A DNA stretch of 64,000 bases from positions 1,826,008-1,890,007 of the forward strand of contig OX639992.1 of assembly GCA_951828515.1 (NCBI GenBank). Direction: 5' to 3'. The notes beneath the pieces are model-generated. The model did not search any database, had not been told where the DNA came from, and was given only the letters and a program-made list of their open reading frames with translations. Of the stretch, positions 1 through 64,000 are shown piece by piece (the stretch's first letter is position 1; every line of letters begins with the position of its first letter). Source of the DNA: an uncultured Poribacteria bacterium. GTDB lineage: Bacteria > Poribacteria > WGA-4E > WGA-3G. A program made the position numbers and the translations under genes.

Positions 1-192
1 TTTAATTTTACCTTACGGACTTTTAATTTTACCTTGCGGGTAAGTAACGCACTTTGGAACTTTACGCTTTCCGTGTTTGAGTCGTTCTCTACTTCGTTAC
101 GAACTTGGGTCTTGAGGCGAGGCAAGACATATCGCCTTCGGCTATAGGCTGCCGTCTCTGGCTCAGTTTTTCAAGATCCCACATAGAGCGAA

Positions 193-762
193 CTACTCAA
201 ACAGGTGCGCGACTGGACAGGTAAAACCCGGTATGACATCCTCACCAGTGAGTATATCATCACGTGTGAGCATCTCAATATCCGTCTCAGAACGATATAC
301 CGTTACGGTTTGGGAAACAGGCTCAAGCACCCAGACGAGACGGGTTCCGGCGTTCAAATATGCGAGAGCCTTCTCGACAACACGAGATTGGACATCTGAG
401 GGAGAAACGACCTCAACCGCTAGATCAGGTGGTATAGGAAACCCTTTTGTTTTGTCGCCCGTCAACCGTGCAGTCGAAACAAATGCGACATCAGGTTTCA
501 TTACACGTTCCCCAACCCGAAATGTGATCTCTGCAGTGTACAGACGACCCAGTTTATTTTGATACACATACGCGTCCAAGTATCGAATAACATTGACACT
601 AATTTCACCATGCTCTCTCGACGGTGGTGGCATTGGTACTAATTCTCCCTTAACATATTCATACCCCTCCACATCATGCTCGAGAAATTCCTCCAACGTC
701 ATCTTGACACTTTCTGGCGGACGTATTCCCTGCTCAACTTCGTGGATTTCTTGTTGCTTCAT
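193..762 (-). CDS. Uma2 family endonuclease (DUF820, putative restriction endonuclease-like)
   Basis: 189 aa ORF with the C-terminal PDLAVEVVSPS motif and overall layout typical of Uma2/DUF820. A GGAGG RBS lies 8 nt upstream of the ATG at 762. Confidence 0.7.
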   Translation of the reverse strand: MKQQEIHEVEQGIRPPESVKMTLEEFLEHDVEGYEYVKGELVPMPPPSREHGEISVNVIRYLDAYVYQNKLGRLYTAEITFRVGERVMKPDVAFVSTARLTGDKTKGFPIPPDLAVEVVSPSDVQSRVVEKALAYLNAGTRLVWVLEPVSQTVTVYRSETDIEMLTRDDILTGEDVIPGFTCPVAHLFE

Positions 763-874
763 GCTTTTAATCCCTCCGTATAGAAAGTCACCAGTGTGTT
801 AAAGTCCAAGCACCTTTGAATAGGAAAGGCAAGAAGTCTAATGTCTGTTTTACCCGTCGATCTTCAACTGGATC

Positions 875-2107
875 CTAACCAATTTCCGTCATCAACTTCC
901 GAAAAGCGTTGAGTTGCGGGGCAATGATATGGGATGTATCTGTTTTGTTCTCAAGTGCTTCAACGGTTTTGAGTCCGTTGCCTGTGATGGCAAGAACCGT
1001 TGGTTCATCGGGTCGGATGTGCCCGCTCTCTATCAATTTTTTCGTGGCGGCGAGTGTTACACCGCCTGCGGTTTCGGTGAAGATACCTTCTGTGGAAGCA
1101 AGAAGTTTGATCGCATCCACGATTTCAATATCGGTGGCATGTTCGCCGACACCGCCGGAATTTCGGACAGTATCAACAGCATAGATGCCGTCTGCGGGGT
1201 TTCCAATAGCAAGCGATTTAGCGATTGTGTTCGGTCTAACAGGTTTCACAAAATCGCCATTCTCTTTGTATGTATTGACGATGGGTCCACAACCTTCGGC
1301 TTGGGCGACATGTATTTTAGTGTTCGGTTTATCTATTAATCCCAAAATGTGGAATTCCTTTAAAGCTTTGCCAATCTTTGTGATAAGAGAACCACCGGCG
1401 GCAGGTGCGACGATATGTGCGGGTGCCTTCCAACCGAGTTGTTCGATCAGTTCAAAACAGAGAGTTTTCGAGCCTTCAGCGTAGAAAGGGCGGATGTTGA
1501 TATTAACGAATGCCCAGGGATAGACCCCACCGATTTCACTGCAGAGTCGGTTGACCTCGTCATAAGTACCGGTGATACCGACAACTGTAGGACCATAAAC
1601 GAGGGATGCAACGACCTTACCAACTTCGAGATCTGCGGGGATGAAAATGAAGCAATTCAATTTCGCGATAGCAGCGTGTGCGGCTACAGCGTTGGCGAGG
1701 TTGCCAGTGGAGGCACAAGAAACAGTATCAAAATCGAATTCTTTTGCTTTGCTTAAGGCGACTGCTACAACTCGGTCCTTAAAAGAAAAGGTCGGATGGC
1801 AGACGGTATCATCTTTGATATAGAGTTCCTTGACTCCAAGGGCATCTCCGAGATTTTTAGCTCGAATGAGAGGTGTAAATCCGGTGTTCGTGCCATCTGT
1901 TGGTTCACCATCTACCGGCAGGAGATCTGCATAACGCCACATGCTTTGTGGACCGTTTTCTATTGAACACCTTGAAATAGATTTTTGTATCTCCTCATAG
2001 TTATAGTCTACTTCCAGGGGCCCGAAACAGAACTCGCAAACGTGAAGAGGTTCTTTGGGATACTTCTCACCACATTCGCGGCATTTGAGCCCTAATACTT
2101 TTTCCAT
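875..2107 (-). CDS. thrC: threonine synthase with N-terminal zinc-ribbon
   Basis: 410 aa. It has an N-terminal CxxC...CxxC segment, a PLP-lysine motif SFKDR, and the glycine-rich loop of the fold-type II PLP family. The start is preceded by the conserved leader CCGCAAGGAAAATTAAAAT-ATG. Confidence 0.85.
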   Translation of the reverse strand: MEKVLGLKCRECGEKYPKEPLHVCEFCFGPLEVDYNYEEIQKSISRCSIENGPQSMWRYADLLPVDGEPTDGTNTGFTPLIRAKNLGDALGVKELYIKDDTVCHPTFSFKDRVVAVALSKAKEFDFDTVSCASTGNLANAVAAHAAIAKLNCFIFIPADLEVGKVVASLVYGPTVVGITGTYDEVNRLCSEIGGVYPWAFVNINIRPFYAEGSKTLCFELIEQLGWKAPAHIVAPAAGGSLITKIGKALKEFHILGLIDKPNTKIHVAQAEGCGPIVNTYKENGDFVKPVRPNTIAKSLAIGNPADGIYAVDTVRNSGGVGEHATDIEIVDAIKLLASTEGIFTETAGGVTLAATKKLIESGHIRPDEPTVLAITGNGLKTVEALENKTDTSHIIAPQLNAFRKLMTEIG

Positions 2108-2130
2108 ATTTTAATTTTCCTTGCGGTTCG
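2108..2130 (-). promoter_or_regulatory. conserved translation-initiation leader CCGAACCGCAAGGAAAATTAAAAT immediately 5' of thrC ATG
   Basis: The same motif recurs at 1..46 (two copies), 2278..2303, 34029..34055 and 60341..60362, each abutting the ATG of a minus-strand gene. Confidence 0.5.
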
Positions 2131-2467
2131 GTCAGGCAAGTCTGAACCTTTGCGTGCCTTTGCGTGTATCTGGAGGAAACGCCCAAGCAAAACCCCTCCA
2201 TTTCACTACGGACTACAGGCTTCGCAAACGAGGTTTACAACCCTGTCCTCTGCTTACTGACTGCCGACCCCTATTCCTAATTTTCCTTGCGGTTCGGTCA
2301 GGCTGGTTAGGATTTTGACGATCCTCATCGTAATCCAGCCCGGCACGTTGTTTGGGCTTACGTTTTTGGTACTATTAAGATCGTGTGCCCTCGACACTTC
2401 CTTCACAACCCGAAAACGACGACTTCACGAATGAAAGAAGTCGTCGTGGCGTACCATCATCAGAAGA

Positions 2468-3799
2468 TTAAATTGTCAGTTTAACGCTAAATTCGTTCTT
2501 TCCGGATTGTAATGTGAGGCGTATAAAAAGCGAATGTTCACCTATCCATCTGACATCATCGACGTCAGACTCGGTTAATTGTAAACCTTCGTGGTCGCCC
2601 CACACTGCTATCCCATAAGGCATCGTCCTCATTGACTCTATCACAATAGCGATATGTAGCTGCGTTCGGTGTCGCGTCGGTAGAAAACCGGTTAGGACGG
2701 GTTTATTCACCTCGGATTGTAACACCCGTTCACCAGCATAGTTTTTGATTTCAATGGGATCCATAGCACCTTCAACAAAAGTGAACTCGCATGCCGCGTC
2801 GTAGTAAAACATTTTTAACGTAGACTTCGGCTTAGCAGTTTCCTCTTGGATCTCTGTACTCGTTTCTATAACAGCTGTCGGTTCGGTTTTCTGGCAACGT
2901 TTAATGTAATCGTCAACCATTTGAGAAAGAAGTAGCGGTTTTGTGTCTTGAATACCAACGATGTGTGCGAAGTAGGCATCGAGTCGTTCCAACCCCTCTT
3001 GCCCAAGGTGCGCAACGGTAAGTGGGTCGATATGTTCCACATAACCAAGCCATTGATTCCACGCTGTGCTTCCTACATAGATATCATAATGTTGTTGCGC
3101 TGTTCCGTTTAAGAGCGCCGCTCGGAGATTTTGTGTATCTTCGGCAAGATGACCAGCGGTATGGTAAGGTATACCCACAATCTTTTCAAATGATTGTGCG
3201 CTATCTACATCAGTGGTGCCTCGCGTGACAATAGCATCAAGAGACGCGGAAGCCTCAAGCGGGTAGAAACATCCAAAACCTCCGCGGTCGGAAACCTCAA
3301 CTTCGGGAACGTGCGGGTCTGTGTCATCAACATCCGACTGACTCCAGTGGTAACCCCAAAGTCCCTGGAATCCGGTCTGTTCAAGTACCCGTAGAAAAGT
3401 ATCATTCTTGAAGACTGCTCCTGCGATGTTGGGTTCTGCCCAAGACATTTCACGCGTGAGTCTTTCCCGTTCCCTTGTTATATATTCCGGCAACTTCTCT
3501 CGCATCGTGACGAGATGCGATGCCATGGCTTCTGTGCTGGCACCCGGATTTGCGTTCCTTGCCCTCTCCCAGTTTGTTTCCCAGATCTGTCTGATGTCGA
3601 GCATCAACAACGGCGCGTCGCCGTTCTCTGTATGCCATGCTGTGAGTAGTTTCGCGACGACTGGAGCAGATTTGGTATCGACCGCCCACGTTATGGGTAT
3701 ACCGTGTTTGTGCGCGACTTCTGCTAACAGTCGCATGCCCTCAAGCAGTCGTTCTCGGTCTTCCGCCATTGCTGTGCTTACCAATCCGTAACTCAGCAT
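2468..3799 (-). CDS. hypothetical protein (possible divergent polysaccharide-deacetylase/CE4-like fold)
   Basis: 443 aa ORF with good coding character and no recognisable catalytic motif. Its start at 3799 lies 2 nt from the stop of the upstream aldolase gene (3802), which suggests translational coupling. Confidence 0.35.
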   Translation of the reverse strand: MLSYGLVSTAMAEDRERLLEGMRLLAEVAHKHGIPITWAVDTKSAPVVAKLLTAWHTENGDAPLLMLDIRQIWETNWERARNANPGASTEAMASHLVTMREKLPEYITRERERLTREMSWAEPNIAGAVFKNDTFLRVLEQTGFQGLWGYHWSQSDVDDTDPHVPEVEVSDRGGFGCFYPLEASASLDAIVTRGTTDVDSAQSFEKIVGIPYHTAGHLAEDTQNLRAALLNGTAQQHYDIYVGSTAWNQWLGYVEHIDPLTVAHLGQEGLERLDAYFAHIVGIQDTKPLLLSQMVDDYIKRCQKTEPTAVIETSTEIQEETAKPKSTLKMFYYDAACEFTFVEGAMDPIEIKNYAGERVLQSEVNKPVLTGFLPTRHRTQLHIAIVIESMRTMPYGIAVWGDHEGLQLTESDVDDVRWIGEHSLFIRLTLQSGKNEFSVKLTI

Positions 3800-3801
3800 T
3801 A

Positions 3802-4515
3802 CTATTCCAAAAAGACGGTAACGCCCATGTCGGCGTACTTTTGGCGGGTGCTCGGATTACCATTCCTAAAGCAGACAGCGGTTGTAGTCCCCTCCAAAGC
3901 TCTTGCAACGTATTCAACACAGGCATCCACGGTTTGGAGTGCGTGATTTGGATGGCTCTCAATGCTGAACGTCAGATCAGCGGGACCGAAGGAGAGACAG
4001 TCAACCCCCGGCTTAGCGAGATATCGCGCATGTGTGACGGCTTCTATGGATTCAATTTGCATCCAGAGGATACCATTGGAGTTCCACCAATCGGCGTACT
4101 CAAGCCGTTCTCTACCTTCGGAATTTACCCGGGCGGCACCCCCCCAACTCCGAATTCCCTGTTGCGGGTAGTAGAAAGCAGCGACTGCTTCGTTTACGGT
4201 TTCGTCCAATTCCACCTGTGGCACCTCAATACCCGTAGGACCTAAGTCAAGGTAGTTGCCAATGAGATACGCGTTTTGGGTGTGCTTAATCCGAAAGTTG
4301 ACCAGAATCCCCAACTCATTCGCCATGTTACAGAAGGCGACGAGCCGATCCTCGTTGTATGGAGAGTGTTGGCTATCCACGGCGACAAAATCGTAGCCGT
4401 CCTCTTCGACTTTGGCAACGAGCACTTCGGCAGATGCTGCCATAGAGACGTTAGCGCCATAGACGAGTTCTCCGTTATGTATTCGCTGTTTCAAATTTGC
4501 TGCTGACATTGTCAT
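3802..4515 (-). CDS. HpcH/HpaI family aldolase (2-keto-3-deoxy-acid aldolase)
   Basis: This matches the HpcH/HpaI aldolase architecture (MTMSAANLKQRIHNGELVYG...DFVAVDSQHSPY...). The ATG at 4515 has a GAGGG RBS. The ORF extends 44 codons further upstream to 4647, but that extension lacks support. Confidence 0.7.
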   Translation of the reverse strand: MTMSAANLKQRIHNGELVYGANVSMAASAEVLVAKVEEDGYDFVAVDSQHSPYNEDRLVAFCNMANELGILVNFRIKHTQNAYLIGNYLDLGPTGIEVPQVELDETVNEAVAAFYYPQQGIRSWGGAARVNSEGRERLEYADWWNSNGILWMQIESIEAVTHARYLAKPGVDCLSFGPADLTFSIESHPNHALQTVDACVEYVARALEGTTTAVCFRNGNPSTRQKYADMGVTVFLE

Positions 4516-4905
4516 CCCTCGCTTTTTGTTGCAGCTTGCAGGTTTCCAAAACTTGCCGTTAAATAGTGTGTGTGGTGCGTGTAAGTTCAATTTCATAATG
4601 CAAACGCCATAGTAGGTGCTATTCCGAAAGCAAAGCAGGCGTTTCAATTCACGCTTGAACCTTTATAATTATACCCTAAAATCCGTTTCCTGTCAACGGA
4701 TTTGTGTTTTGTATAGAGCAATCAGCAATCAGCAGTCAGCAATCAGCAGTTGCCATTTCCTTTTGCTGTGTTTCAGAGTATTCAGAGTAAAACATGGAAA
4801 GTGATAGGTCTTAGAAAGGGTTGTAAACCTTCACTACAACTGGGTTCTGGGCGGTTTTCATAGCAGGTGTTTTGTAGATTTACTCTGAAAGTCTACAGTT
4901 AGCAG

Positions 4906-5060
4906 TCGGGAATCGGAGTTCCCTCCTACAAGAGTCAGTGTTTAGATAGGGCACGGGTTCTGGGAAAAGTCACGACCGGGAGGTCACTCCTACAGAAGAG
5001 GGAGTCAGGATTCAGAGGTTGCTCCTACAGGAAGGCTTTGGGAATTGACAGGATCGGATT
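4906..5060. repeat. cluster of small-hairpin repeats of the GGGAATCGGAGTTCCCTCCTACAGAAGAG family
   Basis: Units GGGAATCGGAGTTCCC and GGAGGTCACTCC, each followed by TCCTACAGAAGAG. Related copies lie at 9340..9412 and 52791..52830. Confidence 0.5.
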
Positions 5061-5111
5061 CTCAGGGTATGATGCTGGGAATGAGAAAAAATAGAGATGA
5101 TGGAGAATTGC

Positions 5112-5531
5112 ATGAAACCTTATGAATACGTCGAACACACGGCTGATATGGGACTACTGGTTAGAGGGAAAAGTCTGCCTAATCTTCTGAAAAACGCGGC
5201 ACAGGGACTCTTTGAAACGATAGCGGTCGTGGATACAATTGATGAGACAGACTCGGTCGAGATCCACCTTACGGCTGAATCTGTGGAAGATCTCTTCGTC
5301 GGATGGCTTGACGAACTCATCTTTCAGCACGAAACGAAGGAGATATTTTTTAAACGCGCCGACATCAAAGACTGTAGTGAAACAGAGGTATCAGCGACGG
5401 TCTACGGTGAACCGACAAATTTCGATAAACACGAGGTTTACACCGAAATTAAGAGTGTTACGTATCATCAGTTGCAAGTCGTGCGAAAGTGTGATGGTAG
5501 CTGGTTTGCTCAGGTTATTTTCGATCTCTGA
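5112..5531 (+). CDS. archease
   Basis: N-terminal YEYVEHTADMGL is the archease signature (HTAD) and the size is ~140 aa. GGAG sits 8 nt upstream of the ATG at 5112; the ORF track start at 5097 is the alternative. Confidence 0.8.
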   Translation: MKPYEYVEHTADMGLLVRGKSLPNLLKNAAQGLFETIAVVDTIDETDSVEIHLTAESVEDLFVGWLDELIFQHETKEIFFKRADIKDCSETEVSATVYGEPTNFDKHEVYTEIKSVTYHQLQVVRKCDGSWFAQVIFDL

Positions 5532-5541
5532 TACACTGTTC

Positions 5542-7464
5542 CTATGGATAGAACTGATACATTGTGGTGTTCAGAAGGATGTTTAGGAGGCTCCATGTGC
5601 TTCCCATGAGGTAATCACCGAGAACTAATCCTAAGAAGAAGGGGATGGCGCGCCGATAACTCTGGATACCACCGTGTCGAAGGATAAGCCATTTCAATGT
5701 CAAGGCAATTAGCAACGGAATCCAGAGGTCGGACATTTCTTGGTTGCTCGCCATCACATAACCGAGTGGATGCAGGGGTAGCCAAAAGAATTTGACACGA
5801 AGATATGTAAGCACCATCATGACAGAAAAGCCAATACCCATAAATATTACGCCGAGCCAGTCTGTGCTGAGCGGATACGTAATCCAGTTCGTCAACCGTC
5901 CGAAGTATTCTCTCCCGTAACCGAGTGCCCACGGTCCAAAGTAGCCGGAATCCGCACCGAATTGGTAGTAGAGATGCAGTTGGACCCAAAAGGCGACAAG
6001 CCCTCCGAAAATAGTGGCAATAACAACTGTCAAGAGCATCCGGCGTTGGTTAATATTAGCGAGTTCAGCGATTTTAAACGCCTCCAATTGATGCGGCATC
6101 TGCTGCGGACGGTAATCTCGGTTGAAAAAGCAGACGGAGAGTGCCGTTAAGTTCTGAGCCCCAAGACGATGCGTCCCCAAAATAGTGTTTAAGATGTATC
6201 GCGGTGCCTGCCAGTGGTAGGCGTGGACAAAAATGCCGGACTCCGCTCGGATACGTGTTGTCACCAGCGGCGTTATGAGGAACAGAACAGCGAAAGTAAG
6301 CGCAAGCCAGACCGACATGCCCGCCTTGTAGAGGAGAAACGCAAACAACAGAATACCGAGTCCAAAGCCCCATACCGCCACCCGATACGGCATCGGTTCA
6401 TCGTGCTGTTCGGCGGGTGGCTCTCGTCCACGAGAGGGCAGCACACTTTTCAGAACGGCTTTGAAATGCCGTTTGCCCGTCCAACCAAAGAAAAAACAGA
6501 GCCCCACGAATGCTCCGATCGTCTGTTCGTTAAGATAGGGGAAACGCGGGATACTACTCCACCCAACGGCTTTTGCTAAAGCGACTTCGTTCCGATAGAG
6601 AAAATAGAAGAGGGTTGTCGAAAAGAGGACATCCAACGGCATGAGGAACATAATGCCGATAGCAAACGGATAAAAAGCCGTGATGATGGTGCCGTAGAGA
6701 CTCAAGGGTGGCTCCTGAAACGAGAAAAAACGGCGCGTCACCGGAATATGTGGAATCACGGGATAGAGATGGCTCAATCCATTGAAAAGACTGATACCCG
6801 CAGCAATCGCAAAGCCGATCCACATCCGTTTATTTCTGAAGAACGCAGAAGTAGGATTCGTCATTGCCAGTGGGAGTTGAATAATCGGGAAGGTAAGGCG
6901 TTCACGCTGTGCCCACTGCCGACGGAGGATCGTATTGAGGCAGAGAAAGATGAACGCTATCACTGTAAAGAGCAACAACCACGCCGCTACTACTGGTGCC
7001 CAAACCTGTAGATGCATCGGACGGTATAGACTTGACTCTCCTTGGTAGTAGCCCCGAAGTGCGTCTCTATCTGAAACCGTGAGCCATTGCGGGAGGTGGT
7101 GCCAAAATAGGGTGCGCCATTCGTTTTCTTCCGTTGCGAACCAGAAACTGTGTCCAAGTACAGAAAGAATCGCTTGCAGGACATCGCATCCAGCGAGCGT
7201 TGTGGCGAAACTGAGTGTCACGTAGAGAAGTAGTAGTTCACCTTGTCCAAGGGCAAAATCACTGTTTAGGAGACGGATGACCGCGTTAATTAGCATCACT
7301 GCGGTGAGGATGAAAATCACGTTGGAGAGTGGGACGACCCATGTCGGAAAGGTATAGCGCACGACTTCCATCTGGATAAGGAAGTAGCAGTTAATCGGTG
7401 CGGTAATCGCGAAGATACACAAGACGCGCCAGGTCAAGGCACGTTGCTGGGGGAGAGAAGTCAA
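5542..7464 (-). CDS. polytopic integral membrane protein, unknown function
   Basis: 640 aa with at least 14 predicted hydrophobic helices and no recognisable catalytic motif. Confidence 0.5.
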   Translation of the reverse strand: MTSLPQQRALTWRVLCIFAITAPINCYFLIQMEVVRYTFPTWVVPLSNVIFILTAVMLINAVIRLLNSDFALGQGELLLLYVTLSFATTLAGCDVLQAILSVLGHSFWFATEENEWRTLFWHHLPQWLTVSDRDALRGYYQGESSLYRPMHLQVWAPVVAAWLLLFTVIAFIFLCLNTILRRQWAQRERLTFPIIQLPLAMTNPTSAFFRNKRMWIGFAIAAGISLFNGLSHLYPVIPHIPVTRRFFSFQEPPLSLYGTIITAFYPFAIGIMFLMPLDVLFSTTLFYFLYRNEVALAKAVGWSSIPRFPYLNEQTIGAFVGLCFFFGWTGKRHFKAVLKSVLPSRGREPPAEQHDEPMPYRVAVWGFGLGILLFAFLLYKAGMSVWLALTFAVLFLITPLVTTRIRAESGIFVHAYHWQAPRYILNTILGTHRLGAQNLTALSVCFFNRDYRPQQMPHQLEAFKIAELANINQRRMLLTVVIATIFGGLVAFWVQLHLYYQFGADSGYFGPWALGYGREYFGRLTNWITYPLSTDWLGVIFMGIGFSVMMVLTYLRVKFFWLPLHPLGYVMASNQEMSDLWIPLLIALTLKWLILRHGGIQSYRRAIPFFLGLVLGDYLMGSTWSLLNILLNTTMYQFYP

Positions 7465-7528
7465 TGTTAATCCGCCTTAGTGAAAAGCGTTAATCTTTTC
7501 TATCTGTCATGGAAACAGAGACGATTTG

Positions 7529-7795
7529 TTATAAGAAGGTTTTAACATCTTCAGGACTCGCTCCGACTGAGAGAGAAACGTGTCCCCATTCCTCGTTTGA
7601 AAGATGCTTTATTAATTCGTCCCAGATGAGGCTATGTCTCTCTTTCACCAACTTTCCATCAAACTTCCTGCTAACGATGACAATATGGATCAGGTCATCA
7701 AAACCATCGGAGACATCGACCAGATCATTTTCGTCACAGAAGTATCCACTTTTGAGTTTATCGTAAATTTTCTGCTTTAACATTTTGCATGCCAT
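7529..7795 (-). CDS. BolA family protein
   Basis: The region DGFDDLIHIVIVSRKFDGKLVKERHSLIWDEL matches the BolA core (H..vvVvS..F.G...v.RHrlvy..L). Start uncertain (ATG at 7837, 7795 or 7783). Confidence 0.5.
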   Translation of the reverse strand: MACKMLKQKIYDKLKSGYFCDENDLVDVSDGFDDLIHIVIVSRKFDGKLVKERHSLIWDELIKHLSNEEWGHVSLSVGASPEDVKTFL

Positions 7796-7954
7796 GTATA
7801 TATCCTTCGCTAAGATGTTATTGCTTATCCAGTGCATGACTTCTTCAACAGCTTCAATGAAAAAAGTTGCAGCATCACCAGTTGTTTGGCGGGTATAACG
7901 CCACTTTGGGGTCCAACGGTTGACTAAATTAAATTCGGTTGTCAGTCGTCAGTA

Positions 7955-7980
7955 GGCGGGGTTGCAAACCCCGCCAGCAG
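7955..7980. repeat. REP-like hairpin variant GGCGGGGTTGCAAACCCCGCCAGCAG
   Basis: Same family; located ~45 nt downstream of the enolase-family gene stop. Confidence 0.55.
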
Positions 7981-8021
7981 AGAAAAAGAAAACCGTACTG
8001 ACCTTTTGAAAGGATAAAGAC

Positions 8022-9293
8022 TTACCACTGACCATGCACAGGGGTCTCACGTGCTTTCTCGAAAAGATCTGCCCATTCGTCAGTGCCATCGTCAAAGTTT
8101 AATTCGAGACGCGCGCCATCCACCTGTGCCTCACCACCGCCTGCATTGAAATAACTCAAACCATCACCGGACATGTGGATGCAACTGCCATCAGGATAAA
8201 CAGCGGTTTTGATGATACGCGGGACAGGATGAATCGTATAACCGTCAGCGTCTAACTTATCAGCAGGTACACGGAAGCGTTCAACTGCGTCTTCATCGAC
8301 TTCAACGCCTAACCCAGGCGCATCGGCAATCTTGTGGCATCCATCCGAGACTTGTATGGGGTGCGTGAGCAGATGGTCGCTGTAGAGATTAATACAGGTG
8401 ATTGCGGGCCATGTCGCATGTGTGAGTACACTCCCGAGATGTCCTGCCCAGGTTGTCGTCAAGCCGTTTCCAACGATCTGGAGCCAAAACGGCATATCTG
8501 CTGCTGCGCTGAGTTGCCCCTCACGCATCACCTGCGATTTGCCACCACCGATGACAAACCCTGTGCATACGTCCTCACGCACACAAGTGGTATAGGGAGG
8601 TGACCCGAAATGCATGGCGACCTGACACCCAACGGCTTGACGAATCTGCTTGTTTCCGTCAACATCGCTCTGCGGGATGGGAGTCTCAAACATCGCCACG
8701 TTTGGATGTGCAGCGAGTTTTTTCAGGATCGGGATAGCCGTTTCTGCGTCGCGCCACGAACTGTTCGGATCGAGGTCGAGTTTGAAGTCGGCTGGTACGT
8801 TTTCTGAGACTGCCTCTACCTGTGCGGTGATATCCCACCACGGACGCGGTTTATTTTTGAAACTGGTATAGCCGTTTTCCACGGCGTTAGCGGCTTCTGC
8901 TGCCCAGTTTTCAGGGGAGGAGTCGATACACCACCACGAAATTGGAACAGCTTCGCGACACTGCATGCCAAGAAGTTGGTAGATTGGAATCTCTAAAATT
9001 TTTCCGACGACATCAAAGAGTGCCATCTGTAAACCGGCACCAAGCGAATCGTCGTTCATAAGTTCGGCGGGACTTTGTCCAAGCACACGTTCAGCACTGG
9101 TATCACTGACCCGGGAATAGGTATAGTGGATGACGGTCTCGCCCCAACCGATATGTCCAGTATCGGTTGTAACCTTGCACAATTCAAGAAGCGACCAGTT
9201 GTAAACTGTTGATACGCTCTGGGTGGTAATTTGTTGTTGGCGCGGGGTGAAGGGGACATCTACAATCACACGTTCTACGTTCGTGACTTTCAT
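8022..9293 (-). CDS. enolase-superfamily enzyme (mandelate racemase/muconate lactonizing enzyme-like dehydratase)
   Basis: N-terminal KVTNVERVIVDVPF capping-domain start typical of MR/MLE/galactonate dehydratases, followed by a TIM-barrel region. The ATG at 9293 has a TAAGGAG RBS; the 27 codons further upstream overlap a REP hairpin. Confidence 0.6.
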   Translation of the reverse strand: MKVTNVERVIVDVPFTPRQQQITTQSVSTVYNWSLLELCKVTTDTGHIGWGETVIHYTYSRVSDTSAERVLGQSPAELMNDDSLGAGLQMALFDVVGKILEIPIYQLLGMQCREAVPISWWCIDSSPENWAAEAANAVENGYTSFKNKPRPWWDITAQVEAVSENVPADFKLDLDPNSSWRDAETAIPILKKLAAHPNVAMFETPIPQSDVDGNKQIRQAVGCQVAMHFGSPPYTTCVREDVCTGFVIGGGKSQVMREGQLSAAADMPFWLQIVGNGLTTTWAGHLGSVLTHATWPAITCINLYSDHLLTHPIQVSDGCHKIADAPGLGVEVDEDAVERFRVPADKLDADGYTIHPVPRIIKTAVYPDGSCIHMSGDGLSYFNAGGGEAQVDGARLELNFDDGTDEWADLFEKARETPVHGQW

Positions 9294-9309
9294 GGGTAGA
9301 CTCCTTATC

Positions 9310-9336
9310 GGCGAGGTCAGGAAACCTCGCCAGCGG
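9310..9336. repeat. REP-like hairpin GGCGAGGTCAGGAAACCTCGCCAGCGG
   Basis: Member of a family of at least 10 copies sharing GGCGAGGTT-loop-AACCTCGCC-AGCGG. Confidence 0.65.
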
Positions 9337-9479
9337 CGGTGGATAAGCATCGTGATCGGGAGATCGTTCCTACACAAACAAGGGTCGCGATTCGGAGATC
9401 GCTCCTACAGAAGAGAAAAATAAAAAGGGCGAGGGATTCATAAAACCTTCTCCCCCGCCCTATTGTATACCAATACATA

Positions 9480-10307
9480 CTAATACGCAACTTTAATTTC
9501 GCCCCAGAGGGTCGTGAGCTTGTCTTTGACATCGACATCAAAACCGTTTTTGTTTGTAACGAGAATGCTGTCGATCCGTCCCATTCCCCAACTTTCGTGC
9601 CAAACACCGACAGAACCGGCACCCTTGGTAGTGGCTTTGTCGGATTCAAGTATTGGGTCTCCGAGGTCATCGGAGGGTGCGAACAGGTCTTTGATTTCAT
9701 CAAGTTTCTTATACCAGACTTTAACGTTGTTGCCTTGGACCTCAACGCGTCCGAAATAAGCGACAGCATTGGTTTGATCGAGTCCAGCCCCTAAGCCGTG
9801 CGGTACACTGTCTATTTCCTTACCACCATTTTCACAACCGCACTGATCAAGGCATTGTCCGCTCGGACAACACCCGTCTTCCAGACTCATGAAAAGGACG
9901 GCCGCTGTCTCATTATAGCCAAAGACAACGAGATAGCCTTTATCGTCCCCTTTTCTACGGAATTGCAGACCGAAACTATCATCATCACCAAAGGAAAAGA
10001 CGGCTTGGACGATGCCGTCGGTAAAGTTTTTCACACCAGGCAGTTCTGTGTTACCAGAGATACCGCATCCCTCAGCGGTTTGCTTCATGGATCTTTTTCC
10101 ACCGATTTTGCCGCCTTCAAAATCATCCTCACCCCAGATGGTGCCCGCGTTTTCCGGTTTATAGTTTTTGACATTGTTCACATCAGCATTCGGTTTTGCG
10201 TCCTTGGAGCCGGGCTCAAAATCGGCGTAAAACACAACTTGACCGCTGGCGTGAAACGAAACAAGTAGACTCAAAACGAGGCTGAAAAGAAAAAAACGTG
10301 TCTTCAT
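9480..10307 (-). CDS. secreted hypothetical protein, paralog A (Cys-rich core DGCCPSGQCLDQCGCENGG)
   Basis: Signal peptide MKTRFFLFSLVLSLLVSFHASGQ. A GGAGGAG RBS precedes the ATG at 10307. It aligns over its full length with the adjacent paralog at 10564..11388. Confidence 0.55.
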   Translation of the reverse strand: MKTRFFLFSLVLSLLVSFHASGQVVFYADFEPGSKDAKPNADVNNVKNYKPENAGTIWGEDDFEGGKIGGKRSMKQTAEGCGISGNTELPGVKNFTDGIVQAVFSFGDDDSFGLQFRRKGDDKGYLVVFGYNETAAVLFMSLEDGCCPSGQCLDQCGCENGGKEIDSVPHGLGAGLDQTNAVAYFGRVEVQGNNVKVWYKKLDEIKDLFAPSDDLGDPILESDKATTKGAGSVGVWHESWGMGRIDSILVTNKNGFDVDVKDKLTTLWGEIKVAY

Positions 10308-10563
10308 GAATGTCTCCTCCGATTTCATAAAGAGTTGTGTTGCCGTTTATTCACAAGCAACAGCATGATGACAAGGCTATAGGCATCGCTTAGATACCCG
10401 TATCATCAAAGATGCCTTGTCTAAAACTAAAGTGGTGTTGGGTGAGGTACGGAGACCTCACCCGACAAAGATGAGTAGTGCAATGCAGAAAGACTGAGGT
10501 ATGGTAACCTCGCCCTGCAACGCCAGTTGATTCTATGCTATTTGTCTATATTAAGGCAGGAGA

Positions 10564-11388
10564 CTAATAGCTGCTTTTAACGTCGCCCCACGTCGTAGAG
10601 AGTTTGGCGTGCGGGTCGACATCAGTGGTGCCACCAGGACCGGTAACAAGGACGCTATCGACTCTTCCGTTGCCCCAACTTTCGTGCCAGATACCGACAG
10701 TACCGGGTCCCAAATCATCTGCGCCGTCATATTCAGCGACTGGATCGCCGAGTTCACTGGAGGCGGCGAAGAGATCGGACACATCGTCAAGTTCCATATA
10801 CCAGACCTGGATGAGACTTCCGATGACTTCAACGCGCGCAAAATAGGCGACGCTGTTGTCTTGTGAGAGATCTGCACCTAAGCCGTGGTCAACCCCGACG
10901 AGTTCATTCCCCCCATTTTCGCAGCTGCACTGGTCGAGACACTGCCCGGAAGGACAGCATCCATCTGCGAGGCTACCGATGATAATTTGGGGTGTTTCGT
11001 TATAGCCGAATCCGACGAGATAACCGCTGTCGTCTCCGACGCGCCGGAATTGGAAACCAACGCCATCATCGTCTTGCCATGAAAAAACGGCTTGGATGAT
11101 ACCGTCAGAGAAGCCATCGACACCGGGCAGCGGTGTATTACCGGAGATGCCACACCCTTCGGCAGATTGATGCAAGGCACCGCTGCCATCAGGAAATTCA
11201 TCTGACTCCACCCAAACGGTTCCAGCGTTTTCCGGCACCCAATTTGCTGGGTCGTTAACGCTGACATCCGGGATCGCTTTAGAGCCGCTTATTTCAAAAT
11301 CAGCATAGAAAATTACCTGTGCGCTGGCGTGGCCAATCAGTATAACTGAAAAAAGTGTGATGAGCACCATAAGGTGGGTTCTTGTCAT
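10564..11388 (-). CDS. secreted hypothetical protein, paralog B (Cys-rich core DGCCPSGQCLDQCSCENGG)
   Basis: Signal peptide plus full-length similarity to 9480..10307 (shared segments QVIFYADFE, AEGCGISGNT, GCCPSGQCLDQC, VAYF.RVEV, WHESWG). An AAGGAG RBS lies upstream of the ATG at 11388. Confidence 0.55.
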   Translation of the reverse strand: MTRTHLMVLITLFSVILIGHASAQVIFYADFEISGSKAIPDVSVNDPANWVPENAGTVWVESDEFPDGSGALHQSAEGCGISGNTPLPGVDGFSDGIIQAVFSWQDDDGVGFQFRRVGDDSGYLVGFGYNETPQIIIGSLADGCCPSGQCLDQCSCENGGNELVGVDHGLGADLSQDNSVAYFARVEVIGSLIQVWYMELDDVSDLFAASSELGDPVAEYDGADDLGPGTVGIWHESWGNGRVDSVLVTGPGGTTDVDPHAKLSTTWGDVKSSY

Positions 11389-11588
11389 TTTGTCACTCCT
11401 TTATTGGTTGAATTTCCACAAGTTAAGTAGTCTGCCTCAAAGTCAGTTTTGCCTGCTAAGGGCAGATTCTTATCAATAGGATGGTTTCTCGTGAAACCGA
11501 TACCTAAAATATAGCAAAAAAGCAAATTTCTGTCAAGAAAAGATAGAATTTTTATTTTTTGGGAGGCTTTGCCGTTGAAAGGGGAGGT

Positions 11589-11615
11589 GGCGAGGTTAGG
11601 GAATCTCGCCAGGGG
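11589..11615. repeat. REP-like hairpin GGCGAGGTTAGGGAATCTCGCCAGGGG
   Basis: Same family. Confidence 0.6.
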
Positions 11616-11741
11616 TGTGTTAATCAGCAAACAGTTTATAAATTTTAGACGTTCCGATAGTTTTCAGGTGGAAAGAGAAAGAGTAGACAGGCGATTGCTA
11701 TAAGTGGAGCGGAAGTGAAGGGTCTCTAACGCCACGAAAAA

Positions 11742-12650
11742 CTAAAGACTGCTTGATTGCTTATAGTCTTTCAACCTATTTTGCAACGTCCGGACGCTAA
11801 TCTCCAATACTTCCGCGGTTTTCGTTCGATTTTCGTTCTGCCACGCCAAAGTGTCGAGGATAAAGGTTTCTTCCATAGTCTTAAGGCTTGCTCCGAGAGG
11901 AACAGACACAGTTTGTTGGTTTTCAGGTGTGTAATTTTCTTTTGGTATGTTAACTCGCGGTTGCCCAAATGCCAAAATTTCTTCAGGCAGATGCCCAGGT
12001 AACACAGCCTCTCCATCTGACAAGATAACTGCGTGGATTAAAGCGTTTTCTAACTCTCGTATATTCCCGGGCCAAGGGTAGTTTTGGAGACGTGCGAGCG
12101 TCTCTGGTACTATTTTACGCACTGGCTGCGCGTAGGTATTACAATGTTTCTCCACAAAGTATTCTGTCAACATGCGAATATCCTCTCGCCGCTCGCGTAA
12201 GGATGGTAAAGAAAGAGAAACAGCATTCAATCGATAGTAAAGGTCTTTGCGGAAAGTGCCATTATCAACAGCCTCCGAGAGGTTACAGTGCGTAGCCGCA
12301 ACGATTCGGACATCCACTGGAATCGGCTTTGTTCCGCCTAAGCGTTCAATCTCACCCGTCTCAACCGCCCGTAACAACTTCGCTTGTAGGGAAAGTGGCA
12401 TATCTCCAATTTCATCAAGGAAGAGTGTCCCGTTGTGTGCGCTTTCAAATTTGCCGATGTGTTGCGTTTTCGCGTCCGTAAATGCACCTCTTTCATGTCC
12501 AAACAATTGGCTCTCAAGCAGCATATCCGGAATTGCGGCACAGTTGACAGAAACCATTTTGTTCCCCGACCGATCACTGTTTTGGTGTAAGGCACGTGCT
12601 ATCAACGCGTTAGGATATTTATAAAGAGGTCTATTTACTCGTTGGGAAAC
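11742..12650 (-). pseudogene. sigma-54-dependent transcriptional activator fragment (AAA+ sigma-54 interaction domain C-terminal part plus Fis-type HTH); N-terminus missing
   Basis: It encodes ...ALIARALH...VNCAAIP...[10 protein letters not shown]...LLRAVE (ESFGHE-like GHERGAFT loop) plus a C-terminal HTH. The Walker A GESGTGKE and the receiver/sensor domain are absent. The frame opens only at a stop near 12654, inside the 3' end of the upstream gene, and the track start is a TTG. Confidence 0.55.
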
Positions 12651-14635
12651 CTCTTAGCGAGATACTTGGGGTTTGATCTGATGCTGGGTGGATAGCGGAT
12701 CTCCCATACCTTAACGAGTGCTTTCGCGAAATTGTTTGTGGGATAGATAGGTACAAATGCGCTGCTCGGCTCCCCACGCAGAAACGGAGCAGTAGTGGTT
12801 TCCTTTACGGTTAACATGAGATGGGTTGCCCTATGGGATCTCAGAAATTCTAATGCCTCGCGTTCGGTTTCAGCGAAGTTGATATGCTGTCGGTAGAGAG
12901 CTATCCAATGGGGTATGTAGTGGTCCTGATCAACAATGGTTTTGACCCCGGCGAGGACATTGAGTTGACTTCCATGATTCCAGTGCGCGGCAACAACAGC
13001 ATGCCCGGGTAGATTGCCTTTCATCCAATCAAACGCCTGCGCGAGGCTGCCTCTCCCCGGTATAGCCCTGCGAGATTTGATAGCGGCAGGTAGTGCCCGG
13101 TTTGCGTGCCCTCCGACAGGTGCATAGAACAGAATTAGGGTTAACATCAAGACAGGGATTGCTGTTCTTAATAGAAGCTGCGGGACACGGTGTTTCACTT
13201 TATTGGCATAGAAAGTGGCTAAGAACAAGAGGAGGTCTGCGGTAAAGAAGGCGATGGATATCCCGACAAAAAAATTGTAGCGTTTCGCATCCCGTGCCAG
13301 TGCTACCCAAAAGAGAAACCATAGGGTAAATGCAACATAGATGAATTCATTCTTAACAGCACTTCGTCGTCGCCAGGCAAGCACAAGGAATCCAATGACG
13401 CAGGTAGCAACCGCAATACCGAACTCAATATTAACAATGGATGTTCCCAAAAGCGGATCAAGCACACTGCGGTAAAAGGTTGTTCCCGTGAACAGGACCA
13501 GTGGTGCGGCGAACACCAGTCCTTGCCATTTCCAAAAGCGGAAGAGTGCCATAGCAATACCGAGACTCCCCAACACAAAAACACTACCGTAATGCGTCAT
13601 CCAATAGGCAAGAAAAGTGCTTTCCAGTTCCTCAATGCTTTGCATGAGTGCGCTTTGACTGAAAGGCACAGTGGTATCGGTAAGGGTTTTGGACTGCATG
13701 AGGATATAACCGAGTGCGAGCATGATGCTGGCAAGGGTTAATCCAAACGCAAGGGTGCGTGCGTGGAGACGAAGCCAATCAGCGAAAGGTCTCTTTGTGA
13801 TGAGAAGGTGGCGGAGGTAACGGATAACTAAAAGGGCGATCGGTGGGACAAGCATCAGGGCGGCGATGTGCGTTGAAAAGCCTTGCCCGCTTCGATACGC
13901 AGGAGATACAAGATACAGGGGTGGCACGAAGATGCAGACCCAGATGAGATATACCTCTAATCTGTCTTCTGTTTCGGAGGTGAGAAACCGCCATATCTCA
14001 ACCAATAGAATGATACTGAGAAAAACGCCGAAGCCTTCCCAACTGACACCCCCAAGGAACATAGCGAAACCACTCGCGAGTGTCCATAAAAGACACTTAC
14101 GTAGCTGTTGCGATTGCAATGAAGCGAGATAGGTTGTGACGGTGAGGATACCGAGCAGGAGGCACCAGCTGTCTCTATCTCCAAAACCGGCAGTGCTGCG
14201 GTTAATCGCGCCCGGGAGTGTTGCCAGAAGCACACCAACGATGCTTGAAAAGAGAATACCGAAAGTGCGATAAAAAAAGAGACAGAGCGCCCCAAGTCCA
14301 CTGCAGAACCAGACAACGGGTGTGTAGACAGTAACGTGATAGAGTGTAACCTTCGGGAATACCCACGCGATCCCTTTGTGAACGTAGGCGAGGACGTATC
14401 CGTAGAGATTGAGGGTTTGCGTTAAATCTCTACCGAGTGGCAGCCATCGGTTCATATCCCGTTCTGGCAACTTTCCGTTTTCGGAGATGAGCTGCGCCTG
14501 CCAGTAGTAGAAGTAACCATCTGATTCGGTTAGCTGTCCAGCGGGGACATTTGTGATTCCTTGCAGCCGAATGAAAGCGGCAAGGCATAGGATACCGACA
14601 ATCAGAAAGATCGCACTTAATTTTTGTATCTTCAT
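12635..14635 (-). CDS. STT3/AglB/PglB-type oligosaccharyltransferase-like GT-C membrane protein
   Basis: 666 aa polytopic protein. Its first external loop [12 protein letters not shown]....[14 protein letters not shown] parallels eukaryotic STT3 EFDPYFNYR...DDRAWYPLGR. A later [10 protein letters not shown] sits where WWDYG would be. Confidence 0.6.
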
Positions 14636-14776
14636 AACATTATTCTAAACTTTGGACAATTTTAAGCGATACGGCTGTCGTCCCTATGGGGCTGTCCATT
14701 TCGTTTTCATTTCTCTGATTCTTACAGAGGACGGGGTAGTTGCTCCGATGGTGAGCAACTACCGTGATAGGTTGAA

Positions 14777-15025
14777 TTAGTGGCAGGTATTTTCATATTC
14801 ACCACAAGCCTGCTCCGTGTTGTCTTTCGCACTTTCACACCGCTCTGCATTCCCACTGGCACACGCAATACTTTCATTCTCTTGTGCATCACTACACGCC
14901 TGTTGAAGGCTACTACAGTCACTAGCTTCTGCTTTCTGTAACATCCCGTGAAACGTCCCGAAACCAAATGTGAGTGCGAAGATGAGGACGAGGGCTGGAA
15001 TACTTGCAATCAATGTAGATTTCAT
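14777..15025 (-). CDS. small secreted Cys-rich protein
   Basis: 82 aa with a signal peptide (MKSTLIASIPALVLIFALTFG), 6 Cys in an acidic C-terminal half, and an AAGGAG RBS. Confidence 0.4.
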   Translation of the reverse strand: MKSTLIASIPALVLIFALTFGFGTFHGMLQKAEASDCSSLQQACSDAQENESIACASGNAERCESAKDNTEQACGEYENTCH

Positions 15026-15268
15026 GTTTTATTTTCTCCTTTTTCCGCCCCTTGATGGCGCGGAGATTTTACTAAAATATTCCGAACATGCTAAGGCACA
15101 TTCAATATATATCTATGAGCAATTTACATGCCAATAGCAAGAAGCCATACCGTTAGGGGATCTCGGCAAAATACAACTCTGCATATTTTGCGCACTCTGA
15201 AAATTTTACATACCTGACCCTGCATATTTTTCATAATTCCATAAGACGCATGCACCTAATGCAGAATA

Positions 15269-15414
15269 GGAGTTACGCAAAGCGCAATAATGCACGTCGC
15301 ATGAATCAACGGTATTCAGGTTCTCCATATGGCATGAGTCGGGGTGAGTACACCGCAGAATTGCGCTACTACGAACCAAAGCCCGCACAAAAACAGGTAA
15401 ACTATGTAAGTCCT
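15269..15414. repeat. MITE-family member with degenerate left TIR (AGGAGTTACGCAA) and intact right half shared with 29660/53575 copies
   Basis: The right half GAATTGCGCTACTACGAACCAAAGCCCGCAC...TATGTAAGTCCT matches the 29660 element. Confidence 0.5.
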
Positions 15415-15857
15415 ACCTAAGTTGCTACTTAACGTGAGATTGACATAAGCGTATCGTTGGAGCCCTGCCTCATTCTCGCAGGCAGCGGTGGATTGTCGGG
15501 TTTCGCTGTGTTTATTTTTCTGAATGTGTCATGAAAAAGGAGACGTTTGTGGGTAATTTGAAGGATTCTGGGTGTGTCATCGCTCTACCCGACCTACGGG
15601 TCTCTTTCAATTTTTATTATTAAACTCACGTTACTTACAAGATTTTCGCCGTGAAGTCCGCGTTTTTGTATCGTCTCCTGTGAACTTTCGGACGCACAAG
15701 AAACACGGACTAACAGTCTATGCTACAAAGGGGCTACTTGCGCTATTTGGGAAAACTTAATAACACAAAGGGGTGATGAGGCAGGCTTTCAAGTGCGTTT
15801 GCCTACCGAAATTGAAGGATGGAGATTGGAAAGTATGGAATAGGAATGGGAAATTTA

Positions 15858-18731
15858 TTAATTATCGCGCTGAAAACGGAATATCCCATTATGTTCTGTA
15901 CCGACGTAAAGTGTATTACGATCAACAGCAAGGGAGGTAACTGTGTATGGTATTTCTGGAGCAATTTGTTTCCAAGTGTTCGTTCGGCTATCTACTTGAT
16001 AAACCCCGCTGGCACATACACTGTAAAGGGTTGAGCCATCCGTCGCGATCTGATCCATAAGGAGTGGACACCCGTCAGTATCGGTGAGTGCATGCCAGGT
16101 TTCACCCTCGCGTGAACGCATCACTCCTGCGTCCGTTGAGATGTAGAGGGTTGAACCTACAAAGAGAATGTCTTTGTAGTAAGCAAACGGAAAGGCGAGG
16201 CTTTGGGTAATGTTCTTCCAAGTATTTCCACCATCCAGAGACCGGAAGAGGTCCCCCTCTCGTTTACCGGCATAGATGGTATCGTCCGAAGCGGCAAGAG
16301 CGAAACCTGTCTTAAGAGGTGAGATTTCTCCACCATCTTCCAAACCGGTGTGGTGCCACTCCGTCTCGCCGGGTCGCCACCTGAAAAGTTTCCGTCGGTG
16401 TTCCATAAAAACGGCTTCCCCGACGAGGGTAAAACTCCCGTTTGTTCTGTCTTCTGTCAGGAATAAGTTCTCGTCCCATAATTGTTCCGCTTCACGATCC
16501 CTGACGTTTGTTTCTCTGGCTTTTTGGAGCCTCTTCTGCAATTCAGTGTAGAGATCGTCTTCCTCGAAATCCGGCATACCTGGAACTGGTATCAGGGCAT
16601 CACTGCTAACGGGAAGGTAAAAAAGTTGCGTCCGATTACCGGGAACACTGCTGAGATGGAGAGTTGTATTGCTTGTCTGTATCTTTGGATAGACCAGAAG
16701 TTTACCTTCACTCTCCACGTTAAGGGTCTCCCAAGATTCACCACTGTTTTTTGATTTAATAATCTCTCCACCGGTGACTGCATAGAGAGCGTTTTCGACG
16801 GAACTTAGATTTTGAACATTGAAATTCGCGATCCCTGTTACAAAGGGATGCCATGTGTCCCCTCCATCCGTCGAGCGCGTTATTCCGCCGTAATAGGTTC
16901 TGTAAAAATTGTTTTCGTCCAACGCGATAGTAGGAGAAGCTCCAAATGCATGTCGGTCATTTCCAAGATACATCCACGTCTCACCGGCATCATAGGAGCA
17001 TAATATTCCACCAAAACTTATTAACAGAATCTTTTTCCCGATTGGGACGACTCTGACTGCGACTCCCATCTCAGGGGTATGCGGCGTAATATCGGTCCAT
17101 GAATCGCCGAGGTCGGTCGAATAGAAGACTTGGGCTTCAGGACCATGCCGTCGATTTATGCTCGTCCCGACGTAGAGCCTCTCCTCGGCAACTGCCAAGG
17201 ATTTAATACCGTGATCAGTCGGCACCGGCAATTTTTTCCAATTACCGGACAATCGGAAAAGCCCCCGACTCGTTCCGACAAAAAGCGTGTTATCAATGGC
17301 AAGCGCGTCCCGAATATGGAACTCGAAATCACCATCTTCCCGGACAATATCGGATCGCAAGACATGTCCTATGAATTCCCACTGCTTCCCAGCATCTTCG
17401 GAACGAAACACTTCGGTTCTGAGGACGAGGTACATCGTCATATCAGCATTCCCAGACTTGTGTTGCTGAGTGCCATCGGTAATCACCAATGCGACAGGAC
17501 GTCCCTCGGGGCGTGAGCCGAGAACACTCCAGGTTTTACCCCTATCCGTTGAGGCTAAAAGTTCATCGGATGTCAGGAGATAGAGGGTATCCCGGTATTC
17601 TGTCATGACCTTGCTGAATTCTCGCTTCGGACCGCTGGCACTGACAAGTGTCCACGCGTCTGTCTGTGGTGTGAATCGGTAGAAGCCGGGTTTCGCAACA
17701 GCATAGAGGGATTGGTCAGCGGCGAGAAAGAGTCCGGGATATGAAACCTCCCCTGTTCCGTTCGCTTGAATCCATTGCGGTTTCGCGGCGCGAGCGTCTG
17801 CCTCCTTGGGAGGCAAGGTAGCAAGCAAGTTGGGTCCCGGTTGTTGTCCGGCGCCTGTATTTTTGCCGAGCGTATCGGTGTTTCCGAATTGGTTTCTGAC
17901 ATCAGGCTTTAGTTTCAACGGAAGCACAACGGGTGCCTCAACGAATTCAATTGTCATCTCCGATGTTGCGTCTAAACTGTAAGGTTGCTGGAAACGATAC
18001 AGCGCACGTGTACCCACACCAATCATTAGAAGAATGAGAAACGTTGATGCGAAGGAAAACCCCCAGGGCACCCAAGGTTTACTTGCAGAAGGGGCAGTCG
18101 GCTGGAGACGAGCGATTTCTCGCATGACGTTCGCAGTCAGGGTCGACGGTGCTTGGAAAATACCGGAGACATCGTGGAGGAGGTGTTCTTGCGTTTTCAA
18201 TCGCTTGCGAGCCCGGTGGAGCCGACTTTTGATGGTGTTCGGGGATACACCCAAAAATTCACTAATCTTTTCACACGGCATCTCTGCGAGATAGTGCATC
18301 GTTACAACCGTGCGTTCGCTCTCTGGCAGTTTTTGGAGAAGACGCTTGACAAGGTCGCGCTGGTGCTCAACGTCTGCAGCTTCAGCACCTGTTGCCTCAT
18401 ACGCTGCATAGGAGAGTTCCGCCAGTTGGACCCCGGGCATCGCATCCAGAGATGTCGTTGGCTCCTGTTTCTTCCGCATCCACGCGATACACTGACGCGC
18501 CGCAATTACATAAAGCCACCCGAGAAAATGATACGGGGGTTTCAGGAGCGACAACTTTTTGTAAGCTTTCAGGAAAATATCTTGTGTGAGCTCCTGGGCT
18601 GTGTGAAAGTCGCCGATCTTCCGCCACACAAAGGTGTGGATCGGTTTCTGGTATCTGTTGACAAGCACGGTAAAAGCGTTGTCGTCTCCCTCTAAAACCC
18701 GCTGAATTAAGTCAAAATCATTGGTCTCCAT
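15858..18731 (-). CDS. ECF sigma factor fused to transmembrane anti-sigma-like segment and large BNR/Asp-box repeat (beta-propeller) extracytoplasmic domain
   Basis: N-terminal sigma-70 region 2 (DLIQRVLEGDDNAF...) and region 4 (ESERTVVTMHYLAEMPCEKISEFLGVSPNTIKSRLHRARKRL). One TM helix (WGFSFASTFLILLMIGVG). At least 8 Asp-box motifs S/TxDxGxTW (STDRGKTWS, SEDAGKQWE, STDLGDSWT, SYDAGETWM, STDGGDTWH, SKNSGESWE, SLDGGNTWK, SREGETWH). Confidence 0.75.
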   Translation of the reverse strand: METNDFDLIQRVLEGDDNAFTVLVNRYQKPIHTFVWRKIGDFHTAQELTQDIFLKAYKKLSLLKPPYHFLGWLYVIAARQCIAWMRKKQEPTTSLDAMPGVQLAELSYAAYEATGAEAADVEHQRDLVKRLLQKLPESERTVVTMHYLAEMPCEKISEFLGVSPNTIKSRLHRARKRLKTQEHLLHDVSGIFQAPSTLTANVMREIARLQPTAPSASKPWVPWGFSFASTFLILLMIGVGTRALYRFQQPYSLDATSEMTIEFVEAPVVLPLKLKPDVRNQFGNTDTLGKNTGAGQQPGPNLLATLPPKEADARAAKPQWIQANGTGEVSYPGLFLAADQSLYAVAKPGFYRFTPQTDAWTLVSASGPKREFSKVMTEYRDTLYLLTSDELLASTDRGKTWSVLGSRPEGRPVALVITDGTQQHKSGNADMTMYLVLRTEVFRSEDAGKQWEFIGHVLRSDIVREDGDFEFHIRDALAIDNTLFVGTSRGLFRLSGNWKKLPVPTDHGIKSLAVAEERLYVGTSINRRHGPEAQVFYSTDLGDSWTDITPHTPEMGVAVRVVPIGKKILLISFGGILCSYDAGETWMYLGNDRHAFGASPTIALDENNFYRTYYGGITRSTDGGDTWHPFVTGIANFNVQNLSSVENALYAVTGGEIIKSKNSGESWETLNVESEGKLLVYPKIQTSNTTLHLSSVPGNRTQLFYLPVSSDALIPVPGMPDFEEDDLYTELQKRLQKARETNVRDREAEQLWDENLFLTEDRTNGSFTLVGEAVFMEHRRKLFRWRPGETEWHHTGLEDGGEISPLKTGFALAASDDTIYAGKREGDLFRSLDGGNTWKNITQSLAFPFAYYKDILFVGSTLYISTDAGVMRSREGETWHALTDTDGCPLLMDQIATDGSTLYSVCASGVYQVDSRTNTWKQIAPEIPYTVTSLAVDRNTLYVGTEHNGIFRFQRDN

Positions 18732-18906
18732 CTATATCTTCTCCAAAAAATGAGCGTAAGGGCTTTATTATATAGTAACGCGTATAGAGGATCGAAAGGT
18801 TGCATAAAATGCAAGTTTCACGATAAATATTTTCGCCTTTTATAGCCTAAGTTGCTACGTACAAGATTTTATGGTAGATTTTAGAATTACTTTGACACTC
18901 TAAAGA

Positions 18907-18945
18907 GGCGAGAGAAACACCCAAGCAAAAACACCTCGCCAGCGG
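18907..18945. repeat. REP-family variant with enlarged loop (GGCGAGagaaacacccaagcaaaaacaCCTCGCCAGCGG)
   Basis: Its loop module AAACACCCAAGCAAAAAC recurs at 2172..2199 and 33246..33280. Confidence 0.5.
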
Positions 18946-19240
18946 AGAAGGGTCGTTGTTTTTTAGGATGTCTATGTATTTTTAGGATTTACCATAGTTA
19001 TGAAGGAAGAAGAGGCACAGACTAACAGTCTATGCTACGAATATCAAAATTTCTACACAGATATCGCCCCGCTGAGGCTTTAGCGTATTAGCGTTTTCTC
19101 ATTCGTAATTTACCAGAGATGTTCATTTTTTGCAAGGAATTTGGCTAAGAGCGGGTGTGTAAAATTTTGCCAGAAGATTGGGTTGGAAGGGTGGAAACTT
19201 GGAAGCGGAAAGTGTTGGTTGTCAGCGTCAGGTCAATTGT

Positions 19241-19267
19241 GTAAGTCCTAAGATCTTCAGGACTTAC
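19241..19267. repeat. perfect hairpin GTAAGTCCT-aagatcttc-AGGACTTAC built from the MITE TIR sequence
   Basis: 9-bp stem with a 9-nt loop; the arms are the TIR motif in inverted order. Confidence 0.5.
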
Positions 19268-19313
19268 GCAAAATGAAGATTAAGAATTTAATCGGGTAAT
19301 GCGGGTATTAATT

Positions 19314-19358
19314 GTCTGAATCAGGATTTTCAGGATTCAAGGATTTTCAGGATTATAG
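19314..19358 (+). repeat. CAGGATT-array repeat copy 1 (TGTCTGAATCAGGATTTTCAGGATTCAAGGATTTTCAGGATTA)
   Basis: A ~44-bp element holding four CAGGATT half-sites; also present at 48515 and 49552. Confidence 0.6.
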
Positions 19359-19420
19359 AACCTCTTTGATTGAGAACTTTCCTTTATAGAATTATCCAAA
19401 TATTTTATTAGGCTTCATAT

Positions 19421-19569
19421 TGCGTAAAGCAGCAATATATTTCACCCAAAAATGCCTCGCAGTGAGAGTATTTCAGTTATTTAACCCCCTAAAGAATCAA
19501 CGGTATGAATGCCTTATGGCATTCCCCGCCCCTTATCAGGGGGACTTCAAGAGGAAGTGTGTAAGTCCT
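19421..19569. repeat. MITE-family member (right TIR TGTGTAAGTCCT intact; internal module shared with 33112 copy)
   Basis: TTAACCCCCTAAAG...CCCCTTATCAGGGGGACTTCAAGAGGAAGTGTGTAAGTCCT parallels the 33112..33231 element. It overlaps the last codons of the nucleotidyltransferase gene. Confidence 0.45.
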
Positions 19570-19573
19570 AATC

Positions 19574-20251
19574 CTAAAAAAGTTGCTGGGCTGCCTGGAG
19601 GCGTTCGGGAGAGCCGATATCTATCCAATCGGGGTCGGTTTTAAGAACATGAAGGTTTTCTAATTTCGGAAGGACATCGTAGGAGAGAGAAAACACGTCG
19701 CTATCGGGAAACGATCGAGCAATTTTGCTGTTGAAGAGGTAGACACCGGCATTGATATACCCACTTTGGTATGTGGTAGGTTTTTCCAGGAATGCCGTAA
19801 TCTGCCCTGTATCCGAAGAGATGATTTCACCATAAGGACGGGTGTCATCCACCCAAACAGATAGCAGTAAACCTGCCATGTCCTCTCGAAATGTAGATAC
19901 CATTTCGTTGAGCGAGAAATCTCGCCACAGGACATCCCCGTTCAACACAAAGAACGGGGAACTCTGTATGTACCGCATTGCGTTTTTGATAGCACCCCCG
20001 GTGTCAAGTTTTTTATCTTCTTTACAATAGCGAATGGAAATGCCATTGTAAGACTCTCCGATGGTGTATTGGAGCACATCATGGAGGTGCCCAGTCGCGA
20101 GGATGAGTTCTTGGACTCCAACTTCCTTCAGGAATTCACACTGCCATTGTAGAATAGAACGGTTTTTGATTTTTAGGAGAAGTTTGGGGGTATGTTTGGC
20201 GGTGGCCCCCAGGCGAGTCGCATGTCCACCGCATAAAATGATTGCTTGCAT
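19574..20251 (-). CDS. sugar-phosphate nucleotidyltransferase (NDP-sugar pyrophosphorylase family)
   Basis: MQAIILCGGHATRLG N-terminal nucleotide-binding motif; 225 aa. Confidence 0.75.
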   Translation of the reverse strand: MQAIILCGGHATRLGATAKHTPKLLLKIKNRSILQWQCEFLKEVGVQELILATGHLHDVLQYTIGESYNGISIRYCKEDKKLDTGGAIKNAMRYIQSSPFFVLNGDVLWRDFSLNEMVSTFREDMAGLLLSVWVDDTRPYGEIISSDTGQITAFLEKPTTYQSGYINAGVYLFNSKIARSFPDSDVFSLSYDVLPKLENLHVLKTDPDWIDIGSPERLQAAQQLF

Positions 20252-20269
20252 AAATCTATCACCCTTGGT

Positions 20270-20296
20270 GGCGAGGTTAGGAAACCTCGCCAGCGG
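20270..20296. repeat. REP-like hairpin GGCGAGGTTAGGAAACCTCGCCAGCGG
   Basis: Same family; sits between the cytochrome-fusion gene and the nucleotidyltransferase gene. Confidence 0.65.
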
Positions 20297-20443
20297 TTGA
20301 ATGGTCCAGAATCTAAAGCGGTGTTGGCTTCGGGTTCTCTGAGGGTCCAGGCATCGGTTTGGGATCTGGAATGGGCTTCACGATTCCCATTTTCCAACTC
20401 ATAATTTTTCCTCCTTTCTAAAAAATGCATCTGTTTGCGGATT

Positions 20444-22294
20444 TTATTGACACGGTGTGCCGCTTGCCCGCAACAGCTGGTTTGCTCGAAATTGGTGGTT
20501 ATCAACTAAAATCGTAGGAGAGGCTCTAATGCCCAATTCCGCGGCACGTTTTATGTTCTCTCGGAAAAGTTGTTCTGCTTCCGGACTGTCAAATAGTGCT
20601 TGAATCTTCGCGACATCAATGCCGTATTTCTCAGCACAGTCCTCCCAACTCTTGTCCAGTTTTTTGCCGCGGCACAAAATATAGTCGAGATACTTATCAG
20701 GATACTCTCTCGCTATCAGTAACTGCCGAATGTTCTCTGCCACTTCGGGGTAGCCGTGTAGACTGGTGAACGGTGTTACCTCTTGGAGAGAAACAGTCTC
20801 TTTCTCTTGGGCGATAAAGCGGAGTTTAAAGTCAATTTTATCGCCAAACTCCTTCACGATCGGAATAATTTTCTCCTCCGCCTGAACACCGAATGGACAG
20901 TAACTCATTACAAAAAGTTCCAAGGTCGGTTTTCCCATTCGGGAAACCCGAGATGTCAATAATTCCTCAAGGTTCATCGGTTGGCGGCTGTGGTCCACAT
21001 CTTTGGTGTGGAGTGCTACCACTTCTGCAAACCCAGGCGAATGTTTTGTGTCGTGGCACGTAAGACAGAGCGATGTCTCAGCGGCGCGTCGGATATTCTC
21101 TTTCTTCGGATTGCCGACGTGTTGTTTGCCGGGACCGTGGCACGTTTCACATTGCACACCCTTAAAGGTCGATGTCTCATCACCAATCTGAAAACCTGTC
21201 TGGTAACCGAAGCCGGTCGTATGACAGGAAACACAATTCGGATTGAAGTATCGCTCTTTTTTCAACAGCGTTTCAAAAGCGAAAGCATGCCGTGTTGCAG
21301 ACCACTGGAGATATTCTTGCTCATGGCACCGCTGACAGGCAGTCGCTGATACATATCCGTTTTGCGGATCTTGTTCCAGTGGTTGTTCGGCAAAAAGGGG
21401 TTTGTGTTCAGACGATTGGGCAACCTCGCGGTAAAAATCGGTGAGCAACTGGCGCACGGATTCATCTTCTGGGACATCCCCGGTCAGTGCAAGTTGTGCG
21501 GCATGGTGTTGGGTTAGTTCACCGTCTGCATTCACCCAGAGTGCCAAAAAACCGAGTGTTTTCCCCTCAGATGTTGAACCTGCCCAAATCGGTGCGTTCA
21601 TCTGTTGAGTGGGTTCCACCTCTTCAGGACTGATGATGACATCGATATTAGGATGTTCCGTTGAGTTGGGTGTCCCTAAGGCAATCATCAGATTTGTATT
21701 TGGAAACTCTCGCTCAGTTGAAACGGGAACAACGGCAATTGAGAGTTCACCAGCAGTTTGAAGAATAGACGGTTGAGCGTAGGCGTGATTCTCATCAAGA
21801 AATGGGAATGATGCCGCAGCACGTCGCTCGATGAGATACGCATCTCCATAATTGAGGTCGTTTTGACTCAGCGCGATAGCGTCGTATCCCATTATGGACA
21901 TCGCTTTTAGATTTACCTGACACCTCTGTGTATCTATATCCTCGGTGCCATCGAAAATATCTCCAGCGTCAACCAAGAGCGTTGGAACGCCTTGTTGGCG
22001 GATTTGTGATATAAGGAAAGCACGCCTTGGCAAGCCACCGGCTTGTTCTTGATAGCATCCACACGGTTCCAGATGGCTTTTCGTGGCACCTGTATAGAGT
22101 ATCACGACAGAAGGTGGATCTTCACCTTCAAAGAGTGCGATAACGCTTTCAAAGGTTTCACCAATCGGTTGCCGTGCCTGTTGCTTGATTTCCTGAATCT
22201 GTTGCTGTCTGCGGGATTCCGCCCAATGTGTATATAGTGGTGGGACCCCGATAACAAGCGTTAGTAGAATTAAAGTGACGATAGCAAGCTTCAT
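20444..22294 (-). CDS. multidomain secreted/membrane-anchored protein: degenerate 5'-nucleotidase/metallophosphatase-like domain + tetraheme cytochrome c + C-terminal CPFG domain
   Basis: N-terminal hydrophobic anchor. VVILYTGATKSHLE...LLVDAGDIFDG...SQNDLN follows the 5'-nucleotidase pattern (ILHTNDHHS...LLDAGDQFQG...GNHEFD) with the His/Asp ligands replaced. Four CxxCH motifs (CQRCH, CVSCH, CETCH, CLTCH). C-terminal ~200 aa has SYCPFG. Its start is 2 nt from the upstream gene stop. Confidence 0.6.
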   Translation of the reverse strand: MKLAIVTLILLTLVIGVPPLYTHWAESRRQQQIQEIKQQARQPIGETFESVIALFEGEDPPSVVILYTGATKSHLEPCGCYQEQAGGLPRRAFLISQIRQQGVPTLLVDAGDIFDGTEDIDTQRCQVNLKAMSIMGYDAIALSQNDLNYGDAYLIERRAAASFPFLDENHAYAQPSILQTAGELSIAVVPVSTEREFPNTNLMIALGTPNSTEHPNIDVIISPEEVEPTQQMNAPIWAGSTSEGKTLGFLALWVNADGELTQHHAAQLALTGDVPEDESVRQLLTDFYREVAQSSEHKPLFAEQPLEQDPQNGYVSATACQRCHEQEYLQWSATRHAFAFETLLKKERYFNPNCVSCHTTGFGYQTGFQIGDETSTFKGVQCETCHGPGKQHVGNPKKENIRRAAETSLCLTCHDTKHSPGFAEVVALHTKDVDHSRQPMNLEELLTSRVSRMGKPTLELFVMSYCPFGVQAEEKIIPIVKEFGDKIDFKLRFIAQEKETVSLQEVTPFTSLHGYPEVAENIRQLLIAREYPDKYLDYILCRGKKLDKSWEDCAEKYGIDVAKIQALFDSPEAEQLFRENIKRAAELGIRASPTILVDNHQFRANQLLRASGTPCQ

Positions 22295-22296
22295 TG

Positions 22297-23445
22297 TTAA
22301 AAAAACCTATTTATAAGGGAGATTATCCCGAGGTGAAAGGGACCTTTACAGAGCACTGTTAACAATCCGCCGAATGTAATAACAGGTGCAAAACGAATCG
22401 CGGGTTGAATCCGAATCTTGTTATCAAAGTGTGCAAACGCGTTTTCTTTAACTAAACTCTGCAATTCACAGATTGTTTCGGCGGAAAGCCCGACTGGATC
22501 AGTTGTTATGAGCTCGGCACCTTGGCGTTCATTTCTATCCATCTGTTTCTCATAATGGGCACGACCATCCTCGCCTTCCTTTTTGACGATGTGTTCACTG
22601 AGGATCATCCCTACTTGGAGGTGTGACACTTCAATTATTCGATCAAATGCCACACTCGCTAACTGAAGCACGAGCTGCTTCGCTACCACAAAAATGAGTA
22701 GGTAGAAGCCTACAGAAAAGGCAATTCCTACCAGCAGCAGCCCGATGGAGGGGGCAGATTTCAGCATCAACCACCCGCTGAAAAATAAGATGACAACAAC
22801 AGCAGTTGGCGTTTTCAGCAAGGGACCCAAAACCTTTTGCATACCGGCAAAAACGAACAGGACTAATACGAGTCGCATCACTTGATCCAACTGCCAACCC
22901 AAACTATTGAAAAGGTAGGTAAGTCCTGCTCCAATAAGGATAAACTGAAGCAAACCATAGAGTTTCTCTAACAGGGAATCCCGATCAACGGAGGATTTGA
23001 TGAGTTGAATGAGCACTGCCCCTGTCCCCCGGACCCTGATTAACTTTACAATGAGGTAGCCTATTGCCACGATTGTGTAGGGAATGATGATATTGAGTGC
23101 CAATACTACCGGTGGAAACATTGATATCTCTTGTATAGGACCAAACCACCATGAAGGTAGTATTAAACAAAGCCCCCAGAATAACTTAGAGTCGCCGGGT
23201 GAAAAGACACCAAACGTATAGAGTCCGATGGCGATCGCACCACTAACCACAAATAGGATTGCAGCGTTCAAAGGAGTCGTAAGCCCCATAAAACAACCCG
23301 TTATTTGACCGAGGGTGCCTGCGTAAATGAGGCACATTGAACAGAGATTTGGTATTTTGTGGGTCTTTATGTCTGCATAACTTGCATAACCACAGAAGGT
23401 AAGAGCTATAGATAGAAGAACAGTCTCATAAATGAATGTGTTCAC
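22297..23445 (-). CDS. A24-family prepilin peptidase-like membrane protein with long C-terminal extension
   Basis: Both catalytic Asp motifs of A24/TadV/CpaA peptidases are present: ADIKTHKIPN (D-x5-IPN) and FSPGDSKLF (GxGD-KL). The ORF is 382 aa against ~170 aa for CpaA, with extra TM helices and a soluble C-terminal region. GTG start with a GGAAG RBS. Confidence 0.6.
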   Translation of the reverse strand: MNTFIYETVLLSIALTFCGYASYADIKTHKIPNLCSMCLIYAGTLGQITGCFMGLTTPLNAAILFVVSGAIAIGLYTFGVFSPGDSKLFWGLCLILPSWWFGPIQEISMFPPVVLALNIIIPYTIVAIGYLIVKLIRVRGTGAVLIQLIKSSVDRDSLLEKLYGLLQFILIGAGLTYLFNSLGWQLDQVMRLVLVLFVFAGMQKVLGPLLKTPTAVVVILFFSGWLMLKSAPSIGLLLVGIAFSVGFYLLIFVVAKQLVLQLASVAFDRIIEVSHLQVGMILSEHIVKKEGEDGRAHYEKQMDRNERQGAELITTDPVGLSAETICELQSLVKENAFAHFDNKIRIQPAIRFAPVITFGGLLTVLCKGPFHLGIISLINRFF

Positions 23446-23595
23446 AAAAACTTCCTATGATAATAGGAGGGTATTAGTAAACAATGATGGGTGCTTGTGT
23501 TTCCTTAATAAAATAAATTGTACCATCATTGATTTCAAAATACCCGCCATGTCTTTTACACCAAAAGATAGAACTTTAATGCTTACCTTTGATCA

Positions 23596-23892
23596 TCAAC
23601 TCGAGCGACACACATTTATCACTTCGCGGATAACCCTTGTGACAAAGTCGTTTTCAACTGGATCCCAAACCCAGTCTGTACCTACAGCGACTACCTTTTC
23701 TACATACTCATTCCCAGGCCCACAATCACCATCGTTATTGCACTCATCTGCATACGCTGATGAATTAAACACGATAGCTTGGACAAGCATGAGCCCTCCT
23801 GTAGCAATACTAAGAGTCAATGGTGTTTTTATACCTACACGGCCTTCCTCAGAATTGAGAAAGTCTTGAATTTTCGACTTGAGATTTTTCAT
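23596..23892 (-). CDS. small protein, paralog 1: conserved N-terminal leader (MKNLKSKIQDFLNSEEGRVGIKTPL), hydrophobic segment, Cys-rich C-terminus
   Basis: 98 aa. The first ~45 aa are ~80% identical to 25235..25522, and the shared C-terminal motif is C-[ND]-N-D-x-x-C-x-P-G-N. The upstream 60 bp is conserved between the two copies. Confidence 0.55.
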   Translation of the reverse strand: MKNLKSKIQDFLNSEEGRVGIKTPLTLSIATGGLMLVQAIVFNSSAYADECNNDGDCGPGNEYVEKVVAVGTDWVWDPVENDFVTRVIREVINVCRSS

Positions 23893-23986
23893 TCAGTTTT
23901 TCTTTTTTCTTTATACCGGCTCTCACACCCGGTCAGATTGACTCAACCTAGACTGTTTTGCAGGTTGATGCCTTCATAAAAGCACA

Positions 23987-24988
23987 CTATGGTTGTTTTA
24001 GATATCCCCACGACGTTGTCAGCAAATGAACTTGTGGGTGTACAGGCAACGCTCGTGGATCAAACCAACTCCCGAGGCTATTCACCCCTTGATGTGTCAG
24101 TTGCTTTGTCGATCGACGTGTGATATCAACTCTGAAGAGGTGTCTCTGCTCGTCAACCTTCTTTTCATAGAGGAGTTCAGTGCCATCAGGGCTCCACAGA
24201 GGGTGTCTCGCATATCCACCCGCTCTGGAGACGATCCGTTTCCTCTGTGTCCCATCGGGTCTCATAATATGAATCGTGGCCATATCGACTCGATCCAGAA
24301 GCCATGGAGCATCGGAAAAGGCGATCCATTCCGCGTCTGGAGACCATGAAGGGTACTTGTGACGTAAATCACCCAGAGACACTTTCCTCCGGTTCTGCCC
24401 TTCTGGCGAGATGAAAATGAGGGGGTAGCCTTCTCTTTCTTGTTGTGCGAAATTCGCTGCTGCAAAAGAGAAAACGATTCTCTCACCTTCTGGGGACCAC
24501 GCAGGTTGCCCGCCAAACTCCCCTGCGATAGCAAGCGGTTTTTCGTTTTTTCCATCAATGTCAGCTATGTAAATTGCCTCATCATGGTATCGGAAGTAAA
24601 CAATCCCTTTGCCATCAGGGCTCCATGCCGGTGCTGATCTGTCCGCTGCACTTCTAAAAACTCGTTTTACATTCTGACCATCCGCATCCATAAGGAACAC
24701 ATCTCGCTGACCGTCTCGATGAGACACAAAGAGAATATGTTCCCCTGTCGGTGAAAAGACGGGGGCATAATCGCGAGACAAGTGTTGTGTCAATTGGGTC
24801 ACTTCACTGCCATCGGGGTTCATGAGATAGATGTCCAGATTCCCTGTTATATCGGAGGCGAAGACAATCTTCGCTGTTTTCGGGGCTTTTGCCCAAGTCA
24901 GATCCAAAACACTGAAAAAAAACGATACGCAGAAAACGTAGAACATCAAAAGGGTAGGTTTCTTCATAAGTTTCTTTTCTGATAGCAA
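23987..24988 (-). CDS. TolB-like periplasmic beta-propeller protein
   Basis: Signal peptide, then repeated PxWSPDG blades (APVFSPTGEH, APAWSPDGKG, QPAWSPEGER, YPSWSPDAEW, HPLWSPDGTE). Start is either a TTG at 24988 with an AGGAG RBS or the ATG at 24967. Confidence 0.7.
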   Translation of the reverse strand: MLSEKKLMKKPTLLMFYVFCVSFFFSVLDLTWAKAPKTAKIVFASDITGNLDIYLMNPDGSEVTQLTQHLSRDYAPVFSPTGEHILFVSHRDGQRDVFLMDADGQNVKRVFRSAADRSAPAWSPDGKGIVYFRYHDEAIYIADIDGKNEKPLAIAGEFGGQPAWSPEGERIVFSFAAANFAQQEREGYPLIFISPEGQNRRKVSLGDLRHKYPSWSPDAEWIAFSDAPWLLDRVDMATIHIMRPDGTQRKRIVSRAGGYARHPLWSPDGTELLYEKKVDEQRHLFRVDITRRSTKQLTHQGVNSLGSWFDPRALPVHPQVHLLTTSWGYLKQP

Positions 24989-25234
24989 ACTATCACACTC
25001 CTAAAAATGGCATCGTCAGTGAGAGCCCGTGAAGTGAACACAGGGACCTTGCAGAGATACCACTGAGATCGTTTTTCCGTAAAAAAGACAAATAAAGTTA
25101 TCTTGACACAATACAACTTTATTTTTCAATCACCTGTAGGAACTTGGATAAAGTGGCTTGGCGAGATTTTTACAGCGGGCTTTCGCGCCACTTTTTGCCT
25201 CTCGCCAAGTCCGGGATGTTAGTTTCTAACATCG

Positions 25235-25522
25235 TTATTGGCAAAATGTATGTACTTCAACGATGTCTTCCACAACATGTCCTCGCATCGGACAAAAGAT
25301 CTCTTGAGTCCCAACAACAATTGTGACCGTTTGGCAGGTCTGGTTTCCAGGACATTGGGAGTCATTATCGCAAACTCTCCCAGCATCCGCATCGGGGGCG
25401 GTCATCGCTTGTGCAAGCAGAAGTCCACCTGTGGCGACACCGAGGGCTAGGGGTGTTTTCACGCCAACACGCCCTTCTTCGGAAGTCAGAAAGTCACTAA
25501 TACGCGACTTAAGATTTTTCAT
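25235..25522 (-). CDS. small protein, paralog 2: conserved N-terminal leader (MKNLKSRISDFLTSEEGRVGVKTPL), hydrophobic segment, Cys-rich C-terminus
   Basis: 95 aa, with an AAGGAG RBS and 5 Cys in the C-terminal half. Paralogous to 23596..23892. Confidence 0.55.
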   Translation of the reverse strand: MKNLKSRISDFLTSEEGRVGVKTPLALGVATGGLLLAQAMTAPDADAGRVCDNDSQCPGNQTCQTVTIVVGTQEIFCPMRGHVVEDIVEVHTFCQ

Positions 25523-25572
25523 TTGGTTTCTCCTTTCTTTTTACCGGGGATCTCAGACCCGGCAGGATTGAC

Positions 25573-27207
25573 TTAACCGGAACGGTTAAGCCCATTTCCA
25601 GCAAGAGGTACCTCGCGCTGGAAGTGCTTGAAAACAGATTCAACTTCGGCAGGGGTATGGTGTTTGGACAATACTTCTGCTAAAGCGTTTTCAAGGCGTT
25701 CAAATCGGTTTGTCTCCTGCCGATAGACACTCGGATAAGCCATTCCGGTTCTCGGGTCATAGTATCGGCAGAACAGGGGCTGACACAGGGATAGAGGTGT
25801 TGATGATTGGCAGCGTGTATTGGCACGCGCTGAACCTTGCTTAAACAGCCTCACAATCTCCTGAGCGGTGCGTTCCCACGTATATTTTGCTACGAATCCT
25901 TTTGCTACCTCCCTATACTTTTCGCATCTTTCCGTGTCACTTAGTAATTGGTTTATAGTTTCAGATAGATGCTGCATTGGAACCTCCAAATCGTTTCCTT
26001 TTCCAGCAGGACACTGGACAAGTACTCCCGCACCCTCAATTTCCGGCGGTAGTCCATATTTTGAAATCACAACTGCAGGGGTCCCGTATGCCATTGCTTC
26101 CAAAACCAATGAGGGGGAAGTCCCTGGTACAGCAGGGAAACAAACGACATCCAATGCTTGGAAGAATATGGGCAATACTGATCGCGTGCTTTCGTCACTT
26201 GCGTTGAAGATCACCAAGTTGCTCAGCGGATTCCGATATGCGTCAGCCAAAATTGAGTCGTAGACAAAGAAAACAAGGTGTGGGTTTGCAGTCGCGATAT
26301 CCAAGATATTCCGCATTCCAGCGTTTGGTTCAAATCCCGAAATAATACCCACCACGGGCCTCTGTGCAAACAATGGATTATCTGTAAGCACGGCAGCGTG
26401 TTGCTTGGCTAATTCTTTCCCGATAGGTTCAACGACATTGATGCCCTCTGAAATTGTGTGCACCCCTGCAGAGTCCACCCCGAATTCTGAGAGCCAGTCG
26501 GTAAGCCATGTAGCTTTGGACAGAATTAAATCTGTGGATTTCTGTGCCGTGTACGAATTCAAAGCAGATTCAAGGATTAAGGCTTGCATTCGTCTGTCAC
26601 TCTCTAAACAGCGAAGGACCGGCAGATTTTTAGAATAGTATAGGATATCGTGACTTGGAAATTGTCCAAGCAGTAAGATACCATCGTAGCCATCCATTGC
26701 ATACCAAGGGAACCAGAAATTTGAATGCTTCTCAATTATATCGCGATTTGATACGAACCCTCCAAAATCATGTCCCGGCTCCCCATTGATGTTGAAAGTT
26801 TCTAATTCCGCCAGTTTTGAGAGTGCTACCAATAGATGGAACCGGTTCTCGTTTGTTACAGGGTCCTGAACACTTTTTTCTGGAACAAACTGAAAGGGAA
26901 CAAGTAATTTGAGTCTCCTATCTGATTGAGAAGGTATGTAAGTGCTCCAAGTAGGACTTGACAACTGTCCCCGTTGACTGAGCCGTTGCAACCGTTCAAT
27001 GCCTTCAAAAATCTGCTCTATTTTGAATTTCGATCTTAACCTCTCAACAGTTGCATAAAGTGTTTCAGTGAGATTTTGATCAAGGAGTTCCCATTCCACA
27101 TCGTTAATTTCAACAATAGTATCAGATTCTAAGTCAGCGGCGTATTTTCGCCCCGACTGCTCAAATTTGCGGTGTTGATGCACTCGATATCTTGTTTCTA
27201 CCTTCAT
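25573..27207 (-). CDS. GT4-family (GT-B) glycosyltransferase with N-terminal PqqD/RRE-like domain
   Basis: C-terminal PAVPGTSPSLVLEAMAYGTPAVV is the GT4 E-x7-E region. The N-terminal ~90 aa (YAADLESDTIVEINDVEWELLD...IFEGIERLQRLSQRGQL) follows the PqqD pattern v.eLN..a..iw.l.dG..t..ei...l...y...eI..Dv..fl..L...GlL. Confidence 0.7.
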   Translation of the reverse strand: MKVETRYRVHQHRKFEQSGRKYAADLESDTIVEINDVEWELLDQNLTETLYATVERLRSKFKIEQIFEGIERLQRLSQRGQLSSPTWSTYIPSQSDRRLKLLVPFQFVPEKSVQDPVTNENRFHLLVALSKLAELETFNINGEPGHDFGGFVSNRDIIEKHSNFWFPWYAMDGYDGILLLGQFPSHDILYYSKNLPVLRCLESDRRMQALILESALNSYTAQKSTDLILSKATWLTDWLSEFGVDSAGVHTISEGINVVEPIGKELAKQHAAVLTDNPLFAQRPVVGIISGFEPNAGMRNILDIATANPHLVFFVYDSILADAYRNPLSNLVIFNASDESTRSVLPIFFQALDVVCFPAVPGTSPSLVLEAMAYGTPAVVISKYGLPPEIEGAGVLVQCPAGKGNDLEVPMQHLSETINQLLSDTERCEKYREVAKGFVAKYTWERTAQEIVRLFKQGSARANTRCQSSTPLSLCQPLFCRYYDPRTGMAYPSVYRQETNRFERLENALAEVLSKHHTPAEVESVFKHFQREVPLAGNGLNRSG

Positions 27208-27216
27208 TTTACAACC

Positions 27217-28926
27217 TCACGCTGTCGCTTGAATAAAGCCGTAGCATCTCGCAAGTATCGCCTTCGCGGTATCCTCATCTTCAATGAGTTCACTAAGTAT
27301 TGTTTCCACTTCCCTGACGGTATGTTCTTTGAGAAGGCTAATAACCAATCCGTCCTCAACTTTCTGGTTAAAAATTCCGTAGGGATTTACAAGCATTTCA
27401 TATCGCGAATTCATATTGAGTACTATGGACTTCTGTTCTAACCGTTTCTGATGGGTGTTCCAATAAGATGAAAAAAAAGTGTTGAGTCGATTTTCACAGA
27501 ACAATTTCTTTTTCCAATTGAGTTCCGAGAACAAGTCAAGGATACGTTGCGCTGTTTTCTTCCAAGTGAACGTTTGTGCGCGATTCAGTGCCTTTTGAGC
27601 GTAGGCTGCTCGTAGGGAATTGTCGTTTAGCAACAGATTTACCCCTTCCGAGAAGTCAAGTGGAGAAGCATAACTGGCAATGCTCGTGATGTCCTGTTCA
27701 AAGGGAACGGTAGGAACGATCAAACCCGCATCTCCCACGACAGAAGGAACACCATCAAAATCGGAGATGACCGGTGGTACACCGCACGCCATTGCTTCAA
27801 GCACTGTTAATCCGAATGTCTCCTCGCCAGACACGGAAGGGAAACAATATACATCAAAGGCGTTGTAAATCAGCGGTAATTTTTCACGATCATAGAATCC
27901 GATATAGATAAGGTTCTCGGGAATTTTTCGCTGTGCGTATCTACCCTCATTCTGACCCGCCTGCAAAAAGAGAAGATGTGGGTTGAGTTCTGCCAACTTC
28001 AGGTAGATAGATGCCCCCTTTTCAGGTTGGAAACGAGAGAGGTAACCCACGGTGGGCATTGTTTTAATTCGTTCATCTCCTACGCGTTTCGCGAGTTCAT
28101 TCTTTGCCTGTTGTTTATCCATTGGACGGAATAAGTTTAAATCTACACCATTTGCGACAGTATTGAAAACACCTTTATCCCAGACGAACTGGGAATAAAA
28201 TTCGCCAACAGAATCTGTAGGTGCCGTGAAGGCATCATAATCCCGTAGAGCAGTATAGTGTAACAATACAGAACGCACGTTTGTACCACCATGTCCACCC
28301 ACCGAATGCACTTGCATTAGAATCGGAGGGAGTTCGGGACATCGGAATAGTGGGATGAATCCTTCTTGGCTACGGTCAGAGTGGATTGTAAGGATACCTT
28401 CATATTGCGAAGCAATCTTTTCGGGTATACGCACCATGTCGAGCAGACTCAAATCCACTTCGTAGAAATTCTCGCCAAGTTTTCTGTTTTGTGTGCCAGC
28501 AAAGTGAAGTACTGCCTGGTCTTTCAGAGCCTGAATAGTATAAGCGAGAGCAACATGGGTCCCAGCACTGGTATTTTCTATGTCTGAAACAGCATCGGGA
28601 GCCAACCCCTGGACCACCAATAAAAAATGTGGACAATCTCCTTTTTTGAAAAATAATACGTCGGATTTCTCACCACGATTAAGGAGTAAACCCCGTCCCA
28701 CATATTCGATCAATGTCTCAAATGCTTCTTCAATATCACCATCACTGTAAGCGGTTTTTAATGTCTCTATAATTTCCTCTGTCGTCCGTGTCTCCGCGAG
28801 TTTCAGAACATCAGCAATCGCAGCAGAGATTTCGACGAGACTTGCTTTATCCAAGTCTGCGGCGTAAAGTCCACCATCTTTTTCAAAAATATGGAGTTGA
28901 TGAAGAGGTTTCGGAAAATCAAGCAT
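27217..28926 (-). CDS. GT4-family (GT-B) glycosyltransferase with N-terminal PqqD/RRE-like domain (paralog)
   Basis: PSVSGEETFGLTVLEAMACGVPPVISD is the GT4 motif. N-terminal LYAADLDKASLVEISAAIADVLKLAE.RTTEEIIETLKTAYSDGDIEEAFETLIEYVGRGLL is PqqD-like. Start uncertain (ATG at 28926 or TTG at 28950). Only 10 bp separate it from the downstream paralog. Confidence 0.7.
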   Translation of the reverse strand: MLDFPKPLHQLHIFEKDGGLYAADLDKASLVEISAAIADVLKLAETRTTEEIIETLKTAYSDGDIEEAFETLIEYVGRGLLLNRGEKSDVLFFKKGDCPHFLLVVQGLAPDAVSDIENTSAGTHVALAYTIQALKDQAVLHFAGTQNRKLGENFYEVDLSLLDMVRIPEKIASQYEGILTIHSDRSQEGFIPLFRCPELPPILMQVHSVGGHGGTNVRSVLLHYTALRDYDAFTAPTDSVGEFYSQFVWDKGVFNTVANGVDLNLFRPMDKQQAKNELAKRVGDERIKTMPTVGYLSRFQPEKGASIYLKLAELNPHLLFLQAGQNEGRYAQRKIPENLIYIGFYDREKLPLIYNAFDVYCFPSVSGEETFGLTVLEAMACGVPPVISDFDGVPSVVGDAGLIVPTVPFEQDITSIASYASPLDFSEGVNLLLNDNSLRAAYAQKALNRAQTFTWKKTAQRILDLFSELNWKKKLFCENRLNTFFSSYWNTHQKRLEQKSIVLNMNSRYEMLVNPYGIFNQKVEDGLVISLLKEHTVREVETILSELIEDEDTAKAILARCYGFIQATA

Positions 28927-29273
28927 ATTTTTTGTCTCTATATACAACAAACTGAATCAACACATTATTTTATTTCAACTCGAAGAATGCCAATTCTTGA
29001 AATAATGCTCTGTTACAACGACAGATATCTCTAACGAATTTTTTACGTATCACTCAGCATTCTCTATGTTGCAATTCCCGTGCCAATTGGAAGAACCCAC
29101 GCCGTTCGTGAATTTTAGGAAAATGGGACTACGCAAATTTTTCGCAGTCGGCAAATTTTGCATACCGAATCTCTGCAGATATTGCAGAGTTCCAAAAGGC
29201 AGTGGCACCGGCGCGCGATATATCGGGGACGAACACTATGGTAAACTTTAGAATTAACTGTACACTCTGCACC

Positions 29274-29294
29274 GGCGAGGTTAGAAACCTCGCC
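29274..29294. repeat. REP-like hairpin GGCGAGGTTAGAAACCTCGCC
   Basis: Same family. Confidence 0.6.
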
Positions 29295-29360
29295 TACCCG
29301 GGGAGGGGAGAATGTCTGCTTATTTTTTTGGTTTACCATAATAGCGACAAACTCCTTAAC

Positions 29361-29645
29361 CTACTCCCAATCCGCGTGTCCGCTATCAACCATCCTCCGA
29401 TTGACATACAAGTTATCCGAGTATCGCCAGACATGCGCGACTATGCGCCCATAAATATCGGTAGCTACCGACTTGATTGTGACGCGCTTCAGCTCTATGA
29501 GAAACTTTAGATAGGCAGTGGATATTTGTCCTTCGGGGGTGCTGTTTTCAGGGGCATTTATATTTGCCAAGCGAATGCGTTGAGTTGACGTGTTAAAGGT
29601 ATCACCATCAGTTACGGATGTGACGTAGGTTGAATATTCATGCAT
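29361..29645 (-). CDS. thermonuclease (staphylococcal nuclease-like) family protein
   Basis: VTDGDTF...IRLANINAPE...DIYGRIVAHV matches the SNase core (v.DGDT..irL.giDaPE....YGR.la.v). 94 aa with a GGAGG RBS. Confidence 0.6.
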   Translation of the reverse strand: MHEYSTYVTSVTDGDTFNTSTQRIRLANINAPENSTPEGQISTAYLKFLIELKRVTIKSVATDIYGRIVAHVWRYSDNLYVNRRMVDSGHADWE

Positions 29646-29659
29646 CTCTCTACCTCCTC

Positions 29660-29779
29660 AGGACTTACGCAAAATTGGCTTTCATGCCAAAATTGAAGGG
29701 ATATTCCCGAAGAAAGCGCAATGAATTGCGCTACTACGAACCAAAGACCGCATGAAAACGGGTCAACTGCGTAAGTCCT
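29660..29779. mobile_element. MITE-like element (~120 bp) with 12-bp terminal inverted repeats AGGACTTACGCA / TGCGTAAGTCCT
   Basis: It is bounded by perfect TIRs and is intergenic. A near-identical copy (~95% identity) lies at 53575..53694. Confidence 0.7.
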
Positions 29780-29947
29780 ACCTCCTTTTTGAAGGAGTAA
29801 CTTATAGGCGTATGTGGACGGAAACGGAATAGCCGCTATCCCTCACAAATTAGGGATTTATACTACAGTAACGCGGATAGGGTACAGGAAGGTTGCAGAA
29901 AGTGCAATTCTTTGGAAATGTTGTGTGGTTACAATAAATTTGTAATG

Positions 29948-29974
29948 TGGCGAGGTTAGGAAACCTCGCCAGCG
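29948..29974. repeat. REP-like hairpin GGCGAGGTTAGGAAACCTCGCCAGCGG
   Basis: Same family; identical to the 20270 copy. Confidence 0.65.
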
Positions 29975-30252
29975 GCGGTGGAGGTATCCGCTTCTCTTGA
30001 GATTGCCTCGCAGTAAGAGTTATTTGTAGGTTTTACCATAGATGAAGTCAACAATTTCTATTTTAGTGTTAGAGAAATTCGGTATACCGACGTGTGTAGA
30101 TTAAAATGTTTGTTCTATACGAAGCGGAGAATTTTTGAGGGAACTTAAGGAGCAGGAAGGTGGACGCGAAAGAAGGCGCGGTGTCGCGCCTTCCAACATA
30201 TCCATTTTTTTCGACTTGACAGAAGCGAGTAGAAATGCTACGTTACTGAATA

Positions 30253-30699
30253 TTAATTATTCTCGGCACCTTCGTCAATCCAGTCAATGAAAAGTTGGAC
30301 TTGGTCTCCATCCAACGGTGGGCCGCCAGGCGGCATGCCGCCGCCATCAATGCGTTTGACGACAAGGCTTCCTTTGCCATCGCCAGCGACAAAGGCAGGA
30401 CCGTTCGCGCCACCCTTTTTGAAGGTATCGTATTGGCTGAGGTTAAGCCCTGCGACACCGGGTGCGGCGTGGCATCCCGGAACGGCGCATCGTTCAGCGA
30501 GGATAGGCTGGACATCGTCCCCAAAAGAGACCCCTTCCACAACAGGTTCTTCGACAGGAGGAGGCTCAGGTGCTGGTGTCTGAGCAGGAGGAGGCGTTGT
30601 AGCGGGCTGGAGAACATCAGCCATACCGGTGGTATCCTCAGTGGTGTCACCTTCATCCCCGCAACTGGCAACGAAGATTGCAATGAGAAAGAGACTCAT
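30253..30699 (-). CDS. lipoprotein with planctomycete-type cytochrome c (PSCyt1-like) domain
   Basis: Signal peptide with an ASCG lipobox, then a Pro-rich linker. ERCAVPGCHAAPGVAGLNLSQYDTFKKGGANGPAFVAGDGKGSLVVKRIDGGGMPPGG...LFIDWIDEGA resembles the PSCyt1 pattern (C..CH ... GG.sG.a.vpG....S.L...i...MPp ... l..WI..GA). Start may instead be upstream at 30768. Confidence 0.5.
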   Translation of the reverse strand: MSLFLIAIFVASCGDEGDTTEDTTGMADVLQPATTPPPAQTPAPEPPPVEEPVVEGVSFGDDVQPILAERCAVPGCHAAPGVAGLNLSQYDTFKKGGANGPAFVAGDGKGSLVVKRIDGGGMPPGGPPLDGDQVQLFIDWIDEGAENN

Positions 30700-30897
30700 G
30701 GCGAAAATAGGAATAGAAACGGAATGAAGGTATCGTTTACGTGTATGTATCAAAGACGAAGCAATCACGACAGGATTCTCCTTTTTTCAGAAATGTATTT
30801 TTTGGCGTAGTTTGCAAGCCAAAACTTGCTGTTAAATGTGTAGGAATCTCGTTGTTTTGTATGTATATAGAATACCACGATGCAAAGGAGATGTCAA

Positions 30898-31842
30898 ATG
30901 AAAATTCTGATTAACACCGATACGACGGCAGAACAACAACAGCAGATCAAATCGGTTTCTGATGACCTTTCGCTTGTGCACCCACAGAATTCAGAAGAGG
31001 CGCTGCGCGAAATCGTAGATACTGATATTGTGTTGGGTGGATTCAACCGTTCGCTTTTTGAAAATGCGAAACAACTGAAATGGGTACAAGTACTTTCGGC
31101 TGGCGTTGATGGCTTGCTGTTTCCGGAATTTGTTAAAAGCGATGTTATCCTAACGAGCGCGAAAGGGTTTGTTGGTCCACATCTGGCAGATCAGACATGG
31201 GCTTTACTTCTTGGTCTCCTCCGCGGCGTCGGACGTTCGGTTCGCGAGCGGACGTGGGACAATCGAATGTCGATCCGTCTGGCGACGTGGGAACTCAGCG
31301 AACAAACGCTGGGGATTATCGGACTCGGTGGAACGGGGATTGACGTTGCGCGTCGGGCACAAGGGTTCGATATGCGCGTTATCGCTGTGGATCCAGAGGC
31401 AGTTGAAGCACCATCGTTTGTCCATGCGGTTTGGAAGATGGATCGGTTCCATGATCTTCTTGCGGCGTCAGACATCGTTGCTATCTGTGCCCCGCTGACC
31501 CCGGAGACGCACGGTATGTTCGACGATGCGGCGTTTGAACAGATGAAATCGCATGCGCTGCTTATCAACGTCACACGCGGCAAGATTGTCGACGGACCGG
31601 CACTGCTCCGTGCACTCACTTCAGAAAGTATCGGCGGTGCGGGGTTAGATGTCACGCCTGAAGAGCCGTTGCCTACTGACAGTCCGTTATGGGATCTACC
31701 GAACGTGATTGTTACACCACACGTTGCGGGTGGCTCACCGATCCGCTTGGACCGGAGTGTTGGGCTTTTCTGCGATAATTTAGAACGGCTCCTCGTTGGG
31801 AAACCGCTCCTGAGCGTGATTGACAAAGAGAAAGGGTACTAA
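30898..31842 (+). CDS. D-isomer-specific 2-hydroxyacid dehydrogenase family (glyoxylate/hydroxypyruvate reductase or PGDH-like)
   Basis: GIIGLGGTGIDVARRAQGFDMRVIAVD NAD-binding GxGxxG-17-D, with catalytic R/E/H region (VTRGKIVD...VTPHVAG). An AAGGAG RBS lies 7 nt upstream of the ATG at 30898. Confidence 0.8.
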   Translation: MKILINTDTTAEQQQQIKSVSDDLSLVHPQNSEEALREIVDTDIVLGGFNRSLFENAKQLKWVQVLSAGVDGLLFPEFVKSDVILTSAKGFVGPHLADQTWALLLGLLRGVGRSVRERTWDNRMSIRLATWELSEQTLGIIGLGGTGIDVARRAQGFDMRVIAVDPEAVEAPSFVHAVWKMDRFHDLLAASDIVAICAPLTPETHGMFDDAAFEQMKSHALLINVTRGKIVDGPALLRALTSESIGGAGLDVTPEEPLPTDSPLWDLPNVIVTPHVAGGSPIRLDRSVGLFCDNLERLLVGKPLLSVIDKEKGY

Positions 31843-32043
31843 GATGTCAGGTGCTTACGGTACAGGTGCGGTTGTATAGTAATATTAGAAAATCAATGTT
31901 AGATTTTCAGGAAGGGTGGAAGAGAAGGAAGACTGGAAGAAACACCCTATTTCCTATCTTCCAAACTTCCAACTTTCCGACCCAATTGGGATTCAAAACC
32001 TGTATGTTAAACTTGCTTACCGGTGAAGGGGCATAAGTCATAT

Positions 32044-33054
32044 TTAGTCCATATCAGCGATTTTAACGAGTTGCTTCCCGGTATTGCCGCCCTTTAGCAT
32101 GCTAATGAACGCTGCGGGCGCGCTTTCGATCCCACCTTCTTCAATTGTCTCATGATATTTCAACCTGCCCTGTCGCAACCATTCTGACATCTCAACGAGT
32201 GCCTCGGTATGCTGATCGGCGAACTCAGAGACGAGGAAGCCTTCAATCCTCGCGCGCTTAGTGATCATGTGCCAGAGGAAACGCGGTCCTGTCTCCGGTT
32301 TCTCTAAGTTATACTGCGAAATTTGCCCACAAATGACGACGCGCCCCTTGATTCTTAAATTAGTGAAAACGGCATCTGTGATAGCACCACCGACGTTGTC
32401 AAAATAGACATCAATACCATCAGGAAGAAGTCTCTGGAGTTCTTCGTGATAATCGCTAACCTCTTTATAATTAAAAGCGTCATCAAATCCGAGTTCATCA
32501 ACGATGTAAGCGACTTTTTCATCGGTTCCTGCAGAACCGACAACCCGACACCCCTTGATTTTCGCGATCTGTCCGACGACGGAACCGACTGCCCCAGCGG
32601 CACCAGAGACAAATACTGTCTCCCGCTCTTGGAGTTTCCCAATCTCAAGCAAGCCGAAATAGGCTGTTAGACCGGGCATACCGAGAATCCCGGCACCGGT
32701 TGAGATAGGAGCGATTGTCGGATCAATCTTCCTTAAGCCATCACCGGCAGCAACGCCATATTCTTGCCATCCGATACCCGCGTTGACGATATCACCTACT
32801 TGAAAATCCGGATGCTTTGACGCGACAACTTGTGCGATAACACTACCTATCATAATCTCGTCAATTTCCACGTTAGCGGCGTAAGATTTCGCTGCATTAA
32901 TCCGTCCTCGCATATATGGATCCACTGAGAGGTAGAGCGTCTTTACCAACACCTCTCCATCTTCAGGCGTTGGAATCGGCACTTCAACCAAGTTAAAATC
33001 CGACTCCTTTGGGTACCCTGCGGGTCGGGAAGCGAGGGTAATTTGACGATTCAT
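32044..33054 (-). CDS. NADP-dependent oxidoreductase, MDR superfamily (YncB/CurA/PTGR-like alkenal/enone reductase)
   Basis: MNRQITLASRPAGYPKESDFNLVEVPIP...LYLSVDPYMRGRI N-terminus is typical of this family. GAAGAVGSVVGQIAK nucleotide motif. AAGGAG RBS. Confidence 0.8.
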   Translation of the reverse strand: MNRQITLASRPAGYPKESDFNLVEVPIPTPEDGEVLVKTLYLSVDPYMRGRINAAKSYAANVEIDEIMIGSVIAQVVASKHPDFQVGDIVNAGIGWQEYGVAAGDGLRKIDPTIAPISTGAGILGMPGLTAYFGLLEIGKLQERETVFVSGAAGAVGSVVGQIAKIKGCRVVGSAGTDEKVAYIVDELGFDDAFNYKEVSDYHEELQRLLPDGIDVYFDNVGGAITDAVFTNLRIKGRVVICGQISQYNLEKPETGPRFLWHMITKRARIEGFLVSEFADQHTEALVEMSEWLRQGRLKYHETIEEGGIESAPAAFISMLKGGNTGKQLVKIADMD

Positions 33055-33111
33055 TTTAACGTTTCTCCTTTATTCATTTTCAGTTATCGGTTTTCAGTGG
33101 TTAACTGTCAT

Positions 33112-33231
33112 AGGACTTACGCAAAATTAGCAAATATCGGGCTTATGGACGCAAAAAGTGGTATTTTCCATATTTTTAACCCCCTAAATCCCCCTTATCA
33201 GGGGGACTTTAAGAGGGAGTGCGTAAGTCCT
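33112..33231. mobile_element. MITE-like element, same TIR family, different internal module (contains CCCCCTTATCAGGGGGA hairpin)
   Basis: AGGACTTACGCAAAATT ... GAGTGCGTAAGTCCT. It is intergenic between the MDR reductase and PhyH genes. Confidence 0.65.
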
Positions 33232-33281
33232 GTGTCAGTAAGATCGCGAGCGGGGGAAACACCCAGCAAAAACACTCGCTT

Positions 33282-34028
33282 CTACAACGATAGTTCGGGA
33301 TCAGATTTCCTGTGATTAAATTGCACGGGATCTTCACCGTGAACGACGATAAGTTTGTGTTCGGGCGCATCCCAATCGAACACTTTGACAATCGGCAGGA
33401 TGACCCGAACCGCTAAACCGATGCGTCGTTTGTCAGAACGATTTGCCTCCGAGTGATGCAAGGTGCGCTCATTAAAAAGGACAAATTCGCCGGGTTGCAT
33501 TTCAAGGTTGACAATAGTGGTGGTATCAATGAACCCGAGATCGCCCATTTGATTGAACGCCATGTCCGAGGTCGCTTTCACGTGTGGGACCACTTTTCGG
33601 TGTGAGCCGGGAACGATCTGGAGACAACTATTTTCTAATGTTGCGGAATCGACAGCAATCCACGCAGAAATAATAATCGGAGGTTCAAGGGGCCAGTAAT
33701 TAAAGTCTTGATGCCACGGAATCTCTTTCGCGCCCGGTTCTTTGATGAAAAAATTCGTCCGCCAGAGCAGAAGATCGGGTCCGTAGAGAGATGCCATCCG
33801 TTTGACGATCGCTGGATGTGTGGCGAGATTATGAATCAATGTAGAGTCAAGATGGCGGTTGTGCGCCAATTGGTTGTGATCCGGCGGTGCAGTCTCAAGG
33901 ACTGTCTCTATTTCCGAATGCATGTTGAACATATCTTCAGAACTACAAAGTTTGTAAGGACCGAGGTAACCCTGCCGCCAAAACTGTTCCCTTTCTTCGG
34001 CACTCAATGCATGATTTCCGTTCTGCAT
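33282..34028 (-). CDS. phytanoyl-CoA dioxygenase (PhyH) family Fe(II)/2OG oxygenase
   Basis: WHQDFNYWP (HxD) ... later His. 248 aa. Preceded by the conserved leader GCAAGGAAAAATTAAAAA-ATG. Confidence 0.75.
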   Translation of the reverse strand: MQNGNHALSAEEREQFWRQGYLGPYKLCSSEDMFNMHSEIETVLETAPPDHNQLAHNRHLDSTLIHNLATHPAIVKRMASLYGPDLLLWRTNFFIKEPGAKEIPWHQDFNYWPLEPPIIISAWIAVDSATLENSCLQIVPGSHRKVVPHVKATSDMAFNQMGDLGFIDTTTIVNLEMQPGEFVLFNERTLHHSEANRSDKRRIGLAVRVILPIVKVFDWDAPEHKLIVVHGEDPVQFNHRKSDPELSL

Positions 34029-34202
34029 TTTTTAATTTTTCCTTGCGGTTAGATAACGTACGTTTCAAATTTGATGTCCGTTCCATAAATCCGCCTGCGC
34101 CGTTGTTGCAGGCTATAGGTTCCGTACAAATTCTGAGAATCATTATGGTCTTGGTCGGAACGTCGTGGAAAGCAGACAGAGGACATACATTTATAGTAAA
34201 GC

Positions 34203-34384
34203 CCATAATTACTTGGACATTACGGATAGGCGAGGATACAATCCTCGCCAGCGATGGTGTGGGCATAATTACTTGGACATTACGGATAGGCGAGGATACA
34301 ATCCTCGCCAGCGATGGTGTGGGCTTCCTTCACTGAACATAGGCGAGGATACAACCCTCGCCAGCGATGGTGTGGGCTTCTTTC
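34203..34384. repeat. tandem repeat, ~60 bp x3, each unit carrying a REP-like hairpin GGCGAGGATACAATCCTCGCCAGCGATGGTGTGGG
   Basis: The first two units are identical: CATAATTACTTGGACATTACGGATAGGCGAGGATACAATCCTCGCCAGCGATGGTGTGGG. The third has a different left half. Confidence 0.7.
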
Positions 34385-34434
34385 ACTGAACAACTGTCCA
34401 CATATTTTCTGACTTTACTATAAAATCCGCGATA

Positions 34435-35472
34435 CTATTCCTGACAGACATGCACTTTAACTGCGCCGGAGGTCTTATCGGCAGACACTCGAAACGCTTC
34501 AACGATCTCTTCAAGCGGATAGTAGTGTGTCACCAATTTTGTAGCATCGACCTTGCCGGAGTCAATTAATTCAATCGCTGCCTCAAAGTCGGTCTCCATC
34601 CCGCTATACCCGTAGCAGTTAGACCCTGTAACGAATGCCTCTGACCAGACGATCTTGGAAAGATCCACTTCAAGCGGTTTGTAGTATCCCGCGACGAGGA
34701 CAACAGCCCCCTGTTTCCGAACGATATTCATAGCGATGTCAAAGTTTTCCCCACCGCCTACGGTTTCAATCACGGCATCAAAACCGATACCGTCTGTGAC
34801 ATCCTCGACGTATTCTTGCACGTCGGTGTCGCTGACGTTCACAACATGATTTGCACCGAGTGCTCTTGCGAGTTCTGCCTGTTGTTCGTATTTAACAGTA
34901 ATCAGCGTCTCTTTGACACCCGCGGCGACTGCATCCGCTAAAGCGAATTGTCCGATAGTCCCGCCACCGATAATTGCGATGGTATCTCTGGAATTGGCAC
35001 CTGTCCGCGCGATGGCACGATGTGAAACAGCGAGCGGTTCAACGAGTGCTCCTTGCTCAAATGTCATGTCTTTCGGTAATTTAAACAACCCGGAATAGTG
35101 CGTCGAGGTGTATTCAGCGAACCCGCCGTGCATACTCGGAGAGACTCCGGTTCTATTGAAGCAGAGATTATACTGTCCGGTCTCACAATACTTGCAGGTG
35201 CCACAGTGCGCAAAGCATTCCACAGCGACCCTGTCACCAATGTCAAATTTTGTTACACCATCGCCGAGTGCCACGACCACGCCACATGTCTCATGCCCTG
35301 CGGCGTATTCGTGGGATTGCCCCCAATGCCCGAAATAACTGTGCAGATCACTTCCGCAGATACCGGTCTGTTTTGTATCAACGAGTACAAAGCCTGGAGG
35401 CGGTTCGTTCCGTTCGACCTCACGAATTTCAATTTCTTCAATGCCTGTGTAGATAGCGGCTTTCATTCTCAT
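34435..35472 (-). CDS. zinc-dependent alcohol dehydrogenase, MDR family (threonine/sorbitol dehydrogenase-like)
   Basis: GICGSDLH ... GHE ... structural zinc Cys cluster (CAHCGTCKYCETG); GGGTIG nucleotide motif. Confidence 0.8.
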   Translation of the reverse strand: MRMKAAIYTGIEEIEIREVERNEPPPGFVLVDTKQTGICGSDLHSYFGHWGQSHEYAAGHETCGVVVALGDGVTKFDIGDRVAVECFAHCGTCKYCETGQYNLCFNRTGVSPSMHGGFAEYTSTHYSGLFKLPKDMTFEQGALVEPLAVSHRAIARTGANSRDTIAIIGGGTIGQFALADAVAAGVKETLITVKYEQQAELARALGANHVVNVSDTDVQEYVEDVTDGIGFDAVIETVGGGENFDIAMNIVRKQGAVVLVAGYYKPLEVDLSKIVWSEAFVTGSNCYGYSGMETDFEAAIELIDSGKVDATKLVTHYYPLEEIVEAFRVSADKTSGAVKVHVCQE

Positions 35473-37094
35473 GACAGTTTCTCCTTTGTTTCTGGCGTTA
35501 GCAGTTGTTTACGGAGTGCTTGCTTATCAAATTTTCCGACGCTCGTTTTCGGGATTTCATCAACAACGACAAACCGGTCAGGAATCCAAAATTTAGGAAA
35601 CTCAACAGAGAGGTGTTGCCGAAAGTCATCCGAGATGCTTTCATCCGTCCATTGTGTGAGTACAACAACAGCGAGTGGACGTTCACCCCACTTTTCATCT
35701 GGCACGCCGATGACAGCCGCCTCACGTACGGACGGGTGCTTTAGGAGTGAAGTTTCTAAGGCAACACTTGAAATCGACTCTCCACCACTTCGGATAAGTG
35801 CTTTCGCGCGGTCCACAATCTGCACGTAACCGTCTACGTCAATAGTAGCAACATCTCCGGTGCGTAACCACCCATCGGCAGTGAAATATTCCGTAGTAGG
35901 CTGAATATTATAGTAACAACTTGCTGTCCATGGACTCCGCACTTGTAGTTCCCCGACTACCTCTCCATTCCAAGGAAGTTTCGTGAAACCATTAGACGTT
36001 TCAGCTGCGAGACGGAGTTCAACACCCGGTATGGGTTGTCCTTGCTTCGCCTTAATTCGCCATTTTTCAGCATCCGACAAATTTTGATGCACCCCGCGCA
36101 GTTTCGAGAACGTACCCGTCGGTGACATCTCCGTCATCCCCCAAGCGTGGCACACCTCAACACCGAGATTTTTTTCATAAGCTTCAATGAGAGTCGGTGG
36201 CATCGCCTCACCGCCGACTATCAATCTTCGCAACGTGGAGAGGTCCCGCTTCCTTTTCGATAATTCGGGATAAGCCTTTGCCCAGATTGTCGGGACTCCT
36301 GCAGCAACGGTGACACCTGTCTCGGCGATGAGATCAGCGAGGCACACGGGCTTGGCACTCGGAAGCACTATATCCGCACCAGCGAACATAGCCGCGTAGG
36401 GCAGTCCCCACGCCATCGCATGGAACATCGGAACAAGGGGCATCACGACATCTGCCTCTGTTAATCCGAAGACATCGGCTTGATTCACGGCAAGCGTGTG
36501 GAGAAACATGGAGCGATGGGTATAGAGAACGCCTCTCGGTTCCCCTTGCGTCCCACTGGTATAGCAAAGCCCCATTGCCCAGCTTTCGTCAGGAATATTC
36601 CATGAATAGACCGGCTCGGCTTCAGAGAGCAACTGTTCATAAGCAACACTCGGAGGCACGGAAATCGGATTAAAGTGGACAATTTGCTTACATTCTATTC
36701 TCTCTCGTAGTTCCTCAAATGGCTCGGCAAATGCGTCACCCACAAAAATAATCTTGTCTTCTGCCTCGTGGACAATCCGCGCCAGTTGAACGGGAGTGAG
36801 ACGAACATTGAGCGGGTGTAGCACAGCCCCCATGCACGGAATCGCATAGTAGAGTTCCAGATGCTGATAGGTATTGGAAGCGTACGTCCCAACTCTGTCC
36901 CCTGACTGTATAACACCCAATTGCGTGATAGCATCCGCTAACCGTTTCACACGCTCGTATAACGCAGTATAGGTGTAACTATGGAACGTCTGATCGGGCA
37001 GAAGTGTAGTAACTCGCTTACTGCCGTGTATATGGTGAGCATGTTCCAAAATCTGCGCAAGCGTCAAGGGATAGTTCATCATCAAGCCGTGCAT
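35469..37094 (-). CDS. AMP-dependent synthetase/ligase (fatty-acyl-CoA synthetase family)
   Basis: YTSGTQGEPRGV AMP-binding motif I, GWLRTGD motif, C-terminal Lys region. It overlaps the downstream ADH by 4 nt (ATGA). Start uncertain between 37094, 37082 and 37148. Confidence 0.8.
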   Translation of the reverse strand: MHGLMMNYPLTLAQILEHAHHIHGSKRVTTLLPDQTFHSYTYTALYERVKRLADAITQLGVIQSGDRVGTYASNTYQHLELYYAIPCMGAVLHPLNVRLTPVQLARIVHEAEDKIIFVGDAFAEPFEELRERIECKQIVHFNPISVPPSVAYEQLLSEAEPVYSWNIPDESWAMGLCYTSGTQGEPRGVLYTHRSMFLHTLAVNQADVFGLTEADVVMPLVPMFHAMAWGLPYAAMFAGADIVLPSAKPVCLADLIAETGVTVAAGVPTIWAKAYPELSKRKRDLSTLRRLIVGGEAMPPTLIEAYEKNLGVEVCHAWGMTEMSPTGTFSKLRGVHQNLSDAEKWRIKAKQGQPIPGVELRLAAETSNGFTKLPWNGEVVGELQVRSPWTASCYYNIQPTTEYFTADGWLRTGDVATIDVDGYVQIVDRAKALIRSGGESISSVALETSLLKHPSVREAAVIGVPDEKWGERPLAVVVLTQWTDESISDDFRQHLSVEFPKFWIPDRFVVVDEIPKTSVGKFDKQALRKQLLTPETKEKLS

Positions 37095-37240
37095 GTTCTC
37101 CCGGTCCCTCACACAAACAATTGTCCAAGTTTCCCATGATTTTAGCATAAAAGCAGACTTTGTGGTTAAAAAAACTAATACTCTACATCTTTACAACTTT
37201 AATTTGCATTTTACGAAAAAAGAAGACATAATTAACTGTT

Positions 37241-37375
37241 AGGGCTTACGCATAAAGCAGATATTAGAGGATGCAAGAGTAAATATAGTGGATTCTGTAA
37301 TTAATTTTACACCAAACTCGGTGCGGTTAGAAACCGCACCTACCGGCGGTGTGCAGATATTAGAGGATGAAAGAA
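37241..37375. repeat. degenerate MITE-like copy (AGGGCTTACGCATAAAGCAG ... CGGTGCGGTTAGAAACCGCACCTACCGGCGG)
   Basis: It shares its internal module with 37515..37604. The TIRs are mutated. Confidence 0.4.
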
Positions 37376-37514
37376 CAAACGGATAGGGATTTTCCTATGC
37401 CTCCAATCTTTCACGGTTCCAATCCTGCCAGCAGACGAAGGAATCTCGCGTAAGTGTATTAGAATCGGAAACATGTTTGGATGTTTTATACTTTTATATC
37501 CATTTTTTACGATC

Positions 37515-37604
37515 AGGACTTACGCAAAATCACTAAATTTCATCTATTCGGATGCATTCGGTACGGTTGGGAAACCGCACCTACCGGGGAAGTGCGTAAG
37601 TCCT
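37515..37604. mobile_element. MITE-like element (~90 bp), same TIR family, internal module CGGTACGGTTGGGAAACCGCACCTACCGGGG
   Basis: It has perfect TIRs. Its internal module also occurs in a degenerate copy at ~37241..37375. Confidence 0.65.
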
Positions 37605-37637
37605 AACTATTATCAACCTATAAACAAGGAAAACTAA

Positions 37638-40430
37638 ATGTCAATTTCAAATAGTAAACAGTATTTCTGGTACATTGCCGCCATTTTATTTAGCATTGCA
37701 TCAGTGATACCAACGGCTGTCAGTGCAGACACACTCTCAGTCGTTGTTCAAGATCAGAATGGAAATGCTATATCAGAAGCAAAAGTACAAATTGGAAACC
37801 AAGAACAAACAACTGACGAATCAGGAACTGCCACGTTTAGCGATGTCACAGACGCACAGTCAGTGACTGTAATAGCAATCGGATTTTCGAGTAAACGCAT
37901 TAATACCACTGCCGGACAAACTGAAGCAATAGTCAATCTTGCTCCGATTCAAACGATTGAATCCGTTGTAGTCGTCGGGACCCGGAGTATAGGTAGGCGA
38001 GCTTTACAAGCCTCCGTTCCAATAGAAGTCGTTAACAGGGAACAACTCAGCCTTACCGGTCAATCTGAGACAGGGCGTGTGCTTCAGATGTTAGTCCCCT
38101 CCTTCAATTTCTCAAGTTCAAGCATTAGCGATGGCACAGATGCCCTGCGTCCAGCAACACTGCGTGGCTTGGGACCTGACCAGACGCTTGTGCTTGTCAA
38201 TGGTAAGCGTCGTCACAAAAGTGCGTTGTTGCACGTTAACACGTCGGTAGGACGTGGGACCGCTGGAACGGACTTCAATGCGATTCCATCCGCGGCGATA
38301 GAGCGTATTGAGGTACTTCGGGATGGCGCGGCGGCACAGTACGGCTCCGATGCTATCGCTGGTGTTATCAACATCGTGCTAAAAGATGACGTTGACACAG
38401 GCGATGCCGACATCTATTGGGGACAAACATACGAAGGCGATGGCGACACATGGAACGGTAACGCCAACTACGGCATGAAAGTCGGCGAATCCGGTTTCCT
38501 CAATCTCACCGCTGAATGGCGCGATAGAAAACGGACGAACCAGGCAGGTCTTACGGGCGAACGGCAGTATGACTGGATAGATGTCGACCAAGGCAGACCT
38601 CCGGATAAAATGCTTGAAATTGAAAATGATGATGGAACTGTAACCGAAAAACCGGTATGGTTTGACCCGCGCGAATACACTTTTGAACGGCAGAACTTCC
38701 GCATTGGAGATGCCGACTCTTCACAAAAAATTGGATTTTATAATTTTGGACTTCCACTCGCCGCGGGTTTAGAACTCTATTCTTTTGGTGGGCACTCTTC
38801 ACGCCAAAACAACAGTGCCGGTTTTTACCGCCGAGCCAACCAAGCATCACGGACTGTCACCGAAATCTATCCCGACGGGTTCCTACCGGAAATCAATACC
38901 GACGTTGGGGACACATCCATTGCCTTAGGTATAGCATGGACGCATGAAGCGACCGACCTGAATGTCGATGCCAGTATCAATCACGGCTTGAATACATTCG
39001 ACTTTTTGATTTCTAACTCACTGAATGCCTCCTATGGTGCGAGCAGTCCGACCTCCGCGGATGCGGGTGGATTTGAGCTTTCGCAAACGGTGTTTAACTT
39101 AGATGTCACCTATCCACTGGACTACCAATCCTCACTGATGAACCTCGCAGGCGGTGTCGAGTTCCGTCGAGAAGGTTACGGCATCCACGCTGGCGAACCG
39201 CTTTCATGGATTAACGCTGGACTTGGGGCACCGGGTGCCACTGGCGGTATCCAAGTATTCCCCGGTTTCCGACCCGATAACGAATTGGACGAAAGTCGAA
39301 CCAATATTGCAGGTTATGCTGATTTTGAATCCTATCTCAGTGGACAACCCGGAGCAGGTCTTCTTGTCGGGGCAGCGGTGCGCGGTGAGCAGTATAGCGA
39401 CTTCGGTACCACCGTCACAGGAAAAGCGACGGCTCGCTATGACTTGACGAAACAGATTGCGGTTCGTGCGGCGGGCAGCACAGGTTTCCGGGCACCTTCA
39501 CTGCATCAACTCTACTTCAATAACATCAGTACGCAATTCTTGGTAGATGCGACGGATCTTGATGGTGACGGCGATACAACCGAAGTGTTACCACGCGAAC
39601 TCGGCACGTTCCGTAACGACAGCGATGCTGCACGTGCACTCGGGATACCTGAACTCAAAGAGGAAACCGCATTTAACGTCTCCGGTGGTTTCGTGTTGAA
39701 ACCGCTTGAGAAGATGTGGCTCACAGTAGACGGTTTTCTCATCCAAATTGATGATCGCATCGTTCTGAGTGGTAGTTTCAGTGCCGATAAAATTCCAAGC
39801 CTCATCGCGGCAGGGGCAAGCAGCGCACAGGTGTTCACAAACGTCGCACAGACACGCACCCAAGGCGTGGATGTCGCAGCGGGTTATCTCCACGCTTTCG
39901 ACGATGAATCGCTTCTTAATCTGAAGGTTGCGTTCACATGGGCAGATACCGAAGTTATCGGTGCCGTGGATGCGCCAGAAATCCTCATCGGGCTTGAGGA
40001 GACCCTCTTCCCTTCACAGGATCGCTCCATGATTGAGGAGTGGCAGCCGAACACCCGAATCAACTTCAGTGCAGATTACATCATCGGCGATCTCACCATC
40101 GGTGGTGCTTTGCGCTACTTCGGGAGTTACACCGTCCAAGAGGGAAGTGGTGCCGATCCGGCACGGCAGACTTACGGCGGGAAATGGCTTACCGATGTCC
40201 AGAGCAACTATCAACTCAATGAAGGGCTTTCATTGACTATCGGCGTGAACAACTTATTTGACCAACTGCCCGATCTCAATGAAATCGGTCAGTCGCGGGC
40301 TGGAACATTAGAGGATAGCACAGGACATGTCATTGTGGACTCGCCTGGCGTTTTCACGTATTCCAGAAGGTCGGCACCTTTCGGTTTCAATGGCGGACTT
40401 TACTACGCGAAACTATCCTATAGTTTCTAA
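37638..40430 (+). CDS. TonB-dependent outer-membrane receptor with N-terminal carboxypeptidase-regulatory-like domain
   Basis: Signal peptide, then a CarbopepD_reg-like stretch (VVVQDQNGNAISEAKVQIGNQEQTTDESGTATF). Plug region with TonB box. C-terminal barrel ends YYAKLSYSF (terminal Phe). Confidence 0.85.
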   Translation: MSISNSKQYFWYIAAILFSIASVIPTAVSADTLSVVVQDQNGNAISEAKVQIGNQEQTTDESGTATFSDVTDAQSVTVIAIGFSSKRINTTAGQTEAIVNLAPIQTIESVVVVGTRSIGRRALQASVPIEVVNREQLSLTGQSETGRVLQMLVPSFNFSSSSISDGTDALRPATLRGLGPDQTLVLVNGKRRHKSALLHVNTSVGRGTAGTDFNAIPSAAIERIEVLRDGAAAQYGSDAIAGVINIVLKDDVDTGDADIYWGQTYEGDGDTWNGNANYGMKVGESGFLNLTAEWRDRKRTNQAGLTGERQYDWIDVDQGRPPDKMLEIENDDGTVTEKPVWFDPREYTFERQNFRIGDADSSQKIGFYNFGLPLAAGLELYSFGGHSSRQNNSAGFYRRANQASRTVTEIYPDGFLPEINTDVGDTSIALGIAWTHEATDLNVDASINHGLNTFDFLISNSLNASYGASSPTSADAGGFELSQTVFNLDVTYPLDYQSSLMNLAGGVEFRREGYGIHAGEPLSWINAGLGAPGATGGIQVFPGFRPDNELDESRTNIAGYADFESYLSGQPGAGLLVGAAVRGEQYSDFGTTVTGKATARYDLTKQIAVRAAGSTGFRAPSLHQLYFNNISTQFLVDATDLDGDGDTTEVLPRELGTFRNDSDAARALGIPELKEETAFNVSGGFVLKPLEKMWLTVDGFLIQIDDRIVLSGSFSADKIPSLIAAGASSAQVFTNVAQTRTQGVDVAAGYLHAFDDESLLNLKVAFTWADTEVIGAVDAPEILIGLEETLFPSQDRSMIEEWQPNTRINFSADYIIGDLTIGGALRYFGSYTVQEGSGADPARQTYGGKWLTDVQSNYQLNEGLSLTIGVNNLFDQLPDLNEIGQSRAGTLEDSTGHVIVDSPGVFTYSRRSAPFGFNGGLYYAKLSYSF

Positions 40431-40453
40431 GACATCTGTATAAAAATGTTTAC

Positions 40454-40511
40454 AGAGGACTCCTTTTAGTAAAAGTCTCTTACTTTAGGACTACAAGGAG
40501 TCCTCTTTTTA
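40454..40511 (+). terminator. rho-independent terminator (12-bp stem AGAGGACTCCTT/AAGGAGTCCTCT, long loop, T5)
   Basis: The inverted repeat lies 24 nt after the stop of the first TonB receptor gene and is followed by TTTTT. Confidence 0.6.
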
Positions 40512-40569
40512 ATCGCATTATTGTTCAATTTCGCATATTGGACTTATCTATACTAAAAGAATCCTCATA

Positions 40570-43368
40570 ATGTTAATTTTAAGCAATATACGTTACTTCT
40601 GGCACATCGCCATCATTTTATTCGGCATCACATTGATGATACCGATGGCAGCCAATGCCGATATACTTAAAGTAGTCGTTCAAGATCAAAATCGGAAGGC
40701 TGTTCCAGAAGCAAAAATTCAGGTTGGCAATCAAGAACAAACAACAGATGACTTTGGGACCGCCACTTTTAGCGATATAGCAGATGCAGAATCGCTAACT
40801 GTAACAGCAATTGGATTTCTGAAAAAACGAATTAATATCATTTCGGGGCAAACCGAGACCACAGTAATACTGGCTCCCATCCAAACGATTGAATCTGTTG
40901 TAGTCGTTGGAACTCGGAGTATGAGCAGACGAGCTCTGCAGGCTCCTGTCCCGATAGAAGTCGTTAACAGGGAACAACTCAACCTTACGGGTCAATCTGA
41001 AACGGGTCGTGTGCTTCAGATGTTAGTACCCTCCTTCAACTTCCCAAGTTCAACCATTAGTGATGGCACTGACGCGTTGAGACCCGCGACTTTGCGGGGT
41101 TTGGGACCTGATCAGGTGTTGGTACTGATCAATGGTAAACGTCGCCACAAAAGTGCGTTACTTCACGTAAACAGTTCGGTCGGTCGTGGCACTGCCGGCA
41201 CAGACTTCAACGCGATTCCTGCCGCGGCGATAGAACGTATTGAAGTACTCCGAGATGGTGCAGCGGCACAGTACGGCTCCGATGCCATCGCTGGTGTTAT
41301 CAACATTGTGCTGAAGAACGATGTCGATAAAGGCGATGCTAACATTTATTGGGGACAAACTTATGAAGGTGACGGAGATACGTGGAGTGGAAATGTGAGC
41401 TACGGAACGAAAGTAGGAGATTCCGGCTTTCTCAACTTAACAGCGGAATGGCGTGAACGTTATCGGGCAAATCGCGCTGGACTCACCGGGACGCGACAAT
41501 ACGATTGGGTAGAAGCGAATCAAGGCAGAGCACCTGATGCTATACTTGAGGTAAAGGATACAAATGGTAATGTGACAGGTGAAAAACGGGTCTGGTTTGC
41601 CCCACGCGAATATCATTTCAATCGGAAAAATCTCCGGGTCGGGGATTCTGACGCCTCACAAAAGGTTGGGGTTTACAATTTTGGCTTGCCGCTGACGGAA
41701 GGATTAGAGTTATATTCATTCGGTGGTTATTCCACGCGCCAAAACAACAGCTCAGGTTTTTATCGCAATGCCAAAGATGTTAGCCGTAACGTGAAAGCGA
41801 TCTATCCAGATGGTTTTCTCCCCGAAATTAACACAATGATTGAAGATGTATCCATTGCTTTGGGAATGGCTTGGAACCACACCTCAACAGATTTGAATGT
41901 TGATGTCAGTATCAATCACGGTCTGAATACGTTTGACTTTTTCGTTTCTAACTCTCTGAATGCATCCTATGGGGCTGCGAGTCCAACTGTCGCTGATTCC
42001 GGTGGCTTTCGACTCGATCAAACCGCTTTTAATGTAGATGCCACCTATCCGCTTATGTATCAGTCTTCACTGGTGAACCTCGCAGGGGGTGTCGAACTCC
42101 GTAGGGAAGGCTACGGTATTCGAGCGGGTGAACCTGTTTCTTGGCTCAACGCAGGTCTCGGTGCAGAAGGTGCCGCTGGCGGTATTCAGGTATTTCCCGG
42201 CTTCCGACCGGACAATGAAGTCGACGAAAGCCGAACCAATATTGCAGGCTATGCGGACTTCGAATCCTACTTAAGTGGCCAACCCGGAACAGGTCTTCTC
42301 GTCGGTGCTGCAGTGCGTGGGGAACAGTATAGCGATTTCGGTGCAACTGTCACAGGCAAAGCGACAACCCGCTACGAGCTGACAGAACAGGTTGCGGTCC
42401 GCGCTGCAGGTAGCACAGGTTTCCGAGCCCCTCTACTCCAACAACTCTATTTTAACAACATTAGCACACAATTCAAGGCGGACAATAACGATGCTGACGG
42501 CGATGGGGACACAACAGAACTACTGCCTTTCGAGATAGGGACATTTCGGAATGATAGTGCCACGGCGCGCACGCTCAACATTCCAGAGCTCAAAGAGGAA
42601 ACCTCCGTCAATGTTTCAGGCGGCATTGTGGTCAAACCCATTCAAAATCTATGGCTGACGCTTGATGCCTTTCAGATTCATATTGATGATCGGATTGTGC
42701 TGAGTGGAAGTTTCAAGGCTGATGCTGTCCCTGTCTTAGCACAAGCGGGTGTTAACCAAGCACAAGTCTTTACAAATGTCGGACAAACACGCACCCGTGG
42801 TATCGACATAGCTGCAGGTTACCTACATGCTTTCGACAACGAATCCATCCTGAATTTCAAGTTCGCGGCAACGTGGACGGACACTGAAGTTATTGGCGAT
42901 GTGGAAGTTCCCGGTCCTATTCTGATTGGCTTTGAGGAAATCCTTTTTCCGGAACGAGAACGCTCCATCATTGAGGAATGGCAACCGAACACGCGCATAA
43001 ATTTCACAGCAGATTATATTATTGGTCCCCTCAAGCTTGGATCTGCTTTACGCTACTTCGGAAGTTACACCGTTCAAGAAGGAAGCGGAGAGAGTGCGCA
43101 GCGACAAACCTATAGTGGAAAATGGCTCACTGATATCCAAGGGATATATCAACTCAGCAACTCTTTAGCACTGACGTTAGGGATAAACAATTTTCTTAGT
43201 CAACTACCTGACCTGAATGAGGTGGGACAAGCGCGTGGTGGCACCCTCATAGATAGTACTGGAACAGTTATTGCGGATTCACCAGGCGTTTTCACGTATG
43301 ACCGTAGGGCTGTCCCTTTCGGTTTTAACGGTGGATTTTACTACGCGAAGGTATCCTACAGTTTTTAA
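40570..43368 (+). CDS. TonB-dependent outer-membrane receptor (tandem paralog of 37638..40430)
   Basis: About 70% identical along its length to the upstream receptor, with the same domain order. It ends YYAKVSYSF. Confidence 0.85.
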   Translation: MLILSNIRYFWHIAIILFGITLMIPMAANADILKVVVQDQNRKAVPEAKIQVGNQEQTTDDFGTATFSDIADAESLTVTAIGFLKKRINIISGQTETTVILAPIQTIESVVVVGTRSMSRRALQAPVPIEVVNREQLNLTGQSETGRVLQMLVPSFNFPSSTISDGTDALRPATLRGLGPDQVLVLINGKRRHKSALLHVNSSVGRGTAGTDFNAIPAAAIERIEVLRDGAAAQYGSDAIAGVINIVLKNDVDKGDANIYWGQTYEGDGDTWSGNVSYGTKVGDSGFLNLTAEWRERYRANRAGLTGTRQYDWVEANQGRAPDAILEVKDTNGNVTGEKRVWFAPREYHFNRKNLRVGDSDASQKVGVYNFGLPLTEGLELYSFGGYSTRQNNSSGFYRNAKDVSRNVKAIYPDGFLPEINTMIEDVSIALGMAWNHTSTDLNVDVSINHGLNTFDFFVSNSLNASYGAASPTVADSGGFRLDQTAFNVDATYPLMYQSSLVNLAGGVELRREGYGIRAGEPVSWLNAGLGAEGAAGGIQVFPGFRPDNEVDESRTNIAGYADFESYLSGQPGTGLLVGAAVRGEQYSDFGATVTGKATTRYELTEQVAVRAAGSTGFRAPLLQQLYFNNISTQFKADNNDADGDGDTTELLPFEIGTFRNDSATARTLNIPELKEETSVNVSGGIVVKPIQNLWLTLDAFQIHIDDRIVLSGSFKADAVPVLAQAGVNQAQVFTNVGQTRTRGIDIAAGYLHAFDNESILNFKFAATWTDTEVIGDVEVPGPILIGFEEILFPERERSIIEEWQPNTRINFTADYIIGPLKLGSALRYFGSYTVQEGSGESAQRQTYSGKWLTDIQGIYQLSNSLALTLGINNFLSQLPDLNEVGQARGGTLIDSTGTVIADSPGVFTYDRRAVPFGFNGGFYYAKVSYSF

Positions 43369-43520
43369 CGGTTGCTAAAATCCAAAAGAGGCAGGCATGG
43401 TTGAAAACCGCGTCTTTTTGCATATTAAAATTATTAAGTTTTCCCGTAGGAGCAATCCTCGAATCGCAACTTCTTTAATAGAAGCGACAGAAAACTGAAA
43501 ACAGAACGATCCCCGTGAAG

Positions 43521-45422
43521 TTATGTGATGTTTTCAGCAAAACTCTCAGCAGATGGCCATATTGAGCAAAAATAGGAGAATAAGTTTTCCGTGCGCTGAC
43601 TAATTTGCGGTGAATCCCAGATACTATGTTGACAAATTTCCTTATTCATCACCAAAAGGGAATTTTGAAATAAAGATGTTTTCTTCTCAGGAAACGGATC
43701 GTTTGACATACTGGAATTGTGCCTACCTGTGACAAGCGTCAGGTTTCCTATGCTTTGTAGGAAATTACTTCTTAGATTTGCCAATGCAAATGATAGTTTA
43801 TACGATTCATTAATTAACCCATTTTCAGACGGTTCGGTTTCCCATTCTGGGTTATTCGCGCGGTATTCACTCCGAAACAGGTCTTTATAATAAATCCTGT
43901 CTTTGGACTCAAAAACAAGTTTATCATCCCCTTTTATACCCAGTGGTAAAGACCAAGTTCTCTGCCATTTCTCAGGCATTATATGCTCAAGGCTAAGCTT
44001 ATTGTCAAAAACCAACGTACCAGTCTCAAGAAACCGGTTCTCTTCCCGCTTCATTAGTTCAATTCGATACAAAATGTAACGAATGACGTTTTTGTTTACA
44101 CCATAGGGAACAGGTCCTAACGTCAAAAAAGTTTTAACTTCAGAATCAGTCGGCCACTTAGTCGCGTTTGCCGTTTCATCAGATAATAGGCTTATGAAGT
44201 TTCCTAAGTTGAAGTTTCGTCCCTTCAGCCTCCGAATTAAGCGAGAAAAGAATTGGGTATAACTCTGAGTACCTCGTTTGATACACAGCAAACGACGCAT
44301 TGTATAAGACTCCAAAATATGTAGGACTTTGGAAAATTCTGGGCCGGATACCTTCAATTCATTTATTATAAATAGTATAAATGGGTGTACGGTTGCAATA
44401 TCAAATATTTCGTAAAACAACATCGCTCTTCCAATTTCTGAATCGAGGCTACAATTTGTCATTTCTTGATAAACTTCTGAATATCTTTTCAGTTCGGAGA
44501 GCTCATATTCAATTCTATTGTTTACCGCAAGATTTCTCTGATATACATTAAACAGAGGCGTAACATTCTCCGCGCCTAGCTTTGCCATGACAAAGTGTTG
44601 GAAAAAGAGTTCAGATAACGCTATTTTCGTTCGCGCGACCGTTCTTTCTGTTTCCCAATAAGGAGTCTCAAAATGATTCCAATAATCTCTATATAACCTA
44701 TCTCTATCCTCTTCAATCCGAGCCCTCAGAAATAGATTGTTCCTGAGCAAATCAAATTGGAGTAGAGGTTTACCCCTTGCATTGAGCGACTCAAAAATTT
44801 TTTCAGGCTCGTCATTTGAACCAAGCAATATCTGGACGAACCCAAAGTCACGTTGGATAGAACGAAATAGCCTTCGAGTTTTTTGCTCATCACGGTCAAC
44901 ATAATTTTCAATTTTATTCTTGAAATAACCATAGGCTTCGTGCATAGTCTGGGGACCACTATCTGCACTTTTATCAATTAATGAAATGAATGCATCCTTG
45001 TCAAAATCTGTTGGGATAAGTTTGTACTGTTGTTCATCGTTTGAGTCGTAACCTTCATTCCGTAGGTACCGTTCGGTTTGAATCTTAATCTTTTTAAACC
45101 CATACGATTTACAAATATCTCTAAGGGCACAGAGGATGATTTGAAAGGTCGTTAAGCGTTGCTGTCCATCGATAATTTCATACTGTTTTACTTCATCCAC
45201 GTTGCTCGTTTTTTGCTGTATGACGATAGCACCCGTAAAGTGAGGAGAATGCTGCCCTTGGTGTTCATCTGAGAGTTTCTGACGAATTTTCCCCATTATA
45301 TCATCCCATAAAGGTTCCCATTGATCATCCAGAGTCCAGACGTAATGGCGTTGAAAGAGAGGAATTATGAACTGAGTTTCGCCACTAAATAAAGCATCTA
45401 CATCCACACTCGTTGTATCCAT
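43521..45422 (-). CDS. GmrSD-like DUF262/DUF1524 protein (type IV modification-dependent restriction endonuclease family)
   Basis: N-terminal IPLFQRHYVW and IIDGQQRLTT (the DGQQR ParB-like NTPase motif of DUF262). C-terminal LEHIMPEKW His-Me/HNH-like DUF1524 motif. 633 aa with an AAGGAG RBS. Confidence 0.75.
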   Translation of the reverse strand: MDTTSVDVDALFSGETQFIIPLFQRHYVWTLDDQWEPLWDDIMGKIRQKLSDEHQGQHSPHFTGAIVIQQKTSNVDEVKQYEIIDGQQRLTTFQIILCALRDICKSYGFKKIKIQTERYLRNEGYDSNDEQQYKLIPTDFDKDAFISLIDKSADSGPQTMHEAYGYFKNKIENYVDRDEQKTRRLFRSIQRDFGFVQILLGSNDEPEKIFESLNARGKPLLQFDLLRNNLFLRARIEEDRDRLYRDYWNHFETPYWETERTVARTKIALSELFFQHFVMAKLGAENVTPLFNVYQRNLAVNNRIEYELSELKRYSEVYQEMTNCSLDSEIGRAMLFYEIFDIATVHPFILFIINELKVSGPEFSKVLHILESYTMRRLLCIKRGTQSYTQFFSRLIRRLKGRNFNLGNFISLLSDETANATKWPTDSEVKTFLTLGPVPYGVNKNVIRYILYRIELMKREENRFLETGTLVFDNKLSLEHIMPEKWQRTWSLPLGIKGDDKLVFESKDRIYYKDLFRSEYRANNPEWETEPSENGLINESYKLSFALANLRSNFLQSIGNLTLVTGRHNSSMSNDPFPEKKTSLFQNSLLVMNKEICQHSIWDSPQISQRTENLFSYFCSIWPSAESFAENIT

Positions 45423-45766
45423 ATCTAAACTCTCCTTACATGTTATGACCTATCTAAAGATTGCCGAAATGCCACAAAATCCACTTTCTTATGGGAGCGA
45501 ACAAGGCCACAAGAATAGTTAAATTATTAATATTACATTGTGTCAGATTCCAAAAATGTTGTCAAATGAAATCCCATAGTCATCCAGTTCACCTATAAAA
45601 ACAACACCCGTATCTTGCCATACCCATAGTAGGAATGATTCCTCAATAGCACCTTTTTCATAGAAAGGGCGGAAAATCGAATGATTTCGTTTGGATATTT
45701 CTATTGCACCTATTTGGACAATATGCTAAATTGGAACGAGATTTGAATCTAAAGGAGAGTTATTGA

Positions 45767-46330
45767 ATGCATCGACATCTCTTAATCGTTTGTGCGACGT
45801 TACTTTTTATAGGTGCCATTATTGCGCTGAGCATCAACTCTGTTGAAAGCCAGAGTGATATGGTGCAGCGCGGGAAATACCTCGTGGACACGGTGGGTGC
45901 GTGCGGACATTGTCACACACCACGCGCCGGTGCTGAATATAATATGGACATGTATCTCGCCGGACATCCAGCGAACGCGCCTTACCCACGCTACAATTTC
46001 AGCATGATGCAACAGGGCATCTTCATCCTGACATCAACACAAATGACAGCATTCTCCGGTCCGTTCGGAACGAGTTTCTCATCAAACTTGACCCCGGACA
46101 AAGAAACCGGATTGGGCGAATGGACAGAGAAAATGTTCATCCAAGCGATGCGTACTGGACTCCATCAAGGCATAGAAGGCAATCGGAAGATATTTCCACC
46201 GATGCCGACGAAACACTACGCCCAAATGAACGATGAAGACTTAAAAGCAATCTGGGCGTATCTCAGGACAACTAAGCCTGTTAAAAACGAAGTGAGTTCG
46301 CCGTTGAATTCACGGGGACGACCGTATTAG
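45767..46330 (+). CDS. c-type cytochrome (single CxxCH), membrane-anchored
   Basis: N-terminal hydrophobic anchor; GACGHCHTPR heme-binding motif; distal Met candidates. AAGGAG RBS. Confidence 0.6.
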   Translation: MHRHLLIVCATLLFIGAIIALSINSVESQSDMVQRGKYLVDTVGACGHCHTPRAGAEYNMDMYLAGHPANAPYPRYNFSMMQQGIFILTSTQMTAFSGPFGTSFSSNLTPDKETGLGEWTEKMFIQAMRTGLHQGIEGNRKIFPPMPTKHYAQMNDEDLKAIWAYLRTTKPVKNEVSSPLNSRGRPY

Positions 46331-46478
46331 TTAGCCGTCAGCCATCAGGGCGTTCCGCTGCGCTCCACTCTCGGGTGTCAGCAATCCATTTATGGTATTT
46401 TAAGATTCTGACTGCCACACGTCCCGCTGAACGCTAACACCTACGTCGGGGCAACTCAAAAATTCGGAGACACACTTT

Positions 46479-47714
46479 ATGGTATTAGAAAAAAAATCAG
46501 TACGAATCGCCGTTGTCGGTATGGGTATAGGCAAACCCAATGGGACGGCACTCGCCAGCAATCCACGAGGCAATGTTGTCGCACTCTGCGATTTGCTTGA
46601 AGATCGGATGAAAGACTTCGCCAAAGATTTACCGGGCGAGGTCAAATTCTATACAGATTATAAAGAGATGTGCAAAGCCAGCGACATCGACGCAGTATTT
46701 GTTGGCACACCGAACCAGTGGCATGTGCCGATAGCATTAGAAGCGGTGCGGAACGGCAAACACGTCATGGTAACGAAACCACTCGCCGATTCTGAGGAAG
46801 CGGCGCAAAAACTTGTCGCGGAAGCGGAAGACGCAGGCGTTGTCAATATGATGTCGCTCTCTACGCGCTTCGGAGATACTTGCCAACACCTCGGCACCCT
46901 CGCACGCGATAATTATTTTGGTGAACTCTACTATGCCCGTGCGCGGAGTGTGCGTCGCAACGGTATCCCGGCATGGAATCTCGGCTTTATCAAGAAGGGA
47001 GGCGGTGCGTTTCGTGATATGGGTGTCCACGTTCTCGATTCAGCGTGGTGGATTCTCGGATTGCCGAAACCGGTCGCAGTGCTCGGTGCCGCCGGTGCGA
47101 AATTTGGGCCGCGGGGACGCGGCTACTGGAATCGCAGTCAACCGCCACAGGAGACCTACGAGCAGTACGAGTCAGATGACTACGCAGGTGGTTTCATTAC
47201 CTTTGAAAACGGGCTCGGTTTACAGGTGGAAAGTTTCTGGGCATCACACCAACCTGATGAATTCCAGATAGAACTCTTTGGCACAGAAGCCGGCGCGACG
47301 ATGAGTCCCTTACGACTCTACCGCACGGACGAATCGGGCACGTCTGAGGATATAAACGTCAATCTACCACCGGGTAAATACAGTAACTCATGGGATGCGA
47401 TCGCCGATCACTTCATCGCATGCATCTTAGACGACGTAAAGTGCCAGGCACCGCTCCGCCACGGATTGATTGTTCAACAGATGATGGAAGGGTTGCTCAA
47501 AAGTGCTGAGACGGGACGTGAAGTCCAGATTGAAGAAATTGGAGACCAACCAAAGCGTGGAAATACAAAAATGTCCGTGCCGAAAGTCAAAGAACTGCGC
47601 CGATTGCGCGACGAAGAAAATTGGACCTACGACGAGCTTGCTCAGAAGTTCGGCATAAGTGATACCTGTGCATGGAATATCTACCAGCGAAATACATGGA
47701 AACACGTGAAGTAG
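46479..47714 (+). CDS. Gfo/Idh/MocA family oxidoreductase with C-terminal HTH-like extension
   Basis: RIAVVGMGIG Rossmann start with the family-typical core. An extra ~50 aa C-terminal tail reads VKELRRLRDEENWTYDELAQKFGISDTCAWNI, which resembles a sigma-r4/resolvase-type helix-turn-helix. Confidence 0.7.
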   Translation: MVLEKKSVRIAVVGMGIGKPNGTALASNPRGNVVALCDLLEDRMKDFAKDLPGEVKFYTDYKEMCKASDIDAVFVGTPNQWHVPIALEAVRNGKHVMVTKPLADSEEAAQKLVAEAEDAGVVNMMSLSTRFGDTCQHLGTLARDNYFGELYYARARSVRRNGIPAWNLGFIKKGGGAFRDMGVHVLDSAWWILGLPKPVAVLGAAGAKFGPRGRGYWNRSQPPQETYEQYESDDYAGGFITFENGLGLQVESFWASHQPDEFQIELFGTEAGATMSPLRLYRTDESGTSEDINVNLPPGKYSNSWDAIADHFIACILDDVKCQAPLRHGLIVQQMMEGLLKSAETGREVQIEEIGDQPKRGNTKMSVPKVKELRRLRDEENWTYDELAQKFGISDTCAWNIYQRNTWKHVK

Positions 47715-47752
47715 TAGAATCCTATATTGAAGACGCTGGAGAGGTTTAAAAA

Positions 47753-48475
47753 ATGACCTTCGACCTAACAACGCTTCGCGACGATTTTGCAAGAAACGGT
47801 TTCGCTATTACACCGAATCTGTTTACGCGGAGTGAAGTTCAACATCTCAAATTAGAGTGTATTGACCTTCTCGAAGCCGTTAAGGCAGAAACAGGTGCAG
47901 CCGCTGGACACGGTGTGTATGTCGGTTTAGCTGCGCGAAGCCCCGTTTTCCAAGCGGCAGTCGGTGATGCGCGGATACTCGATATTTTAGAAGGCATCCT
48001 CGCACCGGATATTGAGTTCCTGAGCGATAAGATGGTTTTCAAAAGTGAGACGACGACTTTCGCCAGCCCTTGGCACCAAGACTGGTCGTATTGGTATGGC
48101 GCACACAAGCTCTCGATCTGGGTCGCCCTCGACGATGCGACTGTCGAAAACGGGTGTCTCAAACTCTTTCCGGGTTCCCATAAATCCGCTATTGTCCACG
48201 ATGGTGATGCCAGTGATGGCAATGGGTTCGGGAATCGACTCCGTCCGGGGGCAGTTGATGAAAGTCGCGCTGTTACCGCGGAGGTCGAAGCAGGGGGTGC
48301 CGTCTTTTTTCACGATTTGACGCTTCACTCCAGCCATCCCAACATATCCGGCGAAGAACGCTGGGTTTGGATCCCCACATATCGCGACGCGAACGCGGAG
48401 GACACCGATTATCCGTGGGCTGTTGCTGCGAAAGTTTTAAGGGGCGAAAAATTAAGGGAACGGATGGAAGGATAG
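47753..48475 (+). CDS. phytanoyl-CoA dioxygenase (PhyH) family Fe(II)/2OG oxygenase
   Basis: WHQDWSYW (HxD) ... LHSSHPN distal His; 240 aa. Confidence 0.75.
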   Translation: MTFDLTTLRDDFARNGFAITPNLFTRSEVQHLKLECIDLLEAVKAETGAAAGHGVYVGLAARSPVFQAAVGDARILDILEGILAPDIEFLSDKMVFKSETTTFASPWHQDWSYWYGAHKLSIWVALDDATVENGCLKLFPGSHKSAIVHDGDASDGNGFGNRLRPGAVDESRAVTAEVEAGGAVFFHDLTLHSSHPNISGEERWVWIPTYRDANAEDTDYPWAVAAKVLRGEKLRERMEG

Positions 48476-48514
48476 AAGAATGGAAGGCTGGGAAGAGTGG
48501 AAGGGGAAGAGATC

Positions 48515-48557
48515 GTCTGAATCAGGATTTTCAGGATTCAAGGATGTTCAGGATTAG
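48515..48557 (+). promoter_or_regulatory. CAGGATT-array repeat copy 2, intergenic upstream of sugar-phosphate isomerase gene
   Basis: Same 44-bp element, in the same orientation as the flanking genes. Confidence 0.4.
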
Positions 48558-48628
48558 GAAGTGCCAGCGCGATTCTTGGGACAACCAAGAATTTTCGCTT
48601 ATTCCGACTCACAACTATAGGAGAAGTT

Positions 48629-49483
48629 ATGTTTAAAAATTTGAGTACCGGTGCGATCAGCATCCGGGCAAATATGACAGAAGGTTTAGCGTTAGCAAAA
48701 AATTCCGGTTTTGAAGGTCTCGACCTGAACATTGACGAAGCCAACCAACTCGCCCAGGAACACTCCGTCCAACACGTCAAAGACCTCTGGTCAGAAGCAG
48801 GTATCGCTATGGGCGGATGGGGGTTCGGTGTGAACTGGCGTGGTCCTGATGCTGATTACGATGCTGGTTTAGCACAATTGCCCGAACGCGCAGCACTTGC
48901 CGCAGAGTTGGGTTGCTATCGGACAACCACTGTTGTCGGACCTGCCTCCAATGACATGACCTTTCAGGAGAATTGGGATTTCTCTGTGAAACGGCTGCGT
49001 CCTATTGCCGAGATTCTTAAAGAACACGGGCATTCAATCGGGCTTGAATTCATCGGACCGGCAACGAGTCGCAAAGGTTCTAAGTACCTCTTCGCCTATT
49101 CGATGGATGCGATGTTAGGGCTTGCCGCCGCTGTCGGTACAGGAAACGTTGGACTGCTGTTCGATACATGGCACTGGTACACCTGTCGTTCCACGACCGA
49201 CGATGTTCGCAAACTCTCTGTATCGGATGTTGTTTACGTCCACATTAACGACGCGCCTGCTGGTATTGACCCGTATGACCAGATTGACAATATCAGGTGT
49301 CTTCCCGCCGAAACCGGGGTCATCCCGCTCACTGAGCTGATGCACATCCTGACGGAGATCGGCTATGAAGGACCTGTGACACCGGAACCGTTCAGTCAAA
49401 AGGTGGCAAGCATGGAACCCGCAGACGCAGCGAAAGCCACTGCGGAATCGTTGGATCAGGTGTGGGAAAACGCGGGGCTATAA
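48629..49483 (+). CDS. sugar phosphate isomerase/epimerase (xylose isomerase-like TIM barrel)
   Basis: GFEGLDL ... GLEFIGP ... FDTWHW ... VHINDA pattern of AP-endonuclease-2/xylose-isomerase-like TIM barrels. AGGAGA RBS. Confidence 0.7.
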   Translation: MFKNLSTGAISIRANMTEGLALAKNSGFEGLDLNIDEANQLAQEHSVQHVKDLWSEAGIAMGGWGFGVNWRGPDADYDAGLAQLPERAALAAELGCYRTTTVVGPASNDMTFQENWDFSVKRLRPIAEILKEHGHSIGLEFIGPATSRKGSKYLFAYSMDAMLGLAAAVGTGNVGLLFDTWHWYTCRSTTDDVRKLSVSDVVYVHINDAPAGIDPYDQIDNIRCLPAETGVIPLTELMHILTEIGYEGPVTPEPFSQKVASMEPADAAKATAESLDQVWENAGL

Positions 49484-49551
49484 GTGTTCTGTCTACCATA
49501 GGCGCGCTGCATGAAGATTCAGAATTTAATTCGATTATGTGGTGCGTCCAT

Positions 49552-49595
49552 TGTCTGAATCAGGATTTGCAGGATTCAAGGATTTACAGGATTAT
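49552..49595 (+). promoter_or_regulatory. CAGGATT-array repeat copy 3, intergenic upstream of RraA-like gene
   Basis: Same element, in the same orientation. Confidence 0.4.
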
Positions 49596-49674
49596 GGGTG
49601 CCTCTCATTTGAAAATCATCCTTCGATGGTTACCAATGGAGCAGATTTTACTAAGTACAGGAGTGTGACTTAAC

Positions 49675-50481
49675 GTGCAACTTATCCACAAAGAGAGCAT
49701 CCTCGCGATGACCCACTTATGGGAAGGCGACCGATTCCCTGATGGGCGCCCGCGCGTCTCGGACGATATTATTCAGCGGATGAAGGCTATCAGTATCGAG
49801 CAGGCGTGGGGTGTCCTGCACGGCAACGACTATAAGTTTCAATTTGCTGGCGACTGGATGAATCTTCATCCGGATCGGATTCTTGTCGGTAGAGCGGTGA
49901 CGTGCGCTTTTGTGCCGATCCGTCCTGACTTCAACGATGCGATTTCTGCCCAAGGCGAAAAAGAAGGATGTGTCGGCGGTCAAAACTCATGGGTAATCGA
50001 TACGCTCGTCCGCGATGATGTCATCGTTGTTGATCTCTTCGGCAAAGTGAAAGATGGGACTTTCGCCGGGGACAATCTCGGCAACTCCATCTATGCGAAA
50101 ACACGGACAGGAATGGTAATCGACGGTGGTATCCGGGATCTGGATGGTATCTACGAATTGCCAGATTTTGCTACGTTCGTGCGCGGTGTAGATCCGACAG
50201 GTATTGCGAACGTCACACTCACGGGCATCAACATTCCCATCCGCATTGCGGAAGCGACAGTTTTACCGGGAGACGTGGTTTTAGGGAGACGTGGTGGAGT
50301 CATCTTTATTCCACCACACTTCGCACAACAGGTCGTTGAACAAGGCGAGGAGGTGGCTCTCCGAGATCGGTTCGGGCATCAACGGCTACGCGAAGGTGTG
50401 TACACGCCAGGCGAAATAGATAGGAAATGGTCTGAGGAAATCGAGGCAGACTTTGCGAAATGGCGTGAGGATCAGAAATAA
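49675..50481 (+). CDS. RraA-like protein (RraA/4-hydroxy-4-methyl-2-oxoglutarate aldolase family)
   Basis: VVDLFG...AGDNLGNS...GMVIDGGIRD matches the RraA/DlpA signature (D..G....a..G......A...G..G.ViDG.iRD). GTG start with a GGAG RBS; an alternative ATG is at 49708. Confidence 0.55.
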   Translation: MQLIHKESILAMTHLWEGDRFPDGRPRVSDDIIQRMKAISIEQAWGVLHGNDYKFQFAGDWMNLHPDRILVGRAVTCAFVPIRPDFNDAISAQGEKEGCVGGQNSWVIDTLVRDDVIVVDLFGKVKDGTFAGDNLGNSIYAKTRTGMVIDGGIRDLDGIYELPDFATFVRGVDPTGIANVTLTGINIPIRIAEATVLPGDVVLGRRGGVIFIPPHFAQQVVEQGEEVALRDRFGHQRLREGVYTPGEIDRKWSEEIEADFAKWREDQK

Positions 50482-50565
50482 AAGCTCCGCACGCCGCAAT
50501 TCAGATTGACGACAACGCAGACTCCTGCTAAAATTAAGAGAAACCCACAGACACGGAGGGGACGC

Positions 50566-51393
50566 ATGAAACCTCTTAACGACTTCGCTCTCAAACAACG
50601 AAAATATCTGCCGACCTTCACAAAAGCCACCGGAAAACCTACCGTTTACATACCAGGCTACCCGTATGAGGACGAGCACCCTATACCCGCAACCGGATTC
50701 CACGGAGAACAGATCAACATCTTGTATGAACAACTCTCCAGTTATTTCGCAACGCACACCCATATCTATATCGGCGTTGACAACTTCATCTATTACCGTG
50801 AAGGCGATACCACGAAGAGCGTCGCACCCGATATTTATGTCGTCTTAGGCGCAGCAAAATTTCCACTCCGCAGGAGTTTCTACACTTGGGCAGAAGGTGC
50901 GGTGCCAACGGTGCTTTTTGAGTTTTTGTCGGATTCGACAGCCGATGAGGATCGAGAAGAAAAGGTACAGATATATCTACGGGATATAGGGGCACAAGAG
51001 TATTTCATCCATCAACCCGAGATGGAGAAACCTGCAGAGTTTCGCGGGTGGCGGCGGGACCCCTCAGGCGCGATTGTTGAGATGCCCGCGGATGCACAGG
51101 GAGATTTATTTAGCGAGTCCTTAAATTTGTCGTTCCGGTGGACAGATCAACATCATAGCCATGTCCGGTTGTTACGTCCTTATCTGCCGGATGGCACTCC
51201 GATCACGACTGCTATAGAAGAGCGGAACCTTCGCGCAGCAGCGAAACTGCGTGCGGAAGAAGCAGAAGTCCGTGCGGAAGAAGCAGAAGTCCGTGCGGAA
51301 GAAGCAGAAGTCCGTGCGGCAGCAGAAGCGCGCCGACGGCAGGCATTAGAACTTGAGTTGGAACACCTTCGCCGCCGACTCACAGACCGATAA
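50566..51393 (+). CDS. Uma2 family endonuclease (DUF820) with C-terminal heptad tandem repeat (RAEEAEV x3)
   Basis: PDIYVVLG...PTVLFEFLSDST is the Uma2 core. A GGAGG RBS lies 7 nt upstream of the ATG at 50566. The C-terminus is coiled-coil-like and encoded by a 21-bp x3 tandem repeat. Confidence 0.7.
   Translation: MKPLNDFALKQRKYLPTFTKATGKPTVYIPGYPYEDEHPIPATGFHGEQINILYEQLSSYFATHTHIYIGVDNFIYYREGDTTKSVAPDIYVVLGAAKFPLRRSFYTWAEGAVPTVLFEFLSDSTADEDREEKVQIYLRDIGAQEYFIHQPEMEKPAEFRGWRRDPSGAIVEMPADAQGDLFSESLNLSFRWTDQHHSHVRLLRPYLPDGTPITTAIEERNLRAAAKLRAEEAEVRAEEAEVRAEEAEVRAAAEARRRQALELELEHLRRRLTDR
51250..51330 (+). repeat. in-frame 21-bp tandem repeat (CGTGCGGAAGAAGCAGAAGTC x3 + partial) inside Uma2 gene
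   Basis: Encodes RAEEAEV x3. Confidence 0.7.
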
Positions 51394-51711
51394 CAGAGAA
51401 AACACGTCACTGGCCAAGCGATCAACCTCGCCCACTGCTGCGCTTTGACCGATATTCTGTTTTATGCGTCCATCCTAACAAAAACTTTACAGACCCTTTG
51501 AAAATATTTGACATTTAAACGGAAAATGTAGTATGATTGGGCTTTGGTTCCTGTAAAAAGCATGTGCGATTGTTTTTAATGAAAGTAATGACCATGCGGG
51601 TTTTACTTTTTCATTAGCACTCAATTTTTACATGAGCTAATTCGGTATTTTGTTATTTTTGATTATAGATCGGCAAACTACACTATAGACTCAGAATCCA
51701 CAGGAAGCCCT

Positions 51712-52302
51712 ATGACACCTGAAGGGATAGTCGTTGCGGCGGTTGAGCAATATTTTTCGCAGCCCAAATTCCAAAAATTCTCTACAAAACAAGAATATCA
51801 AATTAAGATGGGCTCTGATAAACGCAGAGCAGACGTTGTGCTTATGAATAGCAAAGGCGATCTTGCGGCTATTGCAGAATGCAAGCGTCAGGGGGTAGAG
51901 GGAGATGGAATCGATCAATTGAAGTCTTATCTCAGTGCAACGGACACATCTTTAGGGATATTCGCGAATAGTACGGAACCCGATTCATGGAATTTCTACG
52001 AAAATCTAGGGAGAAACCGATTTAGAGAGATAACGACACATTCTGAGTTTGAAAAACAGGTTGTAAAAGGTGGAGATAACTTTGTAACTCGCGCATTAGA
52101 TTTTTTTAGACAGTTTCTGCGACCTAAACCTGGCAACATCAAGAGTGATGACAGGAAACCTACCGGCATAGAAATAGATGAAGAGTCCGCGGAACCAATT
52201 CCCCCGGTAATATCCCCAAAACGACACATTGACTCTATAATTCCCAAGGACAGACCTTTGCAAAAACGTGAGTTTGATAAAGGAGACGGATTTTATTATT
52301 AA
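51712..52302 (+). CDS. PD-(D/E)xK nuclease-fold protein (type I restriction enzyme R N-terminal domain-like)
   Basis: RADVVLMNSKGDLAAIAECK gives D...E.K spacing typical of HsdR_N/Mrr-like PD-(D/E)xK nucleases; 196 aa with an AGGAAG RBS. Confidence 0.5.
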   Translation: MTPEGIVVAAVEQYFSQPKFQKFSTKQEYQIKMGSDKRRADVVLMNSKGDLAAIAECKRQGVEGDGIDQLKSYLSATDTSLGIFANSTEPDSWNFYENLGRNRFREITTHSEFEKQVVKGGDNFVTRALDFFRQFLRPKPGNIKSDDRKPTGIEIDEESAEPIPPVISPKRHIDSIIPKDRPLQKREFDKGDGFYY

Positions 52303-52958
52303 ACTCACGTTGATTTAGGGATTTGTATATGTACCGCGATCCATCAGCGAAAGGCATGGATGAGGTAAATAATCGACTCAGTGAGGACATAATAACACTA
52401 CGCACAATGGACAGACAACGGAAACAGACAATCGCGTAGCAACAGCAAAACAGAGATGATGGTTGCCGCGATAAAATCATCGGGTACGCAATTATTGGTA
52501 TTATTGGTATTATTTTCGCACTGATAGGTGCCTTGTCGGAAGGGTGTTAAAAAAATAATCCCTGTCCTATCGTCGCAAAACTACAGCCTGCTATCCTGAT
52601 TCCAGCAACAAATGCTGACGAACAAAAAATCCGAGAAACCCGTGGCATCCGCGTCAATCCGCGATTCAGACGGATACCTCTCGCCGTAAAGCAAAATAAT
52701 TACACACCCAGAACTCCACAAACTAACACGTTTATGCTACAAAGAGGCCCTGTGAATTCTAACATTCACTAAAAAAATTGCCTCGTAGAGCAACAGGTCG
52801 GGAATCGGAGTTCCCTCCTACAGACGAACTAATCGCTCTGGGCATTTTCAACGGCTTGTGGAAGGATTATCAAGGGGTACCTGAAGGGTTGATTTAGAAA
52901 AGTATTTTGAAAATGTGATTCCAGTAGAAACGAGTAGCGGAAAAAGATGTTGCAACTT

Positions 52959-53366
52959 TTAGAAGAGTTTTGCTTTTTTATTTCCCCATTTTGGATCAAC
53001 TGAAGGTGCACAAAGACAGTCGCGATTGTGTTCCAAAGCCGCTGCCTCACGGTAATGACCACCATTTTCCAATTCGCGTATTTTCTGATTATAGTGCTCA
53101 AGCACGCGTTGGTATACTTCCTCTGCAGTCAAACCATCAGCAAACGCCCGATCTATTTCAGAATCGCAGTCAAAAAAAGCGTCGGAAATACGCATCAAAA
53201 CGATGAAGTCCTCATTGTATCCAAAGTAGGCAAGGCACCCATGGGTCCCAAAGTCAGGTCCGAGTTTAGCAGCAGTTTGACAAGCAAAAAAATGAACAAC
53301 CTTGCTATCTGATTCCTCAGATTGATAACTCCCTATATCAAAAATAGAGTTGCAATGTTCTCCCAT
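52959..53366 (-). CDS. hypothetical protein
   Basis: 135 aa ORF with no RBS and no recognisable motif. Coding status uncertain. Confidence 0.25.
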   Translation of the reverse strand: MGEHCNSIFDIGSYQSEESDSKVVHFFACQTAAKLGPDFGTHGCLAYFGYNEDFIVLMRISDAFFDCDSEIDRAFADGLTAEEVYQRVLEHYNQKIRELENGGHYREAAALEHNRDCLCAPSVDPKWGNKKAKLF

Positions 53367-53574
53367 ATAGAAGGGACAAGCAGTGAAATGGAACTTGTGT
53401 TGGTTCTCCTTCTACCACTTCTCGTAAAGAAATCCATTGACCATCGGAAGTTATAGCCACTGGACGACTCCAATGGTCTTCGTGAGGCATTGGTGCGTTA
53501 TTCGCCATGAGTGTCTCCTTAAGGAATCAGAACCCAAACTATTTTTTTTAAACTGGTTGATATTTCTAAGTATC

Positions 53575-53694
53575 AGGACTTACGCAAAATTGGCTTTCAT
53601 GCCAAAATTGAGGGGATATTCCCGAAGAGAGCGCAATGAATTGCGCTACTACGAACCAAAGACCGCACGAAAACGGGTCAACTGCGTAAGTCCT
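53575..53694. mobile_element. MITE-like element, second near-identical copy (TIR AGGACTTACGCA)
   Basis: It shares ~95% identity over 120 bp with 29660..29779 and has the same TIRs. Confidence 0.7.
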
Positions 53695-53867
53695 AAAGTA
53701 TTATACGATAAAACGAAATAAAAGTCGAAAATAGGACTGGGTGCCACTATGTGAAAAATTTGACTTTTCGTAGTGTATATGTTATACTTTAAAATGAAAT
53801 TTTTCAGGCAGCTACACTTAAGATAGGGTTGTAGAAGCGGTATTGTGCGTTGTTATCTGGATGAAAA

Positions 53868-54818
53868 ATGAGAATCGCCAAAAATCTGACAGACCTCATC
53901 GGGAATACGCCAACGATCCGCCTGAACGCCTTGCCCAGCAAGGACGATGCGACTATTTTCGCGAAACTGGAAGCCTACAACCCGGGTGGCAGTATCAAGG
54001 ACAGGATTAGTTATGCGATGGTCGTTGATGCCGAAGAACGCGGTATCCTTAGAAAAGGGGATACCATCGTTGAACCTACAGCGGGTAACACAGGCTTAGG
54101 GCTTTCTATCGTCGGTATCGCGAGAGGTTATCCTGTCACTTTGACGATGCCAGAAAACGTCAGTCGTGAGAAATACGAACTCCTTTCCGCCTTCGGTGCG
54201 AAAATTGTGCTAACACCAGAACACGGTGGTATGGCAAGTGCCATTTGGGAGGCAGAAGAGATTGTCAGACGACACTCGCGGCATTATATGCCGAACCAGT
54301 TCACAAACTCTGCGAATCCAGAAATCCACCGGCGCACGACTGCAGTCGAAATTCTTAAAGCAATCGGTAGCGACATCGATTTTTTCGTTACTGGGGTTGG
54401 AACAGGTGGTACATTGACAGGCGTTGGGGAAGTGTTGAAAACAGAATGCCCCGATGTGAAAGTTGTCGCAGTGGAACCGCGGGTTTCAGCCGTGCTTTCC
54501 GGGGGTCCCCCGAATCCGACGCGAATTGATGGTCTCGGTGCGGGAATGATCCCCGAAGTGCTCAATGTAGATGTGATTGATGAAGTCATCACGGTCTCCG
54601 AAGAAAAAGCCTATCAAATGATGAAATCAATTTCAACAAGCGAAGGTTTGTTAGTCGGTATGTCGTCGGGTGCGAATGTGTACGCTGCCTTAGAGGTTGC
54701 AAAAGACCAAGGACCGGATAAAACTGTCGTTACAATTCTCCCCGACACAGGGGAACGTTATTTCAGTTTGAGTCGTTACTTTGAAATCGAATCGGACATC
54801 ATGGAGGCACTCCCTTAA
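53868..54818 (+). CDS. cysM: cysteine synthase (O-acetylserine/O-phosphoserine sulfhydrylase, CysK/CysM family)
   Basis: PLP-lysine motif SIKDRISYAM and glycine loop GVGTGGTLTG. 316 aa. Sits next to cysH, cysO-like and mec-like genes. Confidence 0.85.
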   Translation: MRIAKNLTDLIGNTPTIRLNALPSKDDATIFAKLEAYNPGGSIKDRISYAMVVDAEERGILRKGDTIVEPTAGNTGLGLSIVGIARGYPVTLTMPENVSREKYELLSAFGAKIVLTPEHGGMASAIWEAEEIVRRHSRHYMPNQFTNSANPEIHRRTTAVEILKAIGSDIDFFVTGVGTGGTLTGVGEVLKTECPDVKVVAVEPRVSAVLSGGPPNPTRIDGLGAGMIPEVLNVDVIDEVITVSEEKAYQMMKSISTSEGLLVGMSSGANVYAALEVAKDQGPDKTVVTILPDTGERYFSLSRYFEIESDIMEALP

Positions 54819-54842
54819 AGTGTCCTGTATGGGAAACCAAGT

Positions 54843-55011
54843 GGAGTCTGCCTACTCTATGCTGTGGACGGCAGAGCGGAGTCTGCCTACTACTATGCTG
54901 TGGACGGAAACCGAACGGAGTCTGCCTACTACTATGCTGTGAACGGAAACCGAACGGAGTCTGCCTACTACTATGCTGTGAACGGCAGAACGGAGTCTGC
55001 CTACTACTATG
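54843..55011 (+). repeat. tandem repeat, 5 units of GGAGTCTGCCTACTACTATG(CTGTGGACGG + 6-9 nt); last unit provides the RBS and ATG of cysH
   Basis: Five copies of a ~28-bp core with 6-9-bp variable joints, read directly from the sequence. Confidence 0.7.
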
Positions 55012-55776
55012 AAGCCAATTGACGAAGAATTGACGTATTCAGTAGATCATGCTCTCTGTCAAGAAATTGTCTTGACGGAGGCTCCTCAAGAAATTCTTTT
55101 CTCTCTGTTTAAGCGGTTCAAAGCGCGCGCCGCAATTGTCACAAGCGGGCAACTATCGGGCATGGTACTGCTCCACCTGGCTGCCGAAAACCAATTGCCG
55201 TTTCGGGTCTGTACGCTTGATACACTTCGACTTTTTCCTGAGACCTATACCTTCCTTGAACAGGTGGAATCGCGCTACGGTATCCAGATCGAACAGATTC
55301 AGCCTGACCCACAAGAAGTACAGCAGATGGTGACAGAGCACGGCGAACACCTGTTTTTTGACAGCAAAGCGAAACAGGAATACTGTTGTAACATCCGAAA
55401 AGTTCGTCCGATGCAACGGCTCCTGGAAACGTTGGATGTTTGGATAACGGGTTTACGACACGACCAATCGGATGCGAGACAACAACTCCGAAAGGCAGAA
55501 ATCATATCTTCAACGACACATCCTGTGCTCAAGGTCAGTCCGCTTCTTCAGTGGACAACTGACGAGGTGTGGCAATTTGTTCGTGAAAACGAAATTCCTG
55601 TGAATCCGTTGCTTGAAGCAGATGACCGTGGTCATTATTATGAATCGCTTGGGTGCATCATCTGCACAACATCCATAAAACCCGGAGAACCGAAACGAGC
55701 AGGACGGTGGCGTTGGCAGAACGCCCCCTCTTCAGAAGAAAATACCAAAGAGTGTGGATTACACTACTCGATTTAA
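55009..55776 (+). CDS. cysH: phosphoadenosine/adenosine phosphosulfate reductase (CysH family)
   Basis: PAPS-reductase fold with C-terminal redox motif KECGLH (ECGLH signature). Its start codon lies inside the last unit of a 5x tandem repeat. Confidence 0.8.
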   Translation: MKPIDEELTYSVDHALCQEIVLTEAPQEILFSLFKRFKARAAIVTSGQLSGMVLLHLAAENQLPFRVCTLDTLRLFPETYTFLEQVESRYGIQIEQIQPDPQEVQQMVTEHGEHLFFDSKAKQEYCCNIRKVRPMQRLLETLDVWITGLRHDQSDARQQLRKAEIISSTTHPVLKVSPLLQWTTDEVWQFVRENEIPVNPLLEADDRGHYYESLGCIICTTSIKPGEPKRAGRWRWQNAPSSEENTKECGLHYSI

Positions 55777-55921
55777 TGGCTGTCAGCAAGATGGCTGTCG
55801 GCTGTCAGCCGTCGGAAACCTTTAGTAAAGAGGTTTCCTGATAAAGTAGAGTCTTCTTTCTGACTACTGACCGCTGATGACCGACTGCTAATGGCTAATA
55901 AAAAAGGAGAAAATCTATTTC

Positions 55922-56209
55922 ATGTCTGTAACAGTCCGTATCCCAACCCCGCTGAGACGTTTGACACAAAACTTGGCTGAGGTTGAAGCAGAAGGTGCCA
56001 ATATTGAAGGTATCATCGACAATCTTGAAGTAAACTATCCAGGGATGAAAGAACGTCTCTGTGATGACGGCGGAAATATCCGTCGGTTTGTAAATATCTA
56101 TCTCAACGACGAAGACATCCGCTTCCTCGATGGAAAAGCGACCGCTGTCGAAGATGACGCTGAAATCTCAATTATTCCCGCGATCGCTGGCGGATGCAGT
56201 CTATCTTAA
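55922..56209 (+). CDS. cysO: ThiS/MoaD/CysO-family sulfur carrier protein with C-terminal GG-CSLS extension
   Basis: 95 aa beta-grasp. It ends ...IIPAIAGG followed by 4 extra residues CSLS. AGGAGA RBS. Adjacent to a JAMM protease gene. Confidence 0.7.
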   Translation: MSVTVRIPTPLRRLTQNLAEVEAEGANIEGIIDNLEVNYPGMKERLCDDGGNIRRFVNIYLNDEDIRFLDGKATAVEDDAEISIIPAIAGGCSLS

Positions 56210-56315
56210 TGACTATTGCTTGCCAATGCCAGTAACGGTCAGAGACTCCGATGTATTGGCTGTCAGAGAGATTTTCAGCGTTTCTTTCTGACAGCTGACG
56301 GTTAATTGCTATTCG

Positions 56316-56780
56316 ATGACAACTTTGAAACCAGAAATCCTCAGCGAGATTTGTGACCACGCGAAATTGGAGTTTCCCAATGAATGTTGCGGTATCATTC
56401 TGGGGACTGAAACACAAGTATTTGTTCGGAAATGCCGGAACATACAGAATGAATTGCATCAGGAAGATCCAGACACATATCCGCGCGATGCCCGCACAGC
56501 GTACGTCATACACCCTGACGATTTAATCGCCATTCACAAAGAGTCTGACACACAGCAACGGCAGATTAAGGCGTTCTACCACTCACACCCAAACCACGAG
56601 GCGTACTTCTCCGAAAAAGACAAGGCAGATGCAACCGTATGGGGTGAACCTGCTTATCCGGATGCTACATATTTGGTTATCTCAATTTACGACACCGAAA
56701 TACGCGCGGTGAAGGCTTTCGCATGGGATGAAACAGGGAAAGATTTTATTGAGATCAAGGCACCGTTTGGAGAAACCTAA
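56316..56780 (+). CDS. mec: JAMM/MPN+ metalloprotease (Mec+/QbsD-like, sulfur-carrier C-terminal processing)
   Basis: EFPNECCGIILG (Glu) ... FYHSHPNHEAYFSEKD gives the HxHx7Sx2D JAMM zinc motif; 154 aa. Confidence 0.75.
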   Translation: MTTLKPEILSEICDHAKLEFPNECCGIILGTETQVFVRKCRNIQNELHQEDPDTYPRDARTAYVIHPDDLIAIHKESDTQQRQIKAFYHSHPNHEAYFSEKDKADATVWGEPAYPDATYLVISIYDTEIRAVKAFAWDETGKDFIEIKAPFGET

Positions 56781-56828
56781 TACAGTAGAAGCGATTTCCC
56801 GAACACGACCCTCATTGAGGCGAGAACC

Positions 56829-59177
56829 ATGCAACGCTTGCGAGTCCTTTTGGTGAAGCTTGCGAACCAAAACTTGCGCTACAAATGTCAGCAATTGATG
56901 TCGGACCTGCGCGTTGTCAAAACCTCTGGATTCAGGTCCTACGTTGGACTTCTCACCTTTTCCGCCGCTTCCCTCGCCATTGCCTTAGGAATCACCCTCC
57001 AAAAATACATTGTTTTTGAATACCACTCAAATTCGGGTATCGTCGGCTGGCTCAGTGTTCATGCGTATCCGAAACAGCAGGAATACTTCTTCTATCTGCT
57101 GGCACTGCTTGGTATCCCCACAACAATATATCTGTACTGGCTCGCGTGGTGTGTCTATTCGCGCTGGTGCGCCCAACGAACCGCCCAACCGATACAGCGT
57201 GTGCTGAAAGCAAACGCCTTGGCATCCATTCCGTTGTGGCTTTGCTGGCTACAGGTCTACTCTATCGGTCAGGGTATACTAACAGGCTTATTCGTACCGA
57301 TGAGTCTATCCATTTTGCTAAAATTGGTACTGTTGTATAAGCGGTACTTCCCTACACTGTGGACTCCAGATATTTCTGATGACAGAGACACCCACAACGC
57401 AGCCTGCAACAACGGCGCAGGCGGATTAATAGAAAAGCAGCCTAATCCTGAACCTCACTTTATAACTCCGCAAGGTACAATTAAAAAACGTGGTGGACTT
57501 GAATACCTTATCCTTCCCATTTTCATCTATCTCCTTATCTACTCTGGAAACATCCACGGCAAAATAGATTTATTTCATGAGGGTGAACGCCTCGCACCTC
57601 TCAATGAAATGCTGCACGGCGCGGTGCCGTTTCGGGACATCTATATCCAGCATGGACTCTTCCAAAACGCTTATCTGGCATGGTTGGGTAGCCAATTCTT
57701 TGAACCAACCCTATTCGGTATGCGTTCAATGGAGGACATATTGGACCCACTGGGTTATATCGCTCTCTACGTGCTCGGTTTGCAAGTATTCCGAGGTAGA
57801 TTTTTGACCGCTTTTATCTGTGTGATTATTGCCTCTGGGACAGAGTTTTGGGTAACTGCAAGACACAGCCTGGGCTTAATTAGTTTCGCCTTCGTAGCGA
57901 ATTCCCTTACGCACTTCCAAAAGACTCGCCCGAACCAGGTCCCTACATTTGTATGGAAATTGCTCCTCGCTGGGATCTCCACGAGTTTGGCGTTTTGGTA
58001 TAGCACTGAAATCGGGCTCTACACGCTGGGTGCCATCGGATTATTCCTGGTTATATATGTGTTCCAAGGCGGCTTTGGAACAGAGAATGGAAGAGGGCGA
58101 GGTTGGAAACCTCGCCAGCGGGAGGGAAGGGGAAGAGAATACCTGATCCCCTTAATCAGTTATGGCTGCGGGGTGCTGTTAGGTTTTCTCTCGGTAGGTA
58201 TCTATTTTTTATCGCACGGTGCCTTGGATGATGTAATCTGGAATTCCTATATCCAGTGTCGCTATCAACTCGCAACGTGGGGACTTGCTTTTCCATCTCT
58301 ATCGGAAACACTTGCCCTCTTGTCAACAGAGGGTTGGAACGCTTTCGTTTTCAGCGAAGGATTTCGATGGTACCTGCCCGTTTGCATCTTTTTGATCGTC
58401 GCGGCGTATCTGACATATCGGTGCTTATGTGGAACTGCATCAGAACCCAACGCGATGAAACTACTGCTGTTATTGCTCGGTGGCATTGCATTCTTCCGAA
58501 CTGCATTGGGACGTTCAGATGGTGGACATCTGATTTACGGCGCAACCTTTTTATGGCTGCTCTGTCTATTCCCATTAGAGAGAGGCATTTCCAAAATGTT
58601 CCGTGCGTGTCTATCGTTTTTAAGAGGGAACGGACGTTGGCAGTCCGCATTGAAGGCAGTGTGGGTGCTAATTCCGATGGCAATATTCTGTTGGTATGTA
58701 GGGCAAGCGCATCAGCCGTTGGCAGGTTTCCGAGAGAAATGGCAAAGATTGCGTCAGAACCCGTTCAAACAACGCGTTGTAACGCAGGAATTAGTGCGCG
58801 CAGGAAAGGTGGACATCCCAGACGATCAAGTTCAACAGGTTCAAAAGGTGGTCGCTTATATCCAAGAAAATACAGCACAGAACGAAAAGATTTTCGATTT
58901 TACGAGCCAGGGTGCCTACTACTTCTTCGCAGACCGACTGAGCGTTACCCGATTCCATCAAGTCTCGTACGCATCAACACCTGAGATGCAGCAAGAAGTT
59001 ATCTCAGCCCTTGAAAAGGACAAAACGCGTTTAGTGATCTTTAAAACCGGAGGTTGGTTCGATGCTGTTGACGATATTCCTGTCGAGGAGCGGCACCCCC
59101 TGATCGCGGAATACCTGCAGGCGAACTATGAACTCGCGGTGAACATTAACGAAACGGAGATTTTGCTTCGGAGATAA
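56829..59177 (+). CDS. large polytopic membrane protein, unknown function (contains an in-frame REP-element insertion)
   Basis: 782 aa with many TM helices and a GAGG RBS. Residues ENGRGRGWKPRQREGRGRE are encoded by a REP-like hairpin at 58096..58121. Confidence 0.5.
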   Translation: MQRLRVLLVKLANQNLRYKCQQLMSDLRVVKTSGFRSYVGLLTFSAASLAIALGITLQKYIVFEYHSNSGIVGWLSVHAYPKQQEYFFYLLALLGIPTTIYLYWLAWCVYSRWCAQRTAQPIQRVLKANALASIPLWLCWLQVYSIGQGILTGLFVPMSLSILLKLVLLYKRYFPTLWTPDISDDRDTHNAACNNGAGGLIEKQPNPEPHFITPQGTIKKRGGLEYLILPIFIYLLIYSGNIHGKIDLFHEGERLAPLNEMLHGAVPFRDIYIQHGLFQNAYLAWLGSQFFEPTLFGMRSMEDILDPLGYIALYVLGLQVFRGRFLTAFICVIIASGTEFWVTARHSLGLISFAFVANSLTHFQKTRPNQVPTFVWKLLLAGISTSLAFWYSTEIGLYTLGAIGLFLVIYVFQGGFGTENGRGRGWKPRQREGRGREYLIPLISYGCGVLLGFLSVGIYFLSHGALDDVIWNSYIQCRYQLATWGLAFPSLSETLALLSTEGWNAFVFSEGFRWYLPVCIFLIVAAYLTYRCLCGTASEPNAMKLLLLLLGGIAFFRTALGRSDGGHLIYGATFLWLLCLFPLERGISKMFRACLSFLRGNGRWQSALKAVWVLIPMAIFCWYVGQAHQPLAGFREKWQRLRQNPFKQRVVTQELVRAGKVDIPDDQVQQVQKVVAYIQENTAQNEKIFDFTSQGAYYFFADRLSVTRFHQVSYASTPEMQQEVISALEKDKTRLVIFKTGGWFDAVDDIPVEERHPLIAEYLQANYELAVNINETEILLRR
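58096..58121. repeat. REP-like hairpin GGCGAGGTTGGAAACCTCGCCAGCGG located inside a CDS
   Basis: Same family; inserted in-frame within the 56829..59177 membrane protein gene. Confidence 0.6.
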
Positions 59178-59275
59178 TATTATTAGTTATCAGTCGTCAG
59201 TCATCAATTTTCAGTTAAGAGATGATTTCCAAACGAAAACGGTTGTCGTTTAACCGAAACCGCTTTAATCAATAA

Positions 59276-60340
59276 CTACTTTTGTTGTTCAATGAAGATT
59301 CGGTAGATGTCCTCAAAGAGTCTGACATCTGTGAGTGTATCTTCGGCTGAAGATCGGAAGGGTTCATTGTTGCGGACATTCGCCACAAAGTATTCCGCTT
59401 CCCTGTGGTATGCCCAGGTCCAACTCGGTCTCGGAATCGGACGTGTGATTTCCTGTTCTTCTCCGGCTCGATAGACTTCAACCTCTGCAGGCGTATTTTT
59501 CAAAAGCAACGGTGGTGCCCACGTATGAACCCATCCGTTCTCAAAGTAGATTTGACTATGCTCATCCCACCGGTAGTGAGAGACATGTCCGGTCTCTAAC
59601 GTCACACGGATGCCATCCATATCGAAGATAACAACACCAGAATATCCGTTAGGGTCTAAATCGACGACTCTGATGCTAACGTTGTCGCCGGCATCAAGAA
59701 ACCAGCGCATCAGATTAATATTGTGCGTGTACTGTTGTAAATATCCTAAATAAGAACCGCGCCACTGTTCGGGTATCCACTCTGGGGTTTTGACAGGTGC
59801 GCTCGGCTTTGTTTCTGTTGTCCCATCCATGTGGGTATCGAGATTACACACCCAGTCGCCACCGAATCCGTGATTCCTTGCATACGTCAAGCGTCCGAGT
59901 TCATCTGTTTCTCGGAATTGTGAGACCTTTGCCTTGACGATCTCGTTTCCGGCATCGTACCGTTTCATATAACCGACCATCAACTTTTTGCCAGACGCCT
60001 GCGATGCTGATACAATAGCTTCGGCTTGTTCAACGGAAACAGCCATCGGTTTCTCCATGAAGACGTGCTTACCTGCTAAAAGGAGATCCTTCGCGATTTC
60101 ACCTTGTAATGCAAAGTCGGCAGATACGGCGACTGCTTCAATATCGGCATTTTGTGCGAGTTCACCGTGGTCCCGGTAAAGTTGAGGAATACCAAAACGG
60201 CTTTGGACTTTCTTTCCCAACTCCGTACGGACCTCTGCGAGTCCAATGAGTTCACAGTCTGGAATGCTTGCAAAATTTGGGATGTGGACCTTCTGTGCCA
60301 TGAACCCACAGCCGATATAACCGAGTCGAATGTTTTCCAT
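59276..60340 (-). CDS. Gfo/Idh/MocA family oxidoreductase
   Basis: IRLGYIGCGFMAQKVHIPNF Rossmann start, EKPMAVSVEQAE motif. Preceded by the conserved leader variant GGGCAAAATTAAAAT-ATG. Confidence 0.8.
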   Translation of the reverse strand: MENIRLGYIGCGFMAQKVHIPNFASIPDCELIGLAEVRTELGKKVQSRFGIPQLYRDHGELAQNADIEAVAVSADFALQGEIAKDLLLAGKHVFMEKPMAVSVEQAEAIVSASQASGKKLMVGYMKRYDAGNEIVKAKVSQFRETDELGRLTYARNHGFGGDWVCNLDTHMDGTTETKPSAPVKTPEWIPEQWRGSYLGYLQQYTHNINLMRWFLDAGDNVSIRVVDLDPNGYSGVVIFDMDGIRVTLETGHVSHYRWDEHSQIYFENGWVHTWAPPLLLKNTPAEVEVYRAGEEQEITRPIPRPSWTWAYHREAEYFVANVRNNEPFRSSAEDTLTDVRLFEDIYRIFIEQQK

Positions 60341-60497
60341 ATTTTAATTTTGCCCTAACGGGAGGTATCAGGTGTTGTGTGGCAACGTCCCCGAAATCCA
60401 AAGATCCGCTTTTCGCCTTCGGCTACAAGCTGCCACCGTCCGCTAAGTTTTAAACTTACCCGTACGGGATGGTCCTCCAGATAATTCAAAAAGATGT

Positions 60498-60944
60498 CTA
60501 ACGAAGATAGCGCGCCTCTATCTGCTCAACCGCGGTTTGAGCCCCTTCCCTTACAAGTGCGGAGGCATCGTCTCGGGCAAGTTGCTTCAGTTTACCGAGA
60601 CTGAGGCTCGCTTCCAGTTTACCGAGGGCGACTGCGACGAAATAGCGTACATCGGCATCTTCGTCGTCCAGTGCCTCTAAGAGTACGTTTGTATCCATTA
60701 CGGTGGCAAGATGTCGGTCAGCATCACCGATATTAATCAACGCCTGCGCGGCGAGCCGCCGCGAATGAATGTCTCCGTGAAGGAGGGAGGAGAGCAAGTC
60801 GTCGTTTCCTTTGGAAATGACACCTAAGTTATCCCAATCACAATCCAAACAGAACCATGAATTACCATCCAACCGACGGAGGTTCGCATTTTCGCACGAG
60901 GGACATTCCTCAAATTCCTGTTGTTGACTTATGATTTTGTCCAT
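60498..60944 (-). CDS. HEAT/PBS-lyase-like repeat protein with N-terminal zinc ribbon
   Basis: CPSC...CLDC zinc ribbon, then HEAT-like repeats (RRLAAQALINIGD ... DADVRYFVAVALGKL). AAGGA RBS. Confidence 0.55.
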   Translation of the reverse strand: MDKIISQQQEFEECPSCENANLRRLDGNSWFCLDCDWDNLGVISKGNDDLLSSLLHGDIHSRRLAAQALINIGDADRHLATVMDTNVLLEALDDEDADVRYFVAVALGKLEASLSLGKLKQLARDDASALVREGAQTAVEQIEARYLR

Positions 60945-61004
60945 TGTCCTTGATTACGGCACACGCTATGTGCCTCCTACTTTTCGCGCCGTATTCGGCG
61001 TATA

Positions 61005-61412
61005 TCAGTTCCCATTTTTGGTAGTCGTCATAGCTTCGTCAATCGTAGGGTTTCCTTCTAACTCAGGTAACTCGCGCCAGATTTCAGGACCCTCTGGTTT
61101 GAAATTAATTGTCGCGATGAACTGCATACCGTGATAGAAGTTAATTTTGAATTTGCCGCCGCCGAAATTTTTCCTGAGATACTGCAATGGGGCTTCAATC
61201 AACGGACCCATTTCGTCTGCGTGATAGAAAGCAAGCGGTTTAAACCGTACTGTATTGCCGACAGGTTCTTGCACGAGTAACTGTGCCGACGTAGCAGGAA
61301 AAAGCACCTGAAACGCTTGCCAAAGGTCGGAAACAGTGGGATCCAGTTTCCCAATGCGTTTTTTAAAGTCGTTCTCAAGATATTCTGAGAAGGTATTGAA
61401 AACCCAGTCCAT
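61005..61412 (-). CDS. hypothetical protein
   Basis: 135 aa ORF with no motif recognised. Confidence 0.35.
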   Translation of the reverse strand: MDWVFNTFSEYLENDFKKRIGKLDPTVSDLWQAFQVLFPATSAQLLVQEPVGNTVRFKPLAFYHADEMGPLIEAPLQYLRKNFGGGKFKINFYHGMQFIATINFKPEGPEIWRELPELEGNPTIDEAMTTTKNGN

Positions 61413-61604
61413 GATTTAGCCATCGGTTATCGGTTGTCGGTAGGGTATGCAGCAGTTGCAATAATAGTTTCGTACACCACAAACTGCTCTTAACCGATAA
61501 CTGACAACTGACAACCACTCCTCTGATAACTATTACAGCGGTGCCTTTAAGAAGTCCTTCCAATCAAAATTGGGCAGAGGAAACTCCTCCGTGGCTTTGC
61601 ATTG

Positions 61605-62018
61605 TCAAAATGTCGCCGCTTTCTCGAAAAACTCAATATCTACACGTTCAACACCGGCTTGTCGTGCATTTTCAGCGACACGCTGGACAACCATCTCACG
61701 GACAAACGGAATTGGTATCCGCTTGACTCGGTGCTCGACTTCCTCTGTACAAGGTACTGCAGTGTTATCAAGGAAGGGACCGTCCTGAAGTGCGGCTTCA
61801 GCAGGGTGGTCGCAAGTCTCAGGCACGAGTTGTTGCAGTCGCATCGAGACATAACCCGTCACCCACTGCTTGAACTCCTCAGTTTTCTCGGTACCAACTT
61901 CACCGACATCGGAACGCTGTTCCAACTTTTCGTTGATACTGACGAGCAGACTTTCCAGACGTGTCAAGCGTTCTTCTACACTCGTAAGCCGCTCGTGCGC
62001 ATTTGTTTGCTCACTCAT
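61605..62018 (-). CDS. hypothetical protein with PCP_red-like (protochlorophyllide-reductase C-terminal-type) domain
   Basis: C-terminal KRIPIPFVREMVVQRVAENARQAGVERVDIEFFEKA parallels [37 protein letters not shown] in the ORF at 63583..63975. N-terminal coiled coil. AAGGAG RBS. Confidence 0.4.
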   Translation of the reverse strand: MSEQTNAHERLTSVEERLTRLESLLVSINEKLEQRSDVGEVGTEKTEEFKQWVTGYVSMRLQQLVPETCDHPAEAALQDGPFLDNTAVPCTEEVEHRVKRIPIPFVREMVVQRVAENARQAGVERVDIEFFEKAATF

Positions 62019-62028
62019 GTTCTTCTCC

Positions 62029-62748
62029 TTAAATTACCCAATACTTCCAGAGGTCTTCTGGAATTTCGTATTTAATCTCCTCCCGTTTTTTATGGGAGTA
62101 ACGTGCGAAGATCCCAAAACGGGGGACATCTTTGACATTCGCTGAACCGGTATGGCAGAGAAACGCGTGCCACAACACAACATCGCCAGGGGCACCGATA
62201 AACTCACAAGGTCCCTCTGGTGATAAATCCGAAAGCACATGCCATCCCCACTCCTCAATATCATAGAAACTGCCATCAATCTGCTCTGGATATTGAAGGA
62301 AGTACTTGTGCGTTGAAGAGTGACTCTGGGGCCAAAAGACGAAAGCCCCGCCACCGGGTTCGACATCATAGAGGTAGGTCGTTGCACCGAGCATAAAAGG
62401 GCTCCAACCACCGGGACCGTATGCGTCAATATGTCCACTACCGGGCATCGACCACTCTTCTTCAGGGTTGGGCCACTTGACAAGCGGTGAACCACCACCC
62501 CCAGCAAATTGACCGCCACCGAGTTGTTCGGTAATCTCCTGCATCACAGGCAACTGCCCAAACAATGGCGAAAAACTGAAGTTTTGCACCACGTAATCGC
62601 CGGGCCATGTTTCTGGCGTTTCCATGCTGGAATTAAAATGCTCCCAGACCTGGGTCCGCCATCCCTCAATTATCTCAGGATTAATCAAATTCTTAAGGAT
62701 TAAGTATCCATGTTCCTGAAAAAATGCTATCTGATCTGCTGTAAGCAT
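62029..62748 (-). CDS. phytanoyl-CoA dioxygenase (PhyH) family Fe(II)/2OG oxygenase
   Basis: GSGHIDAYG (HxD) ... LCHTGSAN distal His. The ATG at 62748 is the likely start; the track ORF extends to 62814. Tandem paralog of the next gene. Confidence 0.7.
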   Translation of the reverse strand: MLTADQIAFFQEHGYLILKNLINPEIIEGWRTQVWEHFNSSMETPETWPGDYVVQNFSFSPLFGQLPVMQEITEQLGGGQFAGGGGSPLVKWPNPEEEWSMPGSGHIDAYGPGGWSPFMLGATTYLYDVEPGGGAFVFWPQSHSSTHKYFLQYPEQIDGSFYDIEEWGWHVLSDLSPEGPCEFIGAPGDVVLWHAFLCHTGSANVKDVPRFGIFARYSHKKREEIKYEIPEDLWKYWVI

Positions 62749-62801
62749 CTGGGTTCCCTCTATCGGTAAAGGACTGATGGCTGATAACTGACAACCACCT
62801 C

Positions 62802-63527
62802 TTAAATTGCCCAATATTTCCAGAGATTCTCTGGGATCTCATATTTAATCTCATCCTGTTTTTTATGGGCATATCGCGCAAAGAGACCAAAACGCGGGAC
62901 GCTTCTCACATTTTCCGATCCGGTATGACAGAGAAACGCGTGCCATAGCACAACATCACCCGCAGCACCAATAAATTCATGGGGTCCCTCTGGGGACAAA
63001 TCCGAGAGGACGTGCCACCCCCAACCCTCAATATCATAGAAACTGCCATCGATCTGTTCAGGGTACTGAAGGAAGTACTTGTGCGTTGAAGAGTGGCTCC
63101 GGGGCCAAAAGATGAAAGCACCCGCCTTGGGTTCAGCATCATAAAGATAGGTTGTCGCCCCTATCATAAAGGGGCTCCAGCCAGCAACAGCCCCATACGC
63201 GTCGATGTGTCCATCCTTGGGCAGTGCCCACTTTTCTTCAGGATTGGGCCACTTGATAATCGGTGACCCGCCACCGCCTGTAAAGAACTGTCCGCCACCA
63301 AGCTGATCGGTGATCTCTTGCATCACAGATAGATGCCCAAACAACGGTGAGAAACTGAAGCCTGGAATCTCATAATCGTTGGGCCACGTCTCCGGTGTTT
63401 CCAAGCTGGAATTAAAATGCTTCCATATCTGGGTCCGCCATCCCTCAATTATCTCAGGATCAATCAAATTCTTAAGGATAAGGTATCCGTGTTCCCGAAA
63501 AAATGCTATCTGCTTTGTCGTCAGCAT
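62802..63527 (-). CDS. phytanoyl-CoA dioxygenase (PhyH) family Fe(II)/2OG oxygenase (tandem paralog)
   Basis: About 75% identical to 62029..62748 (MLTTKQIAFFREHGYLILKNLIDPEIIEGWRTQIW...). The ATG at 63527 has an AAGGA RBS. Confidence 0.7.
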   Translation of the reverse strand: MLTTKQIAFFREHGYLILKNLIDPEIIEGWRTQIWKHFNSSLETPETWPNDYEIPGFSFSPLFGHLSVMQEITDQLGGGQFFTGGGGSPIIKWPNPEEKWALPKDGHIDAYGAVAGWSPFMIGATTYLYDAEPKAGAFIFWPRSHSSTHKYFLQYPEQIDGSFYDIEGWGWHVLSDLSPEGPHEFIGAAGDVVLWHAFLCHTGSENVRSVPRFGLFARYAHKKQDEIKYEIPENLWKYWAI

Positions 63528-63582
63528 ACGAATTCCTTCTGTGGTTGTTTGACGCACAGCGGCGTGCGCCTACTATCTTGCA

Positions 63583-64000
63583 TTAGCGTTTTGGTCTGAA
63601 GGATGGAATACCAGTTTTATCAAATCTTTTCTTGACAGCCTGCATCAACTCAGGGGTAACCTCGCGATAACCGTGTTCGCGTGCGTATTTTTCAACGCTT
63701 TTGACGACCATGCCACGCGCAAACGATGGCACACGCTTCAACCGCTTTTCTGCCGCCGGTGTCCACTGCAAATCATAATCGGTTTCTGTCGCAAAAGCAA
63801 TCTTTTTCTCAATTTGAACGGGGGGTGTGTTGTGTTGTCCAGGCTGATATTCACACGATGCGTCTTCGGCAAGATAGTTGCCTGTAGTGGCATAGGCACG
63901 CGCCCTGCAACCGCCGCAAACTTCCCTGAATTCACACGCACCGCACTTTCCTTCAAGCAGATTCCGGTTCCGCAAATCCTGAAAAGTCTTTGATTCATTC
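63583..64000 (-). CDS. partial CDS (N-terminus outside window): Cys-rich SPASM/twitch-like segment followed by PCP_red-like domain
   Basis: The frame stays open to the window edge. [18 protein letters not shown] resembles the terminal Cys cluster of radical-SAM auxiliary domains. The C-terminus shares the RVP.FARGMVV..VE..ARE.G domain with 61605..62018. Confidence 0.4.

Follow-up and report, generated by a model that had tools for sequence, protein, structure and literature searches.

The closest described relative of the repeats analyzed here is ISPlag1, an IS of Planktothrix agardhii belonging to the IS701 family (in RefSeq, "IS701-like element ISPlag1 family transposase"), whose inverted repeat was published as CAGGACTTACGCAAGC... 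and of which 197-bp remnants have been described in Planktothrix (Christiansen et al. 2008, PMC2464740). In the literature searched, this is the only paper in which ends of the AGGACTTACGCA type are printed as a transposon end, the other match being unrelated. According to De Palmenaer et al. (2008, PMC2266710), the IS701 family possesses a DDE transposase with an incomplete YREK motif, an end consensus ---YACT-Y--YR and, in almost all members, a duplication of exactly 4 bp. Small non-coding elements following the same logic as those reported here, which we compared by description, are known as cyanobacterial MITEs (Nezha, Zhou et al. 2008; others of Anabaena and Microcystis); they exhibit IS-shared inverted ends, flanking direct repeats, filled and empty sites and stable predicted hairpins (PMC3184786), and Nezha, 130-170 bp long, is tied to ISNpu3 (reviewed in PMC3184786).

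The repeats that we describe are dispersed over a 64-kb stretch of DNA (the window, that is, the whole stretch analyzed) from Candidatus Poribacteria, a sponge symbiont; the host assignment is based on the MDR reductase, which is 80-98% identical to Poribacteria proteins, and on the interiors of the elements, which match Poribacteria loci only. Exact look-ups of window proteins in public assemblies gave no match. REP elements, mobilised by RAYT, are likewise short, intergenic, hairpin-forming and abundant; they are palindromes of 20-40 nt whose head is a conserved GTAG or CGTC, and a RAYT gene is associated with them. To our knowledge, REPs possess neither terminal inverted repeats around a variable interior nor a target-site duplication. 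A REP/RAYT identity was rejected for the window elements, which measure 92-313 nt, have inverted ends enclosing a variable interior and are flanked by a 5-bp duplication.

Results

The end motif and the elements that it bounds

With at most one mismatch, 13 occurrences of the motif AGGACTTACGCA were counted in the 64-kb window, where 0.16 would be expected by chance; none of 100 shuffled sequences reached this number, and all 13 are intergenic. When up to three mismatches are allowed, the 44 matches found do not exceed chance level (42 expected), so that only the copies listed below were taken as real. Of the seven elements delimited by the motif, four small ones are intact (A, B, D and E) and three are older or composite (C, F and G); in addition, there is one solo right end. 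The terminal inverted repeats are exact 12-mers at both ends of A, B, D and E, and carry one to four mismatches in C, F and G.

MITE A, 29659..29780: 122 nt with the outer bases; exact 12-mers at 29660-29671 and 29768-29779; target-site duplication CCTCC at 29653-29657 and 29781-29785, with an extra T (29658) at the left end.
MITE B, 53574..53695: 122 nt, same family as A; 12-mer-bounded part 53575-53694; target-site duplication AAGTA at 53568-53572 and 53696-53700, with an extra T (53573) at the left end.
MITE D, 33111..33232: 122 nt; 12-mer-bounded part 33112-33231; perfect target-site duplication TGTCA at 33106-33110 and 33233-33237; lying upstream of the MDR reductase gene (32044..33054, minus strand), 56 nt from its start codon, and 49 nt downstream of the stop of the PhyH gene.
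MITE E, 37514..37605: 92 nt; 12-mer-bounded part 37515-37604; target-site duplication ACGAT (37509-37513) and ACTAT (37606-37610), matching at 4/5 positions.
Composite element F, 19258..19570: 313 nt; left end exact, right end with one mismatch; 12-mer-bounded part 19259-19569; target-site duplication ATCTT (19253-19257) and ATCCT (19571-19575), matching at 4/5 positions; right end adjoining the stop codon of the gene 19574..20251 (minus strand).
Solo right end TGTGTAAGTCCT-A, 19238..19250: from an A-like element, 7 nt upstream of the left end of F.
Degenerate element C, 15267..15415: 149 nt; ends with one and two mismatches.
Old composite element G, 37240..37459: left end AGGGCTTACGCA; right end degenerate, 8/12, at about 37458.

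Hence seven elements and one solo end, the intact ones 92 or 122 nt long, are dispersed over the window. An earlier reading of the same DNA had placed at least seven copies, at 15269, 19421, 29660, 33112, 37241, 37515 and 53575; six of these correspond to elements listed above, and the one at 19421 is a TGCGTAAAGCAG with four mismatches to the end motif lying inside the composite element F. That reading had also assigned the copies shared inverted repeats of 12 bp. The sharing was borne out, and the length had to be corrected, the conserved terminus being 13 bp long: Y-AGGACTTACGCA on the left and TGCGTAAGTCCT-R on the right, the 13th base, on the outside, being a pyrimidine at the left end and a purine at the right end. 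Beyond the window, a 24-base gapped DNA pattern revealed the same ends, enclosing unrelated interiors, in at least eight more phyla as well as in Methanosarcina, which answers affirmatively whether the ends are conserved outside this contig. A scan of viral contigs with the 14-mer CAGGACTTACGCAA returned mostly single and apparently chance matches, and was dropped in favour of the gapped pattern.

The hairpin at 19241, previously regarded as a footprint of excision or insertion, turned out to be two abutting elements: the sequence 19238-19270 (fold -11.4 kcal/mol) consists of the solo right end, 7 nt and the left end of F. An excision footprint can be discarded because both complete 12-mers are kept, in right-then-left order. 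Upstream of the solo end, no left partner was found at up to two mismatches.

Modular interiors

The near-identity of the copies at 29660 and 53575 was already apparent in the original prediction; the value of about 95%, however, is replaced by 97.5%, since 3 of the 122 positions distinguish A from B, which lie at separate loci and within different duplications. The partly different, modular organization of the interiors proposed there proved correct. The 3' 61 nt of C are 85-89% identical to A and B; the 3' part of F is D-like, with a small insert, and its 5' part carries a 46-nt TCAGGATT repeat; the interior of E holds a host hairpin repeat, GGTACGGTTGGGAAACCGCACCTACC, which is also contained in G and occurs free-standing in the window. 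The interior family of D is present in six other Poribacteria genomes, and that of E also at three further Poribacteria loci (L145, L140 and L188). As single-stranded DNA, A has a predicted fold of -26.5 kcal/mol (z = -6.4), and C folds no better than shuffled sequence (z = -0.9).

Target-site duplications and empty sites

In the window, the 5-bp duplication is perfect in D, perfect in A and B with a 1-nt offset at one end, and 4/5 in E and F, and no duplication is recognisable at the flanks of C or G. The same arrangement was observed across genomes: among 122 small elements from 120 genome loci, 89 are flanked by a perfect 5-bp duplication placed one base outside the 12-mer, against 1.2 on average (maximum 6) when flanks were paired by shuffling. 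Duplications of 6 or 7 bp were rejected on the basis of these statistics and of the empty sites, which indicate 5 bp plus one outer base; the inverted repeat of D, which seems to extend further outward, has the same explanation.

The sister strain L256 (98% protein identity, and 92-98% DNA identity over syntenic stretches) lacks A, D and E precisely, and at each site one copy of the duplicated 5-mer is kept. The empty site of A has (A/G)GAGG only once, as the Shine-Dalgarno sequence of the SNase-like gene 29361..29645 (minus strand); that of D is clean, ...GATCTTAC-TGACA-GTTAACC, with a single TGACA; the site of E is vacant in L256 as well as in L258, which is more distant (GATAATAGT|GAAAAATG). 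Nothing but the small element and 5 bp distinguishes a filled site from an empty one. G is present in L256, with a better-preserved end, and absent from L258. The orthologous site of C in L258 is too diverged for scoring. Overall, three of the four elements of a 23-kb syntenic stretch are missing from L256. Since the empty sites are clean and retain a single 5-mer, A, D and E must have been inserted recently; several copies, therefore, inserted recently in the lineage of this strain.

The ends are those of the ISPlag1 family

A full copy of ISPlag1 on plasmid 2 of P. agardhii NIES-204 is bounded by CAGGACTTACGCA and TGCGTAAGTCCTG, that is, by 13-bp termini identical to those of the window elements, with a 5-bp duplication (ACTGT) directly outside; its transposase, of 337 aa, scores 408 bits on NCBIfam NF049921. 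About 80 ISPlag1-related ISs from metagenomes and plasmids encode 337-aa DDE transposases 43-100% identical to that of ISPlag1. Eighty metagenome ISs were retrieved solely by their protein, which shares 56-77% identity with the ISPlag1 transposase; their ends were exact in 74/75 cases on the left and in 74/78 on the right. Two more IS lineages have identical ends, and plasmid ISs of Acinetobacter (47% identical), Spirosoma (43%) and Paraburkholderia (57%) combine the same ends with a 5-bp duplication. In this clade, the stop codon often lies inside the right end.

The transposases of the ISPlag1 clade share with the IS701 family the incomplete YREK motif, and the ends agree in part with the family consensus (ACT at positions 5-7, Y at 12 and R at 13); the duplication of 5 bp, in contrast, departs from the 4 bp of almost all IS701 members. 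The outer bases also behave differently in the two kinds of elements: left Y and right R combine independently in MITEs, whereas they are complementary in ISs. Small non-coding derivatives with the same ends exist in Planktothrix. Of the transposase, one deletion derivative (plasmid L242, 27192-27708) has retained residues 1-124 and 289-337, and another (L241) residues 289-337 only. Unlike ISPlag1, the window elements are non-coding, belong to another phylum (Poribacteria) and have no sequence in common with it beyond about 17 nt. With any sampled IS they have only 16-24 terminal nt in common, and no interior resembles a transposase gene; the left 24 nt of F equal an IS end in L303 at 23/24 positions.

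As anticipated by the original prediction, the window lacks a cognate transposase: tblastn (E up to 10) found no homologue. None was found either in about 235 kb of other Poribacteria DNA searched, and a regular-expression search for the published transposase motif CAIRWKIEEFHREIK gave no match in the genome loci scanned. End pairs 0.6-3 kb apart were considered as possible full ISs, and both of those inspected (L145 and L158) enclosed ordinary host genes. The tblastn result implies that the window elements are non-autonomous derivatives, or users of the ends, rather than members of the IS.

Discussion

Small size, lack of coding capacity, terminal inverted repeats, 5-bp duplications, dispersed copies, IS-shared ends and filled/empty sites characterize the elements of the window as a family, and we consider it very probable that they are MITEs with ISPlag1-family (IS701-like) ends, moved in trans by the DDE transposase of that family (NF049921, about 337 aa), whose source would lie outside the window. 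The duplications, the empty sites of L256 and the ends of an autonomous IS family uphold the initial suggestion of a recently mobile, MITE-like family. Given that the ends are the invariant 13-bp ends of a known and very widespread IS family, these are elements of an ordinary kind, previously undescribed in this host. According to this model, the transposase would bind both termini and then excise or copy the element; the target DNA would be cut with a stagger of 5 bp and joined to it, and gap repair would give rise to the duplication; by analogy with the related IS4, the chemistry might be either cut-and-paste or copy. As far as sequence comparison indicates, the interiors consist of host-specific hairpin repeats and shared modules, unrelated to any sampled IS. 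They might have originated through nested insertion, recombination between members of the family or capture of host repeats between two ends.

A different origin can be imagined, in which the copies are full-length ISs that decayed in place by internal deletion and did not move as small units. The internal-deletion derivatives of ISPlag1 known from Planktothrix plasmids (L242 and L241, and the 197-bp remnants of PMC2464740) offer a precedent for it, and G and C are indeed old and degenerate. However, A and B occupy two loci and have separate duplications in spite of being nearly identical, the interior families of D and E recur at unrelated loci of other Poribacteria genomes, a filled site exceeds its empty counterpart by just the small element and 5 bp, and similarity to a transposase gene is absent from every interior. 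In-situ decay is thus contradicted for A, B, D and E, whereas C, G and the solo right end at 19238 may have arisen in that way; as an account of the family, we regard it as very unlikely.

It is also highly improbable, in our opinion, that the repeats are not transposons but a structured element selected by the host, such as a REP-like palindrome, a small RNA or a terminator. Every copy is intergenic, the 12-mer is conserved across phyla, and the intact copies fold far better than shuffled sequences (z = -4.7 to -6.4); this strong folding, though, is a trivial consequence of the inverted ends. There is no Rfam match, the interiors differ wholly between lineages, the same ends bound transposase-encoding ISs, and both the 5-bp duplications and the precision of the empty sites bear the signature of transposition. 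Nor did the proposed role as carriers of promoters or terminators find support: promoter- and terminator-like sites are not enriched (one weak site within an element), and in the interval 29000-38000 no element holds a promoter-like site and the one terminator-like hairpin, in A, falls within the chance count. As for collapsed or chimeric repeats of the assembly, or a likeness of A and B due to gene conversion and not to transposition, the possible derivation of the window from a metagenome assembly and the near-identity of these two copies might raise the suspicion. The probability of such an explanation is practically negligible: the elements are short (90-313 nt), the unique flanks of each copy are collinear with three independent Poribacteria assemblies, and the insertion of A has its own target duplication, which gene conversion does not make. 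Collapsed repeats, named from the outset as a possible source of error, are excluded by the distinct flanks together with the orthologous empty sites.

Within the interpretation of the elements as MITEs with ISPlag1-family ends, a broader and rather doubtful speculation is that the 13-bp terminus might act as a near-universal "address label", with a single transposase clade around whose ends lineage-specific MITEs would be born repeatedly from host hairpin repeats. A clade at least 43% identical, present in Cyanobacteria, Proteobacteria, Bacteroidota and archaea-linked lineages, would read one invariant end; in Poribacteria the MITEs would expand in strain-specific bursts, which might depend on a non-resident transposase, possibly present only transiently on a plasmid or phage; and the free outer Y and R might reflect a step of end processing (e.g., imprecise hairpin opening) and not mutation.

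The ISPlag1 clade is now cleanly defined by invariant 13-bp ends, the 5-bp duplication and a stop codon often located in the right end, and the 24-base pattern can be used in annotation to find elements with ISPlag1 ends. The absence from L256 of three of the four syntenic elements makes the insertions usable as strain markers. Insertions may also alter gene expression. One hit a ribosome-binding site precisely, and another came to lie between two genes of the same direction. These findings explain the conspicuous intergenic repeats of this genome and reveal ongoing transposition in an uncultivated sponge symbiont.

Elements and end motif in the window

With at most one mismatch allowed, 13 matches to the end motif AGGACTTACGCA are found on the two strands of the window, where 0.16 would be expected and none of 100 shuffles reaches 13. 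When up to three mismatches are tolerated, the 44 matches stay at chance level (42 expected), and thus the real set consists of the copies already recognized in the original prediction. According to sequence inspection and the ORF list, every match is intergenic.

Elements in the window, with the positions of their 12-mers and the flanking 5-mers

A: intact small element, 29660/29768; CCTCC / TC-AGG...CCT-A / CCTCC, duplication with an extra T at the left end
B: intact small element, 53575/53683; AAGTA / TC-AGG...CCT-A / AAGTA, duplication with an extra T at the left end
C: degenerate, 15268/15403
D: intact small element, 33112/33220; TGTCA / T-AGG...CCT-G / TGTCA, perfect duplication
E: intact small element, 37515/37593; ACGAT left, ACTAT right
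F: 313-nt composite, 19259/19558; ATCTT left, ATCCT right
G: old, degenerate, 37241 to about 37458
Right end without a partner: 19238

Of 122 positions, 3 distinguish A from B. The intact copies, folded as single strands, reach z values of -4.7 to -6.4, a strong folding that follows from their inverted ends. The repeat families D8, D13, D17 and D19 confirm that the interiors are modular and partly different; neither Rfam families nor tRNAs were found in the window. Position 19421, previously counted as a separate copy, is internal to F. The hairpin at 19238-19270, proposed to be an excision footprint, is composed of a right end, a 7-nt spacer and the left end of F, and thus represents two insertions side by side, of which the upstream one is truncated, and no footprint. 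The suggested supply of promoters or terminators to adjacent genes also found no support in the scan of 29000-38000, which detected no promoter-like site inside any element and one weak terminator-like hairpin, in A, the total count being not above chance. Target-site duplications flank D, A and B; the extra left-end T is common to the last two, and a comparable 1-nt offset at one end occurs in about 12% of the cross-genome elements listed. E and F have near-matching pairs, and no duplication is recognisable at the flanks of C and G.

The owner of the ends

A single relevant paper in the searchable literature contains the motif: ISPlag1 of Planktothrix agardhii, an IS701-group element that measures 1,306 bp and encodes a transposase of 337 aa, has the terminal inverted repeat CAGGACTTACGCAAGCACGCTATATATAG (PMC2464740). 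A full copy was recovered from plasmid 2 of P. agardhii NIES-204 (ACTGT / CAGGACTTACGCA ... TGCGTAAGTCCTG / ACTGT), and its structure implies ends of 13 bp and a target duplication of 5 bp for ISPlag1. Its transposase, labelled in RefSeq as "IS701-like element ISPlag1 family transposase", scores 408 bits on the NCBIfam profile NF049921 ("IS701 family transposase"); in Pfam it matches DDE_5 and DDE_Tnp_1. By mechanism and by every testable criterion, the window elements are MITEs that use the termini typical of IS701 elements of the ISPlag1 clade; MITEs on IS ends are a known kind of element.

The pattern AGGACTTACGCA-N(66-96)-TGCGTAAGTCCT, searched in one genome per species, matched at least 120 loci in many lineages, so that the conservation of the end motif beyond this contig is borne out. 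The matches listed belong, judged by record title, to Cyanobacteria (73), Candidatus Poribacteria (19), Proteobacteria, mostly Undibacterium/Burkholderiales (14), Chloroflexota (5), Moduliflexus (2), Methanosarcina (2), Desulfobacteraceae, Pyrinomonadaceae and Daviesbacteria (1 each), and unclassified organisms (2); among them, interiors are unrelated between lineages. The 5-mers lying one base outside the left and right 12-mers are identical in 89 of the 122 listed elements (mean 1.2 and maximum 6 when their pairing is shuffled) and agree at four or more positions in 100. Among the same matches, the duplicated target is 78% A+T, and a single base separates it from the 12-mer, a pyrimidine at the left end and a purine at the right.

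An independent sampling, by protein, led to the same ends. More than 7,000 clusters of transposase homologues exist, the best 120 all being 64-99% identical. Two IS lineages compared at the DNA level (1,394 and 1,531 bp) share these ends and are flanked by 5-bp duplications. Among 80 metagenome loci picked by peptide patterns alone (transposases 56-77% identical to that of ISPlag1), exact left ends are present in 74 of 75 detectable cases and exact right ends in 74 of 78. The same 13-bp ends delimit plasmid ISs of Paraburkholderia (transposase 57% identical, duplication ACCTC), Acinetobacter baumannii (47%, AAGGT) and Spirosoma (43%, TATAT); in a Piscirickettsia IS (35%) the ends have diverged to CACGAGTTTCGCA and the 5-bp duplication is kept. 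Both the 13-bp end and the duplication of 5 bp are thus clade-wide in ISPlag1-like elements, a clade that with its 5 bp departs from the family type, since a 4-bp duplication is reported for IS701 proper (De Palmenaer et al., PMC2266710).

In 51 of 73 metagenome ISs of the ISPlag1 clade, the transposase gene ends at the TAA within the right 12-mer TGCGTAAGTCCT; the reading frame of these compact elements (about 1.05-1.12 kb) enters the inverted repeat. The outer bases of the ISs are T..A in 43, C..G in 27 and C..A in 3, that is, complementary in 70 of 73, whereas those of the listed MITEs combine freely (TA 34, CA 33, TG 28, CG 24), the random pyrimidine/purine combination being seen even inside a single MITE family. 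This might reflect tolerated transitions or the chemistry of end processing.

Some Nostoc MITEs (L165/L198/L178 versus L202/L229/L224) differ by a 22-26-nt insert in the loop of the interior hairpin (e.g., ...GGTAAT[ACCCTGCGGGAAGCC...CTAC]ATGAATTACC...), suggesting a nesting of still smaller mobile inserts inside these MITEs. The same pattern is seen in C and F of the window, with the common insert GAATCAACGGTAT...ATGGCAT.

Host and recent movement

D lies between a PhyH gene and that of an MDR reductase, which shares 80-98% identity with proteins named Candidatus Poribacteria; the genes around the elements are ordinary metabolic and envelope genes, and the interior families match, among the loci compared, Poribacteria loci only. 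For comparison, 21-kb loci syntenic with the window were taken from four public assemblies (L256-L259); L256, from a sister strain, is 92-98% identical in DNA to about 29.8 to 48.6 kb of the window.

At the D site, L256 has a single TGACA (...GATCTTAC-TGACA-GTTAACC...), and the window, read on the same strand, has ...GATCTTAC-TGACA-[C AGG...CCT A]-TGACA-GTTAACC... At the A site, L256 carries one (A/G)GAGG, which is the ribosome-binding site of an SNase-like gene and precedes its ATG by 7 nt; in the window this motif occurs twice, flanking A, with the gene downstream. The E site is uninterrupted (GATAATAGT/GAAAAATG) in both L256 and the more distant L258, and thus E was inserted in the lineage of the window; G, present in L256 and lacking a counterpart in L258, is older. 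These empty sites at A, D and E bear out the recent mobility originally proposed, and the number of elements in the syntenic stretch (4 in the window, 1 in L256, none in L257-L259) indicates a recent strain-specific expansion.

Other differences between these loci were observed. Two tandem paralogues of a TonB-dependent receptor (37638-40430 and 40570-43368, DNA about 73% identical) lie in the window; L256 has the orthologue of the second alone and L258 that of the first alone, and the segment extra relative to L256, 37514-40568, starts exactly at E. An IS605-type TnpB gene (OrfB_IS605/Cas12f-like; L258/L259 7887-9011, between ADH and PhyH genes) is absent in the window and L256, and a 1.27-kb segment of L256 (12157-13424) encoding an RRXRR-domain protein (PF14239) has no window counterpart (between 30897 and 30898).

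Other repeats

Small repeats between genes are unusually abundant in this genome. A second family, separate from the MITEs and apparently REP-like, consists of GC-rich hairpins of about 35 nt (GGCGAGGTTAGGAAACCTCGCCAGCGG and variants), which are free-standing between genes, form a 60-nt tandem array (34204-34380) or lie inside E and G; L258 holds several copies at the position of G. Copies of a 46-nt repeat of TCAGGAT(T) heptamers (ATTGTCTGAATCAGGATTTTCAGGATTCAAGGATTTTCAGGATTAT) are 93-96% identical, and two short dispersed families also occur.

Further repeats (window positions unless stated)

About 35-nt hairpin: 9310, 11589, 20270, 29273, 29949, 34228/34288/34341, 37319, 58095
46-nt repeat: 19311-19356, 48512-48557, 49550-49595; L256 14-58; one copy inside F
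GTCGGGAATCGGAGTTCCCTCCTACA: 4905, 4969, 5004, 9384, 52797
TTTTAATTTTCCTTGCGGTTCGGTCAGGC: 22, 2109, 2275, 34031
21-nt tandem repeat (family D14): 51237-51341, by coordinates inside ORF 50506-51393
39-nt tandem repeat (D15): 54857-55011, by coordinates between the ORF ending at 54818 and that starting at 55009

Source of the transposase and spread

In agreement with the original prediction, tblastn revealed no transposase homologue in the window, nor in 19 Poribacteria genome loci or L256-L259; as these amount to only about 0.3 Mb, this says little on the whole genome. The overlap of the window elements with any sampled IS is limited to the terminal 16-24 nt (best match 23/24, F versus the IS in L303), and their left subterminal GCAAAAT resembles that of a clade of short ISs (about 1.1 kb) with T...A outer bases. 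Documented cases of origin by internal deletion come from Planktothrix and not from the window. In the searchable literature we found no report of the occurrence and recent activity of such elements in Poribacteria, nor of how many lineages have MITEs bounded by these 13-bp ends.

Complete small elements with ISPlag1-type ends are also present on four IMG/VR contigs classed as viral (L009, L014, L057 and L340), and these may belong to prophages or to host DNA that was misclassified. Should they be real, they would represent a conceivable route of spread between hosts.

Follow-up and report, generated by a model that had tools for sequence, protein, structure and literature searches.

The window analysed here, a 64,000-nucleotide stretch of DNA from a sponge-symbiont (Poribacteria) genome, carries on its minus strand a complete coding sequence (15858..18731) for a protein of 957 aa, in which an ECF sigma domain, a linker, a transmembrane (TM) helix, a juxtamembrane segment and a double beta-propeller follow one another in one chain. 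The open reading frame starts with ATG, has one stop codon, which is terminal, and is intact. A sequence-only reading of the window had proposed such a fusion of sigma factor, TM helix and large ectodomain, and this is borne out by domain matches in Pfam and NCBIfam, a single hydrophobic segment, structure models and the conservation of the fusion itself. The same reading had named a frameshift or assembly artefact as its possible undoing, and none was found: the best 120 homologue clusters share 58–100% identity with the window protein at 91–100% query coverage (almost all at 100%), and 78 loci in Poribacteria species genomes encode full-length relatives at 35–61% identity. The full-length architecture recurs across independent assemblies, among them single-cell genomes and closed chromosomes. 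Because full-length homologues occur throughout, in more than 100 clusters as well as at the 78 loci, the fusion is not an artefact, and a merger of two genes by frameshift or misassembly can be virtually discounted.

Residues 1–181 (18189..18731, minus strand) form the ECF sigma domain, with matches above the curated cut-offs to Pfam Sigma70_ECF (residues 7–181) and Sigma70_r4 and to NCBIfam TIGR02937 (sigma70-ECF; 91 bits versus a cut-off of 42.9). Within it lie sigma2 (residues 23–89; 18465-18665, minus strand; Sigma70_r2, E = 6.8e-11) and sigma4 (residues 126–178; 18198-18356, minus strand; Sigma70_r4_2, E = 1.7e-16), so that the sigma-70 region 2 and 4 models recognise the domain, as had been anticipated. 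Neither Sigma70_r3 nor Sigma70_r1 appears among the Pfam matches of the whole protein at E ≤ 1, and the span from region 2 to region 4 fits within the 181 residues; the protein has the domain content of an ECF (group 4) sigma-70 factor, namely regions 2 and 4 without regions 1.1 and 3. The closest solved sigma factor by sequence is Bacillus subtilis SigW (E = 1.4e-22), and an AlphaFold model of the N-terminal part shared across the family (the chassis, below), with pLDDT of 80–96 over the sigma domain, is matched by Foldseek to SigW, AlgU and RpoE. The sigma core is the best conserved part of the protein (0.73–0.83 within regions 2 and 4, across 93 paralogues). C81 is its sole conserved cysteine (at least 90% in both the 93-paralogue and a 75-sequence chassis alignment), while C153, also present in the window protein, is not.

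Between sigma4 and the membrane there is a cytoplasmic linker of only ~38 residues (182–219; 18075..18188, minus strand), ending in the conserved pair K218-P219. The protein shares with sigma/anti-sigma hybrids the placement of sigma domain, TM helix and extracytoplasmic domain on one polypeptide, but this gap holds no recognisable anti-sigma domain, be it of class I, of the ZAS zinc-finger type or of the FecR N-terminal type. No anti-sigma family was matched in Pfam, either by the whole protein at E ≤ 1 or by residues 182–330 at E ≤ 10, and no anti-sigma chain was found at E ≤ 10 when a profile of 20 diverse segments was searched against all PDB chains, a set that includes the CnrH–CnrY (4cxf) and RpoE–NepR (5uxx) structures. 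The anti-sigma part of the fused chain envisaged by the sequence-only reading is therefore not supported by these searches. The linker may nevertheless be a minimal built-in anti-sigma of class II/III, folding onto sigma2 and sigma4 much as CnrY or NepR does and relieved by proteolysis, which would make the protein a genuine sigma/anti-sigma hybrid, as the sequence-only reading held. It contains two short predicted helices (182–189 and 197–209, the latter with pLDDT ~78), its conservation is moderate in all chassis variants, and two helices are all that CnrY and NepR need to inhibit their sigma factors; against this stands the lack of similarity to any anti-sigma in Pfam or the PDB, those two structures included, and we regard such a function as possible but rather unlikely.

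The linker leads into a single TM helix (residues ~220–243; 18003..18074, minus strand), identified from Kyte-Doolittle hydropathy and the models, with conserved P222, W223 and G238. The hydropathy profile shows one strongly hydrophobic segment only (maximum for a 19-mer window 1.86, at residue 221), with a helix there in both AlphaFold models (223–238 and 227–247). This segment is kept in 119 of 119 chassis variants, and a second one occurs in 1 of 118. Since only this segment is strongly hydrophobic and a sigma domain must lie in the cytoplasm, we infer an N-in/C-out topology. Beyond the membrane, residues 244–290 (17862..18002, minus strand) form an extracytoplasmic juxtamembrane segment that is predicted to be disordered (pLDDT below 50 in both models) and has a conservation of 0.65–0.72, nearly that of the sigma core, in paralogues and in variants with unrelated sensors. 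Its motif reads F247-Q-x-P250-Y251 ... A255-x-S257-E258 (FQxPY..AxSE). A variable Gly/Pro/Gln-rich spacer follows (residues 291–330; 17742..17861, minus strand; conservation 0.2–0.35), also disordered in the models.

The ectodomain proper, defined by model, Foldseek and Pfam, is a tandem double beta-propeller of ~630 aa (residues 331–957; 15861..17741, minus strand), modelled at pLDDT ~75–89 with about 14 four-stranded blades as read from the strand pattern. The C-terminal ~715 aa have matches above the Pfam cut-off to BNR (31.3 bits versus 27), Sortilin-Vps10, DUF6242 and PSII_BNR, and the propeller blades bear BNR/Asp-box repeats (S-x-D-x-G-x-T-W) at a spacing of ~40 aa. Seven copies are clear, six of them strict S-x-D-x-G-x-x-W (at 394, 444, 538, 579, 620 and 831) and one loose (at 660), and five more blades retain only a conserved Trp or a degenerate box (W360, W498, W792, W879, W920); the ‘at least 8’ Asp-boxes first reported thus holds only if degenerate copies are counted. 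Between blades in the second half of the propeller region sits a charged helical insert (residues 721–763; 16443..16571, minus strand; helices 727–740, 745–753 and 757–763), the most variable part of the protein (conservation 0.23–0.28).

Structurally, the best PDB matches of the ectodomain are GH74 xyloglucanases (Foldseek E = 3e-23; target-normalised TM-score 0.54–0.60), and like GH74 enzymes such as Clostridium thermocellum Xgh74A (2cn3), residues ~330–957 comprise, at the level of fold, two tandem seven-bladed Asp-box propellers. GH74 enzymes differ in being secreted and free of any sigma fusion, and the likeness is confined to the fold, with 13–16% identity over alignments of ~770–840 columns. 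By sequence, phmmer matched GH74 PDB chains at E ~1e-3 over 39 residues, and no PDB match of the ectodomain was better than E ~1e-4, with only Asp-box stretches picked up. Foldseek also finds, as less good matches, the Bacteroides hybrid two-component glycan sensors (HTCS) BT4673 and BT4663 (E ~1e-18 to 1e-20, but with a poor global superposition, TM ~0.3), the latter of which senses heparin and heparan sulphate according to PDB titles. In these proteins a large periplasmic double propeller is likewise wired, within one chain, through the membrane to a transcriptional output, which consists there of histidine kinase, receiver and AraC-type module rather than a sigma factor.

The window gene is one member of a very large and unstudied Poribacteria family. 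Poribacteria species genomes yielded at least 562 confirmed relatives, which often stand in tandem arrays, and one metagenome-assembled genome has at least seven copies; the rarity that had been ascribed to such fused chains does not apply within this phylum, where they are hugely expanded. Residues 1 to ~290, that is the sigma domain, linker, TM helix and juxtamembrane motif, constitute a conserved chassis, which elsewhere carries WD40, LRR, TPR plus trypsin, LamG, Reg_prop, Ig-like, transglutaminase, thioredoxin-like, M16-like or other ectodomains. A WD40-dominated cluster accounts for 44 of 117 chassis representatives, whereas the window protein is of the BNR type. One variant (P0234) bears the Reg_prop repeat of Bacteroides hybrid two-component sensors, and in two others (L078, P0161) a trypsin-like peptidase directly follows the chassis, which fits a proteolytic switch at this point of the chain. 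When the flanking ORFs of the 78 loci were clustered, no conserved partner or anti-sigma neighbour gene emerged, and the commonest neighbour was another copy of the family. Unrelated stand-alone ECF genes (193 aa) are present at two loci (L046, L060). Palindromes of 24 nt that bracket the window gene were considered as the ends of a duplication cassette, which was ruled out because they bracket this copy only, out of 103; they belong to a dispersed REP-like repeat with 50 sites in 1.12 Mb.

The range of ectodomains bears on whether the window propeller could be a working, membrane-anchored glycoside hydrolase of the GH74 type, with a vestigial or secondary sigma domain. GH74 is its best PDB fold match, it has a partial match to the NCBIfam ‘F510_1955 family glycosylhydrolase’ model (110 bits, under the cut-off of 175), and literature counts report GH74 to be abundant in Poribacteria. 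We consider this very unlikely, as conservation peaks in the sigma core and is lowest in the propeller, the same chassis bears many non-enzymatic repeat domains, and at 13–16% identity sequence searches recover Asp-box stretches only.

A search for ECF promoters of the AAC-N16-CGT kind, as had been suggested, located one directly upstream of the gene itself, with the spacing AAC-N18-CGT: ATGCAACCTTTCGATCCTCTATACGCGTTA (18776..18805, minus strand), with a -35-like TGCAAC and a -10-like CGT. The element is an exact match, as ATGCAACCTTT-N14-CGTTA (PWM score 41.7), to a family-specific consensus, ATGCAAC(C)TTT-N14-CGT(C/T)A, which occurs upstream of 81 of 112 family genes. Strict matches number 72 in 1.12 Mb, compared with ~1 in shuffled sequence, and 53 of them lie upstream of family genes; motif positions that were not forced are conserved as well (A-1, 0.91; TTT, 0.84/0.99/0.84; CGT). 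For the window gene, most paralogues and a few neighbouring genes the motif stands ~45–100 nt before the start codon. The expectation that such promoters would also precede neighbouring genes held in part: the motif is found before some of them, encoding PD40-propeller, STAS, TPR, LamG/lectin and AhpC/TSA proteins, and 18 of the 19 strict matches not assigned to family genes are on the same strand. In the window, the promoter is embedded in a near-invariant block of ~110 nt (18732..18842, minus strand), delimited by alignment with four orthologue loci (L079–L082), which comprises an A/T-rich upstream part, the promoter, a TATAAT-like hexamer and a Shine-Dalgarno sequence, GGAGAAG (18738-18744); farther upstream the five loci cannot be aligned. 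No part of the whole window matches Rfam, which places the conserved 5' block outside the known RNA families, and a scan around the gene for sigma-70 consensus promoters and terminators gave no more hits than shuffled sequence.

The window has a second candidate of this promoter class, a weaker one, at 29866..29903 (minus strand; ACTTTCTGCAACCTTCCTGTACCCTATCCGCGTTACTG), with two mismatches to the consensus and a PWM score of 21.2, against 0–1 matches in shuffles. It precedes a 94-aa SNase-like ORF and the glycosyltransferase genes by 220 nt, and its sub-class also precedes PD40 propeller genes at two of the orthologue loci (L080:9036, L082:2255); it is no more than a possible member of the regulon.

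Position and type of the promoter at 18776..18805 suggest that it is read by the window sigma itself. The family promoter, TGCAAC-N18-CGT, resembles the SigW-type promoter, TGAAAC-N16-CGTA, with an AAC-to-CGT distance 1–2 nt longer. As proof of autoregulation, promoter variants were also compared with sigma residues for co-variation, an approach that was dropped: mutual information was equally high in the linker, at residues without a role in DNA binding, and the signal therefore reflects phylogeny, which swamped any other. A separate master ECF sigma could instead read the shared promoter, making the family genes its regulon and not autoregulated, given that autoregulation is deduced only from where the motif lies and what it resembles, that the co-variation is inseparable from phylogeny, and that some loci do contain stand-alone ECF genes. 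Yet the motif follows the family genes closely (53 of the 72 strict matches), WD40 and trypsin/TPR variants included, both of its elements, -35 and -10, are like those read by SigW, the nearest characterised sigma, and ECF genes are typically autoregulated, which together make a master sigma improbable.

Several known systems resemble parts of this arrangement. Judged by sequence as well as by fold, the sigma cores nearest to that of the window protein belong to SigW–RsiW (B. subtilis), RpoE–RseA (Escherichia coli) and AlgU–MucA (Pseudomonas aeruginosa), in which a single-pass membrane partner is removed by site-1 and site-2 proteases: SigW, RpoE and AlgU are freed by regulated intramembrane proteolysis (RIP) of a single-pass anti-sigma. 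There, the partner is a separate protein with a class I anti-sigma domain, whereas the window protein has TM helix and sensor on the sigma chain itself and lacks the anti-sigma domain. The best mechanistic model, by analogy, is IutY of Pseudomonas putida, an ECF243 sigma/anti-sigma hybrid whose single polypeptide likewise begins with an ECF sigma, crosses the membrane once and ends in an extracytoplasmic sensor part, and which has been shown experimentally to be released by Prc and then RseP (PMC8999054). IutY differs in having a FecR-type anti-sigma domain, for which the window protein has no detectable counterpart, a FecI-like rather than SigW-like sigma, and a role in TonB-dependent cell-surface signalling in response to a siderophore, where the window protein has a double propeller and no conserved receptor partner. 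In ECF52 (SCO4117 of Streptomyces coelicolor), ECF53 and ECF48, for which proteolytic activation has been proposed, an ECF sigma is similarly fused, through one or two TM segments, to an extracytoplasmic domain, which in SCO4117 is carbohydrate-binding (PMC8999054). These actinobacterial proteins have a zinc-finger (ZAS-like) anti-sigma module, a Pro-rich region and extensions of up to ~400 aa; the window protein belongs to another phylum, lacks the zinc finger and has an extension of ~775 aa.

In evolutionary pattern, the window family is closest to planctomycetal ECF57 with its WD40-type extensions (5.3 copies per genome) and to the duplicated ECFs with swapped extensions, in which sigma2 and sigma4 are highly conserved and the C-terminal extensions are unrelated and of many Pfam types, WD40 among them (PMC8999054; Pinto and da Fonseca, 2020). 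Both families are multi-copy within one phylum, but in the window family the conserved unit runs ~110 residues past sigma4, through linker, TM helix and juxtamembrane motif, and tandem arrays are common. The family is also set apart from ECF57 as published by its single conserved cysteine (C81), in place of the two proposed to link sigma2 and sigma4 (PMC8999054). A BNR/GH74-like double propeller is not among the ECF extensions described in the literature surveyed.

We suggest, with somewhat better than even confidence in the reading as a whole, that the protein is a membrane-tethered, Poribacteria-specific ECF sigma factor that is silenced by its anchor, released by ligand-triggered proteolysis and autoregulated. 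The propeller, which faces the periplasm if the topology is N-in/C-out, would be the ligand sensor, with a glycan or glycoprotein as its probable ligand. Given the absence of an anti-sigma domain, it would be the membrane anchor itself that holds the tethered sigma back from productive transcription. Altered occupancy by the ligand would then expose the disordered juxtamembrane segment to a site-1 protease, after which an RseP-type site-2 protease would cut the Pro/Gly-containing TM helix and free the sigma core with a short tail. The freed sigma would bind core RNA polymerase and drive transcription from ATGCAAC(C)TTT-N14-CGT(C/T)A promoters, its targets being its own gene, in positive feedback, and adjacent genes for periplasmic proteins. 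Different sensors probably feed overlapping promoter sets, because sigma2, sigma4 and the promoter are conserved across paralogues. Release by regulated proteolysis would be the most plausible mechanism by analogy with membrane anti-sigma factors, for which RIP is a general mechanism (PMC8999054). The 64-kb window encodes no RseP, DegS, Prc or PrsW-type protease; a Peptidase_A24-like ORF (22297-23445) considered as a RIP protease was set aside, its match being weak and just below the cut-off and the ORF not syntenic at L079–L082.

One alternative concerns the release itself, since without an anti-sigma domain nothing obvious would block core binding by a tethered sigma. ToxR and CadC work from the membrane, and the sigma domain could likewise act while tethered, with ligand altering its oligomerisation or conformation and RNA polymerase being recruited without proteolysis, a possibility to which the conserved ~38-residue cytoplasmic linker also lends itself. 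We think it unlikely, however, because a sigma must accompany RNA polymerase through promoter search and open-complex formation, because a lone TM helix without a dimerisation or HAMP-type module relays conformation poorly, and because SigW, RpoE and AlgU are all freed by proteolysis. The same is true of the fused IutY (PMC8999054), and a juxtamembrane motif that is conserved yet disordered would suit a recognition site better than a structural relay.

Fused membrane-spanning ECF sigmas are already known, although few have been studied. Apparently lacking an anti-sigma module, the present family prompts one to ask whether a membrane tether is enough by itself to keep a sigma factor silent; it further adds a chassis recombined with more than 10 ectodomain types and a clear promoter that accompanies the family. 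Though Poribacteria are uncultured, the short sigma core and the defined promoter should be tractable in E. coli. Tentatively, and with less assurance than for the tethered sigma described above, we put forward that Poribacteria possess a large battery of single-pass tethered ECF sigmas without anti-sigma, built on one chassis of ~290 aa with swappable sensors of host or matrix and a shared promoter class, and controlled by tether and release alone. If so, GH74-like, WD40, LRR, TPR and lectin ectodomains, domains of kinds that are scored in sponge-symbiont genomics as ‘eukaryote-like repeat proteins’ or as abundant ‘GH74 hydrolases’, would be host- or matrix-sensing inputs to one class of promoters. 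Caution is due with the ‘GH74’ counts behind the inference of polysaccharide degradation, which may include sensor domains, and the repeat proteins of Poribacteria (WD40, LRR, TPR, BNR) may be sensor inputs to transcription.

The fused gene (15858..18731, minus strand) is an uninterrupted open reading frame that begins with ATG, has a single, terminal stop and encodes 957 aa. In Pfam, its Sigma70_r2 (residues 23–89, E 6.8e-11) and Sigma70_r4_2 (residues 126–178, E 1.7e-16) domains pass the curated cut-offs, as do Sigma70_r4 and Sigma70_ECF, and the generic NCBIfam model sigma70-ECF reaches 91 bits (cut-off 42.9); the named NCBIfam equivalogs (SigW, RpoE, SigM and others) all fall far under their own cut-offs. 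The protein has one strongly hydrophobic segment (Kyte–Doolittle maximum 1.86 at residue 221), and its C-terminal ~715 residues match BNR, Sortilin-Vps10, DUF6242 and PSII_BNR in Pfam. Six strict Asp-boxes and one loose one lie at 394, 444, 538, 579, 620, 660 and 831, while a further five propeller blades retain the conserved Trp alone. The fusion of sigma factor, transmembrane (TM) helix and BNR propeller described in the sequence-only reading thus stands, its count of at least 8 repeats being slightly generous.

A frameshift or assembly artefact does not explain this fusion, as full-length homologues occur in more than 100 clusters and 78 loci. Among 5.8 billion protein clusters searched, the best 120 share 58–100% identity over 91–100% of the query (almost all 100%), and the few that carry names are called ‘sigma-70 family RNA polymerase sigma factor [Candidatus Poribacteria bacterium]’. 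Scanning one genome per species gave at least 600 pattern matches, and tblastn confirmed at least 562 of these. The top 78 loci (L numbers below) hold full-length relatives at 35–61% identity, in records from the candidate phylum Poribacteria or, in a few cases, labelled ‘uncultured bacterium’ alone. Many of the 125 family ORFs extracted from these loci stand in head-to-tail tandem arrays, with four genes in a row at L002:5-11984, three each at L012:378-8961 and L006:45-8892, and full-length genes likewise arrayed in L038/L064. Counted over the retrieved loci, the metagenome-assembled genome JAJEGI01 has at least seven copies and PCPOR1 at least six. When all flanking ORFs of the 78 loci were clustered, no neighbouring gene proved to be conserved, and what most often stands beside a family gene is a further family copy.

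What unites the family is a chassis, residues 1 to ~290, that is joined to interchangeable ectodomains. Across 93 aligned full-length paralogues, conservation is highest in the sigma core (top-residue frequency 0.73–0.83 within r2 and r4), next highest in a juxtamembrane stretch (0.72; L244, F247, Q248, P250, Y251, A255, S257, E258, T260) and lowest in the propeller (0.3–0.6). When 1.84 billion representatives were searched with a profile, 2,449 proteins reached E<=1e-30. The ranking opens with ~40 full-length BNR-type clusters; below them, most entries in the top 150 align solely over profile positions 1 to ~305 (350–450 bits), and yet these proteins are 400–1377 aa long. Conservation is maintained through the TM helix and drops off past about residue 290. 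Across 117 chassis-bearing representatives the ectodomain is BNR-type in 47, belongs to a WD40-dominated cluster in 44, and is LRR in eight and CarboxypepD_reg/Ig-like in four; single representatives carry trypsin plus TPR, transglutaminase-like, AhpC/Redoxin, M16-like, Reg_prop, LamG, Big_5 or unrecognised domains. All named chassis clusters are from Poribacteria. One hydrophobic segment at positions 213–240 is kept in all 119 chassis variants, and a second segment appears in only 1 of 118. In L078:6001-8997 and in the variant protein P0161, a trypsin-like serine peptidase (about residues 334–467) comes right after the juxtamembrane segment and is followed by many TPR repeats; such variants could represent a self-contained protease switch.

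An AlphaFold model of residues 1–330 (alignment of 75 diverse sequences) has a well-resolved sigma core (pLDDT 80–96), followed by two short linker helices (182–189 and 197–209), a TM helix at 227–247 and disorder from 251 on. In the PDB it comes closest to SigW, AlgU and RpoE, over the sigma part alone, and SigW is also the top sequence match (E 1.4e-22). The full-length model, built on a 27-sequence alignment and poor at the N-terminus, places the TM helix at 223–238 and disorder at 239–320, ahead of a confident beta region at 333–957 (pLDDT about 75–89) with a helical insert at 727–763. The strand pattern of this model suggests about 14 four-stranded blades. Its best PDB fold matches in Foldseek are GH74 xyloglucanases (E 3e-23; TM-score normalised to target 0.54–0.60; identity 13–16%). 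Enzymes of GH74 consist of two seven-bladed propellers in tandem. The periplasmic double-propeller sensors BT4673 and BT4663, Bacteroides hybrid two-component proteins, match as well (E about 1e-18 to 1e-20), with poor global superposition. By sequence, the ectodomain falls outside every solved family, the best E against PDB sequences being about 1e-4.

The fused anti-sigma part that had been proposed is not borne out. About 38 residues, no more, separate sigma4 from the TM helix, and in Pfam no anti-sigma family matches, whether at E<=1 over the full protein or at E<=10 over residues 182–330. A profile of 20 diverse linker–TM–juxtamembrane segments found no anti-sigma chain at E<=10 in the whole PDB, its sole match being a generic TM helix. 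The short linker might itself be a minimal inhibitory element, which we consider unlikely.

The best-supported reading, by analogy, is that a tethered sigma factor would be released by regulated proteolysis. The closest sigma relatives, SigW, AlgU and RpoE, are freed through proteolysis of a single-pass anti-sigma factor. For IutY, a fused sigma/anti-sigma hybrid of Pseudomonas putida, release by Prc and RseP has been demonstrated experimentally (PMC8999054). Both precedents lend support by analogy, and the trypsin-like peptidase immediately after the chassis in some variants also agrees with proteolytic release. The architecture, the chassis, the single pass through the membrane, the lack of a recognisable anti-sigma domain and the promoter are shown by the data. 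On this reading the protein would lie N-in/C-out, its propeller sensing a ligand that, from the fold analogy, may be a glycan or glycoprotein; site-1 cleavage would fall within the conserved, disordered juxtamembrane segment and site-2 cleavage within the TM helix, which has conserved P222 and G238, and sigma release would be followed by positive feedback. That the sigma factor is instead active while still tethered seems to us distinctly unlikely.

The ~110 nt directly 5' of the ATG are almost invariant between the window gene and four orthologues (L079–L082; proteins 78–88% identical), and the sequence beyond this block is not alignable among them. The block contains the promoter ATGCAACCTTTCGATCCTCTATACGCGTTA (18776-18805), a TATAAT-like hexamer and the Shine–Dalgarno sequence GGAGAAG. 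The same bipartite element precedes the start codon by 53–131 nt (median 69) in 81 of 112 family genes, at sigma identities down to 47% and also 5' of one WD40 and one trypsin/TPR variant. Positions left unforced in the search are nevertheless conserved: A-1 (0.91), T+7 to +9 (0.84, 0.99 and 0.84) and C-G-T-[CT]-A at +24 to +28. An AAC-N16-CGT-like promoter had been anticipated; the family consensus, ATGCAAC(C)TTT-N14-CGT(C/T)A, has both half-sites with a spacing of N18 (AAC-N18-CGT). Of the genes in tandem arrays, those whose upstream DNA was examined (three from L002 and two apiece from L012 and L006) all have their own copy in a 130–350-nt spacer.

A strict form of the pattern has 72 matches on the two strands of 1.12 Mb, where shuffles give about one. 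Family genes lie downstream of 53 matches, and 18 of the other 19 are on the family-gene strand. These other matches precede genes for PD40/Tricorn-like propellers, for STAS and TPR proteins, and for a LamG/sialidase-N-like, an AhpC/TSA and a DUF3108-like protein. Small STAS-domain genes of the anti-sigma-antagonist type with the family promoter upstream stand beside family genes at L045:8574-8915, L049:4632-4973, L052:7537-7878 and L030:5220-5660, which may point to a connection with a partner-switching module. Within the window, a PWM scan scored the gene's own promoter at 41.7 and found weaker sites at 29903 (21.2) and 7930 (18.8), with 0–1 matches in shuffles. The former (29866-29903, minus strand; two mismatches to the consensus) lies 220 nt 5' of an SNase-like ORF of 94 aa (29361-29645) and of two glycosyltransferase genes (27217-28950 and 25573-27207); at L080:9036 and L082:2255, sites of its sub-class, ACTTTCTGCAACCTTCC...CTATCCGCGTTACT, directly precede genes for PD40/Tricorn-like propellers. 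The latter, GTCAAC...GGCGTTA (7893-7930, minus strand), lies upstream of a DUF6785/DUF6784 gene (5542-7464) and is kept almost base for base at L080:14401, although this conservation may be coding, since in L080 the site is inside a small called gene. The overall pattern is a textbook sign of an ECF sigma factor that regulates its own gene and a small local regulon. We infer that these sigma factors themselves read the family motif; a test for co-variation between promoter variants and sigma residues was confounded by phylogeny. It is improbable that a separate master sigma reads the promoter.

A 24-nt palindrome, GTAGCATAGACTGTTAGTCTGTGC, also flanks the sigma gene on both sides (19015-19038 and 15703-15726, minus strand). 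This is a dispersed REP-like Poribacteria element (50 sites in 1.12 Mb of loci) that lies near 17 of 103 family genes and brackets the window gene only. In one orthologue (L079:5800-5990), ~100 nt are inserted between promoter and Shine–Dalgarno sequence; because the insertion has a REP-like palindrome and a duplicated CCTTATGCTCATTTTTT end, it resembles a small mobile insertion with target-site duplication. Downstream of the sigma gene on the minus strand are an 82-aa Cys-rich secreted DUF6520-like protein (14777-15025) and a 666-aa polytopic membrane protein without Pfam match (12635-14635); L081 has an 82-aa ORF at the equivalent relative position to the former. Also on the minus strand is a 616-aa protein with multihaem cytochrome c554-like motifs and a C-terminal DsbA/thioredoxin domain (20444-22294); the gene that immediately follows encodes a membrane protein of 382 aa (22297-23445) with a below-threshold match to Peptidase_A24, a prepilin-peptidase-type intramembrane protease. 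In the four orthologue loci, neither gene is found in synteny. Two paralogous TonB-dependent receptors that lie side by side (930 and 932 aa; 37638-43368, plus strand), several restriction-type genes (GmrSD, two Uma2 and an HSDR_N fragment; 43521-45422 and 193-762, minus strand, and 50506-51393 and 51712-52302, plus strand) and PhyH dioxygenase genes, of which the window has four, are ordinary chromosomal context.

One-polypeptide ECF/TM/sensor proteins are an established category, comprising IutY/ECF243, ECF52 (SCO4117 of Streptomyces coelicolor), ECF53, ECF48 and ECF263. The multi-copy ECF57 group of Planctomycetes (5.3 copies per genome) likewise combines conserved sigma2/sigma4 with unrelated C-terminal extensions, including WD40 (Pinto & da Fonseca 2020). 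The Poribacteria family differs from these in having no detectable anti-sigma module, a conserved TM-plus-juxtamembrane unit, a GH74-like double-propeller ectodomain and tandem arrays; compared with the published description of ECF57, it conserves only one of the two signature cysteines. In the literature searched, no paper ties Poribacteria to ECF sigma factors or to this sigma/TM/sensor architecture. Because the modelled ectodomain is GH74-like in fold and the sigma-fused family is very large, some GH74 calls in Poribacteria (PMC6081418, PMC6306507) may represent sigma-factor sensor domains rather than hydrolases or xyloglucanases.

Follow-up and report, generated by a model that had tools for sequence, protein, structure and literature searches.

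Poribacteria, which are sponge symbionts, share a conserved and uncharacterised gene cluster that appears to know small Cys-rich secreted proteins by a common N-terminal tag, to glycosylate them, to trim off the tag with a pilin-type membrane protease and to match each product with a propeller partner of its own. We consider it on balance probable that the cluster is a RiPP-like maturation and export system for small, disulfide-rich proteins that are secreted and pair with beta-propellers. In the window (the whole 64,000-nucleotide stretch of DNA analysed here) it comprises eight co-directional minus-strand ORFs at 19574–28950, and the coordinates and order given in the initial annotation were all confirmed (Table 1). 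The tight junctions it described are also borne out, with gaps of 9 bp between the genes for the glycosyltransferases GT1 and GT2 and 2 bp between those for the A24 peptidase and the redox fusion. The same set recurs in the pattern GT1-GT2-[small protein-propeller]n-A24-fusion-NTP at 25 genome loci, all titled as Poribacteria save one 'uncultured bacterium', and because the flanks of these loci differ and are unrelated, the eight-gene set is not a product of chance. Metagenomes also hold more divergent versions of the cluster, at least four in number; the core set is present in L030-L035. We found no account of this gene combination in the searchable literature, so that part of the claimed novelty stands. 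The accompanying claim that an RRE-glycosyltransferase fusion is itself unusual was overstated: such fusions have been noted in earlier bioinformatic surveys, uncharacterised (PMC7470986; PMC12710340, the latter for PF00535).

Table 1. Features of the cluster, in minus-strand order.
Feature	Position	Strand	Evidence
GT1: RRE + GT4 (GT-B) + C-terminal domain	27217..28950	-	Glycos_transf_1 84 bits, above cut-off
RRE (PqqD-like) domain of GT1, predicted leader-binding	28672..28926	-	profile match to CteB
C-terminal domain of GT1, ~90 aa, beta-hairpin + three helices	27220..27495	-	alignment, AF2 pLDDT 72.5
GT2: paralogous RRE + degenerate GT4	25573..27207	-	Glycos_transf_1 39 bits, above cut-off
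RRE of GT2	26923-27207	-	
Structured two-hairpin RNA motif with RBS, ahead of 95-aa gene	25520..25603	-	covariance model R1, 61.3 bits, E 1.3e-13
Small precursor 1 (95 aa): 5-Cys core behind leader, hydrophobic segment and AxA	25235..25522	-	
Periplasmic PD40/TolB-like beta-propeller with N-terminal signal peptide	23987..24988	-	PD40 86 bits, TolB 155 bits
Second, weaker RNA motif, upstream of 98-aa gene	23894..23982	-	R1 30.2 bits, E 7.6e-5
Small precursor 2 (98 aa): 3-Cys core behind the same leader	23596..23892	-	
Archaeal-type A24 aspartyl membrane peptidase: A24 + extra membrane segments + Arc_PepC	22297..23445	-	
Periplasmic fusion: UshA-like (PCGC) + tetraheme cytochrome c554-like + DsbA-like CP[FY]G domain	20444..22294	-	
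Sugar-1-phosphate nucleotidyltransferase, predicted sugar donor supply	19574..20251	-	NTP_transferase 107 bits

The 95-aa and 98-aa proteins share 47% identity. Their ORFs, as had been proposed, are coding and co-localised and belong to a conserved family whose leader hardly varies, for which 64 relatives were collected; the 95-aa gene and its L001 ortholog (one orthologous pair) give a dN/dS of 0.145. All relatives follow one design, also seen at the divergent loci: a leader of ~17–20 residues that closes with an invariant E-x-G, then a basic patch and a conserved hydrophobic segment of 18 residues, an AxA motif (60 of the 64, mostly 0–3 residues ahead of the first Cys) and a core of 20–70 residues. 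Mean pairwise identity across the 64 sequences is 0.69 in the leader, 0.62 in the hydrophobic segment and 0.16 in the highly variable core, and between orthologs the core evolves under purifying selection (dN/dS 0.24). With a hydropathy of 1.5–1.7 over 19 residues, the hydrophobic segment resembles a signal peptide. The motif C-[ND]-N-D-x-x-C-x-P-G-N, initially ascribed to both proteins, is correct for the 98-aa protein; in the 95-aa protein the residue before the Pro is missing. Thirty-two of the 64 precursors contain six Cys and 24 contain four, and the even number in most cores leaves no evident spare Cys that could be S-glycosylated. In the 98-aa protein there are just three. A further point against glycosylation is that the core has no conserved Ser, Thr or Asn position.

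The leader is matched by the HxsA3 N-terminal model in 29 of 31 members (E 8e-5 for the 98-aa protein), at a score far under the family cut-off (22 versus 65 bits). In HXS systems the effector HxsA is matured in the cytoplasm by the radical SAM enzymes HxsB/HxsC with HxsD, and then undergoes non-canonical N-terminal processing and periplasmic export (PMC13128918). A signal-peptide-like N-terminal region, cytoplasmic modification, N-terminal processing and periplasmic action would be common to both systems. The cluster differs in having no His-Xaa-Ser repeats, radical SAM genes or HxsD, in using glycosyltransferases as modifying enzymes and in showing no sign of a defence role (PADLOC gave no match).

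Both glycosyltransferases begin with a genuine RiPP recognition element (RRE), a PqqD-type peptide-binding domain, as the initial annotation had supposed. A full-length, single-sequence Pfam scan for PqqD stayed below threshold; profile searching gave a clear result, the N-domain profile matching residues 6-80, the leader-binding domain, of the sactipeptide synthase CteB with E 4.9e-12. Among 30 family members, the not_ScfB N-terminus matched 28, the SCIFF maturase model 20 and Pfam PqqD 15, with weak further matches to CcpM, RumMC, PqqD and MftB. The AF2 model of the GT1 domain has the corresponding topology, with beta1-3 followed by alpha1-3 (beta3-alpha3) at block-mean pLDDT 76–91. In CteB, the RRE takes up the leader as an added beta-strand (PMC6231123), and the RRE domains of the glycosyltransferases would bind the small-protein leader. 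Homology with CteB (the SCIFF/thermocellin maturase) and related radical SAM/SPASM maturases lies in this N-terminal RRE; here, the catalytic domain is instead GT4 and the precursors are not SCIFF peptides.

GT1 and GT2 are 26% identical over their full length, N-terminal domain included. GT1 probably starts at the ATG at 28926 (569 aa) and not at the TTG at 28950, because its orthologs are 569 aa long. Its AF2 model (pLDDT 79) is closest in fold to MshA, PimA and BshA, and the EX7E motif is retained in 20 of 23 orthologs (not located in 3). GT2 lacks the first Glu of EX7E, reading PGT[PS]xSxVLE in the 18 orthologs (of 22) in which the site was located, and may therefore be a non-catalytic or altered partner. 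GT2-type relatives often have no Pfam GT match at all, and one is fused to a methyltransferase. Both enzymes share a C-terminal domain with an invariant H-T-x-x-E motif; for that of GT1, a PDB sequence search returned no match and Foldseek none at E<=0.001. A comparable pair of GT4-type paralogs, one catalytic and one degenerate and substrate-binding, is the GtfA/GtfB of accessory Sec systems, which act on serine-rich repeat adhesins; there, cytoplasmic glycosylation precedes export and the substrate has an extended signal peptide. The cluster lacks SecA2/SecY2 and serine-rich repeats, its recognition would use the fused RRE, and the GtfA model match in the NCBIfam scan is weak (E 0.004).

No membrane segment is predicted for the glycosyltransferases or the nucleotidyltransferase (a single hydropathy peak of 1.64 at residues 344-362 of GT2 is read as a Rossmann-fold strand). 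The nucleotidyltransferase gene stands at the cluster end in many loci, and the best NCBIfam matches of its product are mannose-1-P and heptose-1-P guanylyltransferases, all under cut-off. The propeller and the fusion carry N-terminal signals, the former a hydrophobic segment at residues 12-30 and the latter a signal anchor. The fusion is always present in the cluster and matches NF041198 (UshA-like (seleno)protein, 220 bits), Cytochrome_C554 and a DsbA-like domain. In the window it has four CxxCH motifs and a CPFG motif, and its orthologs preserve HLEPCGCY (22/22), four CxxCH (22/22) and CP[FY]G (21/22). CPFG has a single Cys, so the thioredoxin domain is not a classical DsbA, which counts against the redox role in core folding proposed for the fusion. 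A propeller gene directly follows the small-protein gene in 46 of 66 cases, and the pairs form variable arrays of up to about six. This one-to-one pairing had escaped the initial annotation, as had the degenerate GT2 motif, the HxsA3 likeness of the leader and the RNA motif described below. Kelch propellers replace PD40 in distant versions of the cluster, and the recurring element is therefore the propeller fold.

In the maturation model that we favour, the leader would be bound in the cytoplasm by the N-terminal RRE domains of the two paralogous GT4 proteins. GT1, with its intact catalytic motif, would attach sugar to the chain, with the neighbouring nucleotidyltransferase supplying the NDP-sugar donor, and the degenerate GT2 would perhaps hold the substrate. 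The precursor would insert into the membrane via its hydrophobic segment, the A24 peptidase would cut the leader at the conserved Gly on the cytoplasmic face, and the core would be freed on the outer side, probably at AxA. The PCGC/tetraheme/thioredoxin fusion would aid oxidative folding in the periplasm, and each core would act jointly with, and presumably bind, the beta-propeller encoded directly downstream. Two points count against this model: with a conserved AxA, release might not need the A24 step, and a chain glycosylated in the cytoplasm would then have to pass the membrane. As to end function, the products may be a symbiosis factor, part of a toxin/immunity pair or an enzyme subunit.

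The A24-type peptidase, confirmed as an obligate cluster member, bears on the suggestion of a Flp/type IV pilin-like or archaeal class III signal peptide pathway, in which the small proteins would be subunits of pilin type, glycosylated and, after A24 cleavage, anchored or polymerised through their hydrophobic N-termini. The enzyme is multi-pass by hydropathy and its catalytic motifs, D25 and S-P-G-D85, are invariant. Its single-sequence Peptidase_A24 score (26.0 bits) falls just short of the 26.5 that Pfam requires, and Arc_PepC matches it weakly; both models match 9/9 orthologs, and no solved A24 structure matched it by sequence. It resembles PilD, TadV/CpaA and archaeal FlaK/PibD as a polytopic aspartyl protease with two conserved Asp and an archaeal Arc_PepC C-terminal domain. 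A charged N-terminal extension and an invariant Gly ahead of a hydrophobic segment are features that the candidate substrates have in common with prepilins and class III signal peptides, and the leader stretch FLxSEEG resembles the FLxDExG ahead of the Flp cleavage site. We nevertheless judge a pilin pathway very unlikely. Flp_Fap, N_methyl and pilin models all failed to match at E<=1, and ATPase, platform and secretin genes are absent from all ~30 loci; this proposal of the initial annotation is not supported. The leader lacks EY, Glu at +5 and K/R at -2 of the classical cleavage motifs, 5–6 polar residues separate its Gly from the hydrophobic stretch, and that stretch is only modestly hydrophobic and is followed by AxA and a core that is a Cys-rich globule, not a pilin head. 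An ordinary cell-envelope glycan or glycolipid cluster, with unrelated neighbours and RRE-like domains that are vestigial or bind something else, is more improbable still as an account. Polysaccharide loci typically contain GT4 and NDP-sugar synthesis genes, the enzymes are entered at JGI and NCBI as cell-wall biosynthesis or family 4 glycosyltransferases, and the nearest structures named above are small-molecule and lipid GT4s. Against this, both paralogs keep the RRE, the cluster lacks a flippase, a polymerase and a lipid-carrier transferase, and the small proteins, A24, haem fusion and propellers accompany the RRE-GT pair across divergent lineages in rearranged orders.

Two further readings concern what the products do. 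In the first, which we regard as unlikely, they form modular periplasmic redox complexes like quinohemoprotein amine dehydrogenase (QHNDH), the small protein sitting between its cognate propeller and a shared multiheme protein and alternative pairs conferring alternative specificities; being about end function, it is compatible with the maturation model. The QHNDH beta subunit is a propeller. QHNDH combines a small (9-kDa), Cys-rich gamma subunit bearing a 28-residue leader with a dihaem cytochrome (alpha) and a ~37 kDa beta subunit, and a radical SAM enzyme that binds the leader modifies gamma in the cytoplasm, after which the leader is removed ahead of export (PMC7876137). The pairing of small proteins with a recurrent propeller fold, the one cytochrome fusion per locus and the RRE of radical SAM/SPASM maturase type (with a weak QhpD family match in 2/30) fit this arrangement. 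The maturation model would also parallel QHNDH biogenesis (QhpA-G), with its leader-binding enzyme, dedicated leader protease and an exported subunit that joins cytochrome c and propeller subunits. QHNDH gamma subunits are conserved, however, whereas the cores here vary and lack a conserved Trp, Asp or Glu cofactor pattern. QHNDH also has its own thioethers and CTQ made by radical SAM/flavoprotein enzymes, a subtilisin-like protease and ABC transporter export; the cluster has no radical SAM gene, QhpA, QhpB and QhpC models found no match in NCBIfam scans, and no sequence homology was found between the partner proteins of the two systems. In the other reading, the products are secreted, glycosylated bacteriocin-like or toxin peptides, the adjacent propeller is a cognate immunity or receptor-decoy protein and the variable cassette arrays reflect an arms race. 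For the glycocin sublancin, the genes sunA-sunT-bdbA-sunS-bdbB plus sunI encode the precursor (SunA), exporter/peptidase (SunT), oxidoreductases (BdbA/BdbB), glycosyltransferase (SunS) and immunity protein (SunI). The cluster would share this glycocin-like logic of a leader-bearing ribosomal precursor, dedicated glycosyltransferase, thiol-disulfide oxidoreductases, export-coupled leader removal and a small product that contains at least two disulfides. Its variable, disulfide-rich cores in tandem cassettes, weak core matches to defensin-like, late-nodulin and toxin families, and IS elements flanking one locus also point this way. We still find it distinctly unlikely, as selection on orthologous cores is purifying, the cluster seems to be a stable trait of the genus or phylum, soluble periplasmic propellers are not known to serve as immunity proteins and PADLOC found nothing. 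Nor does the machinery agree: the cluster has a GT4/GT-B enzyme with an RRE, not the leader-independent, family GT2/GT-A SunS, an A24 peptidase in place of double-glycine/C39 logic and an ABC exporter, and, in addition, the haem-thioredoxin fusion, sugar-nucleotide synthase and propeller partners.

A two-hairpin structured RNA motif was also observed ahead of nearly every small-protein gene. The copy that precedes the 95-aa gene reaches with its 5' part into the end of GT2, and 12 of the 14 base pairs of the motif covary, a number equalled by 0 of 500 shuffles.

The eight minus-strand ORFs at 19574-28950 follow the gene order described in the initial annotation, and their family assignments are collected in the table below. 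The two glycosyltransferases (GT1 and GT2) are 26% identical over their full length, including approximately 90 N-terminal residues and a C-terminal extension, and the two small proteins share 47% identity. The start of GT1 is probably the ATG at 28926, because its orthologs are 569 residues long. For all of the cluster proteins, the nearest relatives with a named source come from Candidatus Poribacteria, dominant and uncultured symbionts of sponges. A degenerate-pattern scan using one genome per species detected members of the small-protein family at 25 loci, of which 24 carry a Poribacteria title and one is titled 'uncultured bacterium'. When the eight window proteins were mapped onto these loci, the genes proved to recur as GT1-GT2-[small protein-propeller]n-A24-haem fusion-nucleotidyltransferase. 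Each locus contains between one and about six small-protein/propeller pairs, with the propeller gene directly following the small-protein gene in 46 of 66 cases. The flanks are unrelated between loci, an ECF sigma factor being found at one and IS elements at another; in the window they comprise an ECF-sigma/BNR fusion, a nuclease fragment and a dehydrogenase. The recurrence of the cluster is more than chance, and few uncharacterised clusters in Poribacteria are as conserved. The presence of the family in 25 loci, together with a dN/dS of 0.145 (leader 0.06, core 0.24; dS about 1) between the window 95-aa gene and its ortholog in another genome (L001), confirms that the small ORFs are both coding and co-localised.

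Coordinates of the cluster genes and associated features; positions refer to the window unless a locus in another genome is named
Feature	Position	Strand	Assignment
GT1	27217-28950	-	GT4 glycosyltransferase; Glycos_transf_1, 84 bits (cut-off 26.4; Pfam scan)
GT2	25573-27207	-	GT4 glycosyltransferase; Glycos_transf_1, 39 bits (cut-off 26.4; Pfam scan)
C-terminal domain of GT1	27220-27495	-	
C-terminal domain of GT2	25576-25800	-	
RNA motif	25520-25603	-	61 bits
95-aa small protein	25235-25522	-	
Propeller	23987-24988	-	PD40/TolB-like beta-propeller (Pfam, NCBIfam scans)
RNA motif	23894-23982	-	30 bits
98-aa small protein	23596-23892	-	
A24-like protein	22297-23445	-	Polytopic; Peptidase_A24, 26.0 bits (cut-off 26.5); weak match to archaeal Arc_PepC
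Haem fusion, 616 aa	20444-22294	-	UshA-like (NF041198, 220 bits; cut-off 275), cytochrome c554-like and DsbA-like thioredoxin domains
Nucleotidyltransferase	19574-20251	-	Sugar-1-phosphate nucleotidyltransferase, 107 bits (Pfam/NCBIfam scans)
ECF sigma fusion	15858-18731	-	
GT2 in two ORFs	L001, 8351-9909		
Intact GT2	L002/L003, 3079-4674		
tblastn fragments	L006, L010-L012, L019, L021-L024; e.g. L006 9805-9903, L011 10240-10332		GT2 or haem fusion C-terminus
GT-methyltransferase fusion/Kelch observations	L032/L033, 10001-12592 and 14212-15222; L034, 13751-14899		

The gene directly downstream of the cluster in the window encodes a 957-aa fusion of ECF sigma regions 2 and 4, a membrane segment and Sortilin/BNR/Ycf48-like repeats. 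An ECF sigma gene also adjoins the cluster in L001, and other genomes have different flanks. In L001, which derives from a chromosome-level assembly, GT2 is found as two ORFs of 144 and 361 aa. Two further assemblies (L002/L003), whose small proteins are identical to those of L001, carry an unbroken GT2 of 531 aa, and the split reflects either an assembly frameshift or recent pseudogenisation.

We analysed 64 distinct members of the small-protein family, all built to a four-part design of leader, hydrophobic segment, AxA motif and core. Within the leader, the F, S-E-E-G, [RK]-V-G and K positions are nearly invariant. The hydrophobic segment, of 18 residues, is unusually conserved in sequence (P-L-x-x-G-x-A...L-L-A-Q-A) and has a hydropathy of 1.5-1.7, which is in the range of signal peptides. 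The AxA motif is found in 60 of the 64 proteins, mostly 0-3 residues ahead of the first Cys, and the core that follows spans 20-70 residues. Mean pairwise identity falls from 0.69 in the leader and 0.62 in the hydrophobic segment to 0.16 in the core. Core Cys residues are spaced as C-x4-6-C-x3-6-C and number six in 32 proteins and four in 24, with few odd counts. Since most cores have an even number of Cys, we dropped S-glycosylation of a free Cys as a general rule. A conserved acceptor within the core was likewise abandoned, as the family alignment contains no conserved Ser, Thr or Asn column there.

The initial annotation described the N-terminal parts of the glycosyltransferases (N-domains) as PqqD-like, and this is upheld by isolated domains, a profile and a structural model, though not by the Pfam scan of the full-length proteins. 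That single-sequence scan returned no PqqD match at E<0.1, and the N-domains were therefore extracted and profiled; 38 were taken from the loci, of which 30 were aligned. Against the PDB, the 30-sequence profile gave a single strong match (E 4.9e-12), to residues 6-80 of CteB (5wgg), while the PqqD structure 3g2b scored E 0.64. Residues 6-80 of CteB constitute its RiPP recognition element (RRE), on which the CteA leader docks as an added beta-strand (PMC6231123). When scanned singly, 15 of the 30 isolated N-domains matched Pfam PqqD (best E 7.7e-5), 28 matched the N-terminus of not_ScfB, a ScfB-related radical SAM/SPASM maturase (best 3.6e-9), and 20 matched the SCIFF maturase model, with weak matches also to other RRE-bearing maturases, PqqD and MftB. 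A homolog search with the 119-aa N-domain returned only seven short fragments. In the AlphaFold2 model of GT1 (pLDDT 79), N-domain residues 11-77 adopt a beta1-beta2-beta3-alpha1-alpha2-alpha3 topology (strands 11-16, 19-24 and 29-33; helices 35-43, 49-56 and 62-77; block-mean pLDDT 76-91), which fits the three-stranded beta-sheet and three helices of the RRE fold, a winged helix-turn-helix.

The core of the GT1 model has a GT-B fold and superposes on retaining GT4 enzymes, with MshA, PimA, BshA and GlgM as the top Foldseek matches (E 1e-18 to 1e-12). On the basis of the CteB, PqqD and maturase matches, the AlphaFold2 topology and this superposition, we assign both GT1 and GT2 as RRE-GT4 fusions. 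The near-invariant leader of the co-localised small proteins is circumstantial evidence that these RREs may be leader-binding. GT1 retains the EX7E motif (G-E-E-x6-L-E) in 20 of 23 orthologs, the motif not being located in the other three, whereas GT2 lacks the first Glu and reads PGT[PS]xSxVLE in 18 of 22 orthologs, namely those in which the motif was located. The two proteins may recall GT4 pairs in which one member is catalytic and the other is not, such as GtfA/GtfB. Both paralogs also end in a common domain, about 90 residues long, in which an H-T-x-x-E motif is invariant. Modelled in isolation, this domain forms a beta-hairpin plus three helices, and it has no PDB sequence match and no Foldseek match at E<=0.001. 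A second RRE had been suspected here from the beta-beta-beta-alpha-alpha-alpha order in the full model; the isolated model differs, and the suggestion is unsupported.

The A24-like protein of the window falls just short of the Peptidase_A24 cut-off (E 1.3e-5). All nine orthologs tested match both this model (best 4.5e-6) and the A24-specific Arc_PepC, and precomputed, unmarked Peptidase_A24 matches exist in three more divergent loci (L031, L032 and L034). The catalytic Asp motifs are invariant in all orthologs, at D25 (Y-x-D-[IL]-K) and D85 (F-S-P-G-D-S-K), the latter a GxGD-type motif in which Ser replaces the first Gly. A profile of the family found no match among PDB sequences even at E 10. 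The one general requirement of A24 substrates is a Gly at position -1. In the haem fusion, the C-terminal DsbA-like domain is additional to the NF041198 model. The motifs of the fusion are highly conserved among orthologs: HLEPCGCY in 22/22, four CxxCH in 22/22 and CP[FY]G, a thioredoxin motif with one Cys, in 21/22. In the window protein, residues 76-80 include PCGC (Cys-Gly-Cys) at the site where the related NCBIfam family has the selenocysteine motif PCGU that gives it its name, and residues 466-469 of the thioredoxin domain form the single-Cys CPFG. Conservation of PCGC together with CPFG suggests a putative and unusual thiol/haem redox relay. Hydropathy places the glycosyltransferases and nucleotidyltransferase in the cytoplasm, the A24-like protein in the membrane, and the propeller and haem fusion behind N-terminal signals.

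Nearly all small-protein genes are immediately preceded by an element of approximately 85 nt, consisting of two hairpins, both predicted by RNAalifold, followed by the ribosome-binding site. Across 36 distinct sequences, 92% of cells in the alignment are paired, compared with 81% in shuffles and only 18-58% in slid controls. Changes on both sides are seen in 12 of 14 pairs, a level reached by 0 of 500 shuffles. The G-U pairs on the sense strand argue for an RNA rather than a DNA element. A covariance model run over 517 kb located 69 copies, two in the window and the other 67 in loci L001-L028. Every copy is on the same strand as the cluster, and nearly all of them end at the start codon of a small protein. 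The same search found none in the divergent loci L030 and L031, and Rfam gave no match at E<=1 in window positions 19400-29200. We propose the element as a new candidate cis-regulatory RNA that is well supported by covariation; it may instead be an mRNA-processing element. The 5' hairpin extends into the 3' end of the gene before it. Just upstream of small genes in arrays, tblastn detects fragments of the C-terminus of either GT2 (about residues 499-531) or the haem fusion (about 586-616). This overlap explains the GT2-type fragments and the conserved 'AGNG[LF]' tail of GT2, and we infer that the fusion-type fragments have the same origin. The cassettes seem to have been duplicated together with the junction.

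Domain identities, sidedness, synteny and conservation are shown by the analysis, and together they most likely reflect a RiPP-like pathway for small secreted proteins. In the cytoplasm, the RRE domains would dock on the invariant leader, and GT1, with GT2 as partner, would transfer a sugar supplied via the nucleotidyltransferase. The hydrophobic segment would then bring the precursor to the membrane, where the A24 peptidase may cut the leader at its conserved Gly on the cytoplasmic face. Release of the core would occur at the AxA motif, followed by oxidative folding, plausibly with the haem/thioredoxin fusion, which would pass electrons from thiols to haem; the core is predicted to act together with the adjacent propeller. 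The scheme has its weak points, in that there is no conserved acceptor residue, the leader departs from classical prepilin motifs, the conserved AxA could make the A24 peptidase dispensable for release, and the thioredoxin motif of the fusion is monothiol. It is possible, if less likely than not, that an unrecognised class of leader-guided maturation is jointly defined by cytoplasmic glycosylation of small disulfide-rich proteins by RRE-GT4 fusions, an archaeal-type A24 aspartyl leader peptidase (in what would be the first such role outside pilin and archaellin biogenesis), propeller/haem docking, and control of precursor expression by a dedicated structured RNA leader. Just as tentative is the corollary that the one-to-one small protein/propeller pairs and their shared haem/thioredoxin protein would form interchangeable periplasmic or surface modules, by which the sponge symbionts possibly interact with their host.

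The initial annotation had also entertained a glycosylated Flp/type-IV-pilin-like pathway, and this, along with an archaeal class III signal peptide, is now the least supported of the specific readings. In pilin substrates, a stretch of about 20 hydrophobic residues starts right after the Gly at -1; bacterial substrates also have Glu+5, Flp substrates EY, and archaeal ones K/R at -2. By inspection, the invariant leader Gly is instead followed by 5-6 polar or basic residues with neither Glu+5 nor EY, and so lies outside the classical motifs. Moreover, scans of 31 family members against Pfam and NCBIfam found no match to pilin models (Flp_Fap, N_methyl) at E<=1, and none of the loci examined has a called gene for an assembly ATPase, platform protein or secretin. 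A glycocin-like toxin, to which the propeller would confer immunity, is possible but is not favoured, as the orthologs are under purifying selection and an exporter is lacking. The glycocin class is characterised by a SunS-type S/O-glycosyltransferase of family GT2, a double-glycine leader with a C39 ABC exporter and nested C-x6-C disulfide pairs, none of which is found here: the cluster enzymes are GT4, there is no ABC/C39 gene in the cluster and the Cys spacing differs.

Quinohemoprotein amine dehydrogenase and its biogenesis come to mind as a parallel (PMC7876137), since here too a small Cys-rich protein with a leader is paired with a propeller and a multihaem protein; the variable cores argue against a conserved cofactor. 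HxsA3 is the sole family that the small proteins match consistently, and only through its N-terminal part: 29 of 31 members match, the best at E 8e-5, and the score of 22 bits is far short of the cut-off of 65. HxsA was recently shown to be a periplasmic effector with a signal-peptide-like N-terminus; radical SAM enzymes modify it in the cytoplasm, and non-canonical N-terminal processing precedes its export (PMC13128918). An HXS system comprises HxsA with its His-Xaa-Ser repeats, the radical SAM enzymes HxsB/HxsC, and HxsD. The resemblance to it is confined to the leader; the cluster has no radical SAM genes, and PADLOC defence models return nothing for any of its eight proteins. The srp proteusin RiPPs of sponge symbionts are unrelated.

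RRE-glycosyltransferase fusions were listed by RRE-Finder among unexplained architectures (PMC7470986) and again, for PF00535, in 2025 (PMC12710340), and we found no characterisation of them in the literature. A24/prepilin peptidases are absent from a review of RiPP leader proteases, and we found no literature joining 'prepilin peptidase', 'RiPP' and 'leader peptide'. We regard the system as a probable case of leader-guided maturation in which both the enzyme set and the type of peptidase are new. If correct, RRE-dependent modification would extend to GT4 glycosyltransferases, whose fusions to RREs have so far only been flagged in surveys, and the A24 prepilin-peptidase family would gain a non-pilin class of substrate. 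The compact eight-gene cassette is testable, and its short precursors, with an invariant leader and naturally variable cores, suit heterologous reconstitution and peptide glycoengineering. The products are plausible host- or community-facing molecules.

Divergent full-length relatives were recovered in a representative search with a 570-position profile of the full-length protein rather than of the N-domain alone, and they define more divergent versions of the system (L030-L035). Their small proteins keep the design, with [FL]-[IL]-x-x-E-x-G, 4-6 residues including K/R, a hydrophobic stretch, AxA and a Cys-rich core, such that the E-x-G glycine and AxA are invariant across all versions. GT2-type relatives in these loci often have no Pfam glycosyltransferase match, and one is fused to a SAM methyltransferase. 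The same core is found in L030 in a rearranged gene order, and L031, from a TARA sample, includes a GHMP kinase. In L032/L033, Kelch replaces the PD40 propellers and the second GT-like protein is the one fused to the SAM-dependent methyltransferase; L034/L035 contain both Kelch and PD40 propellers. As Kelch either replaces or joins PD40, it is the propeller fold, and not one propeller family, that accompanies the system.
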